Assembly (NCBI GenBank): GCA_001662655.1
Contig: KV460225.1
Direction: 5' to 3' (one strand)
Source of the DNA: Pseudogymnoascus verrucosus
Lineage: Eukaryota
DNA: 64,000 nucleotides
Position numbers and translations under genes: made by a program. Numbering within the stretch: position 1 is the stretch's first letter; each line of letters opens with the position of its first letter. Below are positions 1 through 64,000 of this stretch, one piece after another. A model generated the notes under the pieces. That model saw only the letters and a program-made list of their open reading frames with translations, did no database searches and was not told the DNA's origin.

Positions 1-933
1 CTCCAAGGGTAGCGCGTGTAGCTTCGTTTGTCGGCGGTTCGATCACTTGGTGCTCGGTCGACTTCAGCACGCCATTGAACCAGCGAGAGAGCAGGTCACC
101 AACTAGCCGTTAAGTCAGTCTCAAAAAAATATCAGAAATTTGTTTTCGGTGCTGCAGAAGGGATAAGCGATAAGGGATCAGTGAGCGTTGCATTACATAC
201 CATTTATAATGGCGCAGCCCGGGATTGGTGGCACGTCAAAGAACCGTCCGTCTTTTCCACGAACCTGCAACCCTCCATTGCTGTCATTGAATAGCAATGT
301 CAAAGTGCCATAATCAGTATGTACGCCTGCTCGCACCCGGGTCTCAAACGTATCTATCGTCGTCTCTGGATAATGCAGGACGCGAAAGAAATGGTCCTTG
401 TCCTGCACATACTGCAAAAAGTAGTTCCGCGGCAGCCCGACCTCCTCCGCTAACGTGCTCAGCAAACCGAGATGGATGTCATGGCTCCTCTCAAAGAACG
501 CATTCATATCGGTCCTGAACTCGGGCCAGTCTGCCGGCCACTGATTTGGTCGCGTCACATCGCTGTCATCGCCCAGATCAAACGCCTCCTTCTGGTCTGA
601 GAATTTCGAAGACCCGGAGGTCCGCTCTGGCGAGAACCAGCCGTGGAAGAACTTGCTTTCACCGGTTTCCACCTTCTCCTTTTCAGAGATAGGCTGTGAG
701 AAAAATCGCGCGGCGTGCGCAAAGATCGTCTGCACGGCAGATTCGTCGATGCCGTGGTTTCTGAGGTAGACGAAACCAACGTCCTTCAAGGCCTGAAACA
801 GCTTTCGCTTTTCCACAGAGCTCTCTTCTGCTGTAATGGCGCCATCCGAGTTCTTATAGCCTTCGAGTTTGGAGAAGTCGATAATTGGAAGGTTGGCTGC
901 GGACGAGCTGGTCGTGTTTGGAGAAATAGCCAT
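1..933 (-). CDS. 2-oxoglutarate/Fe(II)-dependent oxygenase (IPNS/DIOX_N family); 3' end runs off the window
   Basis: N-terminal LPIIDFS...GFVYLRNHGI, then RVLHYP and HTDYGTLTLLF...GGLQV. An intron at 200-103 (GTATGT...CTAG) restores NVGDLLSRWFNGVLKSTEH, completing the HxD...H iron triad. Confidence 0.93.
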
Positions 934-1201
934 GTTAAGTATGTTTTATCTCTACTGCTGGCCTGTTGTTTAGCGGGCGCCATCACTTTTATTCAATATC
1001 CTCTTTATCATCTTCTTGTTGTTAGCGTAGTCTATCACAAGCCTATCCGTCCCCATGTATACTCATGTCCGAACCCATGAGCTCAAGGCTGATAAGATCC
1101 TGCAGGAAGACCAAAGATTCCCGACAACCATCATACAGCGAAGGTGGCTGAAATTAACACGATTTGGCAATCAAGGTGTGCTTGTGTGCTTGTTGCCTAC
1201 C

Positions 1202-1216
1202 TCGGAACCATTCCGA
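1202..1216. promoter_or_regulatory. Palindrome TCGGAA-N3-TTCCGA (CGG-N7-CCG), candidate Zn2Cys6 binding site in a divergent promoter
   Basis: Perfect inverted repeat with CGG triplets between the divergent starts at 933 and 1419. Function is inferred only. Confidence 0.35.
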
Positions 1217-1418
1217 ATTCTCAGGCGTGCGTGCGTGGTTGTTGAGAGTTCAATTGGCACGAGTCACGCTATTATCATATTGCCTACCTTCCTATCCAAG
1301 AAGAAATATAAGATATAGACATGCTTCCTTACGTTTCTCCAGAGTGATTCTCAACAAATTTGCTTAAAATTAGTTCTTTATCCTTATTCAACATATCTGC
1401 TTTGATAGCAAATCAATC

Positions 1419-3162
1419 ATGTTATTTCAATCTCGTCTTCCCAAACTGGCAATACCCAATACCGATGTGTTCCACTACCTCTTTCATCAGGGGCGCAGGA
1501 GCTATTCTCGAGAGCGGATTCTCTATCGAGTAGACGGCTCGGACGAGACTCTTACATTGGCACAGCTGGAAGAAAGAAGCGAGAAGCTTGCTAAGGTCTT
1601 GATTGCTTCGTACTCAATCAAGCCTGGAGACGTAATTACAATTCTCGCGACAGATAGTGTAAGTTGAAATCGGAAACCACACTACAAACCCAAGAAACTT
1701 TTCTAATCGAGCTCTATAGATCAACTTTCCCATCGCATTTTTTGCAATTCTGGCAGCTGGAGCAACTGTGTCTCTGATTCCCATCCAGAAAGACCTTGGG
1801 TATCTGGATGTTGCTGGGAGACTTGTGCAATCTGGTTCCAGGTTGATTTTCACAGACCAGGCGCTCTTGAGCATTGCAGAAACTGCGTTGGCGATCATTG
1901 GCGTGATTCCAGTGATTACTTTGGAGGAGGTCGATTCCAGATTTCCCAGATATCCACATCTCGATGTTCTCCTGAAACAGGAAGTCAGCGCTCCGAGGTT
2001 TCACCTCAACAGTGTAAGCGATTCTAGAAAGCACATTGCTTTCATCAACAGCACCAGTGGATCAACGGGAAAGATGAAGTCGGTTCTAACATCCCATGCA
2101 CATTTTATTGCCGTGATGGATGCGACTCGGGCCACCGTTCCCGAGAATACCAACCCAGAAGAGGATGTTTGGACATCCACGATCTCTCTCGGATATTACA
2201 TCTGCGGCAAGCTCTTCATGGGGTTGAACATCCTACTCGGCATTCCAGTTGTTCTACTGAAGAAGCCTCTTGATAATACCTCCCTGGACGTTATCACTCA
2301 ACACAACATTACCTTTCTATTCATTACACCCACGCTCGCAGCCCAGATCGCGAAGGCCGATACAACAAACCAGGACTTCAGCAGCATTAAGTGGTTGCTT
2401 TCAGCAGGTGCTCCCATGCATGAAAAGCTGCGATGTTCGGTTTCTCAGCAGCTGAACGGCAAGCATCTAACTCTCGAGTGGGGCACGACCGAGACCATGC
2501 TTCTTGCTATACAAGTCGATGAGCAGACTTGCGTTCCTGGCTCAAGTGGTACACTGACCAATGGAATTGAAGCGAAAGTGATCGACACGGAGACCGGCGA
2601 GGAACTTGGTCCTGGTGAAGAAGGGGAAATCTTGGTACGCAATAGTCTCTGTCCGTTCGTGGGCTACAAAGACAACGACGAAGCCAACAAAGATTTTGAT
2701 TCCGAGGGCTTCTTCCACACAGGCGATGTTGGATACCTGGACAGCACATGCAATGTCTTTATCAAAGACCGCCTCAAAGAGCTGCTCCGAGTAGGCGAAG
2801 GCTACGGATCCAGAATTTCGACTTCGGATTTGGAATCTGCCCTGTTTGATCATCCAGCCGTTGCTTCCGCTGTAGTGGTAGGGATCCGTGACGAATCAAC
2901 ACAAATCTACCATCCGACTGCGTTCGTGATTCTGCAGCCAGGCTACGATGCAAGCAGTGAAACCGCGAAGGAGATTGAGAGGCACACGACACGGGAACTG
3001 ACAGGCCTTAAACAGTTGTCTGGTGGAATTTATTTCGTGATTAAGTATCCTACGGTGGGGTTCAAGATCAACCGTGGAAAACTGAAGAGTTTGATTCATA
3101 TTGAGGAGGGGCAGGTGAAAACTTCGATGACGCATACGAGACTGCTTGAGGTGGCTGTTTGA
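1419..3162 (+). CDS. ANL-superfamily adenylating enzyme (4-coumarate-CoA-ligase-like), 2 exons, ~560 aa
   Basis: Exons 1419-1658 and 1720-3162 (GTAAGT...TAG, in frame). Motifs NSTSGSTGKMKSV, GTTET, GEILVR, GFFHTGD, DRLKEL and a C-terminal K-I-N-R. Confidence 0.9.
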
Positions 3163-4093
3163 GACTAACGTTATATTGCGTGCTTTTTTCGATAGTTGTG
3201 AATTTTTAGTACCAAATCTCAAGAAACGTCCGAACCGAGAAAATTGAAATATACACAATGATTGAAGGGCCACGGCTACGTCTGTGATAGTACCCTCGCT
3301 ATTACAAACAGTAAACTTTTCCCCTTTGTATTTAGGAGTACATGGAAATCTCGAAAAAAATTGTATAAAGCAGTGTGTGGTGATTTTCTGTCAATTCTAA
3401 CCAGGCCAGGATAAAGGCGCGCGGAAAGTCTCAGGGCAGTCACTTTTCGACAGTCACTTTCTATATGTCCGCATCTACTTCAAGTTTAGTTGCTGAAGTC
3501 AAAATAAGACCCTATGGTGCCTGTACGATAAGAAGGGCAGTCAGAAATTGACTCGCAAAAGGTGACGGCCCTGAGAGACACCGAAGGCGCGCCACTTGAA
3601 TTCCATCAACTTTGGGAACTTGTCCATTCTCTGCATGTATCTCATATTGTCTCCGAGCAGCTACCAGGAGTTGAGGGCAAAGATGATGATAGTTACACTG
3701 GCGCCAAGTACAAACGAGCTTCGCTGTATAGAAACTACATAGCTCCGCCTGCAATGAGACCGCCGTTGTCCACGACCAGGATCATTATCGGTGATCCCAG
3801 TAACCCAAGGCAACCAGATGCCGAAACAATTCTAGGATACGAGCTATGTTACTGTGTATGGAAGGTGGGGTGCGCGTGCTGTGGTTCTCACCCCTCGGAC
3901 TTCCATGGCTCTTTCATGGCTATGGATTTCTACGTCTGGAGGAGCTTTGATTGATCGCCCAAGGCTGACATATACCCCTTAACAATAAGTTGCAGCGGAC
4001 TTGGAGATGACGGATGATGTATAAAACCTATTAAGTGACAAAGGATAAACACTCAACCGTTGCTTATACAATCGTCGTACGATCACCTTCAAC

Positions 4094-5460
4094 ATGACAT
4101 TTGTAATGAGATCGCTCCTAGCTTGCAAAATCGGAATTAGACTAATGACGTCCAGATTGCCGTCAGTACTCTTCAACAGTACCCGAGGAGGGATGTCGAT
4201 GAAGTCGTTGAGCCGATCAATGGGCGCACTCTATACAATATGCCCTGGGATCGGAAGTCATGGTCTCAACGCATCCCAGCACAGGAAATTCAGTATCCTG
4301 ACCCGCTTGCCCTTGAAAGCGTCTGCCAAACGCTGCATTCCCTGCCCCCTCTTATTGAGGCTGGAGAAATCGAGAGGGCGCGGAATCTTGTGATAGAAGC
4401 TGCCAGTGGAAAAGCTTTTCTTATCCAAGGCGGAGACTGCTCGGAGCGCTTCGACGATGTCAAATCAGACATCATTCGGCAGAAGGTGATGCTGCTGAGA
4501 GAGCAGTCCACCAGGCTCAGCAAAGGACTCGGCCTGCCAGTAGTACAGTTTGGGCGCATTGCAGGACAATACGCCAAACCGCGGTCCTCCCCTTTTGAAT
4601 CTCTGCCAGATGGGACTTTGATCCATGCCTTCCGTGGCGAGAACGTCAATGGCTTCAGTCTTCATCAACGGCTGCCAGATCCGCAACGTCTTCTCTTTGG
4701 ATACTTCTACGCGGCAGCAGCATTAAACAGCATTGGCCATCTCGAAAAAGAAGAGAGGCGGAAATCGACCATCTCTAGCTTCCCGTTTTTCACCGCGCAC
4801 GAAGCACTTCACTTGCCCTACGAGTCCGCACTGACGCACGAAGATTATAATCACTCCGCGGCTTTCGTTTGGGTTGGTGAGCGAACACGCCAGCTTGAAG
4901 GCGCACACATAGAGTATCTGCGTGGCCTCCGGAATCCCATCGGCGTCAAGATCGGGCCCACAACGCAGCCCGAAGAACTTGTCGCTGTCCTCAACCGGCT
5001 CAGTCTCAACAAGTGGGATTCAAAACGCATCGCAATAATCACGCGCCTCGGCAGCAAAAACGTCGTCGACGTCCTTCCCCGCTTAGCACAAGCCGTCCGA
5101 GACTCCGGCCTCAGCCCAGTCTGGGTCTGCGACCCCTGCCACGGCAACACAGTTGTAGTTGGCGGCGCGGTCAAGACACGGGTCCTGAAAGATATAATCG
5201 ACGAGGCCACGCTTTCATACGCTGTTTTGCGGGAAACAGGGTGCTTCCTAGGCGGCTTGCACCTGGAGCAGACGGGAGAGGCGGTGTCGGAATGTGTAGA
5301 CCGCTACCCAGCACCCGGTGATGAGGGGTTATTAATGGAAAATTATAACTCCTTGTGCGATCCACGTTTGTCTGGAGAACAGGCCCTCCGTGTGATTGAC
5401 AGTTTTTTGGCCTTTGTTGAGGCGCTTGAGGATAAGAATGTGGTTGCAAAGACTAGCTAG
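4094..5460 (+). CDS. Class II DAHP synthase, short form
   Basis: QGGDCSE, GRIAGQYAKPRS, TAHEAL, WVGERTRQ, NPIGVKIGP, CDPCHGNT, KTR, GGLHLE, CDPRL. A probable 9-nt first exon (4094-4102) and intron 4103-4155 (GTAATG..ACTAAT..CAG) join in frame to the ORF at 4240. Confidence 0.95.
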
Positions 5461-5548
5461 AGTGTGCTTTGGAAACTCCTGGGGAGGAAAAGAACAGCGA
5501 CATGAGAACATTTCAGACAGATCAAGTTTTTGTTGAATAGAACGTATT

Positions 5549-5623
5549 TTTTCTAGTCCACCGGCCAATGTTGACCATTCGACAATGGTCCAGTCCACTG
5601 GTGAATGGCCTAAGCCACCCGCC
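5549..5623 (+). repeat. Left terminal inverted repeat
   Basis: TTTTCTAGTCCACCGGCCAATGTTGACCATTCGACAATGGTCC... matches the reverse complement of 7807-7881. Confidence 0.9.
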
Positions 5624-5922
5624 CATACGAACATTGGCCAGTCGAATGGACCGTTGGCCAATGCATTCTCACATTGGCGGGTGGCCTACCAGTCGCCAAT
5701 GAGCGCTGTGCGAGATTTTCACATAACTATTCACATAACTATTCTGTCGTCCTCCCAATGTTTGACTGTCTATAACTGTAACACATAACCGTTATAATGG
5801 AAGCACATGTTATTACTTCTATCAACTTATTTCCAAATGATGTGCGTACTGCATTCCAGGCTTATATCCAGGCCCCAAAATACAACAACCGTGAGCGGCT
5901 TCCACATGCAAAATGGCGATAG

Positions 5923-7638
5923 ATGCATATATTCATCGACAACCCAACCTTGAAGCCGAAGACTCCCGCTGAATCGAACTTAAAGCACCATCCCCTTACG
6001 GAATTATACCTCACCAACAGACGGCTTTATCGAAACGCTGATGATAAATATAAGGAACCAAGATATGTAGTTCCAGAAAGCGAAGCCCTCGACCCCATTA
6101 TCAATGAGCATCTACAGCTTCTGCACGCCGGCCGAGACAAGGTGTGGGCAGCTATTCAGAAGAAGTACTACGGAACCAACTGTCAAGAGGTGATCTTTGC
6201 GTTGAAGCTATGTAAGAACTGTACTTTGAATGGACCTTCTGCAACAAAAGCGCCGCTGGTTCCCATTATTACTGGACGTGCATGGGAAAGGGTACAGATC
6301 GACCTCATCGATATGCAGCATGAGCCTTCAAGACAGTCCAAGCAGATATTACATATAAAAGATCACTTCAACAAATACACGCAGCTATATCCGTTGAAAT
6401 GCAAGAATGCAGAGCCTATTGCGGACGCCTTTGCTCTTTTCATTGCAGCGTTCCTGCCTCCAAAGATCATGCATGCAGATAACGGGAAGGAATTCAAAGG
6501 GGCTCTCTTGATTCTACACCGGAAATATGGAATCCAAGTTATCAATGGAGCGCCCCGCTCACCGCAGACGCAAGGCTTGGTCGAGCAGGCTAACGGAGTT
6601 GTGGAGGCCAAGTTACGGGCTTGGAAAATGGATAACGGGTCAACTGAGTGGGCTGATGGTCTATTGGAGGTCACGCTGGCCAGAACAGGCAAAAATACTG
6701 GATGTGTACCAGCAGAACTACTATTCAGAGAACGCACATTATACACGGGCTGGCTAAGTAGCCAGGCACAAAAGGATCTTACTATCGGAGTCCCTCAAGA
6801 GGATGCAATGCAGGCTCTGGTATACAGTATGCCAGCTCCTCCTGTCGATGAATGGTTCCAGCTAGAGCTGGAGCTTGAGGATCGTGCCCAAAACGAGTCT
6901 CACATTGATTCTCAGCTCCGGAGTCAGTGCCACAACTTGCGTGAGAACAGCCAGTTGCGTGAGAGCCAGTTGCGTAGGAGTCAGCGCCAGATCGAGCATC
7001 GGAGCAAGCACCAAAGTGAGAGTGAAAGCGAGTATGACAGCGAGAGCGAGCATACTGATGCCGACCGTGAGAGCGAGCATGATTCCGACCTTGAAACCAT
7101 CACTGTACAACCAGCCGATCCAATAATTCAAAATGCTCAAAAGTGTACGCAAAAAGCAAGGGCCCTGATGGCACGCAAATACACAAAGAGGAACGATACC
7201 CAGCACTTTGATACGGGATATATAGTCACATTGAAGGTCCCTCAAGAGGATAGGACATTGACTGATAATAGACGCCTATTTGCACGCATATTGGATGAAC
7301 CCTACTCCCACAGATATAAAGTTATAACAGTATCAGGTATTATAAAACGTCTTATACCAACGAAGCAGCTGGGAGCTGTAGTGCGGTCTCTATGGGCAGA
7401 CACCGTTATCCCAGATTCGGAACAAGAGGTCACGCTTGGGCAGGCTGCAAGTGATGCTTCTACAAGCTCTCGAGTAGGGGTATCATGCCAATGTAAGGGA
7501 TCTTGTGATACGAAGAGATGTAGGTGTTATAAGGAGAATAAGCAGTGCAGCGTACACTGCCATAGAGACGATCATGACTGCGGGAACTTATCAGGTTTGG
7601 CTACACGTACAGAGCTGGCTTTGGTCGAGAAGGTGTAG
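5923..7638 (+). CDS. Integrase-like transposase (H2C2 finger, rve DDE core, C-terminal Cys-rich CXC-like domain); ancestral start probably 5797
   Basis: EH..LHAG...CKNC finger; QIDLID / HADNGKEF / QGLVEQAN DDE triad; C-terminal CQCKGSCDTKRCRCYKENKQCSVHCH. Confidence 0.88.
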   Translation: MHIFIDNPTLKPKTPAESNLKHHPLTELYLTNRRLYRNADDKYKEPRYVVPESEALDPIINEHLQLLHAGRDKVWAAIQKKYYGTNCQEVIFALKLCKNCTLNGPSATKAPLVPIITGRAWERVQIDLIDMQHEPSRQSKQILHIKDHFNKYTQLYPLKCKNAEPIADAFALFIAAFLPPKIMHADNGKEFKGALLILHRKYGIQVINGAPRSPQTQGLVEQANGVVEAKLRAWKMDNGSTEWADGLLEVTLARTGKNTGCVPAELLFRERTLYTGWLSSQAQKDLTIGVPQEDAMQALVYSMPAPPVDEWFQLELELEDRAQNESHIDSQLRSQCHNLRENSQLRESQLRRSQRQIEHRSKHQSESESEYDSESEHTDADRESEHDSDLETITVQPADPIIQNAQKCTQKARALMARKYTKRNDTQHFDTGYIVTLKVPQEDRTLTDNRRLFARILDEPYSHRYKVITVSGIIKRLIPTKQLGAVVRSLWADTVIPDSEQEVTLGQAASDASTSSRVGVSCQCKGSCDTKRCRCYKENKQCSVHCHRDDHDCGNLSGLATRTELALVEKV

Positions 7639-7706
7639 ACACGGAAATAGCGTGCAAGGGCAGATACAGCTGGTAATATAGCATAGATGAAATCACTTTA
7701 CAGCCT

Positions 7707-7780
7707 GTATCAGTATGTCAGTATCACATCGGGTGCCAGTATCACAGTCAGTATTGGTATCACAGTCGGTGTCAGTCTTC
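7707..7780. repeat. Degenerate ~18-bp subterminal tandem repeat (GTATCACAGTC core) inside the transposon
   Basis: gtatcagtatgtca-gtatcacatcgggtgcca-gtatcacagtcagtattg-gtatcacagtcggtgtca. Confidence 0.7.
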
Positions 7781-7806
7781 CTACTTATTATTAATCTACT
7801 GGCATT

Positions 7807-7881
7807 GGCGGGTGGCCTTGGCCATTCACTAATGGACTGGACCATTGGCGAATGGTCAACATTGGCCCGTGGACTGGAACA
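7807..7881 (-). repeat. Right terminal inverted repeat
   Basis: Reverse complement reads TGTTCCAGTCCACGGGCCAATGTTGACCATTCGCCAATGGTCC... Confidence 0.9.
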
Positions 7882-8141
7882 TATTTGAATTGCATGAATA
7901 ATTGACATTCAGAATAATTGATATTCAAACTGAAAGCATGGTATTCAGAAAAAGAGATTGTACACTGTCTGACTATTGAAACTTGACTCGCACTTGCAGC
8001 TATAAGCACCCACACACATTCAAGGTTCAACCAGAGGGGCCAATAGAAATATTTGTATAGGTAGTCAGTCTTGCATCTTAACTCTCAAAGAATTAACGTT
8101 TACTACTACCGCAGCAAAATTTAAAGCAAATTTTAGCCATC

Positions 8142-9629
8142 TCAAACAGTCTCTTTCAACTCCCCCTTCACCAACTGAGCGAAATCCAAAGACTCCTTAA
8201 ACTTTCCTCCAATGATAACAAATCGCCCCCCGAACATCTCAGGAAACGATTCCGCCTCCGCTATACCCTCCTTGCCTTCAGCCAAGAATACATTATGGGG
8301 ATAGAGCTTTCCTAGCAATGCGAGCCGGATGAGGGAGTTTGTGGCAAATAAAATGTGAGTATCGGCATCAGTCGAAGAGACAAGTCCCGGCAGATCCAGG
8401 ACGTTATTTATTTTGTGGACAATACTTGTTATTTCCCCAATGGGCGGTGCACTCGTTTGAGTATTTCCGGGCGCGTGTTGTAAATGTGTACTAAAGCGCC
8501 ATCCACGCGCAACCTGGCCTACATCAACTGACAAACAGCTGCCCTCAGGGACATTCAACCGCAGCTTGAGCAGTCCCCTATTGTCTGGAGATTTCGAAGA
8601 ATTCTCGACAGCGAGTGAGTACTTTGTACCGACAGAAGTTCCAAAGGAGGTTTGGCTGGTGATCACATCGATATCCTGGGAGATCTCGGTTCTTTGAGCA
8701 GTGTAATAATCAGGATACTCGTAGTCAAACAAGATTGGGTTTTCTGATTCCTCTATCTGAGTTGGGTAGATCCTGAGTAGGCGAATGGATGAAGACCCGA
8801 ACAGAAAGGCTGGAAGGACGACAAAGCTGGAGTACTGGAAACCATAACCGCCAGTAGGAAGATCTGGGGCAGTGAACGCCTTGGCAACTTCAACCAGAGT
8901 CTTCTGCGAGACAGCTCGTGTTAAGCATTCCACGAGCAATGCAGAGCGAGCTTTCTCAAACTTCCTTAGACCAGGGCCGGATTTTGACTTTTGAATCTGG
9001 AACCGAACATCTTGATAATTCTCGAAAGGAAGAAGAGCGTCGCGCAATAGAACCATTTGATGTAGATACTCATTGAATAGTTGCATAAGCTGGCCATTGC
9101 TCCGTCGTCCCATAAGAAGGTTCGCAACAGCACGCGTCCACAAATGACCTTCACAAGGACTGCGAATATCGATGTTCAAGTTTGGATTTTCCAAGTCCAG
9201 TTTCCGAGCTTGTTCAACAAGGTAAATTCCAATCTTGTTTGCCTGAGCTTGAATTTCCTGTCGAGACGGTTCTCCTTGGGTGTCCTTGATAGGCATAGTG
9301 GACTCCCGGGAATTGGTCGACAAAGAATTCGCCAAATTATCAAGCAGAAGCTTCTTCGAGGATGGATGTCCCTGCGGATCATTTCCAAGCTTTGACAGAA
9401 CGGTCAAAAGGAGAGGAGTAACACCGGTTATAATCTCAGATGGTGTGAAGACACCTTCAGGAAGATCCCATTCTGTCGTCTGCGCCCGATATATCTGGTT
9501 GCTGGAAGACATGAATGATCTTGTTGCCCCAGATGCAGTGGTACTGGTTATGGGTGTAGCGAATTGACCAGCAATAATGCCTCCGAGACAGCTTGCAAGT
9601 CGTGCGATTCGATGAAAGCTTCCTATCAT
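8142..9629 (-). CDS. Hypothetical protein A (unrecognised family, paralog of 14554-16176), intronless, ~495 aa
   Basis: Long ORF with first ATG at 9629. Shares IRSPCEGHLWT, LHQMxLLRDxLLPFENY, FTAPDLxxGGYGFQYS, LFDYE, SVDxGQxxRGxR and ALLGKLYPxNV with protein B. Confidence 0.85.
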   Translation of the reverse strand: MIGSFHRIARLASCLGGIIAGQFATPITSTTASGATRSFMSSSNQIYRAQTTEWDLPEGVFTPSEIITGVTPLLLTVLSKLGNDPQGHPSSKKLLLDNLANSLSTNSRESTMPIKDTQGEPSRQEIQAQANKIGIYLVEQARKLDLENPNLNIDIRSPCEGHLWTRAVANLLMGRRSNGQLMQLFNEYLHQMVLLRDALLPFENYQDVRFQIQKSKSGPGLRKFEKARSALLVECLTRAVSQKTLVEVAKAFTAPDLPTGGYGFQYSSFVVLPAFLFGSSSIRLLRIYPTQIEESENPILFDYEYPDYYTAQRTEISQDIDVITSQTSFGTSVGTKYSLAVENSSKSPDNRGLLKLRLNVPEGSCLSVDVGQVARGWRFSTHLQHAPGNTQTSAPPIGEITSIVHKINNVLDLPGLVSSTDADTHILFATNSLIRLALLGKLYPHNVFLAEGKEGIAEAESFPEMFGGRFVIIGGKFKESLDFAQLVKGELKETV

Positions 9630-10459
9630 GGTCAAAATATTAGGTCAGCACGATGAATAAATTATGACGAGTAATGCTGGACGGAGTAGCAAATACTACA
9701 AGTTAATGAAGACCTACTCTATTCACTCAATATGTGAGATTAAGACACTCTAACAAGCAGTGACACTTGGAAGAATTGGCGAACGGGTTTTGGGAAGAAG
9801 AAGTAGAGGAACTTAGGCTGGTAGAGTATATACAAACAACAGAAGATATCGTGGATGTGGTACAGATGATAGGAGCAGAGCCAGAGCACAGACTGTAAAC
9901 AATGCTGTTGCTATATTAATTACATAGGTGTGCCGATGCACTTTTGCCAATCTCCATCACCTCCTCATTTCTCCGATTTAGATTAATCGGTGAGACATGG
10001 AGTTGGATGGTACGGTTGTTTCTTGCTATACTCGATATGTTCCGTTTGTACCTCACTGTTCAATCTACGTAGTAAATTAAGCGACGACATTGCATAACCT
10101 CGAACAACTAAAGTCCGACGATTACGCTTCGACCTTCGAATAAATAGTCATGTCAACTCCGACCGATGATGTGACTACAACTCTAGAGTAGCTATTGGAA
10201 TAAGCGACAACAAGAAGGAAACCGCCAGGAATGCATCAGGAGCCAAGACTAAATATCTCCGTCCTACATCCCACTACTAAAATTATATCTCGCCGCGTAG
10301 TTTATAAGTATGTGTTATATCTTCTTCGATGCTTACAGTAAACACAGTGACTTGAATTCCTGAAATATATATTCCCAATCAACACATTGTCACGTCACGT
10401 GATATACTCTTCGTCCACAGCATCTAGGACTTCTTTTGTTATTGATCAAGCTCTCCAAG

Positions 10460-11504
10460 ATGGCTTCAGAAACACTCACTTACCCTCCATACGAGAATAC
10501 AGCTTCGAAAACGATTCTCAAAAGCAACGCTTTTAGGGGCACTGAGGGAGTCTACATGCTCCCTCACCATGCCAAAGAAATCGACAGATTGACGAAGCAG
10601 CATTTATTCATGCGAAGCACGACTGAAAATTTGCAGCTCGCCAGTCCAATAACTTCTGGTGCTAAGGAGCTTCGTGTTCTTGATTGTGGCTGCGCCGATG
10701 GTAAGTCGTGAGATGTCACAAGAGCCCATTATATTACAGATATTTACTGATCGTCCAAGGCACGTGGCTCAAAGATCTCGAAATCCTCTATCCCCAGATA
10801 AAGTTCGATCGTCACGGCGTCGATATCGGATCTGATCTGTTTCCTCAGCACTCCAACATCGATCTGCGCCCGCACAATATCACCACGCCTTTCCCTGCTT
10901 CCTGGGAATGGAACGACTCCTTCGATGTCATACATCAACGTCTTCTTGTCTGGGGCCTTAAGCTATCCCAATGGTCCCAAGTCCTCCGCAATCTCTACAC
11001 AATTCTCAAACCAGGTGGCTACATACAGCTTGTTGAGATCGAATTCATCGATCCCGCGAACCCAGCCACGCTACCACAACTGCACAAACAGGCATTGATG
11101 CAGAAATGGTCAACCGCGAGTTTCGGAATGGATATTGACATCGCCTACAAGCTTGGCAATTTGCTGAAGGAAGCAAACTTCACAAATGTGACAAAGGTCC
11201 AGTTTGCACATGGCTATGGTGCAAAGGCCCGAAGTGCGGCGCAGCGTGACGTAAGCGCTGAGTTGTGGGTGGAGTGTTTCCGTAGTTTGGACACGAAGAT
11301 TCCTGCTGGTAAGATATTATTATTTGTTCTCTACTTGACAGTGATGCTGATTGGGGTACAGAGGGTGGGATTCCGGGCGTTGCGAAGGATGCGAAAGAGT
11401 TTCATGAGTTCTTGGATAGCTTGGAGACAGAGATCAAGACATTTGGTTATGAGCCAAAGCTCAATTTTGTGTATGCGCAAAAGCCAGTGTCGCCCGATAT
11501 ATAA
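10460..11504 (+). CDS. Class I SAM-dependent methyltransferase (fungal LaeA/UMTA-like type), 3 exons
   Basis: Exons 10460-10700, 10760-11308, 11362-11504. YMLP..EIDRL, VLDCGCADGTW, GVDI, FDVIHQR, LKPGGYIQLVE, terminal YAQKP. Confidence 0.9.
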
Positions 11505-12068
11505 GTTAGTGATAGTAAACACTAGATAAGACGTATATACATCTCGAGTGAACAAAGTACTCTAAATCGATGTCAGAAGCTCTTGTCGACAAAGGCCACA
11601 ACGAGACACCGTTCCCCCAAACGGCATGAACTGCTGATACGATAACGGGTAACCGCGGTCTCTGCTGTCCGCGCTACCCATTCGTGCTAATCTTACCCAT
11701 CCGTGCTACCCACGGAGGAGATACCATAAGTTTGGCCAACGTATCTCAAGCCACATATCGCATCTTATTGCACAATCGCCCCAGCAACATCAGTAGCGCT
11801 TTTGAAGTACCTGCCTTTTCTTCTTGTTTTTTTAAATAATCGAATTTGCATAGCTTTATTACATGATGGCTCAACGAAAGATAGATGACATTTACCAAAA
11901 TTACCGAAATTACGAAAGAAAGATCACGTTTTATCCCAATAATTCAGAATTCGTCCGTCGTTGGTGCAGCTTCGCCTAAGTTACTGAAACAGATGTTCAC
12001 CTTCACCTTCACCTTCACGCGTTCACGATTTACATGTGGTATTGGGAGTACCATAAACGACCAACCTT

Positions 12069-14202
12069 ATGCCGGACTCTACTCTCCCCCCCGAAAGAGA
12101 ATCGTACACTTGTGGGATTTGTGGCAAGAATTTTGATCGAAGTAGGTATTTTCTGGTTAATGGAATAGCTTTCCTCAGATGGGCTGCCCATCACATCTCA
12201 CTTACTCCTCATAGGAGATCTACGGAATCGACATAAGCGCCGATGTATTCGTTCAATCTCGAACCCGCGAAAGTCGAAACAGAAATCTTGTTGCTCTTGC
12301 GCAACTTCTAAGCTGAGTTGTGATATGAGGCTTCCATCTTGCTCTCGGTGTACCATTCGAAAAATAAGCTGCGAATATGCTTCCACGACTGGTAAGCGGG
12401 AAGAGAAGAAACCTGCCGGCGATTTGGAGAACCTTTCAGATGCAAGTGACCAAACAACTTCAGCTCTCGAGAACTCTTCCGCAAAGGAAAAAGACGTCCA
12501 AAATCAAGCGTATTCGAGTCTGCATACCCATCTTCCCGTTGACGATGCCCGGGCGGCCACAATTATGTCGTTGTCATGTGATCGAACTGCTGAAAATACG
12601 GCGACATCTAGCCTACGGCCGCCATACAGCAAGTTGAGCGAGTCTCCTAGGCGAGATGAAAGTATGAATAGCAGTGCAGCTCAATCATCAGATATATCGT
12701 CTGGTCACATCATGGAGAAAGAGTTAACCAGAACACGGGTCAATATCGAGAATTTTCAGCATTTCTTGGATTCTGATCCGGTTTTAGAAGTAGCTCTGGC
12801 GGAGACAAGTACCATGGCTCTCTCTCCAGGGTATCAACTTTCAAGTGCTCAATCTCTGTTTCAAATCAATGACACGACTGCTTTATTGGAAGGATTTAAT
12901 AGCCAATGGCTGAATTCGAATGTGGCGAACTTTCAGTCCACGAGTGAACATGATTGGGGCAATTCCGTGACAAACTTGTCCATCGAACCATCACGCGATT
13001 TCGGTTTTAATCTTATGGGATCTTTTGGTATACCGGGAAGCCATACTACTTCGAATGCGTTTCAAAAGATAGCTACGGAATGTCCTGGATCAAGTTTTGA
13101 CACTCCAGCCTGGAAGCCGCCACTTCGGCCTGAAACGCTTGAATATGCGGATAGAGTATCTGAAGATGAACCGTCGTTAGTCGTCCTCAACGGGCCTTCA
13201 AGAATCACTCCCGTCGTTCCTATTAATATCGGCAAAGATGCCCAAGATCGGGATCTGGAAGTTTCTACATTGGATCAAGGAAGTGAATTCACATCATATC
13301 CTGTTAATGGCATATCTTACCAGATGAATTCAAATAAAGATCTGGCTAAGATGCTTTTGGAATTCCCTCAAATGATGGCTCGACCTGGTGGGAAATACCC
13401 ACCATTCGTACACCACAGGCTCTATCGTTGCGAAGAAGGGGATGTGCTGAAGCCATTAGCTATTGCATTTTGTTTTGTGGCCGCCTTGAATGCGGCATTT
13501 CCAAGTGGCAAAGGTTTTGTTCATTCTTTGATGAATGCTGAAAGGGATCAGCTTTTGAAAGGATTCCGCCTGTTGAGGGAGTCTGAGCTTGAAATGATAG
13601 CTACTGTGCATGCCATCTGCGTCTATCAGATTATGGGGTTTTTTGATGACTCGAGCCCGGATTCCGCTCGTTTTGCCGAATTGCAACAACCCTTCTTCCT
13701 TAGGATGGCCCGCCGATTTGTTGCTTCATATATGCCACAACTACGCTCATCTTATGATGATAGCGACTACTCCGAACCAGTTTGGGAGAAGTGGATTTCT
13801 ACAGAGACAGTGCGACGAACTTTCTTCCTTATTCACATTATCAATGTCATCGCTTGCCGAACCGAGAAACAAAACCCATACTTTTATGAGGAGCTTGACG
13901 ACGACCTCGTTATGGACCTTCCGTTGCCAGCCCCAGAGAAGATCTGGAAGGCAAATTCTGCGGCGGAGTGGAAATCAGCTCTTGAGGAAGAACTCCAAGG
14001 TGGTTGGCAAGCAAATAGAACAGCGAGTATGAACTTCAGCGGAAATGGATGGAAAGAAAGTACTGTCAATGGCAGCGAATGGGATCTCAGCGGTGATGGC
14101 ATGTTATCGGGTGCTACCAGAACGAGTTTCTATGAGATCCACCTGACAAATTCGCATGAATTCACAAGGCTTTTGATGCACTGTATTGACCGAAGGAGAT
14201 GA
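12069..14202 (+). CDS. Transcription factor with an N-terminal C2HC/C2H2-type finger plus a Zn(II)2Cys6 cluster
   Basis: Exon 12069-12141, intron 12142-12214. Spliced: YTCGICGKNFDRRDLRNRHKRRC...SCCSCATSKLSCDMRLPSCSRCTIRKISCEY. C-terminal fungal TF region (PPFVH, WEKWI..ETVRRT, LPLPAPEKIW). Confidence 0.88.
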
Positions 14203-14553
14203 GGGTAATATCTGTCGATTTTGACCCAGCTATTTAAACAGAGAATATGAACACAGACGAGATCCTGTACAATGTCAGTGAAATTAGAATAACGAGAAAC
14301 TGTGGAGACTGTTCCTAGTACCTGTCAGTGAAGATACCCTAGTTACTTATTTCGAAGAGAATAGAATTGAATTATACCAAGGCTATAAAAATAATAGAAT
14401 ATCAAGTCTTGATATATGTGTTCAAACAAAGAATAGGTTCCAATGGCTCCATCCATGAAATCTTCCATGCACCTAAGAACCACACACACACCACCCGGAT
14501 CCATCAAACAACTTATTCTTCAGACTATACATAATCTGATTTTCAATGTACCT

Positions 14554-16176
14554 TTAAGTTATATCATCATTACTAAGAGGAGGACGATGATTTTCAAAAT
14601 TCATTATGACAAAGCGAGCACCAAAGTTCTTCCCTACGATATTTGCGGTCTCAGGTGCCTGGTTCTCGTTTAGGAGCACTACATTCTCCGGGTACAATTT
14701 TCCAAGAAGTGCAAACCCGATTACTTGGTTTTTTGCTGGGATGATATGGATCGAATTTGCGTCGTTCGTCAGACTATCAGAGCTAGGTTTGTGGGATAAT
14801 AAAGTGACAAGCCCAGGCTGCGAAAGAATATTAGACGCTTTATGGAGGAAGACATGTATATTCGAAGCTGATTTCGGTCGACTCTCTGATAATTCAGGTG
14901 ATTTTCTGGTGAACCGACTCTCGAAAACGCTACGTTCTGTTTGGTCTTTCTTCGAAGAAGTCTTGTTTTCACCATTGGATATAGTACCGTTTGGGCCTTC
15001 GTGACTCGAAATTGGTCTCGTGGATAAGTTGATATGATGAACGTAACGTTGGCCCCGAGAAATTTGACCAATATCGACGGAAACCAATGTGCCGCGGTCT
15101 ATATCCACCTGCAACTTGAGAATGCGTCTGGTGGAATCGCTACCAGCATTGACCTCGAGTGAGCATTTCGTGCTTTGTGGTTTGAGAGCGAAAAGTGATG
15201 GTGGAGGCCAAGCTCCAGGAGCTACAACTGTTTCAGGCTCAGAAATATTGTTTTGGGGAGCAGTATAGTAGTTTTGATGCTCATAGTCGAAAAGCAGGTT
15301 GCTGCTAGTGTCTTCAAGTCGCGCTGGATGATAGCGAAGAAGGTAGCAAGATCGGGATCCCGAAAGAAATGCTGGAAGGACCAATCCTTGCGAGTATTGG
15401 AATCCGTAGCCACCACTTAGAAGATCTGGCGCTGTAAAGGTTTTGGCAAGATTGACAATTGCCAAGTAAGGGGTTGCGCCAGTGAGACATTGCAAGAGGA
15501 ACCTCTTTCGTGGCTCTTCAGCTCCTCGAAGCCCCTTTTTGGCTTTTGTTGTGATTATCAAGGGCACTTCGTCATAATTCTCGAAGGGCAAAAGCAGGTC
15601 TCGAAGAAGAATCATCTGATGAAGCCATTCGTTGTATAACTCCATTAAGTAACGATTGCTCCTCGAACCCATAAGAAGAGAAACCACCGCCGATGTCCAT
15701 AGATGACCTTCACAAGGGCTTCGTATTCTGAAATTTGCATCGGCCTTTTCGAGACTGAAAGCATCTCGAGCATGTTGAACCAAAACCGTTCCAATGATTT
15801 GAGCCTGTCCTGCAATTTCTCTTCGTGATGTATCGGATGCCCCGTAGGATAAGGGAAGTGATGAGACTCTTCCAGAGGTAGAGAGGATTGCTGTAAGTCC
15901 GCCGAGCAGGGTCTCAAGAGGAGAATCTTCTGGAGGGCTGCTTTGACCAAGAGCACAAACAACAGTCTCCAAGAGTGGCGATACCGCTGCAACCAACTGT
16001 TTGGCCGTATATGCACCTGGAGAAAGTGGATAGTCAACTCGTATCGAGCCCTGATTATCAGAGGGCGCCATCGGCCGTGTTTGATGATAGACTGCAGGTA
16101 CAATGGTTCGCCCAAGAACCAAACCGCCCAGATGCGCAATTTGATAAGCCGTTGCTGTAACGGGCTCGAAGCCCAT
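14554..16176 (-). CDS. Hypothetical protein B (unrecognised family, paralog of 8142-9629), intronless, 540 aa
   Basis: Long ORF colinear with protein A over its full length, plus a low-complexity insertion near the C-terminus. Confidence 0.85.
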   Translation of the reverse strand: MGFEPVTATAYQIAHLGGLVLGRTIVPAVYHQTRPMAPSDNQGSIRVDYPLSPGAYTAKQLVAAVSPLLETVVCALGQSSPPEDSPLETLLGGLTAILSTSGRVSSLPLSYGASDTSRREIAGQAQIIGTVLVQHARDAFSLEKADANFRIRSPCEGHLWTSAVVSLLMGSRSNRYLMELYNEWLHQMILLRDLLLPFENYDEVPLIITTKAKKGLRGAEEPRKRFLLQCLTGATPYLAIVNLAKTFTAPDLLSGGYGFQYSQGLVLPAFLSGSRSCYLLRYHPARLEDTSSNLLFDYEHQNYYTAPQNNISEPETVVAPGAWPPPSLFALKPQSTKCSLEVNAGSDSTRRILKLQVDIDRGTLVSVDIGQISRGQRYVHHINLSTRPISSHEGPNGTISNGENKTSSKKDQTERSVFESRFTRKSPELSESRPKSASNIHVFLHKASNILSQPGLVTLLSHKPSSDSLTNDANSIHIIPAKNQVIGFALLGKLYPENVVLLNENQAPETANIVGKNFGARFVIMNFENHRPPLSNDDIT

Positions 16177-17029
16177 TTCGAATCTAACGAACTCGTGACA
16201 TCAAGGCAAGAGAACCGACGAGCTTGAAATAAGTAACGTCAAGGGTAGGAACGTTCACTTTGCGAACAGTGTTTATTTGATTTCGAATTACAAGACAGCA
16301 TGAATAACAATTCTGACGAAGCTAGTATCGATCGACACCATGAGAGAGAACTACATTTTCGAAGAAGCGAATGGAATCGACTCTACCAACAAAGCATCAA
16401 AGTTACCGGGAGCGGCTTCTGCATCGAACTCCGAGAATAATTGTATGTATGTAGGTAGAGTTCCGCTGTCACTGGTGCGATCGGGATACTACTATATGCA
16501 GAACGACCAGGAACTTCCGTCGGCAGCAACTATCTCGCTTGCCGTCAATGACGACCATCAAACTCCGAGCGCAACACGCCTCTAACGTTAGCGACGAATG
16601 AGGCATCCACACATCCAATGACCACAAAAATGACACCAAGGCTAATTTTATGTTCTTATCACCAATCTTATGAAGAATGAAGTTGGAACACAGAACATTG
16701 GCAACATTTCCCCACAATCCAAGCATTATGCAACCATCGGATCAGTACAGGAGGCGCAATTCGTCTTTTACTGTCCCGAAGATGTGCTTTCATGGCCTTC
16801 ATGGCGTTCAAATTTGACATAGCCTCATTTTCACCAGCGAGGTTTTTGATCAGTGTATCGCATCTTCAGAGATAAGATGTAGTCGATACATAAAAGAAAG
16901 CAAGTCGCCTTCTTGTTTGGTCTTTTGAGATCATAGGCACTGCTATCCCTAGAGCAAGCTTGTTCACTCTCGCTACTGGCCTTATATATCATTAAATACA
17001 AGTACACTCATCGGACATCTTCGGCTATC

Positions 17030-18880
17030 ATGGCTGGAAAGTCTTGGTCTCCGGGTTGGATACACGATAAAGGATTGAGGACGCTGTACTTCCTTCTTTT
17101 GATTCCGCTCCTGAGCAGTTCTTATCAAGGATTCGATGGCATGATTATGAATGGATTGCAGCTCTTGCCACCATGGCAGAAAGGTAATTATTACGAATTT
17201 GAATATCTGCTAGTCCCTCCGCTTTTTGAGCTCTTAGCTAACAAGCGCTTGCAGAGTTCAATTATCCCACTGGTCCTATTCTAGGTCTGCTCAACTCTAT
17301 TCAGACAGTTGGAGCAATGGTTGCACTGCCGTTTATTACGTGGCTTGTTGATAGGTTTGGTCGTCGCCGTGCTATCGCCTTTGGTGCATCATGGACAATC
17401 GTTGGTGCTATTCTGCAAGCTTCTTCTAAACACATTCCTCAGTTTATCATCGCTCGACTCCTCATCGGATGGGGTCTTGCATACACCGTAGTGGCCTCTC
17501 CACTTTTGATTGTGGAATTAGCGGCTCCGAGACATCGCGGCTCAATAATCTCATATTTCGGTACCGTCTGGTTTATTGGTGCTATAATTGCTGCATGGGT
17601 CACGTTTGGCACCAGGAACATTCCAAATTCTTGGGCTTGGAGAATTCCAAGTGTGCTCCAGGCTTTTCCGGCCATTATCCAGATTGTCGGCATTTTCTTC
17701 GTCCCTGAGAGTCCTCGCTGGCTTGTCTCGAAAGGTCGCGGAAGTGAAGCAAAGGCGATATTGGCAAAGTATCATGCAAATGGAGATTCGCTTGATTCTT
17801 TGGTCGAATTAGAGTATGCCGAAATCAAGGATGCCGTTATCGAAGACGCAAATCATAAACAAAAGGGAAGTTGGAAGGATTTGGTGCGAACCGCTCCAAA
17901 TCGTAGGCGTCTTTTACTTGTGTTCTTCTGTGGAGTTTTTATTGAGGTATTTTCAAATCATTTGTTCTGTCTTCAATCCAATTCTGACACTTATAGATCT
18001 CTGGCAATGGTCTTGTCCAATACTATCTCAATTCAATTCTCAACAGCATCGGCATAACTGGAGTCACAACGAAAACCACTATCAACGGATGTCTTTCAAT
18101 CTATAATTTTGTCATTGCCGTTGTCGCCTCATTGTATGTCGAGAAGGTTGGACGTCGTCCTTTGTTTATCATTTCGACTGCTGGAATGCTAGTTTCCTTC
18201 ATCATTTGGACCACATTGGCAGCATGTATGTAACTCCATCCCACCCTCCATATTCTTATACGCTAACCATAAACTCTTATTAGTGTATACCACTCATGGA
18301 ACTAGCAGCTACGCTATCGGAGTCCTTGTCGCCATATTCCTGTGCCATGGTTTTTACGATATTGGATGGACCCCATTGTACTCTTATGCGAGCGAGCTTC
18401 TTCCATTTGAGACCCGAGCCCGAGGCATCACATTTCAAAGTGGAGTCATGCACGCCTTCGGTTTCTTCGGTACCTTTGTCAATCCAATCGGTCTTAAAAA
18501 CATTGGCTGGAAGTACTACATTGCGTATATTGTATACACAATTCTTGAGGTACGTATTTCTCAGTTCGTTTCACAACCCGAATTTTCTCAGAAGTTCAAT
18601 TGTGAAACGTCTGTTTATCTACATCTGCTAACTTGAGCGTTTGTCTACTCAGCTCCTCTTCGTCTGGCACTTCATTGTTGAGACCCGTGGATACACTCTT
18701 GAACAGATCGCTCAGATATTTGACACTCCAAATATTAGCTGGAAACAACGTCGCAATATGAAGGCACCTGGTAATATCTTGGATGACTCCGTCGATGGAA
18801 TTACTACACCAGGCGAGAAGCAAACTACAAAATCGTCATCAACGGAGATTGTTGATGACAGTTCAGCTGAGAAGCAGTAG
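17030..18880 (+). CDS. MFS sugar porter (lactose permease/cellodextrin-transporter-like), multi-exon
   Basis: GFDG..MNGLQ, DRFGRR, ELAAPRHRG, WRIPS.LQ, PESPRWL, EKVGRRPL, ELLPFETRARG, VETRGYTLE. Four short introns are visible. Confidence 0.92.
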
Positions 18881-19015
18881 TCAACTTTGCATCATGATTA
18901 GTGCACTGCTTTGTTAGAATTAGCTACTTAATCACTTTCGTAGATTCACTTGAACGACAGTCACAACCTACATGCTCCACCCGTAACCTACGCGAAGCCT
19001 ACTGCTCTAGTGATA

Positions 19016-20653
19016 ATGCCTCCACGAAAAAGCCCTCAATTAGCTTAAAACGAAGGTCGAATTGCCCTAGCTATTCAGGCTTACCAGAAAGGGCAATTTC
19101 GAAGTCTAAAAGCTGCTACAGATGCGTACGATGTCCCTTATGCAACTACCCATAATCGACTTCATGGACGCGTCGCGCGACACGACTTACGTTCCGCAAA
19201 CCTCAAACTTACTCAAAACGAAGAGTCTAGCCTAGTCTAATGGATAGTATCTATGGATAAACGTGGCCTATCACCTCGAGTTAATACTTTACGACAAATG
19301 GCTAATTTACTCCTCTAAAAACGCGTTACAGATTAAGTTACAGATTCTACAGATCTTACAGTTAGCTGCAATTAGGTCCGTAACTTTGTACAACGCCAAG
19401 AAACCACCCTAAAATCGCGATTCAACCGTAAATACGATTACTAACGAGCTCTATGTGAAGATCCTACAATTATTCGCAATTGGTTTCGACTTGTACATAA
19501 TATTCAAGCAAAGTATGGTATTACAGATGTAGACATTTATAACTTTGATGGGACGGATTTCTAGATGGGAGTTATTACAACTGCAAAGGTGATAACAAGG
19601 TCTAAAAGAGCTAGACGACCTATTACTATATAGCTAGACAAATGATATCCTTAGACTTACGTGGCTTACGGACGTGTTTAAGAAGCATACAAAAGACGTA
19701 CAACTAGAAAATACAGGCTCTTAATACTAGACGGCCATAGAAGCCATAATACACTAGAATTTGACTTATTCTATATATAACATTTGATTATTACACTCTA
19801 TATGCCACTACATTCCTTGCATTTTTTACGGCCTCTAGATATTAGTTGTTTTACAGCTATAAAACAAGCTTATAGATAGCAAATTAAGGGCTATATGTAA
19901 GTTAGCCTAAACCATATTAATAAGCCTAACTTTCTTATAGCATATAACGAAACCTAATAAGAGACTTTAATTCTACGTAACATTTAAAGTAGATTTACAG
20001 CTACTAGCCTTATTCTACACGATCCTAATCATGTACTTAAAAAGCTCTATGTTACTTTATAGATGCTAACTCTACCTATAAACCATCTAGTAGCCTTAAG
20101 TCCTTAGAATCCTAAGACGCCTTATAATATTTAACAGCTAGAGCATTAAACAAAGACAATTAAGGAGTATATTTTGCGTTATACATAGAGCCTACTAAGC
20201 CCTATAGACCTTATACTTAATTAGTTAGTTAAGGGTTATTAAATGGTAATAAATAACACTATTCTTCTTATAGAGGAGAATTAGCTATTATAGTCTAAGA
20301 ACACTAGATAGAAAAAGAAGAAGATAAAAAGGAAGTTGTATATAGCTATAGGAGGAGTCCTATTAGTTTAAGAGGGCCTATAATGCTCTAAAATAGCAAT
20401 TATAGGGCTAGTAGGACTAGAGGTGGTAATTATAGATCACCTATAAGAACTATGAATATATGTACTAAATAAGTGTAGTATATGTAAATCACTAGAGCAT
20501 AATGCTTATAAATGCCTAGAGAGGTCTTGTTCTACTTAGTATAGTTTTATAAGGGCTAGTTTAGTTAGTTTATAATAATATAGATAGGTTATAGGTAGTT
20601 TTTAGGAGGAATTATTAACTTGCTTATATTATTAGCTTACTTATGCATTACGT
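19016..20653 (+). mobile_element. RIP-degraded Fot1/pogo-type transposon, copy 1 (no 5' TIR found, internal deletion)
   Basis: From ATG 19016: EGRIALAIQAYQKGQF..AATDAYDVP, RKYDY*RALCEDP, IYNFDGTDF*MG, LILDGH, and a terminal CxxCx4Hx4C near 20475-20520. Stops are CAA/CAG/TGG-derived. Ends ...TTATGCATTACGT|TA. Confidence 0.88.
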
Positions 20654-20655
20654 TA

Positions 20656-21425
20656 TAATGTACTTTATAGGCAACTTATACACGCCCTACTATTTTTTAT
20701 GTATCTCCCTTCCTTTAACTCTATATATCTTACCTAATAGAGGTCTAATTAGCTTATAAAGAGCAGTAAATTACTCTTATACTCTAGGTGTATAAAGATA
20801 GCTAGTTTTTAAGTTTATAGGCAGCTATAAATGCATATAATATCCCTACCTTAACTCTTTAATATTATGTTAACGGAGGATGTACATAGAGGGGTTTATA
20901 GGCTATAAACTCTAAACTCTTGCCTATAGAGGAGGAAGCTCTTATTAAGTAGATATTGTTAATAGATAAATAGGGCTTACTAGTTAGAAGGAGTTCTATC
21001 TAGTAAATAGTAAATCTACTCCTCTAAAAACAGTTGAATATAGACTATAACAAGTCTCTAATAGTTAGTAAAAACTAGGTCTATACCTTTATATAGTACT
21101 ATACTTCCCTTTAATTAAAGTATAACTATAAGTATAATTACTAGTATGCTAAATATAAGTATCCTATAGTTATTTAAGACTAGTTTTAGCTTATATAGAA
21201 TGTTATTACTAAATATATAATCCTAGATAAGGATATATACAACTTTAATGAGACTAGGTTCTAAATAGGAGTAATTTTAACTATAATAGTTATTATAGGT
21301 TCTAAAAGAGCTAGCTAGCTAGTATCTATTTAACTAGGGAACTATAATTGGGCTATAGTTATTAAATCTATATTATTGTCTAGTTAGAGCTTACTACTAA
21401 TGATTATCTTTAAAGGGAAGGTTTA
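20656..21425 (+). mobile_element. Heavily RIP-degraded, 3'-truncated Fot1/pogo-type transposon, copy 2
   Basis: Decayed start at 20737 (ATA). Very TpA-rich. Recognisable IYNFNETRF*IGV and IIFKGKV relics. Confidence 0.78.
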
Positions 21426-21727
21426 ATCCACTTGCTTTTGACTCTTAATCGTGCTAATAGGCATAGTGTGGAATCTGAGCCCCTTGCCTCCTTGAGGGTG
21501 AGCGGGGTGAGGCGACGAATCGTTTTCGTGTCAATTTCTCGTCAGTCTTCTGACTAGCATACCCTTAGGTAATATAGTTTCAGCGTAGCGTAAGTATATA
21601 TTTCGGGATCATGGCTAATTGCATAGAGTAAAACCATTAGATCTACTCGCTTTGGCGTGATAACTGGACGTATATTTAGAGATTTGACCCTGACATTAAA
21701 CTACGCAACTCGTGTAAATCAGAAGGA

Positions 21728-23060
21728 CTATCTAGTAGAGCTCGCAGCTGCCTCCTTGGCCTTGATATCTGCCAAGATATTTACCCAGTCTAGAGCGGCA
21801 TGGGTTTCAAAATCAGCACTCCTCAGAGGTGCCCAGCCTAGTGCACGGATCTTGTCACCTGAAGTACGAGCGCTAGAGGTAAAGTTATTAGCGAAATTCT
21901 GCAGTCTTCTACTCGAAATACAAGAGGCTTTGGTAGGGAACATACTTGGAAGCCCAGCCGATCTCGGCCAGGAGATTTTTGCCGCCAGTTAATATTCTAG
22001 TGGCTTCCTCCAGGGAAAGTTGCTTGAGCTCGGTGGTCCTGAGAGCGCCAGCTTCCACGCCAGCCTTTGCGACCATTTGAGCAAGCTCAAGCCATGTATG
22101 ATGGCCATCTTGCAGAAAATAGACCCCATCTTTGCCGTGGGGAATGTCTGCACCTGCACCGCTCAATATCTTCGAGAGAACGAGCTTGTAAGCGCGCGCC
22201 ATGTCCAGGACGTGAAGGTTATCCCAACTGCCAGCACCATCACCAACAACAGGAGTGTTGCCTAGGAGGATTGACTTGCGGATCAGGATAGGTGTGTGGC
22301 AGAACTCGTGAAGCGGATCTGTGCTAATGCCGTAAAGAGAGGGAGACATCAGGATGTACGTCTTGACGCCATACTCGACGCCGACCTCAGTCACAACAAC
22401 ATCGCTGGTACGCTGGGCGTATGGAACGGCCGAGTCTCTGCTCTTCAGGTAAGAGAACATATCATCTTTGTCAGACAAAGGGTAGTTTAATTCAGAGAAT
22501 GTCTTGGAAATAGGTCGATCGGCAATGTTGGATGTGCCAGAAGTCTTTTAGGCGAGTGAGCAGTTGACCCGCGGTAGTATGCGACTGAGAAACTTACGTG
22601 GATGTAGTAGACGTCGTTGCCGGTCTGTTTCTTTCTCTGCGCAAGACCTAATATCAAGGCTCGTGCAGAGAGGGTGTGGAAGCCCGAAGCACAGTGGATG
22701 ACAACTACGAGACGTCAGCAATCGAACTTGAAAATATATTCAATGTCAACGCCTTCTTACCGTCGTGTTGGCTGGCAAGTTCAGCCAAGACATCAGTATC
22801 GTCCAAGCTGTTGAATATTATAGGCTCGAGACCTTTAGCCTTCACAGATGCAGCTCCACTCGCTCTTGTCAGGGCAGAGACGTTGGATTTATTCACCGTG
22901 ATGAAGTCATCGGCGAGAAGAGAATCTAGGACTGCTCCTCCACTGTGCTCGAGGACAAATTAGCATGGATAGTACCAGTCGACATGTGTTGAGAGGATAG
23001 AGGATGGATAACGAACATGTAACCATTTGCGCCTGTTAAAAGAATCCTCATACTCAACAT
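21728..23060 (-). CDS. NAD(P)-binding epimerase/dehydratase (NmrA-like extended SDR), multi-exon
   Basis: MRILLTGANGYI|GGAVL, VIHCASG, YYIH|TSGTS, SPSLYG, WDNLHVLDMARAY, RALGWAP. Confidence 0.85.
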
Positions 23061-23267
23061 TTTATAGGGTGAAAGAATAAGTTGTTATTGTTTGTATTTT
23101 TGTATTTGTGTAGTAATTAGGTACTGGGAATTGTACTATGATTGTTGGTAAATTATATTTGTTCTATGCGTACGTTACGACATATATATATCCTTTCTTA
23201 TGCCTTTCACATTGTGCTGTTTAGCGTGGTGGCTGCGATTAGGTCATAAGATGAGTTCAGCATCGTG

Positions 23268-23612
23268 ATGGCTGATTGATTATATATGGCAGAACAGACA
23301 TGGCAGGTTTTTGCGACCCTTGTTCAAGACTATGCCAATAGGAGTGAGGCTCTGTAAGCCGCCACTGGTAAGCACATTGGGTAATTAACGAATGAGATAA
23401 AAGGCGCTTGAACTGTGGTCTAGGTCGGTGGCTGTCCCGTCTTCAATATTCTCGCGCCACATACCTGGTATGGCTAGCTGATTATATGTGGCAGAACAGA
23501 CATGGCAGTTTTTTGCGACCCCTGTTCAAGAATACACCAATAGGAATGAGACTCTGTAAGCTGCCACTGTTAAGCGCGTTAGGTAATCAACGAATGAGAT
23601 AAAAGGCGCTTG
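23268..23612 (+). repeat. Two 143-bp direct repeats (23268-23410 and 23470-23612), ~88% identical
   Basis: Manual alignment gives ~17 mismatches, no indels, period 202 bp. Confidence 0.92.
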
Positions 23613-23984
23613 GCCGTAGAACTTTCCAGATCGGGCGTAAAGCGACGATTCATCGAGCTGAGGTGGGCTCAAACCGCAATTACCACTTTGCTTGTCTGCT
23701 CGCTTAGTCGCAGAACTTTCTACATGGCCAAACTTCATTACCAATCTATGCTTTAGAATGAGATAGGAATAGAGATGACAAATATCAGACCCTAAAATTC
23801 TGATTACTGCGTTTAAGAAAATGTAACAACGTGCTGTGTTCAGTAGGTTGAAGAATTAGGATAGACAAGAGACACTTAATATATAATATAACCTAATTCC
23901 CAGTCTTTTTCACGGTAAAATTATATATTCAATCACCACTAATACCTTCTCTCATTTCCATCATTAGATCCACCGATACTCACC

Positions 23985-24391
23985 ATGACCCAACCCATCA
24001 CCGAAGTCGTCCAGCTCCAGCTCCAGCCTGGAGCCGTGATCGAGGAACTTATGTCCGACTTCCTACGCATATTGCAACGCCAACCTGGATTCCAACACCT
24101 CGCATGGGGGAGATGGGAAGAGTCTCCGGACAACGTGCAGCTGCTCTTGAGTATGTCCCAATTTCTCATCGTGTTCTATTAGCAGGTCTACCACTTCTAA
24201 TGGCCGCGTGACTGACAAACAGTCTAGATTGGGATACTATTGAGGCTCACAGACAGTTCGAGGTGTCAGGGGCAGACTTTGCCGCCGTCGGTGAGGTTCT
24301 GGGGCCTGTACTTGCCAAGCCGCCTGCGATGCACCACGTCAATTTCAAGCCTGCTATTGCCGACATCGTCTCGAGCACCGCGACTGTCTAG
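23985..24391 (+). CDS. Dimeric alpha-beta barrel (ABM-like) protein, possibly a truncated pseudogene
   Basis: Exons 23985-24150 and 24228-24391: ILQRQPGFQHLAWGRWEESPDNVQLLL-NWDTIEAHRQF...MHHVNFKP, then an early TAG. Confidence 0.65.
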
Positions 24392-24541
24392 GATGAGACA
24401 TTGCAGATTTTCGGGCAGTGTTCAATGTGCATACATGGATAGCGAAGGCATTTGAGGGGATTGCCAGCGAATGGAGGAGCTTGGTGGGAGGGTTAAATAA
24501 CAATGATTTACGTCGCTGCGATTATAATGTACAGTAGATTA

Positions 24542-24592
24542 GTATATTCACAACGTCGGTATATTCACAACGTCGGTATATTCACAACTTCG
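24542..24592 (+). repeat. 17-bp tandem repeat x3 (GTATATTCACAACGTCG)
   Basis: Two exact copies plus one with a single mismatch. Confidence 0.92.
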
Positions 24593-25802
24593 GCGGCTCC
24601 CTAGTGGCCATCATAACCGGAGTTGAACACGATGTCATAGCGACGAAGGTCATATTGTTCTAGCCCACCACAGTCTTTCGTGCTGAGATTCATGAGGCAG
24701 TTGATACCAGCCTGGATGTAGTTTGGGTTGAGCGCGGAGGCGTCTAAGAATTCCGCCAGGAGACTAGAGGATGCTGTCGACTCCACCGGTGGCGGGGATT
24801 AGAGAGGCTGTAAGAGCTAAGCTATGAACAAGCAGAGTATCCTATGACCGAACAGTCCGCAAGTCAGTAGTAGCCTCTGTTGAATGAAAAGCTGCAATAT
24901 GTGTCCTCTTATCCGTCGGCCCAGGTAATTATCGGGAGAGGATGGCTTTGCATGAATGACCAGAAGATAGTAGAGGCAGTCCATAAAGTAGACGTACTAG
25001 CCAGCCTTAAAGCGGTTTAAATAAGGACTATAATTAAATACTAAGTTGATTTGTTAGCTATACCAGGTGCCACTATACAACCACTAACTCTAAAGAAAGC
25101 TCTAATCTAAGAGAACTCGTTCCAAACCATAATCGCCTACGTCTACTGCGCCGCCTAGTCTAGATTCGACCTCCCACTACTAACCTAACCCTGCAGCTTA
25201 GCTGCCCTATAGCCACTCTTAAAGCACTGAAACACATAGCTGATGCACTGGCATTACAAAATATAGCACAGATAGGCGGCATCGTTATCTCTTTAGTGAT
25301 AGCTGGCCAAGTCTTTCAATCCACTGTTATGTCAAACCTAGCTAAGGTGCTAGAATACACAGGCTTCACAGCTGTGGATATCCAGAGCGCCGTTTTGGGA
25401 GCTCAAAGCAAGATCTTCTAAGAAATCAGCGGGGAACTGAGAGAACATGCTATTTTGGCCATTGCGTAAGCCATGTAGAGGTTGTCTATTTTGGTTTGTA
25501 TTGGCGGTGGTGTTCTGACGATCTCTGGCCTTCTTATAAAGCGCAAGAGGCTCTTTGGAGATGTTGTTCCGGTCAGTGCTTGAGAAGGTGAAGGTATTAT
25601 CATGCTATATATTGCATTTGCCCGTGTTTTTTGATACTGGCGTAGAGTTTGTACATGGCCTCCTCTTCGTTTTGTATCACAGGCGAACAAGGCATTTTCG
25701 ATAGATTTAGCATTTGTTAACTCGTTTAATAATTGTGTAGGTTTAGAATAATAGACACCATCTATTTCCCTCCTAATATGATTATAAATGCTCATGGAGT
25801 AA

Positions 25803-27578
25803 CTATGTGAAGCAAGGTGGGACATGATTCCTGTTAACAACACGACTATACAATACCAACTGATCTATCTCATCCTTACAAAGATCTTGCTGTGTCCACG
25901 CGTCACGAACCATGCGATCTGCAAGAGACATTGTACCATGTGGTTGCCTCCGCAGAGATTCTCTGAAGACCGTCAAAATAATAGATCGCTGCTCATCTGT
26001 ACGTGCTTCGAGTCCAATAATGAACATTGGCCATGGGCGTTCACAGAACACACATTGTCCCAGGACATCAAATGCACTGGCTACTGCCAGGTTGTAAGCC
26101 TTGTGGCCCACAGACTCGCCCTTAGCCAGTCGCAAAAGATATATCAGTGTCGCTAAGCGGAATACTTCCGCGACTCTAACTTGGTGAGCTGCCTCGCCTG
26201 AATCAATTTCGGATATGCCAGAGTGCCGCTGCTCTAAATTCTGTAGCCGGATCTCTAAAGATTTAATAATTGCCATGTGCGACTCGGATTGATACCCAGC
26301 ATCATTGTGATCCAACACGACATCAATTACCTGGCAGATGAGATCCATCAATTCTAGTGAGCAGCCCAGGATTGGTACTACCTAGGTCTTCGTTAGCTAG
26401 AAGTCCGGAGTTGGACAAGATAGCATACAGTGAGTCGCTCAGGCGCAAAAACGGCCTTCGAGATGAGTTTCCTTTGTCCCGCTAGCTCGATCTGGTCGGC
26501 ATTCTTATTGTCCCAATGCCGGATGCTGAACTTGTACATGACGTCGTGGTAGAAGATCCAATCCATGAGTAATGCTTTCTCGCCAAAGTAGGTGTCGTCT
26601 TTTTCGGTCACAAGATTGGCAATTCGTTTTGTACCACAGAAGAATATGGTCCAACTGAGGGCTGGACTGTTGAAATCAAGAGTCTGCGCCACGGTTAGCA
26701 AGTTGTGACCGATACTGGCAGAGTTTGGTATACTTGACCTCTAAGATGCATAATAGCATGCTGGCAGCCATCATCTGCATAGCCTGTGAAAGCTCAGGAG
26801 CTTCAATGGAGGCTTGCAGCGCTCGGAGTGCGTTGGTCTTGCTCACAGCAGCTGCCATCTCCATCCCCAGATAATAATATGATAATGCGCTAATAGCGCA
26901 TCTTGATGCTAAGGAGGGAAAACTGTCATCTTTGAGTGACAGCATTATAAGAAGGCTACAGAGGTCGTTGGGATCGTGGCTGGATGGGCCCAAGGGGGAA
27001 GTGGAACTGTAGCCTGTCGTCTGCGTTAGCTGTCCTGCAATGCGTCTAGACGCGTCGTAATTATTCTATGGGTTACCATAAACAGCGAGAAAGGTGTCCA
27101 ATCTCGCGATGTTTGGGGGCTGCTGTGAGAACCAGATACGATTCAACGTTGCTGGGTCGTAACGGCCCAAACCTGATACAGATATACATTAGGCCAGTAG
27201 CGCCATCTTGAATCCTTCAACACGCATACCTTTGCTCTCGAACGCTTCTATGTCCTGGAAAGAGGTGTTAATAAAGTGCCGGGGTCGTGACCTTATGGGA
27301 ATCGTGTAGATCCCTTTAGGATGGGCGCCGCGCCTGGTATCGCCTTGGCGCGGCCATGATAGCCTCGTCCCATAACCTGAACACTTGCGCCCTTTGTCTC
27401 TGCAGTTACGGCAGAACGGTACGGTCTTGTCGCATGCAATCTTTAAGGCTGTCAAGTCGAGGTGTTAGTGGAGTGGTGACAAGAATATTTCCTTTGAGAT
27501 CGTACCACGGCAGTTCCAACACCTCTTCAAATCAGGGCTGGCGGTGAATGCAGCTTGGCCTGATGTGGTTTTCCGCAT
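25803..27578 (-). CDS. Zn(II)2Cys6 transcription factor with fungal_trans_2-type C-terminal domain, multi-exon
   Basis: Spliced CWNCRALKIACDKTVPFCRNCRDKGRKCSGYGTRLSWP; later ASMLL, WIFYHDVM.KFS, AEVFRLATLIYL, WPMFIIGLEA. Confidence 0.88.
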
Positions 27579-28124
27579 CGTTCCTTCTATTAGCCAGGTA
27601 TAGCGTTGTCGTGGCTGTGAATATACCCTTTTTGTAGAATTATGATGGTGTTGATGTTGCGGATTATTAATACCTGTGTATGGGACGGGTAGCTTATTGG
27701 TACCGTACAGTCTAATGGTAGCGAAACGCCCGCCCAAATAACTACCTTACCGGCCCACCCACCTTTCAACGGTAGTGGGAGCGTAGGCACACCCATACGG
27801 TTTGCCGATGGTGGATTGGCCCGAGTTTCGGTGGAACATCGGTTTTTGAGCTCAACGGTTATTTCCAATTGACCGTGGAGCCGGTTGACCCGTAGAGACC
27901 CGTAGACAGTAAATAGACTGACATATGACCGTTTAAGTTGACTTATTATAACTCGTGATAACAACCGGCTTTAAAGCCTAACCGTAACACCTGCAATTGA
28001 TAGGGTAGATCCACTCAGTATCGCTATACAGCTCTGAACCTCAGAGAGCATCAAAAACTTGAGGCGGCGACGCTCACACACTAGGTCAGATGTCACCGAC
28101 TGAAGTAAAAAGCAAGTGGTTGCT

Positions 28125-28150
28125 NNNNNNNNNNNNNNNNNNNNNNNNNN
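28125..28150. other. Assembly gap (26 N)
   Basis: Run of N. Confidence 1.
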
Positions 28151-28260
28151 TTCCTTTTTTTGCTGTGTAATTTGTTGAACTTTTGACCCCTGAAGTCGAC
28201 GTTGCCGGAGGGCGTATTGCACTGGACTACGCAGTTTTGTTTTATGTATATTGGGTATAT

Positions 28261-29606
28261 TTAATGGTACAGAGACCTTTCCTGCTCTTCCCATCTCCCC
28301 ATCCTCACTGGGTCCAGCTTCTTCAACTCGCCTAGCCATAACTTCAAATCTTGCAACTCATCTGTTGTTGGCTGGCGTTCGCATGTACGACATATTGCCA
28401 GTGTATACTCGTATAACCCATTGTAAATCCATTTACAGTCCTCGGCACCATCCAGCATCTCTTTTAAATCATCTATCTGGGAGTTGGCGTACTCGATACG
28501 TTGCTCCGTGGTGAAATTTGGTAAGATGGATACAGTACGATCCAGCAGGGTAACCATGAGGAATTGATGGTAGAACCAGAGAGATTGGTCACTAGCATCA
28601 GTCCAGAGGGCATTACGCATCGTATCAAATTCTGTAATGTGTCAGCGGCGAGTGTATACTCGACTGTATCCAACATACCTTCATCCAGAAACTCCTTGCG
28701 TGCTTCATCAATTGCATTTCGCTCATCGAGTAGCCGCGGTATAAGCTGGCTTCGATTGTGCCATGCCGAAAAGTTGGACAGATTGGTATTTACCATCTTG
28801 GTGGTGTACGCAAACTCCTCTTCCACCAAGCTCTTCCCGTTCAAAGCTGGGCTCTCAAGCTTCTCCACTACCATTCGACGATATCCCCAGCCATGGAAAT
28901 TCCGGCTATCTCGTACCAGCATGTAATTGCAAAGGCCCAGCTCTTCTTCCCATAACCTCCGCGCAACCGGCACCTCTAATCTCAAAGTAGCTTGTTGGAG
29001 CAGCCATATCCGATGGTTCCATATCCAGTAGCATTTCGGCCATTGCTTCAGCAATGGCACGAGGAATGATAAATCGTCTTTAATAAGCTCAAGAGTTGTA
29101 CCATTGCTCCCAGGATTCTGGGGGGTTGGGGACCGCGGGGTCTCGTTGGAGGCCGCGTTGGAAGTGGAGGTAGAAGAGGGTAACTTTTCGGAGGGCGAAT
29201 TCGTAGTTTTGGCTTGTGAAGTAGAGGGCTGCTGAGTCGAGGGCAATGGCCCATCCGACGATTTGGAAAAGAGTCCAGAGGTTAACAAGCGTCTGCGCAC
29301 GTTCCATATTGTGTAGTATTCGGGGTTCTTTGTGAGCAGTTTCGAGGTCAAGTCGAGGACTTCTGATGTATACTGGTGTTCATGTATCTGCGACTGTCAG
29401 TATTGAGCATGTAGACTAGGCAAATGCAATATACCTTCGTCTCAATCAAGTCAACTAAAGCCTGGTACTTTTCGATCTTGGCTACCTCGTCCTGACGTTG
29501 CTGTTCTGTCCGGACTGTTGCCGCTGCAATCCTTGGGACACCGTGCTGTATTTCGATCAGCCACAGGACAAGTAACTAGAATAAAAGAATGTCATACACT
29601 AGTCAT
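28261..29606 (-). CDS. BET4: Rab geranylgeranyltransferase (GGTase-II) alpha subunit
   Basis: MTS|HGVPR, NPEYYTIWNVRR, PKCYWIWNHR, DSRNFHGWGYRR, NLSNFSAWHNRS, DQSLWFYH, LDPVRMGRW (PPTA repeats). Confidence 0.93.
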
Positions 29607-30098
29607 TTCCCGTATGTATCAGCTTGACAGTGTTGTGTTTGTTCGTCTTGAAGCTCAGCTTGGATAACAGAGTAGGCAGTCGCGATTGCGATCCCGATAA
29701 GCGACGTTGTTTACGTTACCCCTCGGTGGGCCATGGAGCTATCCCGCTCATGTCCCCTCTCAACTCCTTTCCACCTCGAGCCTTTCGTACTATATCTGGT
29801 TACAAGTATACTTCACAACAATCACTATCTCTAACGGTAACGGCTTGAACAATTGACCTCCAAAGGGTCATTTGGTCCATGAGGACCTTCCATCACACCA
29901 GCTGGTGTGCTCTTTCATTGGGCTCCCCAGGGCCCGTTTGCAGCCATATCTGATCCCTGGGGCCATTTCAATCATTATTTTTCCCAGTCAATCGTTCGCT
30001 CATTAGTGATATTTCATACTGCATTCAGTTAATCCTCAGCAGCTGTCTCTTTTTCTTTTTTTCGTTACTTTCTTAGGATCTGAATTCGTCGTTCAGCA

Positions 30099-32753
30099 AT
30101 GCAAGTCTCCCAGCTCAACGAAGCCTCTCTCCTTGATTTCTCCTCAACGTTCGAAGATTCCGGGTATGATACCTGTACCACCCACATAAACGACAATAAT
30201 TCCATAGAAGGAGCAGGGTTATGGGCGGCTGAGCAACTTTCTGTCTTTGACTCGGAAGCTCCATCTCCATCCGCGAGTGAAGAACCTGAAGCCCTCGATG
30301 TCGAAGCTTCGATTCCAGCAGTCACTGAGCAGCCTGAAGTTTCTTATACTGAAGATCCCCTTTCGCCAGTTACTAACCTACCTGATGTTCCCATGGCAGA
30401 AGCTCCAATACAGTCAGTTGCCAGTTTTGAGGACGCATCGGAAGCAGACGACGAGCATGAGGTATTCCTGGAGAGACTAAGCGGTCGACGATGGCCTTTG
30501 GGCATTTGCACTATGCCGAGACTTAACTATAAGAATGGCACGTCAAGGCTGCATCCTCGACCATCCTTGTCATTCTCTGTCGGACCGAATGGAAAACGCT
30601 CCTCAGGCTCATTGAGATCCCCCGACCGGTTCTTGGCTTCAGTTGACTCTCAGGATTCTTCGGCCCAGAAGTTCCGAGTGAACAAAGACTCACAGCAGCT
30701 TTCACCTTCTGAAAAGCTTATCAGAAACGACAGTGCCAGCTTAGATGCTTTCAGCCCGCGCCGGAATTTCACAACTCCAAACCCTCCTGTTGTTGCAATG
30801 AACAGAGGGAACATTCCACCTGTTCGCCCTGGAGGCAAGGCTCCTGATCCCATTTTGAAACCACAACTAATTCATTCAGAGCCTAGCACTCTCATGTTTC
30901 GACGAGATTCTACTGCCAGCAATGGCGAACGTCAAGTATGTTATTTCATGGCCCGGCCTCAGTCAAGTTATACGATACTGACAATCAGAAGATCAGTCTT
31001 GGCTCTGTTTGGGCCGTTGGTGGGTTGGCACCACTCAGCGTCGGGGTTTCAGATGGTCGTGGTGGGTTGACGGGATCTGGTACAAATGCCCCCCTCTATA
31101 CGACATCGTTTTCGAGTGCGACATCAAAAGAGGAAGATGACAGGGAGAAGCACGAAGGCCGTTTAGCCACAGCACTGGACCTTGATAGGGCGCAGAGAAT
31201 ACACGATTTCGTCGACCATTCTATCTCACCGCCGAGAGCAGATCCCCAAAGGCGAGAATATAGTGAAATTGGAACAAAGATCACCTGGAGAGGCACAGAA
31301 TGGGTTAGCAGTGGCTCCCAAGCCAGTGAGGATCCCCGTCACTCAATATACACTGGTTTTATCTAACATTGTATAGAAGTCAAGAAAGCAACTGAGGCCC
31401 GAACATTGCCTACGGCTCCTTTTAAATAAGTAACCGCCACGTTACGCATGATTATTACTGACGTTGAGCACAGTTCTTGACGCGCCTAACTTACGCGATG
31501 ATTTTTACTGCTCCGTCCTGGCCTACTCCCATACATCCCATACCTTAGCTGTTGGCCTTGGTTCTCTGCTCTACGCATGGTCCGAAATGCAAGGGGTTCA
31601 TTTACTCAATTCTGGAAGCAATAACGGCACTTGGTTGACGTCTATTGCGTTTTCGTCCACGCAAGGTTGCAAGTGTATACTTGCGTACGGGAGATCAGAT
31701 GGAACCCTGAACCTCATGTCTCTTTACGACCGCGCACTGCCTCGCTTTGAGGTTCAACAACCGTGTCCCATTGCGTGCCTCACTTGGCGACCCACGGTGA
31801 CATTGAGACCTTCTCGGAGCCCTCATTCGCTAGGCCAGCTAGTTAAGACCGAAGATCTCGTTGTTGGAGACGAAGTTGGAAACGTTTATTATTATGCTGT
31901 CGAGTGGCCCGATGCCTGGGAAGTTGATCGCAATGGGTGGACGGGAGTCATGACCCTTCTTGCCCGTATTTCAGTTCACACTCAGCAGATATGCGGCCTG
32001 GCATGGTCGCACGACGGATCCTTGCTTGCCACAGGAGGGAATGACAACTTGTGCTGTCTTTTTGAAGCTTATAAGCTCTCAATACCTCAGGAGGGCGATC
32101 AACAAACTGACGAGCTCGTCACTGGCCTTGATAGCGTCCAGCGCACCATCTCTATTCCTGGCAACAATCGTATCAAGAGCGTCCTGCTGGGGGCTGAAAA
32201 GCATAGGTGGGTTCATGGCGCCGCCGTGAAAGCTATTGCTTTCTGTCCATGGAGGGATGGCCTCATCGCAACTGGTGGAGGAAGCAATGACAAGTGTATC
32301 CATTTTTTCCACGCCGTCTCCGGTGCTTGCTTGGCGACCATCAGCGTTGCCGCGCAGGTAACCTCGCTAATATGGTCAACGACACGCCGCGAAATATGTG
32401 CCACGTTTGGCTATGCACAGCCAGAGCATCCATACCGAATTGCAGTGTTTTCATGGCCGGAATGCAAGCAGGTGGCTGCGATTCCGTGGGAAGGAGAGCA
32501 TAGAGCCCTTTATGCGATCCCTTATCCAGGCGGGCCGAATGATACTCATAATGCTAGTGAGGGTGGAAGCAGCCTGACTCGTACGGCACAAGAGGGCTGC
32601 ATTGTGGTTGCTGCAAGCGATGAGAGCGTGAAGTTTCATGAGGTTTGGAGTGCGGGCCAAAAAGCAACTGCTGGAGGCGAGGGGTTACTTGGAGGCAGCG
32701 ATATCTTAGAGGGGCTGGAGGGTATCGATAAGGAGGGTGAGGTTATTCGATGA
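30099..32753 (+). CDS. Cdc20/Fizzy-family WD40 APC/C activator (Ama1-like), multi-exon
   Basis: C-box-like SPDRF, APFK|VLDAPNLRDDFY, HTQQICGLAWS, ATGGNDN, HGAAVKAIAFCPW, ATGGGSND, and a C-terminal IR tail. Confidence 0.9.
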
Positions 32754-33705
32754 GGGAGAGAGGTTATTCAATTGAGGGACGAGGTTATTCAACGAATGGT
32801 TTACGGTAACGACAATATGATTATGGGGAACAGTATCAATACTTGAGCACTTTCGGATGGTTTCAAATACTCAGCAACGGCTGCGGCGAATGGTGGCAAT
32901 TGGCGTTAAAGGATCAGATTGGCAACCTGCACTTAGCTGGTAGGAGGAGGGCTACATTGATAAACCGAGAATGATTGAATGAAATTCTTCGTGTGCCTGG
33001 CTTTTGCTACTGATCATTGACGCCCAACGTGCTCAAATACAGTGCTGAAAAGAACAAGCAAAGTCGGCTATATTTGCCCTTCAAGTTCGTTCCTTTACAC
33101 AGGTAGGAAAGCGTACAGGGTGGTCGCGACTGCATTTTTTAATGTCCCCAACACCCCAATGCCTGACAAGATTTGTTTTGGTGTTACTAGCTCCAAAGTC
33201 TAAATATCGGTGAAGCTTCGTGGCGCAGACTTCCGTCCGTTTACTAACACGCTCGGGCTGCTTCATATAGGGCAACGCGTCAATGAGGCTATGTGGATTC
33301 AGTGCCAAAACTCCACACACTACGTACGTAACCCCACCCCTGCTCGTATACGGCAAGCTGACCGCGGAACTTCTCCCTGGTACGGTTTCAGAGTTTTGAA
33401 GCTTTGGGAAGCTCGGCTTTTCTCTTCTTGGTATATCGGCTGCCATCTCAATATGCGACGTATCAATTCCGGTTGATGGCCTCTGTGTTTCCCGATCGTC
33501 GCCTGTAGTACATAAAGAAAATCAGGAGCTGACACTAAAATCGGCGATGGCTTGGCCCGTCGTTGGTCCCCGCGCAATAGGGCCTAGTTTGACCCGCTAT
33601 TTGGACCCTGACATTGGTGACAGGGGAGATCCCCAAGCTTCCGCGGAACTATCGCTCTATATCCCCGTCCTGTCAATCCTAGGACAAACTCTGATATTTA
33701 TTGTA

Positions 33706-33751
33706 AGTTATATGCAAAGCTATACGCAAAGCTATACGCAAAGTTATATGC
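33706..33751. repeat. 12-bp tandem repeat x~4 (AGYTATAYGCAA)
   Basis: agttatatgcaa agctatacgcaa agctatacgcaa agttatatgc. Confidence 0.85.
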
Positions 33752-34235
33752 TTCGACAGTGATTGACAAATGAGATTGACAACTAATAGCCAGATTTTTA
33801 CACTAACCACGTCTTACCCCTTGAGTTTCTCCATGCTCGTATTCATGTGCGAGCACAAAAAATATGCGGGGAGCCGTCAGCGGCTACGAGTGACGGGTGC
33901 TACGCCACATTGGCAGGCAGGGACTGGGGACCCTGCGCCTGGAGGAGCGACGCTTGCCTCGGAGCACCATGCTTTACCCCGTATGGTTGTCACGGTTCCG
34001 TATTGGGGGTTGGATATGGAGCCGACGTGCCAGGGCTGATTCCTTCGGGCTGACTTTTATCTATACGACGTGTAGCTATATAGCTTACGTTTCCCCTCAT
34101 CGTCATTATCCCCTCGTTTTTTTTTTGCTGCTGTCGCTGTTTCTCATTTGGTATAAACAATTTTACAGATTCCAAGCGCTTCCGAGCTTCATGGGGCCTG
34201 TGGTGAGCTACTCCGTATAGAGTGGGACACGAAGA

Positions 34236-35762
34236 ATGAAGCTGGACGGAGCGCCCTCTATGAGGCGCTATGGAGTATCCAGATTCTATACGCGGCATCG
34301 ACTGGCGGTTTTGTTGGTGACGCTCTTATGCTTAGGTCTCATTGCGAAGCTACGCCAGCCAGCACGGCCACGAAACTGCCAAGGAGGAATCCCTCTGCCG
34401 CAAATACTGGCGCAACAGCGAAAGAGTGGTGCCACAGCAAACTTTGCGGCCACGACCGCAGGATGGAGGCCCGGCGCACGATGCGCCAATTACCCTCAGG
34501 ATGCGAGCTTGGTGATTGTGGTGAAGACGGGGGCGACAGAGGCCTTCTCGAAGCTGCCGACGTTGCTACTCACCTACCTCTCCTGCGTGCCACCCGAGAA
34601 CGTCCTCTTCTTCAGCGACATGGCGGGGACGATTGGCAACTTCGCCATACACGATTCTCTCGATACAGCGACGGCGGACGCCACAAAGGACAACCCCGAC
34701 TTCGACCTATACAATAACCAGAAGGAATTGCGCCAGCTAGGCCAGAATATGGACTCGCTGCGCAATGAGTGGAAGAGCGAGGCGGCGTGGCGGCTGGACA
34801 AATATAAGAATCTATACACGGCACAGAAAGCGTGGGATCTGGCGCCGGATCGCAATTGGTATCTTTATATCGACGCGGATACATATATCAGCTGGACGAA
34901 CTTGTTTCTGTGGCTTGCGACCCTTGATGCGACTAAGCCGCTCTACTTGGGCAGCCAGGTCGATGTTGGGAGGCCGCCATTCGCGCACGGCGGTAGTGGA
35001 TACTTGCTCAGCAAGCCTGCGATGCAGCTGCTTGTGGGAGACGACCGCAAGTCCTTAGCCAAGGAGTTTGATAAGAACGCCACGACGGCGTGTTGCGGCG
35101 ATCAAGAGTTGGGCAGAACTCTGTTTAAGAAAGGCCTAAAGGTGCAGAACGTGCGGCCGGTGATAAACGGAAAGAACCCCAGGGAGTTTAACTTTGGGCC
35201 CGAGCTGTGGTGCACGCCGGTTGCGACGATGCATCATGTGGGAAGTGAAGAGGTCCAGGACATGTGGGACTTTGAGAACCAGAGGAACTCGACCAAAGTA
35301 CCTCCACCCATGCGCCTTTCACACACATATTAGCAGACTAACAAACATCAGGAACCCCTACTAATGGAAGAACTCTACTATACCATGATTGCCTCCCTCA
35401 TGACCACCCCTCGTCGCGATGACTGGGACAACCAATCCCCCTTCGACCAGCTCCGTCCCGACCCCATCCTCACCCCCAACCACGTCGGCGACTTCGACTT
35501 CTTCCACCACGACCCCACCAAGTCGTACAACCACTGCCGCAAGGCCTGCCAGAAGGACAAAGACTGCTTCCAGTTCGTGTACTCTAAAGACTCGTGTAAG
35601 TTCGATACGGCGTTCACGCTGGGGAAACCGCGGTATCCGAAGAAGGCGGAGGATGGGGGAGAGGAGATCAGGTTCCAGTCGGGGTGGTTGGTGGAGAGGA
35701 TTCAGAAGTGGATTGCTCAGAACTCGCCGTGCCCCGGGCCGAACTGGGAGAAGGACCATTAA
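34236..35762 (+). CDS. Glycosyltransferase family 31 (fringe-like) protein with C-terminal PAN/Apple-like Cys domain
   Basis: N-terminal TM anchor, VVKTGATE, LDKYK, WYLYIDADTY, FAHGGSGY, CCGD, TMHH. Intron ~35298-35351. C-terminal CRKAC..CFQF..C. Confidence 0.88.
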
Positions 35763-36254
35763 GGGGACGCTCGTTTTGGGGGAGTTTTGGTTTGGTTTGG
35801 ATTTGGAGTGTATTGGGTGCGGTACGGTGTTTCGGGGAAGGGGTATTGTTACCATTTACATGCCATTTAAAGCCGAGGTAAGGGGCTGGCTGGAGCGATA
35901 TTTTGATCACTTTTGGCCGGGGGGTAGTGCCAGTGTATTATTGTTACAATGAGGTATCTGTGGAACTTTGGTTGGGAGAGGGAAAAATACTATTAATATA
36001 GAATATAATATAATATCATTGTAACAACTACCAGCTTGGTATGGCGTTGATAGAGACACAAGTACGCAGGCGCAGAAGCTGAAAATTCAAAAGAGATATC
36101 AATGCCATCTCCCTTTCTCCTCTCGTACCCTGCTTTGTTGGCACACAGACAGCAAATAACAAAGATAAAAAAACCCCTCCCCAATGTCTTTGCGCAAGAG
36201 TAGATTCATGACGTATGAATATAAAAGTTCCAAAAAAAGACAAAAAATAATTTT

Positions 36255-36359
36255 TGGAGTGGCAGGGGATCGAACCCTGGGCTTTTCGCATATAAGTATC
36301 ATGTTAATCCGAGGATTAGGTAATGCAAAGCGAACACTCTACCACTGAGTTACAACCCC
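36255..36359 (-). tRNA. tRNA-Ala(UGC) with a 33-nt intron (36291-36323)
   Basis: GGGGTTGTAACTCAGTGGTAGAGTGTTCGCTTTGCA[intron]TGCGAAAAGCCCAGGGTTCGATCCCCTGCCACTCCA. G3:U70 pair, intron after position 37, downstream oligo-T. Confidence 0.95.
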
Positions 36360-37202
36360 ATTTTTGATAACTGATGGAGTTTATTGTGCATGATAAGCCC
36401 TGTCCTCGCTAGTTCCCGCACCAAAATCAATCTTGAAGGGCCGTGTCGTCACGTCACCGTCTTGAGCTGTTCATGGGGACGACGGTGGAGGTTTCAAATG
36501 TAACAATTACAAACAAATGCTAGATATTATGTATTTCTCGTATAGCACCGCTAGAGTATTACTACAATAACTGAGCACTCCATTATCCACGTCAATTCCC
36601 ACATCCAAAAATGTTCACTCATCCACATCACATCACAAGCATCAAAACCCAGAAAATACGCTCAAGTCTTTTTCGACCCAAACCTCTATCTATCTACTGT
36701 ACAATCCGACATCCTCAGCCCAGCCTCGCGCGCACGTAGCCCCATATAAATCAAGCAACAGGTTCCGAATCGTAAGATCTCCACTTCTCACCATCCATCC
36801 CCCATCACCAACCGATACAGTTCCAAACTGCCCGCTCCAACCAAACCTCCGCCGAGCTCTCCATCCCATCCATTCAGAATGAGAAGAAAGAAGCCGCGAT
36901 TCATAAATGTACCTAACTAACCCCCAAGCTCCCCCTTCCCAAGCCCACTCCGCTCCTTCGCTATATTCGTATCACACACAACGCGCGCACGCCCCCGATC
37001 CCCCTTTCCCATTCCCAACGAAGAAAACAGCCAGCAAAAACAATTCGTGCATTTCTTGTGCGCCTTTGTAAATGCGTCGAGTTAAACGAAAACCAGGTCT
37101 CATGCCAAATTATGAAATAAAATAAAAAAATGTTTCTCCCTTCTTCCCGTGTTTTGTGACTGAGCGAAACTAAAAGTGCAAAAACGGACTATCTGGCTTT
37201 TC

Positions 37203-40200
37203 TTATGCGAAACCAAAGTACTCGCTTCCCGTCGTGATGGCCGTGAGGACCTGTTGGCGGAGCATTTCGTAGCTCTCGTACTCTGGGAGATCAAGCTCTG
37301 CATAAACTGTTAGTGTCCATCTATAGAAGGAATCGGTGAGGGGTAGTGGGACTTACGGTTAAAGCAAGTATGCGAAGTTGGTAGACGATCTTTGTTTCCA
37401 TAATCGCGATGGATGTTGAACCTGCTGAACCCATTCATGCCCTCAAGCTCCTTGAAGCCGTTGAGAGGAACCTTGGACGTGCCGGTAACGAACTGCAGCA
37501 TCTTAGCTCGCTCTTCCTTGTCAAAGGAGCGGATGGCGCGCCAGAACCATTGGATCTGCGGCGAGGAAGCGGTGTAGTTGTGGTACTCGGTGGTTGCCTT
37601 CCAGTCGTCGACATCGATCTCTGGAAGACCAGAGATGAGCAACTCGAGCTCTTGCTCGTTGAAGATTGCGACCAGCTCAGCGGGGATGATCTCGTGGAAG
37701 CCCTTGAGGAAATTGTCCAACTGCTCCTGGACCGATCCAGTGAGCTTGAACTCCACCATCAAGCGAACGTACTCATGCTTGTTCTCCTCCGTGACGGGGA
37801 CGTTGCGACCGTTCTCGATGAGATCGACAGTCTCGACAACACCAAACTTGTCATTGTCAACGGAGAAGGACTCGCTGATGATGTCGGTGATATCGTTCTC
37901 CAACATCCAGACAACGGACTTGTAGTAGTCGGGGTCGAGCGACTCCATATCCTTGACCGACACGGCCTTGCCGAGAATTCTCTTGTAGACTGCACGACTG
38001 AAATGGCAATCCAGGACTCGACCTTCGTAAAGGGCCTTTCCAATGACGCGACCGATGAACTTGAAGAACATAAGATGCTCGGGGTTGATGCTACTCGTCA
38101 AGTTGGGGTGGAACGTAGTCCTGTCGGAAGACACGGGGATAAACAGAGCGTACCCAGGGTCGAACATCTGTCTCGATAGCACCTGGAACCATTCACGAGT
38201 AACACCACCGGCATCCACTCCCTCCTCGCCATGGAATCGAATGCTCAGCTTGCCAAACTTCATCTCATCACCGCTCTTGAAGTACAGAGACTTGAAAGAG
38301 TCATGGAAAACCTGGTCACGACGGACCGAAAGCTGCAGCGACGGGTACGACTGGCGAGCCGGGTTGTTGCGGTTATGGATGCTCCTGTTGAAGTAGTTGC
38401 GCTTGTTGTCAAACTCCAACACCTTCGGGTTCTTCACCAGGAGCGAGAACGTCCCGCTCATGAGCTTGGGCGTGTTGCGAACAAGATCATTGAGAATCTT
38501 GCGGTGCTCCTCCGTAAAGGTGAAGAACAGGCTCTCCATGCGCGATTCCGGAACGGGGCTGGTAAGCATGTTATCCTTGCCACGAAGAGGCTGATCCTTC
38601 AGTGTCGTGTTCTTGCAAACCACCATCAGCGACTCGATCAATGGCAACAGAATAGTAGCCACATTGAGCATGTGATCGCGTTGTCTGATGGCGCTGAGGC
38701 AAGCGCTAAGCTTCTCCCACATAGGGCCAAAGGTAGAGTTCTCATAAAGCGTGGCTAGGAGATCTTGCTTCTCGGTATCGGCAGTCTCACTTCCTTCGGC
38801 TTCAGTCGTGGCGTCCTTTCTGGCATGCTTCGGATCAAAGAGATGGTCCAAAGCAGTGAGGACACGGAGCAACTTGTTCTGGTCTGATCCCGAAGGCGAG
38901 AACTTGGTAAGAGCTACACCCTGAAGTTCAGTGCTGTTTGAAGCCTTCTGAATCTGTGGGAAGAGCTCCTCGAGATCCAGGAGAATCACTTCACCAAGCT
39001 CTTGAGCTTTGGCGATGAGCTCCTTGCCAAAGACAGCCTTTGCACCTGGAAGGCACGAAAGGTTCTTGATGGTCGAAAGGGTCTCGCGGAAGGTCTTGGC
39101 GCTACACTCACGAGCAACGAAGATGTTGATCACGAGCTTGAGATTGGCATCCGGAACCACAGGTGGAACGAATGGTCGCACTTTCTTCTTCTCAGCCTCC
39201 TTAGTCTTGTCATCAGTCTTATCGCCATCGGCCTTTGGAGCGTCGGCGGTCGAAGAACCTGCCTCTGCTGGCGGATCTTCCGTAGTAGCCGGTTCTGGAC
39301 AATCGGTATCCATGTTCTCTCCTTGTTGCTCGGCAGGTCCCGCCTCACCTTCACCTTCACCCTCAGCGGGCTTCTCCGCGGCCTTCTCCTCGGCCTTCTT
39401 GGCAGCCTCCTCGGCCTCCTTCTGTTTACGTTCAAACGTCTGGAGTGGCGCCGTGATGCGGCTCAGCAGATCCGAGAGTGACTCCATAACAGGCGAGCTC
39501 TCCATGATCAACTTGCGATCCAACAAGATCAGGAGGGAGTTCAACGGGAACTTCAGCGCCTTGGTATCCTTGCCCTTGCCCTTTCGGCTTGCGTTGCGCT
39601 TGAGACCACTAACTGCGGATTCATGCTCCGTCAAGAAAAAGGACGGCACATGGAGGTTGACCTTGCAGAGGTAGATGAGTGCTCCAAGACATTGCTGGAC
39701 GACCATCAGTGGCGAGATATCCGAGTTAGGAACAGTTGTAAGAGCTGCCAATCCGGTCCCAGTGTTCTTCCTGCTAAGAGACAAAGGAGTCTTCGGGTCC
39801 TTATCTTTAGGTTGCTTGGCTCTCAAAGACAGATGCGCAAAGCTTCTCTCAACAGCCGTCATATCAGCGCTACCATCCTGCAGAATATGCAGAATCGTGC
39901 TAATAACCTCGCCTCTGTTATGGCGGTTCTCGGAGATATTCTGGAGGACCTGGTATAACGTGTTCCGCAAGCTGTCCTGCTGGAAGATAAACATCAGACG
40001 AAGTAAGGTAGCAACACCAGGCTTGTCGAGCATCTGAACAATGCTACGACGGACAGGCTTGACAATTTCGACCCCACTTGGAAGGCCTGGTCTCGCTCCT
40101 TCAAGCACGCGATTCAGACTGCGGAGCGGGTGACCGCCCATGGAAGCGCGTGCCTGTGCGATATACTCAGGAGGCAACTGAGCCAGCACATCCTCATCTT

Positions 40201-43200
40201 GCTCCGCAAGTACCTGGGCTCTCAAATCCGCAGGTAAGGTTGCCAGAATGCTCGCAGCATCCATTTCTTGCGGCACTGGAACCGGAGCTCCGTTAGCAGC
40301 AGCTTGACGACGGGCCTCATCGCGCTCGCGGCGGCGACGATCCTGTCTCTCTTGCTGGATAATCTCAGCGCGAATCTCATCTGGCAAGGCGTTGAGGAAT
40401 TCTTGATCGATCTCCGATGGCGGTGCGCCAGTAGCAGCAGCGTCTGAGCGGCGCTGAGCAATAGCTCCTGTGATGACTTCCTCTCGAAGCTCCTCTGGGA
40501 GAGCATCAAGGTAATCGAGATCAATTCCCAAATCCGTAATATCAAGAGTACCATCGCGGAATGGAATCGTCACGCGCGGCCTATCTTCAGCAGGTGCGCC
40601 TTCTCCCTCTCCGGCAGCAGCAGCCTCGCCGGACTCCACACCTTCCATTGGCTGGGCGTTCTCAGCTTCTTGGGGTTGCTCCTCAGCTGGGGGAGCAGCC
40701 GCCGCAGCAGCAGCAGCTTCCTCAGCTCTGGCTCTCTCTTCCGCCTCACGTTCCTCTGCTTCTTTCTTTTCCTTGGCAGCCTTCTCTTCGGCTTCCTTCG
40801 CCGCCTGCGCGGCCTTCTCCTCATCCTCTTTCCTCTTCTTCTCCTCAGCCTCCTTCTTCTCTTGGATTGCCTTCTTCTCCGCCTCAAGGGCAGCCGGGAC
40901 GACAACAGCCATGAGGCCCATAAGAACTCTCAAAGCCATATCCGGATGCCTAGGGCCAAACAGTAGTCTAGCCTCCTCGCTCCATCTAGTCGCCGTCAAT
41001 TGCGTAGTGAAAGTCGTAGCAGCGCCAGGTTCAGCAGCCCCTGGGCCTCGCTCGTGGCCGCGAGCCATCCCCGGTCTCATCCCACCAAACATGGCCTGGA
41101 ACTCTCGGGCATCGGCTCCACCAGGTCCGCCAGTAACATGGAAATGGAGGGCTCCGCCGTTTCGGCCGGCGGCTGGAATAGCGCCGCCTGGGAATGGTAG
41201 TTGAGTGAAGAGATCGTTGAGTATGGCGGCGGGTCCACCAGCCTCACCACCGAAAGGTCCGCGTCCCACGATGTTGAACAGGGCCTCGCGTCCGATGAAT
41301 GGTGTCGATCCCACAAGACCGGCGTCGCCGCGGGCACGATCGCCGCGCTGGAGGAGTGGGTTGGTACCGTCGTTGTTGTCGCGGGGAGTTGGGCCGGGTC
41401 GGTGCGAACGATAGGAACCGCGGTAGTAGTCACGCACTGCTTGTGGATTAGTTCTGTCATATGGATCTCCTGGGGGGAGTAGAAGGGGTAAAATTCTATG
41501 GGACATGATTTGCCGTATCGTAGCTTGGAGGCTATCCCAGCTATGTTGCAAATCCTGATATTCTGAAATTAAAGTAGAGTCAAACATACCACCTAGTGGG
41601 TCGCGGTGAGAAGCGAAAAAGTAGGGCGATGGCTGCGGTGCCGCGTGCGCCCGATGGCCTCGGTGTGAGATAATCATCGGAGGTTCTTGCTCGTCGTTCC
41701 ACTCAAAGGTAAATGGCATTCCTGGCTGGGCTACTGACAAAGTTAACATAATCTCGTAACAAATATCAGCGGTATACGTACGTTGGTACTCCTCGTACAT
41801 ATCCTCATCGTCATCCATCTCCTCTTCTTCCTCATCAACTTCATCTAGAATTAATTAGCATTGTGTCAATACTAGCTTTAGTCGGCCAGAATAGCATACC
41901 GTCTTCTTCATGGTCATCGTCCAGATACTCAATGTCCATATCTGGATCTCCACCACGCTCATCTTCAATGCGTTGCAGAAGATTATCGATTTCGCCATGG
42001 TGATGAGGATCCCCACCGAAAGCATGTACGAGACGACCCAACGGACCATGACCACCAGCATGCATTGCCTCTTCTTCCTCATCGGCAGCTATACCCTCGT
42101 AGCCCTCTTCCTCGTCTTCATCTTCGCTCTCCCAGTCCTCTTCATCGTCTAACTCGGCGAGTGGATGAGCGTTTCCTTCATTATCGATGATTTGGACGCG
42201 ATCATCTTCGTCATCCTCGTCCATATCATCGTCTTCATCTTCGTCATCCTCATCAGAAGATCCGCTCTCGTCGTCATCTTCATCGTCATCCATAATGACT
42301 TCGACGTCCATGCCATGGTCGCCATCAAGGCCTTCAATCTCACCCATTCCCTCAAGCTCCTCATCCTCGTCGCTGATGTTATCTTCATCATCTTCAATGG
42401 GACCATCTTCATACCCCTCCATCTCCTCTTCATATCCATCCTCATCATACATCTCCTCGTCATCTATTAAAATTAGTACTGTAATGGTAATTCGCAAAAC
42501 TAAGAAATCAAACTGACCATCTTCACCCTCAGACGACGACTCATGATCACGATCAGGCTCAAACATGCCCAGCGTAGAATTCCTAAACAAATCGGGGGTC
42601 TCCTCGCGATCGTCATCAGCGTCAGAAACGGACGACGCCGACTCGATTTCATCCTCATCATGCTGCCCAGGCGTCAAAGCCACCTTGCCAACCTCGCTCA
42701 ATTCAATAGCCGTCTGAGTAAGCGCCTTCAATGGACGAAGAATATGCTTAACAGCACGCTTGGCGCCGGGGAAGTTAAGGTCGATATCAGCAATAGACGC
42801 GGTCAGGGCGCCAATGTAGCCCTTCTCGAACATAATACGCTTGAGCTGCTGCTGCGAGCGGATGGTAACATTTGGATCCGATCCGCCGCCAATATTGTCC
42901 TTCCCAGCCATGATGTGGCTCATAAGATCAGCCAGCGACAACATACGGGAGTACTTGATGTCCAGGGACTCAGTCGAGGTGCTGGCTTCCCTGTACGCCT
43001 TGATGATATTCTCCAGGACAAACTTGCGGACAAAGAGCAAGTCAGGCTCGTCATCAGAGTCGGTATTGTCACGGTCCCTATCCAGGATCTGCTCGCCAGT
43101 CTTGCTCAGAAGCGCGGTAATTGTCGAATCCGCCCACGATGAAGTAGAAACCTTCTTGCGCATTGTCAATGACTCGGCATGGTCAAGGCTACCCGATGGA

Positions 43201-46200
43201 ATCAGGTCACAGAGCAGGTAATTGACGACATTTGATCGTGGCTTCGAAGGCGTCGCCGCGTGAGCTGGAGCATTTCTCTTGAAGTTGATGAACTCCACCT
43301 TGGTGCGGTTGTAGGAAGCCAACAGCTCGGTAAGACACTGAAGCAAGAAGCAGCGGTAGATGTAAATCGGATGCTCCTCTGCCTTGAATTCTGCCTTCTT
43401 CTTCGTCTCGGGCTTTGGGGGGGGGATTAGTGGTCTTATCTGAGGTGTATCAGAATTAGATGTCGATGATGAATCAGCGCCTGAAGAAGTGCTTGGCGTC
43501 GTGGTCTCAGGAGTGGTCTCTGCTGCCTTTTCTTTATCTTCTGCAGGTGCAGGAGGTGCAGCCTCCTTGTCTTCCACGTCTCTATAGTTCAAGAGCTCGC
43601 AGAGCAAGAAATAAATCACTCCATCGGGGTTCTCAACGATCGGCACCTTGTGCTCAACAGCCTTTGATCCCTCAGCAGCCTCTCCCTCGGCAGTCTCTGT
43701 GGACGGCTTGACATCTTCCATCGACAATTCCTCAGTAGGCTTCAATGTAGGCAAGACCGCATCCTCTGGCTTTCCCCTACGGGTACGCTTATATTTGTCT
43801 TGAAGCTCGATCTGTTGTCTACCTGGCTGGTCCGCCGTAGTCGTAGTCCACTTCACAAGCTTAACCATCTCATTGCTGACCTCCACAAACAGCTCTGGCT
43901 GCCTCACAACCAAGTTCGACATGCTGCGGAGATACAGCGTAATATCTGGGTGGCGCGAGCTTCTGCTCGAGTTGGGGTCAAGGAAGACCTTGATCTGCGA
44001 TCGCATAATCTGCTTGATAGTGTCGTCATCCTCTACAATGTGACGGAGAATAAGCATCAACGGGCTTTGAATGCGTGGTGTCGCTGCACCGGCAAGTTGC
44101 TTAGCCATGACGAACAAACGTTGAATGTTCTTCTTCTCGCCCATGGCCACAGCAATATGCCTAGTGCGGGTCAAGATAACCAGGATACGCATAACGGCCA
44201 AGGCAAGCGACTCATCCTTTCCAATGCGGGGAAGCATGTCCAGGATAGCTTCGAACAGAGTAGATCTATCCTCAGTAGATACGACCAATTCGGGTGCCTT
44301 AAGCACAGGCTGCTCAAGAGACGCAGTCTCACTCGTCGGGATCTTCCACTCAGTCTCTCTCGGCTCCGCATCGTCGCTAAGGAGGATCTCAACAATGAGC
44401 AGAATATGAGCCACCCAAGGTGAAGATTCCTCGGACTTGTGGTCAGGCGACAGCTTGACAAACTCAAGCAGGTTCCCGAGATTGGATTTCAGCTCATCAA
44501 GCGAAGCCTTGTAGAACTGGGGGTCCTGGAGCATAAGCGCAAGGAGGTGAGCGTATGAAGCGATCTTCTTCCCCACCTCGCGAACATCGTCACTGAGGAA
44601 CGAGGTCAAGGCAACCACCAGAGTACCACCCATAGTTGTGCGCATCTCTGCTTGCTCGGGCGACTTATCAATGACCGTGGTGATGAGATCGGCAATCTCA
44701 AAGGTGAACTCGCCATGTGCATTGATAACCTCGAGGCAGCGCTCGATAAGATTCGAGCGGATCTTCAATCGCTCGGCGTTCAGACGCTCGACCGTAGGGA
44801 TCTCAGGCTGGCTCTCCAAGGTCTTGTCTGACGAAGACGATGATGGCTGCTGGTTGGGAACTCGCTCCGGCAGATTAGTTTGCTCGCCGCCTCCTGAGAT
44901 GGCAGCGAATAGGTTGCCCGCCTCCGCATTCTCCAGTGTTCTATTCATATTCTCCAACAGCATCTGCTGTAAGTTAGGTGGTACTGATGCACGGGGTGCA
45001 AATTCTTCTGGGGACTGCGTGAACACCGGTGGCGGCACTCCATCATTGGGCGCTTCGCCTGCTCCGTTTCCTCCTTGTGCGGCACCCTGGTCTGGTGTGA
45101 TAGAGCCTGTAGATGGTCTTGTCTCGTGGCCAGGAGCATCCTCGGGACCAATGTTTGGGTCGATATCGTCTTTTCCGAATCTATTACGGCCACCGGATCT
45201 CTCGCTGAGTTGCGCCTTGCAGTACTCCAGTGCCGAGGAATAGCTGTTGTTGCAGCGGAACAAGGCCTCTATCGCCAACTCTTCGTCATATTCGGCGGCT
45301 TCGAGCTTGAGGAGGTTCTCTCTGTTGACTCTCCATTTCTTCTTCCCCTGCTTGGATGGCACGATCGCCTTGTCACTGTTTCTAAACGCGCCCTCCTCCA
45401 AATCGGTCTCCATAACATTGCGAATGATGTCGATGAGCTTGTTTGGGATGATCTTTGAGCCCTTCTCGACAATATCTGACTCCCAGAGCTTTTGAACGGC
45501 TGGCAAGATCGCCATGCGCACTTCAAGCACGAATTGGCCAGCCGAGAAGTAGTTCGGGCTGTTTCGATCTCTGTCGGATCGCGAGTGCAGCGTCGTGCTC
45601 TGGAAAGATTCGCCAACATTCTTTCCGGTTACGAGCGGACCGTAAAGTTCGAGGATATGCTTGATGCCCAAAGTAGCCAGGTCGTTTCTCAGAAGAAGGT
45701 CGACATCGTTGAAATTGACGGTCTTATCCGCATTGTTCCTCACTTCCGCATCGAAGAGCCCAAGCATGTGGTTAATCGTGTTAAATCCACCAGCCTTCAT
45801 GAATGCCTGAACGACAATGGTGATGCATTCCTGTGGCCTCTCAGCCGTCCTCGCATTATTGACAAGGATGTCCTTCACCGTCCGGAACATCAGGACCCAG
45901 AAGGTGTATGTTTCGCTTGAACTCTCGTCGCCCACCGATGTCAGCTCAGACAGAACGGTCTCAACAATTGCGTTTGCAATCGAAACGTTGCTCTGGCGTT
46001 GGAACGAGTCAGGGGTTCGCTTCGGAACAAGGCCCTTCCCAATAACTTGGAAGAAGATAGACATAGATATCGGCATCTTGCCAAGGAGGTAGTGTAGATT
46101 TTGGAAGTTCTTGAACTCGGGGCTATGCTTCTCTTCGGTGGTGAGTGTCTTAGTTTGGTTTACTTTGTGAATAGGGTTCTCAGCACCAGAAGAATCGGTC

Positions 46201-49200
46201 ACCAAGGTGGCCATTGGGGCAGTTCCCTGTGCTTCCGGCAGCAAGGAATGCAGTGCCTCCTCGGTAGAATCAATCGTTGGGATGAGTGGCTCAGGCGCAT
46301 CATTCATGAACATCTGGACTGATTGACGGCCAGCACGTCTCCAATGCCTCGGCGCAAGCCTCATCAACTTAAAATCCTCCTTGATACTAGCGGCGAGAAT
46401 AGCGCCAAGGCTCTTGACCAATCTAACGTAGTAGTCCGCGAGGTTCATAGAGCTGAAGCTCGAGGCCTGGTTGCGGCTGAAAATAGGAGAAGAAATGCAT
46501 TGGCGCAGCGCCATGCATAGATTCTGGGCCGTCACCATAGCCTCAACCAACGATGTCCCTCTCGCCAGTAGGATATTTTCAGTGCGATCATCAGATTGCT
46601 TGCAGCCATCGATGAACTTGCCAAAGTATGCCTCTCGACCTTGGTGCTGTGTGAAGGGCGCCAACGTATCTGCGGCAGCTTGCGCTCTCTTCATCAAGGA
46701 GGGTACAAGGATGTGTGCCTTCTGTTCCGCGAGGAGGGCAATAACTGTGTGCATATTTCTATGCGAACGCTCATCGGAAGGTGAGTTCGGCAGGACTGGC
46801 AGCTCGGCCAAATCCAGAATAGCCTCGACCCCACCATTCTCCATGAACAAGTTGCGTACGCCTGCGTTGTTGAACAGTTGAGTGAGGAAATTGGCAACAG
46901 CTGCAATGTATGGAGTCACACTGTTCTCGCGATCATCCTCGGCCAGGTTGACAGGCTTCGACACTTTCGATGGCTCAGCTGCCTCAGTAGAAACACCGGT
47001 CATCTCCACATCCGCGTCTGCGTCAATGGACTTGCCCTTTCCTTTGTCTTGGTCCGTCAAGAGGTTGCGATCAGCGACGACTACATCGCCATTTGCGTTG
47101 GTGACCAACAACTTCGCGCCAAGCTTCTCTGTCTCGGTCCTAGTCTTGCACAGGTAGCTCACTCTAGCAACCATATCCAGGACGGCATTTAAGATCGCGG
47201 TCTTGAGAGCTGGATGATGGCGGACCAGTTCGTCAAAGGTTGAGCCAAGGGAGGTAGCAAGATTGTTGGCGTCATTATCGAGCACCTTAACGTGAGCAGG
47301 GCTTTCAAAGATCTCAAAGAAGCTTTGAAGAGCGTTGGACTCCAAGAACATCTTCATGCCGGCATTATTCAAGCAGATGGCACCAAAGGCCTCCGGAACG
47401 ATAATGATAGCTTCGGATGAAGGCATGATACCGCGGGCGAGAGGGCCAGGCCGAGGAGTCTCAAGCATCTCCTTGGTTGGCGGATGGGGAGTTTCATCAA
47501 CGACAACTGAGAAAATACTATCGTCATCAGTGTGCGATGGAGAGCCTTCCTCGTTGGTCGACTCAGGTTGAGGCGCACCGTCCTTGGGCGCTGGAACAGT
47601 TATCTCGTGTCCCAAAACGGCCTCCAAGACGGCCTTGCTGAGACCAGCCTCGGCAATGATTGCAAAGCTAGTTGGTTCGTTGTTGATGAAATCATTCAGG
47701 ATGCTGACCGCATTTGTCCACACAGAGCTTCCGAAGATTTTTGCTTGGCTTATGATCTGTCGAAGGCTCCCAAGTAGTTGCGGTGAGTCAATCAAATTCC
47801 TAAGAAGACGGTCAAAGTTGCCACCATAACCGCCAGCCTGGTTCATCATGTGGTGAATGAACTTAAACAGCCATTTGATAGACTGCTGCTGGTAATATGG
47901 GATCTCGTAATCGATTGAAGGCGATCGGTAGTCCGCAGGCATACCCTCGGCCTGGCTTGCCACTGCCGTAGAAGACTGGACCTCGTGGACAATCAGATTC
48001 GAAATAGCATCAAGTCCGTCGGCATTCGCCAAGACTTGGAAGGCGTCCTTGACGTTAAATACGATAGCGTCAAGGAAGTTGAGAACTCGCGGGTAGCTGC
48101 CCTCAGCAACTGAGGTGCGCAGCGTCAGGACCTCGACCAGAATGGGGACGAGGCCGGCGGTGACCAACTCGTTTCCAGCCCGAGGAAGCGTGGCTACGTG
48201 TGAGAGAAGCGCAAATAACGCACTGTGCCACTCGTCATTTTCAGTGTGCTTGTCGCCAGGCTCATCAGTTGCCATTTCTGCAACCGCCTTTCGGACAATG
48301 TAAAGGAGAACTCCATGGTTCACATTCGTGTTTAATGCCGTGCACACATCCTGGTACTTGTGTGCGTGCTGAGCAAGACCTTCAAGGGCATTGACAGCGA
48401 TTGTTTGGAGAGACCTAGGGATTCCCAAGTCTCCTTGGGCAGGTGGGTGGATCAGCTCCGCCAGTTGGTAGATGAGCTGCAGGCGGCGTGGTTCGTCGCT
48501 ATCCTGCTTTAAGACCTTCTCCAAAAAGCTAGGCTCGGGGTAGATATAAGCCAGGTTGGTAACGGCTAAAAGACGGACGGCAAGCATCTGTCTGCGAGTA
48601 TCTAAGGAATGGGATAAGGCCTTCGCAACTCTTAATTTAGTGAGAAGCGTATATTTTGCTGCATCCGGTACACTTGGGAGGTACTCTTGGAGCAGCTCCT
48701 GGACAGAATGTTCGGAAACTTTGGACGCTGGGACGTCGATCACTTTAAGGTTAGAGGTCGCTTTCTCCTCAGCCTGCGCTGCGGCTGGCAACGTGGAAGA
48801 CCGACTTGGAGTTGCCGGAGCTTCTTCGGAAGCTGGAGTTCTGGGGGCTCGATTCCCATGTTGGTTGCCGAGCATCGATGTGCGTCGTACCGGAGTAGGT
48901 GTGACTGGTGCAGCCGGCGCAGTATGAGCTGTCGATTGTGGTGCCTCTTCCCCGCGTGCCTGAGACTCGTAGTATGAAATGCGCACATCGCCCCATTCAT
49001 TCCAGTCTACCTCCGCGGAAGTTTGTGACGATGTTGATGCAGCCTTCTTGCCCTTGGGGCTAGGATCAGGAAGCGTTCCGCTCCTCACAAGGGAAACCAG
49101 ATCATTCGCGTAGCTCTTGCTCGTAGTGGTCTTGCTGCCTGCTACAGGAATGCTGAAGTATGCCTTATCCTTGCCCTTCGCGTTCGGGGTGACGGGTGTG

Positions 49201-49910
49201 TTCGGAACCGTGGGCGCAGTAGTCTCCGTTGAGGTAACCGTTCTCGAGAATGGCTGAGAGAGCTGCTGCACCTTATCTAGGTCTATATTGTAATGGTTTG
49301 CAAGGAGAGTCGCATTTGTCTGTCGATGGGAACTTGCGATTCTACGGAAAGTAGCCTGGTAGCGCTGCGCCAGCTGGGTGCCGATCTGGAGTGTCGCGGC
49401 CAGTAATGACAGAGATGTGCTGTTGAGAAGATCGCTCAAGTGAGTGCTGCTCGAATATATGCTTCTATTACCGCAATTCTCGAGTAATATCCTAGAGAAA
49501 TGCAGGATTCGCTCTATGACTTCTCTATCGCCCTCCGGGCCAAACCCAGCCTCGGAAATCTGCTCATCTGTCGCGCCACCCTTTTGCAGGAGTTCGCATC
49601 CAAAATCTTTAACCTGAGGACCATTGTTGAGTGCATAGGTTGCGCAGAAGGTTTCGAGATCGCTGTCGAATCTATTAAGAAGAGGGATCCAGTGGTAGAG
49701 ATCACCTCTGGGAAAAGGCCATCGGGTTGGGAAGTCGGCAAGGGCTTGTGGGAGGGTATGCCATGGTGCTGTCGATGCGTTCTGCACAAACGATTGGATA
49801 TACGGCGACTAATGGAATGTCAGCTCATCTTGGGTTGGATTTCAATAGCATATAGAACGTACCAGCGTCTCCTTGTGCTTTGGTTGTATGGTCTTCAGTA
49901 TCTTGACCAT
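37203..49910 (-). CDS. TOM1: HECT E3 ubiquitin ligase Tom1/HUWE1, multi-exon
   Basis: WPFPRGDLYHWIPLLNRFD, acidic linker, LDALPEELREEV UBM-like repeats, HECT domain (GEEGVDAGGVTREWF, LPTSHTCFN), terminal YFGFA*. Confidence 0.96.
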
Positions 49911-52481
49911 GGTGTTGACTGCTGCGGTAATACCGCAATTTGGGATATTGTTGTCCCCCTACACTGCCTCCACATTGGTCCAAGCTGGAGACAGCTTTGC
50001 TGATATTCGAGGAGCGTCCAGGTCGGACAGCTCCAAGGGACGAGTGAAGTGGCAAGGGTGTAACGTTCAAGTTGTCGAGTCGGATGGTATTCGACGGCGG
50101 CGTCGGGTATCTAGAAATTAGTATAGGAAGGGAATGTATTACCTGATCAAACTCAGGTGAATCTACAGCACCCTGCAGGTGCTCAGATCGGAGTGGTTTG
50201 GTGTTGATCGTGCTGTGGCTTCAGCAAACGGCAGTGTTGGTTTATCGTAAGTGGAAGCTGGTATCCTTGCCAGGTTGCGAAAGAGAGGTGGAGAACTCCT
50301 CTCGTAACTTGATCAAGGATCTTCGATGGATGAGGTTGTAGGTAAGGAGGGTAGATCAAGACAGAGAAGTCCGGAGCTGTAGTGAGAGAGGTGAGTTTGT
50401 AGAAATTCGATGTGAAGATATGAGGCAGGGCGGGTAGAAAGGTGAGGTATTCCAAGCTCACCCACCGGGAGCCGCTAGTTTTTTGGAGACGGCGGCAGCG
50501 CGCGTGTCGCTAGAGCAGTGAATTTGCAACCCCACGCTTATCGTAAATCGTATTTTCAGTTTATTTTGTTCTTTTACCTCTAGAGTCCGCCGATCTGCAC
50601 GTCACTTTTTTCGTCTAGAAAATATGGTAGATGGCAAAATAAATTAATTCATATTACAGTGAATGCATTTGGTATTCTGGGTTACAGCTCGAAATGGGTA
50701 GTTTTTTTCCTTTTTTCATCCAACTCTGCCTGGATTATAGGTTCCGGTGCTACCCAATGCCGCTGTCTGTTTGACGGGTCATGCATCTGTAGGCCAAATC
50801 AAGGACCCTTCGGGTGACCACGTCATGCTGCCCTTCACGAGTTTGATGGGCAAGGTGTGGGATTGGGAGTTGGACAATATATTATTGCGATGGATGCCGT
50901 GTAGCATGTGCTTCTTGATGGTTCTATGGTTATCCAGACCAGTTGTCTTAAATTCAGGGTTCTCGGGATGTATATATATAAAAAATGGCCTGTTATATTA
51001 TTTTATCACCTTCACGTATAAAAATGAAATAATAGAAAATAAAATAGTAAATGCGACCCAAAAAACCCAGCTATCATATTTAAAATAAAACAAATATTCA
51101 CAAATCATAATATATCAAGAGGATATAATCCAATCCAATAAGACGATCTAAAGGGTATATATCACCTTTTTTGTTATCTCAGATACCATAGACCCTGACC
51201 TCAGGCGTGGTTTCAGCATCACAATCAGTACAATCAGCACAACAGATATCACGTGACACGGAGTGCTAACCAGCAGGTGGTAGTTGTAATTATCATATTT
51301 GATGCACCATATGAGTTATAACTGGACGTACTGCTTTATAACTTTCTTACAAATTACCTGTACCAGTACCATTCCCTCCTCGCTGAGTAAAAAGATATTC
51401 CCTTATGAGTCCGATGAATCTGACGAGTTCCATCCCATCCTCTCCCCGCTCAGGCCAGCTGAAACGCGAAACATCTGTGGACCACCAAGTGGCGCCCGCG
51501 TCAGTGTTTCGCGTTACAAGTTGATTAGCCAGAAATAACAACGCGCACGGCTGAAATACCACCGTGGCTTCCCGGGTATTACTTTAGTGGCTTAACCGTC
51601 GTCGAGTCTCAGACTTCCAGAGACGCATCATTGGAGATTGGATGTCGCCGTGCAGATGATTGTGTACAAACGGTATTCGGCGTACAGGGGCATTATCGAG
51701 GTACAAACAGTATTATGCTAATCATATAGAGAGATATTAATGGATTTTCTTCATGGATGGGGGCTGAAGGAGGGGTTCATTAGAGACGGTTACTCAGTAC
51801 AGTCGTCTGTTCTGTTTGTACGTATGGTATATAGTACGAGAATAGTAGAGCGTTTATAGTCTCTCTATACTCACTCTCTCTGTTCTCATAAACCCTACGT
51901 ATAATACTCACACCGCATGAATAATAACTGTGGCCTTATTCACTGCATTAATCGAATTGATTCAATTTCAATAGCCCTGCAAAACTGGAGAAACTCCCCA
52001 ATCCGTCCCCTTGTTCTGCAGATCCAGAATTAAGATTGCCAAGATCGCGAGACCTCCATCAATTCGCTCCTGAACCAGACCACAGCTCCAAATATTTCGG
52101 CGACCATAATAGATACCAAAACGGAAACGGAGCCACAGCACAGGGCAAACGGCGGCAAATCGGGCCACATTATATAAAGAAAGATCGCCTTCCGAGGGGG
52201 AACCAGGAACCAAAAAACCCACTCGAGATCGACACTGGGAAACAGCGACCCAGGCACCCAGAAGCCACCGTTTCTCCGTCTCCCTACATACGCACCTCCA
52301 ACTTTACTTGCTGTCGTGCACACCTGTGATAATCTGCAGCCAGCAACCGACAGACAGACGTCAGAGAGGGGCATTCTGCTGTTCACCATTGATGGCCGCG
52401 AATAGCACCTGAACTCTCCAGGATAACGACAAGGTCGGGCCAGAAGCACAGGAACAAACCATATACCACCCGACATCTACA

Positions 52482-55281
52482 ATGTCAACACCAGAAGGAG
52501 ACGGCGATACGCGCCCTGAGCCGGTGGTCAAGAATACACAGCCTGAATCTGACGACTCGGGCCACGAAACTGTAAGACACGAAAGACAAAGAATTGCTGA
52601 TCTGGACAGTTGGCTAACTGTGATACTATCAGGACACTTTCGAAGACGCCGACACCACACCCATTGATCACAACCAGGCTCTGTCCCCAACAACTTCAAC
52701 ACGCTCTTTAACGAATTCCCACACGGCTCATCAAAATGGAGGCTCTGAGGCCCCAGTGGTACCTCCTCTAGAGGCGCACCCGGAAGACGACGTATCACCT
52801 ACAAGCAGCCAACCAAGATCTCCCGCAGCTGTCACCGAACGCCTCTCAACCTTAAGCCTAGACAACGTGAGCTTGGACGGAGAGGAGATTGCCGCAGCAG
52901 CCGCATCGACCGACAAAGGTATGGCTTTCAGACTCGAGCCCCTAGTAGCTGTTAATTGGAGCTGTTGCTAATCATATTGGACGTACAGCAGAAACCACTA
53001 AGCCCGAATTACCCCCACGAACCTCCGCAAAGGCTGTCTTCGAGGGCCTCCAAGGCTCACTGCCATCAGTACCGTGGGGACCACCTCCGCCACCACCTCC
53101 AGCAAAGGACAAGCCACAAACTGTTGTTCCCCCACCACGAAAGCTCACAGGACCATTTTCCTGGTTGTCGAGAGGTTCGGCACCACCACCACCCACTGTG
53201 CCAAGAGTACCATCTCCTGGGAACGGCTCTGGAGGCCGCCGAAACACGACCTCTTCGATAGCTACGAATAATAGCAACCCAGACCTCATGCTCAATAAAC
53301 TGGATGAGGGGAACGAGTCGCCAAATGGCATTAGGAACTCATCGAGGAATAGCCTACGGGATAGATTCAAGCTTCTGAGGATGAGAGAAGAGGCAGGCAT
53401 TACTTCGTTGGGCGAGGAAGGCGAAGAGGGGACACCGATTGAGACTATGATTGGGCGTGTGAGCCTTGGTCAAGGACTCACCAGCCCAACGGGTTCGGAG
53501 GACAAAGCTCTACCAGCAACCCCGAATGCGGCGGCTTTCAACCCTTCATTAGCACCAGGAACTGCGGCGGGCGTTACATCTGGACCACCTGCCAACGAAG
53601 AAGTTGACTGGGATTTGTGGCAGTCAGTGGTCTACGAGGGCCCAGCAGCAGTAGCGAGGACAAGCCCCGAAGAGTTGAACCAGGCGATCGCCCTCGGTAT
53701 CCCGTCTGCGATCCGAGGAGTTGTGTGGCAAGTCTTGGCCCAGAGCAAGAACGACGAACTGGAATCGGTGTATAGAGACCTGCTCTCGCGTGGAACGGAC
53801 CAGGATAAGGATAGGGCGAGCATTTCTAGCGCAGGAGCGAGCAATACCTTCTCGAACGGTGGAAAAGACAAGGATACCGCGTCATCGGCGTCATCGGTGC
53901 ACTCTGATCTGTCGGGAAGCGGATTGAAGTCACCATCGCCAACTGAGAGGGACCCAGAGAATATCGCAAAGGCGCAGGCTGCTGCTTTGGCCGAGAAGAA
54001 AAAGAAGGCCAAGGACGATGCGGCGTCGTTGCTGAAGCTGGAGAAGGCCATCAAGCGCGATCTGGGCGCGAGGACAAGCTTCTCAAAGTTCGCAGTCAGC
54101 GCAGGCCTACAAGACGGACTATTCGGAGTATGCAAAGCATACGCCCTCTTCGACGAAGGCGTCGGCTACGCCCAAGGCATGAACTTCCTCGCCATGCCCC
54201 TCCTCTTCAACCTCCCTGAAGAAGAAGCCTTCTGCCTCCTCGTGCGCCTCATGAACCAATACCGCCTCCGCGACCTCTTCATCCAAGACATGCCCGGCCT
54301 GCACAGCCACCTCTACCAGTTCGAGCGTCTCCTCGAAGACCTCGAGCCCGCGCTCTACTGCCACCTCCACCGCAAGGGCGTCACCCCGCACCTCTACGCT
54401 ACGCAGTGGTTCCTCACTCTCTTCGCATACCGATTCCCCCTCCAGCTAGTCCTGCGCATCTACGATCTCATCCTCAGCGAGGGGCTGGCTGCGATTTTGA
54501 AATTCGGGATCGTACTCATGCAGAAGAACGCTGCTACCCTCCTGGGCATGAACGACATGGTCGCCCTAACCAACTTCCTCAAAGACCGCCTCTTCGACGT
54601 CTACATCGACGCCTCCCCCTCCCCCGGCTCGATCCTCGAATCGGGCTTCTTCGGCTCCTCCGGCGCCAGCATCGACAAAGAAGTCTATCGCGCCGATACC
54701 CTCGTCCTCGACGCCTGCGCCGTCAAAATCACCCCCGAGATGCTGAAGACCTACACCAGTGAATGGGAGGAGAAAACCCGCGCTGAAAAAGAGCGCGAAG
54801 CAGAGCTGGAACTCCTCCGCTCCACTAACGCCTCCTTATCCCTCAGTGTCCGCCGTCTCGAAGAGCGCGTTCAGAATCATGATCAAGAGCACGCTGCTCT
54901 CGCTACGGATCTCGTCCGCACGAAGGTCGAGAATGAGGAATTGCTGGACCAGAATGAGAGTCTGAAGGGGCAGGTGGAGGAGCTCAGGGGGGTGGTAGAG
55001 AGGCAGCCTGCTGAGGTGGAGGAGCGCCTGAAGATGGAGATGGACAGGTTGATGAAGAGGAATTTGGAGGTGCATGAGGAGAATACGAGACTCGAGGAGG
55101 AGATGGGGGAGATGGAGGGGACGTTGGTGGAGACGAAGATGGCGTTTGCTGAGGTGAGTTGTTTTTTCCCCTTTCCTGCCCCCTTACGCTGTTTTTCGAA
55201 TGCTAATATACGGGACAGCTTAACGCACAACACGAGACCCTGCAGCGGCGCTGGACAGATCTCAGGAAGGCGCTGGATTAA
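52482..55281 (+). CDS. GYP5: TBC-domain Rab GTPase-activating protein (Gyp5-like) with C-terminal coiled coil, multi-exon
   Basis: GIPSAIRGVVWQ, IKRDLGART, GYAQGMNF, YATQWFLTLF. Last exon LNAQHETLQRRWTDLRKALD*. Confidence 0.88.
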
Positions 55282-55604
55282 CCCCCTCCCTGCCTCTGAT
55301 ACTTTAAGAATGCGGGTTGGCCAGGCCACTTGATGTGATGCTCCTGCTTATGAAGAAAAATTATCACGCTGCGTTGCGTTGCATTGCGCTGCGCTGCATT
55401 TCGGATGGGGGGCGTTTTTTTTTGTTGTGTGTCTTCGTTGGACTTCTTCTTCTATGATGCATCCGAGGGGCGGGATTGCATTTTTTTTTGTATGAAGTAC
55501 TATGCGTTTGTGTAGGAGTGATTGTATATAGGTTAGGGCTGGAGAGTGATATGAGGGAGTGGTGAGGGAGTGGAGGGGGCTGGAGAACAGCATGGTATAT
55601 TCGG

Positions 55605-55652
55605 GGATGGATGGGTGGGTGGATGGATGGATTGACTGGGTGGGGATGGATG
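55605..55652. repeat. (GGAT)n-like microsatellite
   Basis: ggatggatgggtgggtggatggatgg... Confidence 0.6.
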
Positions 55653-56713
55653 AGAGGGGGAGGGAGGAATAGCTGACTATACTATATGGATGTAGCTCCG
55701 ATGCTTGGACTGGGCTTTGGGGTTTTGATAGCTTTGGTGGGGGTGGGGTGTGGTGGGGAAGGTAGCGGAGAGAGGAAAGTGGGGTAGGGGGGGTGGAGAG
55801 GAATGGAATGTGATATATGAGAATTATTGAGCGGGGGGTTTGGGTGATGCTGAGATGCTAAGGGGAAAGAATTAAAGTCAAATCAGACCCAGATTATATA
55901 AGAGCCCGGGCAGAGCATCCGCTGTGAGGATCATCATGTCAATCAGAACTACCCACGCACCTCCACTCACTTATAAATGTTGACGTTTGTCCATATACAA
56001 GTTTCCGAAACGTAGCTCTGCCCACCAAAGAAACGCCTACGACCAAAATTGATCGAGTCAGTCAATGCTCTCTTTCGAGGAAACGCCATGGATGCGTTCA
56101 GATACCCGCAGAATGTTTTTGAAAACGTGTCTGCTGTCACCAGCTATTCTTGTCACCATCTTGGTATTCCCAATACGCTATACTATTGCCACTGGTTATA
56201 TTATTACTACCGCTCGCTGTCCTTGTTCTCACCTGTCTGCCGCTGCCGTCACTATAATAACATTTGTATGCTTGAGGCCAGCGAAAGCGCAGAGCGTGGA
56301 ACGGGCGAAAGGGAGTTGATGCTGTAGCGGTTATCCCGCAAACTATTCTGACCGAATTGCTCTCTGTTTCTTTGACAAAATCTAAGCTTGTTATCCATTC
56401 TAAGTAATTAAGTTATTACTGTACTTGAATCTTAGATCTTAATTGAATCTCACATGAATCCCTGTGGTATAATTATCCCTGGCCAGCCTTGTGATTAGAG
56501 TTATGCCGAGGCGTCCAAGGCTGAGCCTTGGAATTCCACGTTGATTGGCTGTACTGTAACATCCAACAGTCTAGATTCCAAATTTGTACTTGGTACACAC
56601 AAAACGGCCCGCCCCTTCTCTTCCTACCAAACCTCAACAAGACCACACAACAACTCCGAATTGGGAAGAGAGGAAGTCATAAAAGTGAAGTTTAGAGAAG
56701 AGAAACAGTCAAG

Positions 56714-57841
56714 ATGGCGTCTTCCATGACTTTGAGGGTCACCACGCCCGGTACGTCCCCTCCCCCTTATGCTCTCATGCTCTTTGAGAACTACAATTTT
56801 GTTGAGGTGCATGTGAACTGAACTGACCTCATACGCAGCGGGCAAAAAGCCAATCCGCAAGCTCCCCTCCAACATTGAAATCGGCGCTGGCACGACCGTC
56901 GAGGAGGCCAAGAGGATCATCGCGCGCCACACTGGCATGCGCGACTACCACCGCATCGCCATCGTGGACACCACCACCAAGAGCATCATCAAGGACCGCC
57001 TGAGCATCCTGGCCCAGAACCCCGGCGTGCAAGCCACCGGCGACATCGCCGTCAAGGACCTTGGTATGCCCCTCCCCCTCCTTTCCCTTCTTCCCGTCCT
57101 ATTGCCCACAGCGACTAACGACACCCAGGCCCCCAAGTCTCCTGGCGCACCGTCTACGTCGTCGAATACGCCGGTCCCATCTTCCTCTCCCTCCTCCTCG
57201 CCTACCCCCTCCGCGCCTATATCTACCCCACCGCCCTCTTCGGCCCCGCCACGCCCTTCTCAACCGTCCAGACCATCTCCCTCGCCCTAATCGTGCTTCA
57301 CTTCATCAAGCGCGAGCTCGAGACCGTCTTCCTCCACCGCTTCTCCGCCGCCACCATGCCAGCCTCCTACATCCTCAGGAACTTGGCCTACTACTGGCTC
57401 TCCATGCTAAACATCGCGTACTGGGTTTTCGCCCCCAACGCCGCTGCTGCTGCACCACTGGAGGAGGGGAGGGATACCTACATCCTCGCTGCTGGACTGG
57501 CGGTATACCTCTTCGGCGAGCTGGCCAACTTCAACACCCACGTCATCCTAGCGAACCTGCGACCCAAGGGGACCACCAAGCGCGGCATCCCCAAGGGGTT
57601 CGGCTTCGGCATCGTCGCGTGCCCGAACTACCTCTTTGAGCTCGTCTCGTGGATCGGTGTGCTCCTTGTGACGCGCAGTTTCGCGACGGGTGGGTTCTGC
57701 GTCGTGGCGTGGTTGTGGATGCAGAGGTGGGCGGTAGGGAGGGAGAAGAGGTATCGGAAGGAGTTTGGGGCCGCGTATAAGCCGCATTTGTATCCGATGA
57801 CGCCGGGGTGGGCGTTGCCGATTAGGAAGGCGAAGGAGTGA
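56714..57841 (+). CDS. TSC13: Very-long-chain enoyl-CoA reductase (steroid 5-alpha-reductase family), 3 exons
   Basis: VKDL|GPQVSWRTVYVVEYAGP, HFIKRELETVFLHRFS.ATMP, CPNYLFE. Confidence 0.92.
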
Positions 57842-58245
57842 GTGTGTGAAGTGTTGGTGGGGTGGTGTGTATTAGTAGTGAGGGGTGGGTGGGTGGTTAG
57901 AAAGGAAAAATGGAATGAGGGCTGAGAGGGAGCTGGCTACTGGGGAAGGGAAGTGTGCGTGGGTGGTATATTGATAAGAAAATAATGAGGAGATGAGTTA
58001 GATGGGCTATAGGCTCTAGATTGCATGGGCATTGCAGGTTTATGGGAAAGGTTATTGCTTCGGTCATATGGCAACAAGATCATTGCATTGTTTTTGCTTA
58101 AAAGGAGTAGCGCAGAATTGAGTCTCGATTGAAAGTACAGATTTTTCTATACACCGATGCCACTCCACTGAACACCACACGAAAGGCCGTCGAAAGCCAT
58201 AAAATGCAGTAATCTACTTTTGACGCCAAACTACTGTTGTTATAA

Positions 58246-59732
58246 TCAGTTATCCCCCGCAGCAACAACCCCCATAACCTTATCCAGCACCGCAAACCCC
58301 TCCTCAATCTCCGCCTCCGAAATCGTCAACGGCGGCACAAACCTCAACGTATTCGTCCCCGCCGTAATAACCAACAACCCCCTCTCCCTCGCCGCCGCCA
58401 CAATCGGCGTCGGATCGCGATCAAGCTGCAGCCCCAGGAGCAATCCCTTCCCCCTAATCTCCCCCACAAGCTTCGGGTACTTCTCCTGCAACTTCTTCAT
58501 ATGCCCCACAAACAGCGCCGACTTCGCCGCAACAGCGGACTGCAACTCCGGCTGGGAGAGTCGAGACACAATATGATGCGCCAACCTCGACGCCAACGGG
58601 TTTCCACCAAACGTCGTCCCATGATCCCCCACCGCGATCTTCTCCGCCACAGCCCCCGTAACCAGCGTCGCACCAACAGGGAACCCATTCCCAAGCGCCT
58701 TCGCCGTCGTCAGAATATCCGGGTGCGCCTCAGTTGGCAAATCGCTGTGAGCCCACAGCGTGCCCGTGCGGGAGAGTCCGCACTGGATCTCGTCGTAGAT
58801 AAGCACCGCGCCAACCTCCTTACAACGCTTCGCAAGCGCGACCAGGAACTCGGGGGTGGCGACGTGCACACCGCCCTCGCCCTGGATCGGCTCCACGATC
58901 ACACCAGCAGTGTTGGGCGTCACGAGCTCGGCAATACCAGCGACATCGTTGTATGTCCCGTAGCGGAAACCGGGCAGCATAGGCGCGAAGGGGGCTTGGT
59001 ACTTTGGATTCGGGGTAGCGGAGAGGGAACCCATCGTCCTGCCGTGGAAGGAGTTATTGAACGACACAATCTCATGCTTCGCCCCGCTCGGATCCGCAAC
59101 CTTCCCCGCCTTGCGCGCAAACTTAATAGCCGCCTCATTAGCCTCCGACCCAGAATTACAAACAAACACCGCCTCCACGCCCTCCATACTCCCCGACTCG
59201 CGCGTCTTCTGCACCAGCAGCGCCGACAGCGCGCCCGTCCAGGGGTTATGATACAAGTTCGACGTATGCATCAGCGTCTTGGCCTGCGAGTAGATGAGCT
59301 CGCTGATCTCCGGGTCGCAGTGGCCCAGGGCGTTGACGGCGATCCCGGCGGTGAAGTCGAGGTATTTCCTGTTCTCGAGGTCGTAGAGGTAGGATCCTTG
59401 GCCTTTGACGAACATGGGGCCGGGGCGCGCGTAGGTCTTCACCATGTACGGGGCTTGCTCGTTCACGACGGTTGTGGTGGCTGAGTCGGCGGCTGGGTCC
59501 GGGTTCGGGAGGTGCGCAGCTTTCTGGGGGTTTTTGTTAGAATGATAAAAGTAGAGACAGATAGAGGTCATAAGATGGGACATACGAAGATTTCATTCTT
59601 CAATTGCTCCGGCAAATTCGAACCAGAAGCCCCAGCCGCGGCTTGTGACGCACAGCGCCGAGCCGGGGCATTGCTCATTTTCAGGCTTGCGGCCGCCGCC
59701 CTCCTCGCCGATAAACGCAGAGACATTGACAT
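58246..59732 (-). CDS. ARG8: Acetylornithine aminotransferase, mitochondrial
   Basis: Presequence MSMSLRLSARR, LDFTAGIAVNALGH, NSGSEANEAAIKFAR, FHGRTMG, EPIQGEGG, DEIQCG, AKALGNG, HGTTFGGNPL. Confidence 0.95.
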
Positions 59733-60257
59733 TGGGACTATGGGCAATCGTGCTTAGGCAGAGCAATTGCAGGGAGATGTAAAGCTTGGTGGGGGGATTG
59801 AGAGTTTCGAGGCAGTCAACTTTGGGTTGTTGTGATGGGGATTGTGAAAGATGAGGTAATAAATGTTGCTCAAGGTCGACCCGAATATTTAACTTATCGA
59901 GAGATCCAATCGGTGACTCTTCGCAGACGCCAAGGACGAGGCTGAGTGAGTAACAACCCTGAGGGTGCGCTGTATTTCAGCCTTGTCATCGAATTTACAA
60001 CGCGCTTTATTTAAAAGTACCAATAACCACATGCAATAAATAATACTCATGCCAATATGTACCAATATATATCAATCAAACAATATCTAATTCCATATTG
60101 AATAATCTGGTATTTGCTCAATCATCTCAATCACCCGCCTACGATCAATACGCATTCACAAAACCATACACTAAACCGTCTATCATATGCGCAACCCCTC
60201 TTATCCTACTAACAAAGAGACACACAACACAACACGCTAAAGACCGTCACGACACGC

Positions 60258-62085
60258 TCAAGCATCAATCAGGTTCTCCTCCTGCTGACCCGCCTTCGCT
60301 GCATCCTCCGTGTTATCCCTCGTATCCTTCTGCCCCTGCCTCTTCTTCGTCTTGCGCTCCGACCTCTGGTAGAACTCCGCCAGGATCTTGGACGGGATAC
60401 GGTTCAGCAGCTCCTTGGGGTATATGCGAAGCAGACCCCACGCCTGGTCGAGGGACTCGTAGATAGTCCTCGATTCGTACGGCGACTGCGAGATGAAGGT
60501 GCGCTCGAACTTCTCCAGGAACTCGAGGGAGAGCTTGTCCTCGGACGACAGCGCCTCTTCACCAACGACGGCCTTCATGGCCATGGCGTCCTTGCCGATG
60601 GCGTACTTGGCGTACAGCTGGTTGGAGACATCGCCGTGATCCTTCCTTGTGTTGCCCTCGCCAATGGCAGACTTCATAAGACGGGAGAGAGATGGCAGGA
60701 CGTTGATCGGAGGGAAGACACCACGGTTGTAGAGCTGGCGATCGATGAAGATCTGGCCCTCGGTAATGTAACCAGTTAAATCGGGGATAGGATGAGTGAT
60801 ATCATCGTTAGGCATGGTGAGGATAGGAATCTGAGTGATCGAGCCGTTACGGCCCTGGACACGTCCGGCGCGCTCGTAGATCGTCGACAAATCAGTGTAC
60901 ATGTAACCCGGGTAACCACGACGACCTGGAACTTCCTCACGAGCTGCGGAAACCTCACGAAGAGCGTCACAGTATGCAGTGAGATCCGTCATGATAACCA
61001 AGACGTGCTTCTCGAGCTGGTAGGCGTAGTATTCAGCAGTTGTCAGGGCAAGACGAGGCGTAATGATACGCTCAATGGTAGGATCGTTGGCCAAGTTAAG
61101 GAAGAGAGTGACACGCTCCAAGCTGCCGTTCTCCTCGAAATCGCGGGTGAAGAAACGGGCAGTTTCCAAGTTGACACCCATAGCTGCGAAGACGATAGAG
61201 AAGTTCTCCTCGTGGCCATCGTGCACGCCCTTGTTTGTGACACCCTGCTTCTGGACCAGGCCAGCTTGTCGACAAATTTGAGCTGCGACTTCGTTGTGTG
61301 GGAGACCGGAAGCAGAGAAGATGGGGATCTTTTGGCCACGAGCGATCGAGTTCATCGTGTCAATGGCGGAAATACCCGTCGAGATCATCTCTTCAGGGTA
61401 GACCTGCAGATAAAACCGTCAGAATGGGACTGCGAAGGGTCCATGGAAAAGGCCACTTACACGAGAGTATGGGTTAATAGGACTTCCGTTGATGTCCAGG
61501 TACTCCTCAGCCAACACCTTCGGTCCCTTGTCGATAGCCCTTCCGGATCCATCAAAGATGCGACCAAGCATGTCCTCAGAAACACCCAGCTTCAAGCTCT
61601 GCCCCGTAAACTCGACTGTAGTCTTTGTGAAGTCAGCAAAGTGTCTCGATTATAGATAGAGAAGGGGCTAACAAACCTTCTTCACATCGATTCCCGTTGT
61701 GCCTTCGAACACCTATATCTGGGTCAATACTTCAGCCGATCCAAGCTCCAGACCTCCTTACCTGCACAACAGCTCTAGTTCCTATAACCAGTTAGCTCCA
61801 ACCCCATGAAATCCCTATTCTACATCGAAAATACGCACCTCTAGCCTCAAGGACCTGTCCCGACCTGACAGTCCCATCCGGAAGCCTCAAGTTGACAATC
61901 TCATTGTACTGCGGGAATTTGACCTAAAACACCACAACATCAGCCCCTCTATCCCCTCCACATCCAATTGATTGCAGCCCTACACTCTCGAGGATGACCA
62001 GAGGCCCGTTAACACCACCGATGGTATTGTACCTGATCCTGGGCGTAACGTTGTACGATGACGACTCGCGTGGATCGGTCGTCAT
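60258..62085 (-). CDS. VMA2: V-type ATPase subunit B, multi-exon, including a 20-nt exon (61762-61781)
   Basis: [64 protein letters not shown]. Confidence 0.97.
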
Positions 62086-62556
62086 GGTTGCGAAGTTTGG
62101 CGGAGATGGAGGAGGTGTGGGCTATATAGATGCTGTTCTTGCTGGAGGGGAGTTGTGTCGGGCTCCTGCACTACCAAGAGTGCGGCGTGGGTGAGGTGGT
62201 GGGAGGAGAGGGGAGTGAGAGCTTGGAAGTTGGAGCTCAACCCTTGGGGACGATAAGCTAGGTTGCTGGAACATGAGCGCCAAGAGTTACAGCCACGTCA
62301 CGTGATTTGATCGACGTGGGAGGTCTGGCGCAAGACTTGAGTGAGAATAATATGGGGATTTTGGAAAATAGAAGGAAATAATGGGTATATGCGGTATATA
62401 TGCGTAAAGGGTACACTGATGCTTAATCTTGAGCTGGTTCTTTAACTTGGCGCTGCACAATAGTGAGACTTGCATCCATACCACCCCCCAAACGCTTCAA
62501 AGACTTGACTGCTTTTTGATATTTATATTTACATCCAATGCCCAGCAGTACACCTC

Positions 62557-63686
62557 TCACGTAGCCAGCGTCCTCCTCCCCAGCACCGCCTTCCCCACAC
62601 TACTCGAATTCGGCTTCTCAATCTCCTTCGTAATCCACGCCCCAATATCCGCCACCGCATCCAAATCCACCCCCGTATCCATCCCCAAGCTCTCAAGGAA
62701 ATACACCATATCCTCCGTCGCCACATTCCCCGTCGCCCCCGGACTATACGGACACCCTCCCAACCCGCCCACACTGCTATCAAACGTCCTAATCCCGTGC
62801 TCCAGCGACACCGCCGTGTTAACAAGAGCTTGCCCAAATGTATCATGGAAATGCATCGCCATATCCTCATTCCTTATCCCCGCCGCCGTCATCGCGCGAA
62901 GCAGCTCTGCCGTCCGCGGCGCGGTACCCATTCCCGTCGTGTCGCCTAGGGCGATCTCATCAACACCCATCTCGAGGAGGTCCGTAGCCACCTCAGCGAC
63001 TTTATGGGGATCGACATCGTACCCTTCGAATGGGCAGCCGAGGACCGTGGAGATGTATCCGCGCACGCGGTAGCCGGCGTCTTTGGCGCCCTGGATGACG
63101 GGCTTGAACCGCTCGAGGGAGGTGGCGATGTCGCAGTTGAGGTTCTTCTGCGTGAAGGACTCGGTGGCGGCGGCGAAGACGGAGAATTCGATTTTGGGGG
63201 CGTCGGGGCGCGCGGTGTGGCCTGCGGCTTTGAGGACTGCCATGGCGGCTTCGAAGCCCTTGATGTTGGGGGCGAGGAAGGAGTAGTTTATGGGGTATTT
63301 GGAGTCGGGGGTTTCTTTGATTATGCTTTCGAGGATCTCGTTTGATGTTGCCATCTAATGGTTCAGTTTGTTAGCTGGAGCTTGCGGTAGGAGTTGACGT
63401 AGATGTGTGAACGCACCTGCGGAACCCATTTGGGAGATACGAAGGAACCAGCCTCAATATCCCTCAACCCCGTCTTTGCTAATCGCGATATGAGATCCAA
63501 TTTCGTATCTGTTGATATAGTCTTCTTCTCATTCTGCAGCCCATCTCTCGCTCCCACCTCCACAATCCTTACACGATTATTCCTCGGTGGCGGCGTCGGA
63601 TCAGCCGTCGTAGCAAAGGCAAACCCTCTCATTTGGCGCGCATTGAGTCGCCTCACGCATCTCACAGTTGGTCGTAGTAACGCCAT
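62557..63686 (-). CDS. Hydroxymethylglutaryl-CoA lyase, mitochondrial, 2 exons
   Basis: VEVGARDGLQNE, GSFVSPKWVPQ|MA, LGDTTG, HFHDTFG, GLGGCPYSPGATGNVATED. Intron ~63355-63416. Confidence 0.95.
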
Positions 63687-64000
63687 TGCTGTTCGAATGT
63701 CTCAATAATTCAAAATGACGACGTTTTCTTCTACGGTGTAAGGTTATGTCAGTGTCGTCGTCGGTTCAGAGCTGGCCGCGGGTTACATTGGGGTAGTTAT
63801 GCGGGGAAAGCTCGGGCCAATTGTGCCGCAGCAAGCCGGCGGAGCGCAGCCTTGTCAAAAAGTCGTTAGCCTTGCGGAGGGGTTGATGACTTTTTGGCGA
63901 CGATCGGAGGGTCGGATGAAATATAGTTACTACTTTTGATACGACAACCCCGCCTTTTGCGAATATAAATCGCTGAAATGGAGGAAGATAGAGCGGAAGG

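What the first reader, a model, noticed from the sequence alone, without database searches (positions are those of the whole stretch)
1..18880. Candidate non-canonical (core-less) shikimate-derived biosynthetic gene cluster
Seen: eight adjacent genes of secondary-metabolism type, namely a 2OG-Fe(II) oxygenase and an adenylating enzyme on a divergent promoter, a class II DAHP synthase, two paralogous unknown proteins, a SAM methyltransferase (divergent from paralog A), a Zn2Cys6 regulator and an MFS transporter. Removing the transposon leaves only ~345 bp between the DAHP synthase and paralog A. No PKS, NRPS, terpene synthase, DMATS or RiPP precursor is in the window. Known: extra DAHP synthases inside clusters supply aromatic precursors (e.g. 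phenazine PhzC). Inference: the pathway activates, oxidises and methylates a shikimate/chorismate-derived acid, and the unknown paralogs may form the scaffold. The cluster may extend left of position 1.
Basis: partly seen in the sequence, partly recalled or inferred. Interest (0 to 1): 0.87.

Follow-up and report, generated by a model that had tools for sequence, protein, structure and literature searches.

The report
Conserved core-less fungal aromatic gene cluster
A set of neighbouring fungal genes, including an extra shikimate-pathway entry enzyme, an acid-activating enzyme and two copies of a protein of unknown kind, recurs together in many distantly related moulds and lichens and probably makes an undescribed aromatic compound.

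Summary
Window 1-18880 (a Pseudogymnoascus-like ascomycete) carries a 2OG oxygenase, a 4CL/luciferase-type acyl-CoA ligase, a short-form class II DAHP synthase, a TIR transposon, two 39%-identical paralogs ("Par"), a methyltransferase, a Zn2Cys6 regulator and a sugar-transporter-type MFS. No PKS, NRPS or terpene gene lies in the 64 kb.

The closest homologs of Par, the DAHP synthase and the ligase share contigs, 1-8 locus tags apart where tags are shown, in many Pezizomycotina. All three share a contig in 8 named species. DAHP synthase and ligase do so in 19. Par also recurs with the methyltransferase, the 2OG oxygenase and a Zn2Cys6 gene in metagenomic fungal contigs.

The DAHP synthase lacks the regulatory insert, like PhzC. 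This fits precursor supply.

Par is an orphan family. It has no Pfam, NCBIfam or PDB match and only 178 representative clusters in 1.84 billion proteins. A confident model finds no known fold.

Its bacterial relatives are single genes beside HxlR or TetR regulators and transporters, not in biosynthetic clusters. A scaffold-forming role for Par is therefore unproven. The product is unknown, and I found no paper on this cluster.

The parts
1..933 (-). 2OG-Fe(II) oxygenase, 5' part. Start codon at 933-931; first exon runs down to about 193; the 3' end lies off the window's left edge.
   Evidence: Pfam DIOX_N 2.4e-23 and 2OG-FeII_Oxy 1.6e-08. The closest solved relative is thymine dioxygenase 5c3o, E 5.3e-36. 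An HxD motif (VHTDYG) is visible in the translation. In L001 the ortholog's stop lies about 236 nt beyond window position 16.
934..1418 (.). Divergent promoter region between the oxygenase and the ligase.
   Evidence: Gene orientations. One of the four copies of the 9-mer AACAAGAAG lies at 1012-1020.
1419..3162 (+). Stand-alone acyl-CoA ligase of the 4-coumarate-CoA-ligase/luciferase (ANL) type. Two exons with an intron at about 1665-1720.
   Evidence: Pfam AMP-binding 1.5e-42 plus AMP-binding_C 4.8e-10. Best solved relatives are firefly luciferases (4.6e-46) and 4-coumarate-CoA ligases (1.2e-38). The 560-aa ortholog P0386 carries only PF00501 and PF13193.
4240..5460 (+). Short-form class II DAHP synthase (406 aa, single exon).
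   Evidence: PF01474 1.6e-121. It aligns end to end with 6BMC (residues 15-388 against 15-387). Against 5UXM and the M. tuberculosis enzyme it splits into two pieces, with about 55 residues of theirs unmatched after query residue 165.
5546..7884 (.). Inserted DNA transposon with 81-nt terminal inverted repeats and an integrase ORF (5923-7638, plus strand). It is not part of the cluster's function.
   Evidence: Inverted repeats 88% complementary. rve 3.6e-06 and Integrase_H2C2 0.0028. Absent from L001. Present at the same site in the contigs of runs X2 and X3.
8142..9629 (-). ParA, a 495-aa member of an orphan protein family. It is the diverged, long-branch paralog.
   Evidence: No Pfam, NCBIfam or PDB sequence match. 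P0001 is 100% identical and 495 aa. Branch length 0.83 in the tree. It keeps every column that is invariant in the 26-sequence alignment A1.
9630..10459 (.). Divergent promoter region between ParA and the methyltransferase.
   Evidence: Orientations. The 9-mer lies at 10209-10217.
10460..11529 (+). SAM-dependent methyltransferase. It has several exons and the coordinates are approximate.
   Evidence: Weak Pfam methyltransferase hits (Methyltransf_23 2e-05; Methyltransf_11, _25, _12 and _31 at 0.002-0.006). A glycine-rich LDCGCADG stretch is in the first exon. Homologs lie divergent from Par in L001, L004/L005 and L009/L010.
12069..14202 (+). Zn2Cys6 transcription factor. The start is approximate: the zinc cluster is encoded at about 12286-12396, upstream of the first in-frame ATG, so a 5' exon is likely.
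   Evidence: Zn_clus 7e-4. Homologs lie next to Par in L001 (71%), L003 (36%, E 3e-55) and L046 (30%, E 2e-20). Only the zinc-cluster part matches in L002/L023 and L006-L010.
14554..16176 (-). ParB, a 540-aa member of the same orphan family. It is the mainstream paralog.
   Evidence: 39% identical to ParA. P0052 is identical. It groups with the main fungal clade (99/96 support).
17030..18880 (+). MFS transporter of the sugar-transporter (importer-like) family, with several introns. Its membership of the cluster is uncertain.
   Evidence: Sugar_tr 4.2e-52 and 2.6e-09 on two exons. A homolog 72-74% identical lies beside a ParB-like gene and a Zn2Cys6 gene in L003. The gene is absent from the corresponding place in L001.

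Best explanation
This is one copy of a widely conserved, core-less biosynthetic gene cluster of Pezizomycotina. It probably makes an undescribed aromatic metabolite from the shikimate pathway.

Shown:
- Gene content.
- Conservation of the linkage among DAHP synthase, ligase and Par across fungal classes.
- The short, PhzC-like architecture of the DAHP synthase.

Inferred pathway:
1. The extra DAHP synthase lacks the regulatory insert. It pushes carbon into the shikimate pathway when the Zn2Cys6 regulator switches the cluster on.
2. An aromatic carboxylic acid derived from chorismate or an aromatic amino acid is activated by the 4CL-type ligase as acyl-AMP or acyl-CoA.
3. The Par enzyme either makes that acid or consumes the activated acid. 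ParB is the conserved form and ParA a lineage-specific duplicate. Par has an invariant Cys, four near-invariant His, several Asp/Glu and many Arg, which would fit a metal- or thiol-dependent enzyme binding an anionic substrate.
4. The 2OG oxygenase hydroxylates or desaturates the intermediate, and the methyltransferase methylates it.
5. A PDR-type ABC transporter just left of the window exports the product.

My odds: real conserved cluster about 0.9; biosynthetic and shikimate-derived about 0.65; Par as the scaffold-forming or committing enzyme about 0.3.
For: Linkage in other fungi. Each of the three homolog tables lists the 120 best hits.
- Par, DAHP synthase and ligase share a contig in 8 named species: Piccolia ochrophora (tags M1833_001214/1216/1218), Wetmoreana brouardii (Q9181_002260/2253/2254), Peltula sp. 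(M1816_000399/404/403), Penicillium taxi (N7495_001173/1176, with the ligase on the same contig), Aspergillus granulosus, A. heterothallicus, A. varians and Byssothecium circinans. They also do so on 2 unnamed contigs.
- Par and DAHP synthase share a contig in 4 more named species.
- Par and ligase share a contig in 6 more named species.
- DAHP synthase and ligase are adjacent or nearly so by tag, or share a contig, in 11 more named species. Examples are Villophora Q9218_005991/005990, Pycnora M1827_007267/007268 and Xylographa MMC27_008452/008451. A further 14 unnamed pairs of listed proteins have equal contig lengths.

Metagenome contigs.
- The close-relative locus L001 keeps 7 of the 8 genes in order, at about 80% nucleotide identity.
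- Among the nine fungal lineages in the metagenome loci, the methyltransferase is beside Par in 3, a 2OG oxygenase in 5 and a Zn2Cys6 gene in 7.
- 2OG oxygenase, PDR ABC transporter, methyltransferase and Par occur together in L004, and the same ABC type flanks the oxygenase in L001.

Age of the linkage. Both major fungal Par clades contain members linked to DAHP synthase or ligase, so the linkage is old.

DAHP synthase. It is collinear with 6BMC and lacks the roughly 55-residue insert of 5UXM and the M. tuberculosis AroG. Short-form type IIB enzymes omit helices alpha2a/alpha2b, are insensitive to aromatic amino acids and serve secondary metabolism (PMC6435475, passages read). The KPRS, GDC-x-E and DP-x-HGN stretches are kept in the alignments. 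That these hold catalytic and metal-binding residues is my recollection.

Fungal precedent. A DAHP synthase is co-expressed with the core gene and the regulator of the ascocorynin cluster (PMC9047271, passages read).

No canonical core gene in the window. A tblastn with the window's cluster proteins found no other cluster homologs within +/-10 kb of Par beyond those listed for L002-L010, and the Pfam scan of the larger ORFs of seven of these loci found no PKS or NRPS domain.
Against: - No product, no expression data and no enzyme assay.
- Par's bacterial relatives point another way. None of the 80 genome loci has a DAHP synthase, ligase or methyltransferase within 6 kb, and only 2 have a 2OG oxygenase.
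- In the bacterial loci annotated with Pfam, the Par gene stands beside a regulator. HxlR is the neighbour in 10 of 13 metagenome loci and 12 of 19 Firmicute genome loci. A TetR gene is the neighbour in 7 of the other 18 genome loci, and in 6 of these it is of the TetR_C_13 type. Uptake transporters, thioredoxin, nitroreductase or FUR-type genes are often nearby. This is the look of an inducible detoxifying or catabolic enzyme.
- Several fungal Par loci carry importer-type transporters: Sugar_tr in the window and L003, and an NCS1 permease in L006.
- Eight of the nine fungal lineages in the metagenome loci have no DAHP synthase or full-length ligase within 10 kb of Par. The trio is therefore frequent but not universal.
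Distances are known only where locus tags are shown.
- The methyltransferase and Zn2Cys6 Pfam scores are below their curated cut-offs.
Confidence: 0.55

Rival explanations
1. This is a catabolic or detoxification cluster. An imported aromatic acid or other xenobiotic is taken up by the importer-type MFS and sensed by the Zn2Cys6 regulator. It is then activated by the ligase and converted by Par, the oxygenase and the methyltransferase. Par would do in fungi what it does in bacteria, where it is an inducible stand-alone enzyme.
For: Bacterial Par genes sit next to HxlR or TetR regulators and uptake or efflux transporters and show no biosynthetic neighbours. Importer-type transporters lie beside Par in the window and L003 (Sugar_tr) and in L006 (NCS1 permease). 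A dedicated regulator is the most constant neighbour of Par in both kingdoms.
Against: A DAHP synthase has no role in breakdown. Yet a short-form one is adjacent to the ligase, or shares its contig, in 19 named species, and shares a contig with Par in 12. PDR-type ABC exporters flank the cluster in L001 and L004. The MFS is missing from the close relative L001.
Confidence: 0.2
2. This is the precursor-supply and tailoring arm of an ordinary cluster whose PKS, NRPS or NRPS-like core lies beyond the left edge of the window. The ascocorynin cluster pairs a DAHP synthase with an NRPS-like enzyme in this way.
For: The window starts inside the oxygenase gene, so the left flank is unseen. There is a fungal precedent for a DAHP synthase beside an NRPS-like core (PMC9047271, passages read).
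Against: In L001 the 4 kb beyond the oxygenase hold only a PDR ABC transporter. No PKS or NRPS domain was found among the larger ORFs within +/-10 kb of Par in L002, L003, L004, L006, L008 and L010 (99 ORFs scanned, including two from the short locus L047). In Piccolia, Peltula and Wetmoreana the trio spans only 5-8 consecutive locus tags. The genes between them were not seen.
Confidence: 0.12
3. Two independent units happen to lie side by side. One is a regulator-ParB-MFS unit, an inducible converting or uptake module as in L003 and in bacteria. The other is a DAHP synthase-ligase-oxygenase-methyltransferase-ParA unit.
For: L003 keeps only the MFS, a ParB-like gene and the Zn2Cys6 gene, in the same arrangement as the window. 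ParA and ParB lie on different branches.
Against: Single-copy Par genes of the mainstream (ParB-like) clade share contigs with DAHP synthase and/or ligase, for example in Piccolia, A. varians, A. granulosus and Lepidopterella. Both units stay adjacent in L001.
Confidence: 0.1
4. This is a chance neighbourhood of unrelated genes.
For: None beyond the lack of expression data.
Against: The linkage recurs across Leotiomycetes, Eurotiomycetes, Sordariomycetes, Dothideomycetes and several lichen-forming classes.
Confidence: 0.03

Closest known systems
PhzC-type (type IIB) DAH7P synthase of the phenazine operon of Pseudomonas aeruginosa (PDB 6BMC)
   Same: It is a class II enzyme in the short form without the alpha2a/alpha2b insert. 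The window's enzyme is collinear with it over residues 15-388. It is encoded inside a pathway-specific gene set to feed the shikimate pathway (PMC6435475, passages read).
   Different: It is bacterial and sits in an operon with known phenazine enzymes. The fungal enzyme scores higher against the full-length 5UXM enzyme in its conserved blocks (289.9 against 240.1 bits). Insensitivity to feedback has not been measured for the fungal enzyme.
Ascocorynin cluster of Ascocoryne sarcoides (acyN, regulator, DAHP synthase)
   Same: It is a cluster in a filamentous ascomycete in which a DAHP synthase is co-expressed with the pathway genes and a zinc-cluster regulator to raise aromatic precursor supply (PMC9047271, passages read).
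   Different: That cluster has a recognisable core, the NRPS-like polyporic acid synthetase AcyN. The present one has none, but has a stand-alone ligase and the orphan Par proteins. I did not compare the two DAHP synthases.
'Unknown-unknown' fungal clusters built around arginine-containing cyclodipeptide synthases (AnkA/AvaA)
   Same: These are core-less fungal clusters whose key enzyme was annotated as a hypothetical protein without domains and is widely conserved in fungi. They also carry methyltransferase and ABC transporter genes (PMC11610942, whole text read).
   Different: The residues reported as essential in AvaA include a DDXXE motif. The 26-sequence Par alignment has no conserved DDXXE. 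I held no AnkA or AvaA sequence, so no direct comparison was made. Those clusters carry no DAHP synthase.
4-coumarate-CoA ligases and firefly luciferases (ANL superfamily)
   Same: These are the best solved relatives of the ligase, with E values from 4.6e-46 to 1e-33 and the same two-domain build.
   Different: The substrate is unknown. The closest fungal homologs are uncharacterised and are merely named '4-coumarate-CoA ligase' by their sources.

Membership tests
Class II DAHP synthase (PF01474) | Full-length match to the family profile | tested here: met
   PF01474 E 1.6e-121, 406 bits. The TIGR01358 equivalog scores 365 bits, below its cut-off of 615. The protein is therefore a family member but not a typical primary-metabolism equivalog.
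Type IIB (short-form) DAH7P synthase | Lacks the alpha2a/alpha2b insertion and keeps the N-terminal extension | tested here: met
   One collinear alignment to 6BMC (15-388 against 15-387). Alignments to 5UXM and 6PBJ break after query residue 165-168 and resume at 181, skipping residues 174-231 and 189-242 of those chains. The definition comes from PMC6435475 (passages read).
Type IIB (short-form) DAH7P synthase | Insensitive to aromatic amino acids | not testable with these tools
   This needs an enzyme assay.
ANL acyl-CoA ligase (stand-alone, not NRPS-like) | AMP-binding and AMP-binding_C domains only, with no carrier, condensation, thioesterase or reductase domain | tested here: met
   One search finds only these two domains. 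The ORF stops at 3162. The 560-aa ortholog P0386 lists only PF00501 and PF13193.
2OG-Fe(II) oxygenase | DIOX_N and 2OG-FeII_Oxy domains with an HxD...H iron triad | tested here: inconclusive
   Both domains match and the HxD is visible (VHTDYG). The distal His lies in the part of the gene beyond the window's edge.
Class I SAM methyltransferase | Methyltransferase profile match and a glycine-rich SAM motif | tested here: inconclusive
   Five methyltransferase profiles match, all below their curated cut-offs (best 24.8 bits against 27). An LDCGCADG motif is present in exon 1. No PDB sequence match for the 185 aa encoded at 10765-11319.
Arginine-containing cyclodipeptide synthase (RCDPS) | Conserved DDXXE motif (with Cys and two Tyr) reported as essential in AvaA | tested here: not met
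   The consensus and the invariant columns of the 26-sequence fungal Par alignment show no DDXXE. The motif is taken from PMC11610942 (whole text read). No RCDPS sequence was available for a direct alignment.
Canonical fungal BGC (PKS, NRPS, terpene synthase, DMATS core) | A core synthase gene in or beside the cluster | tested here: not met
   None among the 13 proteins scanned from 1-18880, the 17 large ORFs scanned from 21.9-63.4 kb, the 4 kb beyond the oxygenase in L001 or the 99 ORFs scanned from seven other fungal loci. The window's own left flank is unseen.
Any known protein family or fold, for Par | A sequence-profile or structural match | tested here: inconclusive
   Sequence: no Pfam hit at E<=10 shared by more than 1 of 31 members, no NCBIfam hit and no PDB sequence hit at E<=1. 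Structure: Foldseek found no match at E<=1e-3 for the whole model (pLDDT 86, pTM 0.87) or the C-terminal domain model (pLDDT 84). VIA-align gave a best Z of 4.3 (rmsd 4.4, 110 aligned) and 4.2 (rmsd 3.9, 96 aligned; weak likeness to thiamine-diphosphate-binding domains).

The most novel reading that the evidence does not exclude
Par is a new enzyme family with a fold not yet seen in solved structures. In fungi it is the committing enzyme of a widespread, so far invisible aromatic pathway. It either makes the aryl acid from chorismate or an aromatic amino acid, or builds the scaffold from the aryl-CoA that the ligase supplies. The cluster would then define a new class of fungal biosynthetic gene cluster. 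That class would be present in lichens, Aspergillus (hits in A. fumigatus, A. flavus and A. oryzae for the DAHP synthase and ligase), Penicillium, Fusarium, Trichoderma and dermatophytes, and would be missed by tools that look for core enzymes.
Probability: 0.3. Interest if true: 0.88.

Novelty: new variant of a known kind. Interest (0 to 1): 0.76.

Why it matters
Genome-mining tools find fungal biosynthetic clusters by their PKS, NRPS or terpene core, so clusters without one are missed. This cluster is such a case, and its linkage is conserved across at least five classes of Pezizomycotina. It also contains an orphan enzyme family with no recognisable fold.

If the cluster is biosynthetic, it gives access to an undescribed aromatic metabolite made by many fungi, including medically and industrially important ones. 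It would also add a new enzyme chemistry and a search handle (Par plus a short-form DAHP synthase plus a 4CL-type ligase) for mining other genomes.

If Par instead proves to be an inducible converting enzyme, as its bacterial context suggests, that would assign a role to a family found in Paenibacillus, Streptomyces and fungi that currently has none.

Tried and rejected
- **RCDPS idea.** I considered it first and set it aside because the Par alignment has no DDXXE motif (PMC11610942). The primary paper PMC10159913 is not held.
- **Protein Atlas look-ups** for ParA and a bacterial homolog gave best scores of 0.78 and 0.85, no model and no lead.
- **Fold searches** gave no support for any known fold. 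Two chorismate mutase chains appeared among the helical-bundle rows (Z 3.7 and 3.3). They sit among ion channels and receptors, and I give them no weight.
- **Pfam weak-hit census** over 31 family members found nothing shared.
- **Over-long homolog gene models** were scanned for fused neighbours. This gave only a DUF7104 tail on one A. flavus ligase model.
- **Whole genome** of the window is not held, and the record behind L001 could not be searched. The window's left flank and other copies of DAHP synthase in this genome therefore could not be examined.
- **Expression.** No RNA holder was listed. One run guessed to be RNA holds three short low-depth contigs over ParA and upstream of the regulator. 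All four laid runs are contigs and show no splice joints.
- **Shared promoter motif.** The 9-mer AACAAGAAG occurs 4 times in the window, all in cluster promoters, but is not kept in the corresponding L001 regions. I do not use it as evidence of co-regulation.
- **CGG...CCG sites** are few and show no common pattern.
- **Earlier findings of this scan** gave nothing relevant.
- **Literature.** Searches for this cluster, and passages of 10.1101/184242 and PMC11109268, found no description of it. Subscription journals are not covered.
- **ParA-ParB complex prediction** was not run, because I make no binding claim.

Full report
**What is in the window**

The 64-kb window comes from a filamentous ascomycete. 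The best protein hits are to Pseudogymnoascus species, at 84-99% identity.

- a 2OG-Fe(II) oxygenase on the minus strand, starting at 933 and cut by the left edge of the window;
- an AMP-binding ligase (1419-3162), divergent from the oxygenase;
- a class II DAHP synthase (4240-5460);
- ParA (8142-9629, minus strand);
- a methyltransferase (about 10460-11529), divergent from ParA;
- a Zn2Cys6 regulator (about 12069-14202);
- ParB (14554-16176, minus strand);
- an MFS transporter (about 17030-18880).

ParA and ParB are 39% identical (E 2e-105).

The inserted element has 81-nt terminal inverted repeats at 5546-5626 and 7804-7884 and an rve-integrase ORF. It lies between the convergent 3' ends of the DAHP synthase and ParA, so it interrupts no promoter. 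Without it, 343 bp separate the two genes.

No PKS, NRPS, terpene synthase or DMATS domain was found in the window. From about 28 kb rightwards the genes are housekeeping ones, including a HECT E3 ligase at 37310-49808, a CDC20-type WD40 protein, a RabGAP and a V-ATPase subunit. An AT-rich stretch at 18-22 kb (GC 0.34-0.40) marks the right border of the cluster.

**The close relative**

One metagenome contig locus (L001) is collinear with window 16-16653 at about 80% nucleotide identity. It carries ParB, the regulator, the methyltransferase, ParA, the DAHP synthase, the ligase and the oxygenase in the same order, at 71-91% protein identity.

L001 differs from the window in three ways:
- It lacks the transposon.
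- Beyond the oxygenase it has a PDR-type ABC transporter. This is the likely content of the unseen left flank of the window.
- It does not have the MFS gene next to ParB.

**Is the gene set conserved elsewhere?**

I searched the large protein collection with ParA, the DAHP synthase and the ligase (120 best hits listed for each).

All three genes share a contig in 8 named species:
- Piccolia ochrophora (M1833_001214, 001216, 001218);
- Wetmoreana brouardii (Q9181_002260, 002253, 002254);
- Peltula sp. (M1816_000399, 000404, 000403);
- Penicillium taxi (N7495_001173 and 001176, with the ligase on the same contig);
- Aspergillus granulosus, A. heterothallicus, A. varians and Byssothecium circinans.

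They also share two unnamed contigs, of lengths 49100 and 30303.

Pairs of the genes are linked more widely:
- Par and the DAHP synthase share a contig in four more species: Trichoderma aethiopicum, Purpureocillium lavendulum, Chaenotheca gracillima (tags 5136/5132) and Bisporella sp.
- Par and the ligase share a contig in six more: Bathelium (7229/7227), Teloschistes (5063/5068), Emydomyces (2407/2415), Massarina, Uncinocarpus and Lepidopterella.
- The DAHP synthase and the ligase have neighbouring or nearly neighbouring tags in Villophora, cf. Caloplaca sp. 3, Pycnora, Xylographa, A. tanneri and A. calidoustus. They share a contig in A. spectabilis, A. floccosus, A. avenaceus, Tolypocladium capitatum and Penicillium angulare. 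A further 14 unnamed pairs of listed proteins have equal contig lengths.

Three caveats apply:
- Each table lists only its best 120 hits.
- Species represented by different assemblies in different tables (for example A. flavus/oryzae, A. fumigatus, Microsporum and Metarhizium) cannot be judged.

The counts are therefore lower bounds. In three lichen species (Villophora, Squamulea, Fulgogasparrea) Par and the DAHP synthase lie on different, mostly short contigs.

**Other linked genes**

A scan of metagenome contigs with the Par alignment returned 54 loci. By identity, GC content and ORF density, 13 of them are fungal and fall into about nine lineages.

A tblastn with the window's proteins and Pfam scans show the following:
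- The methyltransferase lies divergent from Par in L001, L004/L005 and L009/L010.
- A 2OG oxygenase lies near Par in L001, L004/L005, L006, L009/L010 and L047.
- A Zn2Cys6 gene lies next to Par in seven of the nine lineages.
- A PDR ABC transporter lies between the oxygenase and the methyltransferase in L004.
- The regulator, a ParB-like gene and an MFS (72-74% identical) lie in the window's arrangement in L003.

Outside L001, none of these loci has a DAHP synthase or a full-length ligase within 10 kb. L010 has only an N-terminal AMP-binding fragment beside Par. The full set of genes is therefore not universal.

**The DAHP synthase**

The enzyme aligns in one piece with chain 6BMC (residues 15-388 against 15-387). 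Against 5UXM and the M. tuberculosis enzyme it breaks into two pieces, with about 55 of their residues unmatched.

Passages read in PMC6435475 identify 6BMC as the phenazine-pathway enzyme PA1901. They define short-form type IIB enzymes as lacking helices alpha2a and alpha2b, being insensitive to aromatic amino acids and serving secondary metabolism.

The corresponding region varies in length (43-105 residues) among the 120 fungal homologs. In the 16 sequences I printed it is short or Pro/Ser/Thr-rich.

A fungal precedent exists. In Ascocoryne sarcoides a DAHP synthase is co-expressed with the NRPS-like core gene and the regulator of the ascocorynin cluster (PMC9047271, passages read).

I recall, from no call, that Neurospora has a plant-type DAHP synthase isoenzyme in primary metabolism. 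Class II alone would therefore not prove a secondary role. The short form and the constant pairing with the ligase are the stronger arguments.

**The other known enzymes**

- The ligase is closest to firefly luciferases and 4-coumarate-CoA ligases. It has no carrier or release domain, so it is a stand-alone acid-activating enzyme.
- The oxygenase is closest to thymine dioxygenase among solved structures (5.3e-36).
- The transporter is of the sugar-transporter family. This family is usually made of importers.

**The Par family**

Par has no Pfam or NCBIfam match and no sequence match in the PDB.

A profile search of 1.84 billion representative proteins found only 178 hits at E<=1e-3 and 156 at E<=1e-10. 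The family is small and isolated.

The 26-sequence fungal alignment has 58 invariant columns. They include a Ser-x-Cys-x-x-His stretch within the consensus SPCEGHLW, an Asn-Glu-x-x-His stretch, Arg-Asp, a stretch with consensus GYGFQY, a stretch with consensus DLGQIARGRRY, two further His and a stretch with consensus LGKLYPENV. Most of these persist in bacterial members.

AlphaFold models are confident: whole protein pLDDT 86.1 and pTM 0.87, C-terminal domain pLDDT 84.3. They show an N-terminal helical domain and a C-terminal alpha/beta domain.

Foldseek found nothing at E<=1e-3. The exhaustive aligner gave a best Z of 4.3 and 4.2. These values are below what is typical even for unrelated models, so no fold can be assigned. 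A weak or missing match does not prove that the fold is new.

**Par in bacteria**

The family also occurs in bacteria. A genome scan found 142 relatives, in Paenibacillus, Cohnella, Streptomyces, Actinoplanes, Rhodococcus, Reyranella, Rhizobium, Sporomusa and others.

There the gene stands alone:
- An HxlR-type regulator is a neighbour in 10 of 13 metagenome loci and in 12 of 19 Firmicute genome loci.
- A TetR regulator is a neighbour in 7 of the 18 other genome loci examined; in 6 of these it is of the TetR_C_13 type.
- Amino-acid ABC importers, MFS transporters, thioredoxin, nitroreductase, FUR-type regulators, an FGE-sulfatase-domain protein and a glutamate-cysteine ligase appear nearby in some loci.

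None of the 80 genome loci has a DAHP synthase, ligase or methyltransferase homolog within 6 kb. Two have a 2OG oxygenase homolog.

My gene calls in high-GC loci are crude (longest ORFs), so the actinobacterial counts are rough.

In a tree, the fungal proteins form one clade apart from the bacterial ones (support 97/95). ParB sits in the mainstream fungal clade, and ParA sits on a long branch of length 0.83. The tree used 39 sequences chosen by me from the hits, not all of them.

**Reading**

The linkage data make a chance neighbourhood very unlikely. The short-form DAHP synthase tied to an aryl-acid-type ligase argues for a biosynthetic pathway that draws on the shikimate pathway.

What Par does is open. 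Its residues suggest a metal- or thiol-dependent enzyme that binds an anionic substrate. Its universal pairing with a dedicated regulator, and its bacterial context, fit an inducible converting enzyme at least as well as a scaffold-forming synthase.

I put the biosynthetic, shikimate-derived reading at about 0.65 and a scaffold or committing role for Par at about 0.3. The main rivals are:
- a catabolic or detoxifying cluster, which is hard to square with the DAHP synthase;
- a tailoring arm of a cluster whose core lies off the window, which is not supported by the flanks I could see;
- two adjacent but independent units.

**Novelty**

My six searches for this cluster and the passages I read in two further papers found no description of this cluster or of the Par family. 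The library lacks most subscription journals, and I read no supplements, so prior work cannot be excluded.

Core-less fungal clusters and cluster-embedded DAHP synthases are known concepts (PMC11610942, PMC9047271). This combination and the orphan enzyme are not described there.

Noticed in passing
window 5546-7884: A 2.3-kb DNA transposon with 81-nt terminal inverted repeats. It encodes a 571-aa protein with an H2C2 zinc domain, an rve integrase core and a Cys-rich C-terminal tail. It is absent from the orthologous locus L001 but present at the same site in contigs of runs X2 and X3.
   Followed up: partly
window 1012-1020, 10209-10217, 11820-11828, 16909-16917: The 9-mer AACAAGAAG occurs four times in the 64 kb (0.57 expected). 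All four copies lie in promoter regions of the cluster. It is not conserved at the corresponding places in L001, so it may be chance.
   Followed up: partly
loci L011-L053 and L055-L134 (bacterial): Bacterial homologs of Par (31-37% identical) are single genes, usually next to an HxlR-family regulator (Firmicutes) or a TetR regulator, mostly of the TetR_C_13 type (actinobacteria). They are often accompanied by amino-acid ABC importers or MFS transporters. This is an uncharacterised regulator-enzyme pair.
   Followed up: partly
L010 11499-11840: A short ORF with only the N-terminal part of an AMP-binding domain lies directly beside the Par gene of a distant fungus. It is possibly the remnant of a lost ligase gene.
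   Followed up: no
L004 12910-13572: A gamma-glutamyl cyclotransferase (GGACT) gene lies just downstream of Par in a locus that also has the oxygenase, the PDR ABC transporter and the methyltransferase. This may hint at glutathione-conjugate chemistry.
   Followed up: no
window 18000-22000: An AT-rich stretch (GC 0.34-0.40 against about 0.46-0.51 on either side) lies at the right border of the cluster.
   Followed up: no
window 37310-49808: A gene of about 4170 aa on the minus strand looks at first sight like a megasynthase. It is a HECT-domain ubiquitin ligase with DUF908 and DUF913 domains, which is ordinary.
   Followed up: yes

Follow-up and report, generated by a model that had tools for sequence, protein, structure and literature searches.

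The paralogous genes A and B, situated in a 64,000-nucleotide stretch of Pseudogymnoascus verrucosus DNA (contig KV460225.1 of assembly GCA_001662655.1; referred to as the window), belong to a genuine protein family that is unannotated and has no clear match to a known fold, and whose gene is the hallmark of a conserved fungal cluster lacking a canonical core enzyme. Members are present in the Pezizomycotina and in bacteria, and a role in handling reactive small molecules is probable, given that the bacterial genes are located in epoxide-sensing operons. The relevant features of the window are as follows.

193..933, minus strand: 2-oxoglutarate/Fe(II) oxygenase (DIOX_N and 2OG-FeII_Oxy; the ORF represents the main exon)
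1768..3162, plus strand: 4-coumarate-CoA ligase / luciferase-type adenylate-forming CoA ligase (AMP-binding, E = 2e-38; the ORF is the main exon)
4240..5460, plus strand: class II DAHP synthase (PF01474, E = 1e-121)
5546..7884, no strand assigned: mobile element with 81-nt terminal inverted repeats (5546-5626 and 7804-7884, 88% complementary) and an integrase ORF (5923-7638; rve and Integrase_H2C2 matches under the cut-off)
8142..9635, minus strand: paralog A, 497 aa from TTG, no recognised family
10460..11529, plus strand: LaeA-like SAM methyltransferase (Methyltransf_23 at E = 2e-5 and 24.8 bits, under the 27-bit Pfam cut-off), with ATG at 10460, at least two introns, VLDCGCADG in exon 1 and the main ORF running to 11529
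12105..14202, plus strand: cluster regulator without a Pfam match, in which a C2H2-like motif (12105) and, after it, a Zn2Cys6 pattern (12289) were recognised by eye
14554..16176, minus strand: paralog B, 540 aa from ATG

The initial annotation had described A and B as colinear, intronless paralogs with the methyltransferase and regulator genes between them. The ORF coordinates match this description, and BLASTP aligned both proteins with 204 identities over 519 positions (39%; 54% positives; E = 9e-106), which is far beyond chance. All nine of the sequence blocks quoted at that stage (IRSPCEGHLWT, LLMGxRSN, NExLHQMxLLRDxLLPFENY, FTAPDLxxGGYGFQYS, VLPAFL, LFDYExxxYYTA, SVDxGQxxRGxR, ALLGKLYPxNV and FGxRFVI) were present in the A-B alignment. 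The genes can indeed be regarded as intronless, given that neither ORF is interrupted and that full-length homologs from fungi and bacteria align colinearly with each. The likely true start of A is the ATG at codon 3 (position 9629), yielding a 495-aa protein identical to stored protein P0098, and B is identical to P0001 and has an insert of low complexity around residues 385-470. Gene A is transcribed divergently from the methyltransferase gene, and gene B is convergent with the regulator gene.

Both paralogs are under purifying selection, with dN/dS values of 0.29 (A) and 0.16 (B) against their orthologs in locus L081, and the A-B comparison is saturated in dS; this agrees with the earlier view of an old duplication of which both copies are still constrained. 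In a 122-sequence alignment, A retains all conserved polar residues (its only departures from the consensus being G271F and P465), and B retains the conserved residues except for R315Q (A numbering). An AU test did not reject A and B as one clade (p = 0.074). In the distant fungus of locus L113, which has a single member, the gene order is methyltransferase (-), member (+), regulator (-), while the window, when read flipped, gives B (+), regulator (-), methyltransferase (-), A (+). Most likely, A arose from a B-like gene via local duplication within the cluster.

The family had been considered unrecognised, and A, B and four bacterial members accordingly yielded no credible match at E<=1 in Pfam-A, NCBIfam or PADLOC, the sole profile matches of family members being at chance level (DACND 0.22, CinA 0.18, and EmrA 0.011 with a cut-off of 563-bit). 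No clear match was found in the PDB, and the confident AlphaFold model of A (pLDDT 84.4, pTM 0.87) gave no clear match to a known fold. In the ESM Atlas, paralog B gave a single feature match at noise level (score of 0.75), with a poor Atlas model (pLDDT 0.30), and a Paenibacillus member gave no usable match. Longer fused forms did not emerge from 7997 scored candidates with lengths of 946-2700 aa; as evidence this is weak. No paper on the family was found in the literature on the fungal arginine-containing cyclodipeptide synthases (RCDPS; AnkA of Aspergillus thermomutatus and AvaA of A. versicolor), on DAHP-synthase-containing fungal clusters, or under twelve of the members' locus tags or accessions.

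The members are two-domain soluble proteins, with a helical N-domain bearing RSxCxGH and NExxHQxxLLRDxLxPFxN, and a mixed alpha/beta C-domain bearing GYGF, VDxGQxxRGxR and LLGKxYPxN. Residue conservation was scored in the alignment mentioned above (122 sequences, of fungal origin or from three bacterial phyla), in which R158, S159, C161, H164, N188, E189, H192, R198, D199, N206, R224, Y264, Y310, R315, D371, Q374, R377, R380 and N448 were 94-100% conserved, with somewhat lower values for E227 (92%) and Y445 (86%). The conserved Cys, which is C161 of A and C155 of B, is kept in 98% of the sequences, and it is one of the median 2 Cys of the bacterial members. Because such a set of about 20 polar residues is conserved across fungi and bacteria, the family is very probably enzymatic.

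The genes surrounding A and B recur as a cluster. The whole window cluster is found again in L113, next to its single member (99% identical to Cenococcum geophilum protein P0007), with 2OG oxygenase, 4CL-like ligase, class II DAHP synthase, methyltransferase and regulator. Homologs of the regulator adjoin a family member in both L081 (70% identity) and L113 (36-52%), and the same two loci keep the CoA ligase (91% and 54%, respectively), whose best PDB matches are luciferases and 4CL, and the DAHP synthase (88% and 53%, respectively; dN/dS 0.17). The best PDB match of the 2OG oxygenase is thymine dioxygenase (5c3o, E = 5e-36). The mobile element sits between the DAHP synthase gene and A, and is missing from the otherwise colinear L081, where the gap between both genes is ~550 bp versus 2.7 kb in the window; it is an insertion into the cluster and not part of the pathway.

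More generally, the fungal cluster comprises the member and a 2OG oxygenase, to which a divergent methyltransferase, class II DAHP synthase, 4CL-like ligase, regulator and PDR pump may be added, and it holds no PKS, NRPS or terpene cyclase. Among eight independent fungal lineages, the 2OG oxygenase adjoins the member in six and a divergently transcribed methyltransferase lies beside it in four, with DAHP synthase plus ligase near the member in two and a PDR pump in two (this exporter being present in L081 and L083). Minimal fungal versions are without ligase and DAHP synthase. The partners in L085 and L096, a 2OG oxygenase together with a permease of the NCS1 nucleobase type, point to uptake or catabolism rather than biosynthesis, and in L087 and L090 none of these partners was found beside the member. 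The phylogeny of clade I is patchy, as is typical for cluster genes (e.g. an Aspergillus sequence is nested among Sordariomycetes). Clade II orthologs are widespread across Aspergillus and Penicillium (in A. fumigatus on 366 contigs) and look vertically inherited, which suggests that part of the family has a general rather than cluster-specific role. Well-studied carriers of the family include many Penicillium, Fusarium and Trichoderma species, Paenibacillus and Streptomyces, along with A. fumigatus, which has a conserved ortholog.

At least 132 bacterial loci carry a member, nearly all of them in one copy, and the bacterial proteins share 33-37% identity with the fungal ones (E ~1e-60). An HxlR regulator gene lies within 3 kb of the member in 68 of the 136 sources and a TetR gene in 48, and LysR is a neighbour in 10 loci. 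HxlR is the commonest neighbour in Paenibacillaceae (47 of the 71 loci); this partner (Pfam E = 3.7e-31) matches the B. subtilis HxlR structure 7bze (E = 5e-27) and is convergent with the member rather than divergent, an unusual arrangement for a regulator and its target. An MFS pump gene follows directly downstream of the member in ~20 Paenibacillaceae loci. The best match of the TetR partner, spanning its entire length, is the epoxide-sensing repressor CifR (6nsn; E = 3.9e-27 in Streptomyces and 7.2e-36 in Paenibacillus). A Gly-Cys pair at about positions 90-125 was found in all 47 near-full-length TetR partners and matches Gly106-Cys107 of CifR, which are critical for epoxide sensing according to PMC10827105. 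This pair is nevertheless weak evidence, because the same paper reports Cys107 in 52% of 938 TetR sequences. In 13 actinobacterial loci the TetR gene is followed by the member and then, 54-251 nt downstream on the same strand, by an epoxide hydrolase gene whose product matches soluble epoxide hydrolase 7ac0 (E = 4.6e-49) and Cif (E = 3e-40). As these hydrolases are mutually 87-100% identical, the 13 loci essentially represent one Streptomyces-type lineage.

We tentatively propose that the family is a Cys/His/Glu enzyme with an epoxide-type electrophile as its substrate, active alongside the 2OG oxygenase; this is plausible rather than established, and the epoxide link derives entirely from gene neighbourhood. 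Its Cys/His/Glu/His site would open, isomerise or in some other way consume an electrophilic small molecule, which is most likely an epoxide-type compound. In bacteria, the protein would be part of an epoxide or electrophile response under a CifR-like repressor, together with a Cif-like hydrolase and efflux pumps. In fungi, it might act on the reactive product of the adjoining 2OG oxygenase, on a methylated metabolite derived from shikimate, and so serve as a step of the pathway or for self-protection, and after the duplication A and B may have taken different substrates or successive steps. Against an epoxide, no epoxide hydrolase was found in the window or the fungal loci, the bacterial HxlR genes are convergent, and the hydrolase loci amount to one lineage; moreover, fungal clusters of every kind commonly contain 2OG oxygenases and methyltransferases. 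The permease-bearing lineages, the two lineages lacking such partners and the broadly inherited clade II also weigh against the proposal. If the proposal is true, this enzyme family is invisible to present genome-mining tools and marks a conserved fungal cluster without a recognised core enzyme, a class that to our knowledge is missed by antiSMASH-type rules. The link with a CifR-like repressor and a Cif-like hydrolase offers a cheap and concrete experimental entry, making an unannotated family directly testable, and a confident model without a clear fold match is a good target for structure determination.

A bolder version, which we regard as possible and rather doubtful, is that an unseen fold, shared between fungi and soil bacteria, is combined with new epoxide or electrophile chemistry. 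In bacteria the protein would be the missing enzymatic partner of CifR/Cif-type epoxide circuits; in fungi it would have been recruited, and in the window duplicated, as the scaffold-shaping enzyme that defines an unrecognised class of core-less clusters with a shikimate-derived product, A and B acting as a heteromer or in successive steps.

The initial annotation had put A and B forward as the missing core enzyme of the cluster, working as a heterodimer or sequentially. A core role is possible, and a step on a reactive intermediate or in self-protection fits the context equally well. In its strongest form, in which the family would be the scaffold-forming core enzyme of a new cluster class, with an A+B heterodimer or successive steps acting on a shikimate-pathway or aryl-CoA substrate (e.g. 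as acyl-Cys loaded by the 4CL-like ligase), this explanation seems unlikely to us. It would account for a cluster that has no PKS, NRPS or terpene cyclase and yet provides DAHP synthase for supply, a ligase for activation, 2OG oxygenase and methyltransferase for tailoring, a regulator and, in some loci, an exporter, and in which only the gene of the family member is shared by every version. The invariant Cys, His and Asn residues and the patchy clade I point the same way. However, the minimal fungal versions dispense with the very genes for supply and activation, clade II has the appearance of vertical inheritance, and the bacterial homologs have neither ligase nor biosynthetic neighbours. The initial annotation had named homologs scattered without biosynthetic neighbours as evidence against its proposal; this is the situation in bacteria, but not in fungi. 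Since the L113 cluster and nearly all bacterial loci are single-copy, an obligate heterodimer is also unlikely as a general property of the family.

The constancy of regulators among the bacterial neighbours might in turn indicate that the family is a non-catalytic ligand- or electrophile-sensing partner of transcription factors, with the conserved Cys as sensor. P0217 and P0225 consist of the N-domain alone followed by a LysR-type HTH in the same ORF (by eye), P0227 is named LysR family regulator at NCBI, and fungal members often adjoin zinc-cluster regulators. Nevertheless, no DNA-binding domain was matched in profile searches of family members, the conserved polar residues extend over both domains and across kingdoms, which is more than sensors usually need, and the same-strand pairing with the epoxide hydrolase suggests a metabolic pair. 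We therefore consider a sensor improbable compared with the enzyme proposed above.

Very improbable is a distant relationship to the fungal RCDPS enzymes, with the family making a cyclodipeptide from aminoacyl-tRNAs. RCDPS are ~500-aa fungal proteins without a domain, formerly annotated as hypothetical and found in core-less clusters with a methyltransferase, that depend on an essential Cys, two Tyr and a catalytic DDXXE motif (PMC11610942). The present family is likewise ~500 aa, free of Pfam domains and a marker of clusters without a canonical core enzyme; its sequences contain an invariant Cys, which may or may not correspond to AvaA C193, as well as conserved Tyr residues, and the DAHP synthase could supply aromatic amino acids. 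Unlike in RCDPS, the essential DDXXE is absent, also from the A. versicolor and A. thermomutatus members, and the sole comparable motif is NExxH (N 99%, E 100% and H 98% in the 122 sequences). The A. thermomutatus member (UniRef A0A397H7P6) is not AnkA (A0A397HK51), and the A. versicolor member has F193, L392 and G515, with a Cys at 179, where AvaA has C193, Y392 and Y515. Identity with RCDPS was rejected on these grounds, i.e. by motif, accession and residue positions. Furthermore, no family match bears an RCDPS name, and the bacterial members, unlike RCDPS, are many and acidic (median pI 5.5), the pI bearing indirectly on the use of aminoacyl-tRNA substrates.

An assignment to the alpha/beta epoxide hydrolases (Cif/sEH) was also rejected: A and B have no Abhydrolase Pfam match and the modelled fold is unrelated to that of alpha/beta hydrolases, the Abhydrolase_1 match being carried by the neighbouring bacterial gene. 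Among known systems, the bacterial loci resemble the cifR-cif circuit of P. aeruginosa in that the member lies between or beside a CifR-like TetR gene and a Cif-like alpha/beta epoxide hydrolase gene. In passages of PMC10827105, CifR releases DNA upon epoxides through Cys107 and morB is the first gene of the cif operon, whereas the place between regulator and hydrolase is here occupied by the unnamed-family gene, of which no counterpart appears in those passages. The Paenibacillaceae loci, with HxlR as their commonest neighbour, are reminiscent of the HxlR/DUF24-type electrophile-responsive regulons of Bacillota, from which they differ in that the regulator is convergent with the member gene instead of divergent. 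HxlR-type proteins sense aldehydes and quinones. Finally, the fungal loci are similar to core-less ('unknown-unknown') clusters, with precursor supply, activation, tailoring, regulator and exporter arranged around the unnamed-family protein, although in this case the family occurs outside clusters and outside fungi as well.

The window is of fungal origin and contains introns, regulators of the Zn2Cys6 type and a Tom1/HUWE1-type HECT E3 ligase. Its cluster comprises a 2OG oxygenase, a 4CL-like ligase, a DAHP synthase and, around a methyltransferase and a regulator, A and B, two paralogs of an unnamed ~500-aa family (any protein of which is referred to as a member):

5546-7884: 2.3-kb element, 81-nt terminal inverted repeats (88% complementary) flanking an integrase ORF
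8142-9635, minus strand: A, 497 aa counted from TTG
from ATG 10460: LaeA-like methyltransferase with at least two introns (Methyltransf_23, E 2e-5, under the Pfam cut-off)
between A and B: regulator, in which a C2H2-like motif and a Zn2Cys6 pattern were recognised by eye
14554-16176, minus strand: B, 540 aa (P0001)

The true ATG of A lies two codons inside this TTG, at 9629, yielding a protein of 495 aa (P0098). The initial annotation had described two diverged, colinear paralogs around the methyltransferase and the regulator, and A and B indeed aligned end to end (204/519 identities, 39%; E 9e-106) with just these two genes between them, while all the conserved blocks quoted at the time were found back in the alignment. 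No match for the regulator was obtained in Pfam. Measured against their orthologs on L081, a closely related contig, A and B had dN/dS values of 0.29 and 0.16, respectively, next to 0.17 (DAHP synthase) and 0.34 (regulator); between A and B, dS was saturated. A and B are intact, constrained and duplicated members of a family that spans kingdoms, lacks a name and is conserved in the manner of an enzyme.

The element next to A separates it from the DAHP synthase and is not present in the colinear L081. Its ORF has signatures of Integrase_H2C2 and rve together with a Cys-rich tail, and its inverted ends and gypsy-like integrase are reminiscent of 'Ginger'-type DNA transposons. Elsewhere in the window, positions 20001-22000, between a sugar-transporter gene and an epimerase-like ORF, are AT-rich (GC 0.34 vs ~0.47 nearby), which may reflect repeat-induced point mutation or a degraded repeat. 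Housekeeping genes fill the right half of the window, where adjacent ORFs of 1502 and 2648 aa (37310-49787, minus strand) make up a single HECT-type E3 ubiquitin ligase gene with DUF908, DUF913, UBM and HECT domains, rather than a megasynthase.

The earlier proposal of a new family held to the reach of the tools used. A, B and four bacterial members had no credible match in Pfam-A, NCBIfam or PADLOC, and PDB sequences returned nothing credible for B (best E 0.0027, on its low-complexity insert) or for a 56-sequence profile (best E 0.12). With B as query, 248 proteins were retrieved (8000 candidates scored), and the 120 matches listed were named 'hypothetical' or 'uncharacterized', save for one doubtful 'zeaxanthin epoxidase'. 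An exhaustive phmmer search of 1.84 billion representatives found 142 proteins, and two of the distant matches that were looked up proved bacterial. Among prokaryotes (one genome per species), 132 of 165 pattern matches were encoding loci, most of them in Paenibacillus or Cohnella, with Streptomyces and its relatives next and a few in Pseudomonadota. In one genome of Paenibacillus solani, two members occur on separate contigs (L032 and L035), one adjoining HxlR and a sugar-binding protein and the other adjoining MFS, HxlR and TetR, so that duplication in this family is not limited to fungi. A query with the N-terminal domain only (235 matches) revealed the fungal family to be far larger than first seen, with conserved proteins of ~530 aa in Aspergillus fumigatus (366 contigs) and in A. 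fischeri, A. clavatus, A. versicolor, A. thermomutatus, numerous species of Penicillium, Onygenales, Aureobasidium and lichen fungi.

When trees were rooted on bacteria, all fungal sequences fell into one clade (100% SH-aLRT) divided in two. Clade I (support 92) holds both A and B together with Cenococcum, Sordariomycetes and lichen fungi, and its order departs from the species tree. Clade II (support 97) holds the Aspergillus 530-aa group. The ~530-aa Aspergillus orthologs (P0282, P0310 and P0342), among them the A. fumigatus gene on 366 contigs, start with a hydrophobic stretch resembling a signal anchor, which is absent from A and B. The nearest named relative of A is a Pseudogymnoascus protein. 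A and B were not sister groups in the best tree, and a single A+B clade was not rejected by the AU test (p 0.074).

In bacteria, a core ORF was called at 71 genome loci. A convergent HxlR-family regulator lies just downstream of the member at 47 of them, TetR occurs at 24 and an MFS pump at 20; the upstream genes at these loci are variable and none is biosynthetic. By tblastn within 3 kb in all 136 sources with a family match, HxlR was detected in 68, TetR in 48, an MFS pump in 22 and an epoxide hydrolase in 14. The HxlR partner matched B. subtilis HxlR (7bze) with E 5e-27. In Streptomyces and relatives, TetR, member and an alpha/beta hydrolase follow each other on a single strand at 11 genome and 2 metagenome loci, which effectively represent one lineage since their hydrolases are 87-100% identical. 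By similarity, this hydrolase is an epoxide hydrolase, with matches to soluble epoxide hydrolase 7ac0 (E 4.6e-49) and to Cif of Pseudomonas aeruginosa (E 3e-40). The best full-length match of the TetR partner was CifR, an epoxide-sensing repressor (E 3.9e-27 for Streptomyces, 7.2e-36 for Paenibacillus). All 47 near-full-length TetR partners have a Gly-Cys pair in the corresponding stretch, which is weak evidence because, according to PMC10827105, Cys107 occurs in 52% of TetR sequences. We tentatively favor a member that deals with a small electrophile, an epoxide-type one being the most likely, and that in bacteria would act under an epoxide-type sensor, beside an epoxide hydrolase and efflux pumps.

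Fungal neighborhoods were compared across eight independent lineages with usable flanks on metagenome contigs (L081; L083, L084 and L129; L085; L087; L088 and L089; L090 and L115; L096; L113), excluding L082, L086 and L107 (short) and L131 (partial match only). L081 is colinear with the window, running from B through regulator, methyltransferase, A, DAHP synthase and ligase to the 2OG oxygenase, followed by a PDR-type ABC transporter. L113, whose member is 99% identical to a Cenococcum geophilum protein, carries the gene set of the window at 36-59% identity (ligase, 2OG oxygenase, DAHP synthase, methyltransferase, member and regulator) with a single, B-like member. A DIOX_N-type 2OG oxygenase adjoins the member in six of the eight lineages and a divergently transcribed methyltransferase in four; a zinc-cluster regulator is present in four, and DAHP synthase plus ligase, a PDR pump and an NCS1 permease in two each. 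The regulator is the sole partner of these types in the L090/L115 lineage, and the flanks of L087 have none of them. In L085 (3907-8820) and L096 (4769-7867), a convergent 2OG oxygenase and then an NCS1 permease of the cytosine/purine/uracil/thiamine/allantoin type come after the member. This trio looks uptake-related or catabolic rather than biosynthetic.

The gene order of L113, methyltransferase(-) member(+) regulator(-), set against that of the flipped window, B(+) regulator(-) methyltransferase(-) A(+), fits a local duplication of the member in which each copy retained one old neighbor. Single copies are the rule outside the window, so that the heterodimer proposed initially is not required across the whole family.

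In fungi, the family provides the signature gene of a conserved cluster that lacks a canonical core enzyme. Homologs scattered without biosynthetic neighbors, which the initial annotation had held to speak against its proposal, are indeed the picture in bacteria, but not in fungi. That the member itself is a scaffold-forming core enzyme appears less likely to us than that it handles an electrophile. Under the electrophile-handling reading, its fungal substrate would be a reactive 2OG-oxygenase product, formed on a methylated compound for which the DAHP synthase and 4CL-like ligase suggest a shikimate origin, and its role would be a pathway step or self-protection.

Residue conservation was assessed over 122 sequences, of which 56 came from the mostly fungal alignment A1 and 66 were ORFs at bacterial genome loci. 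In A numbering, R158, S159, C161, H164, N188, E189, H192, R198, D199, N206, R224, Y264, Y310, R315, D371, Q374, R377, R380 and N448 are 94-100% conserved, with slightly lower values for E227 (92%) and Y445 (86%). A and B retain all of these except for a Q at R315 in B, while A differs at two conserved glycines (F at 271, P at 465); neither looks like a dead enzyme from these residues. In bacterial P0217, P0225 and P0227, the N-terminal helical domain stands by itself ahead of a LysR-type regulator that lies in the same ORF and has its own Met, so that either a fusion or a gene pair lacking a stop is conceivable; the HTH was read by eye in P0217 and P0225, and P0227 is named a LysR regulator by NCBI. 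This arrangement suggests that the N-domain may be an independent unit linked to transcription control. We give little credence to the member being a non-catalytic sensor partner of regulators. The A/B finding is a good lead, with experimental handles in the epoxide response of bacteria and in expression of the fungal cluster.

As a precedent, the arginine-containing cyclodipeptide synthases of fungi (RCDPS; AnkA of A. thermomutatus, AvaA of A. versicolor) come closest; they were formerly 'hypothetical proteins' in core-less clusters (PMC11610942), a description shared by the A/B family. However, DDXXE, which together with C193, Y392 and Y515 is essential in AvaA (PMC11610942), is not found in the A/B family, whose conserved motif is NExxH (122-sequence alignment). 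In the A. versicolor member, the Cys is at 179, and F, L and G occupy 193, 392 and 515. Bacterial members are acidic (median pI 5.5). We conclude that the A/B family probably differs from RCDPS. A remote RCDPS-like synthase is highly improbable in our view, and the remaining probability goes to some explanation not yet conceived. As the members of A. thermomutatus (UniRef A0A397H7P6) and A. versicolor are distinct from RCDPS, both species have the A/B family besides their RCDPS.
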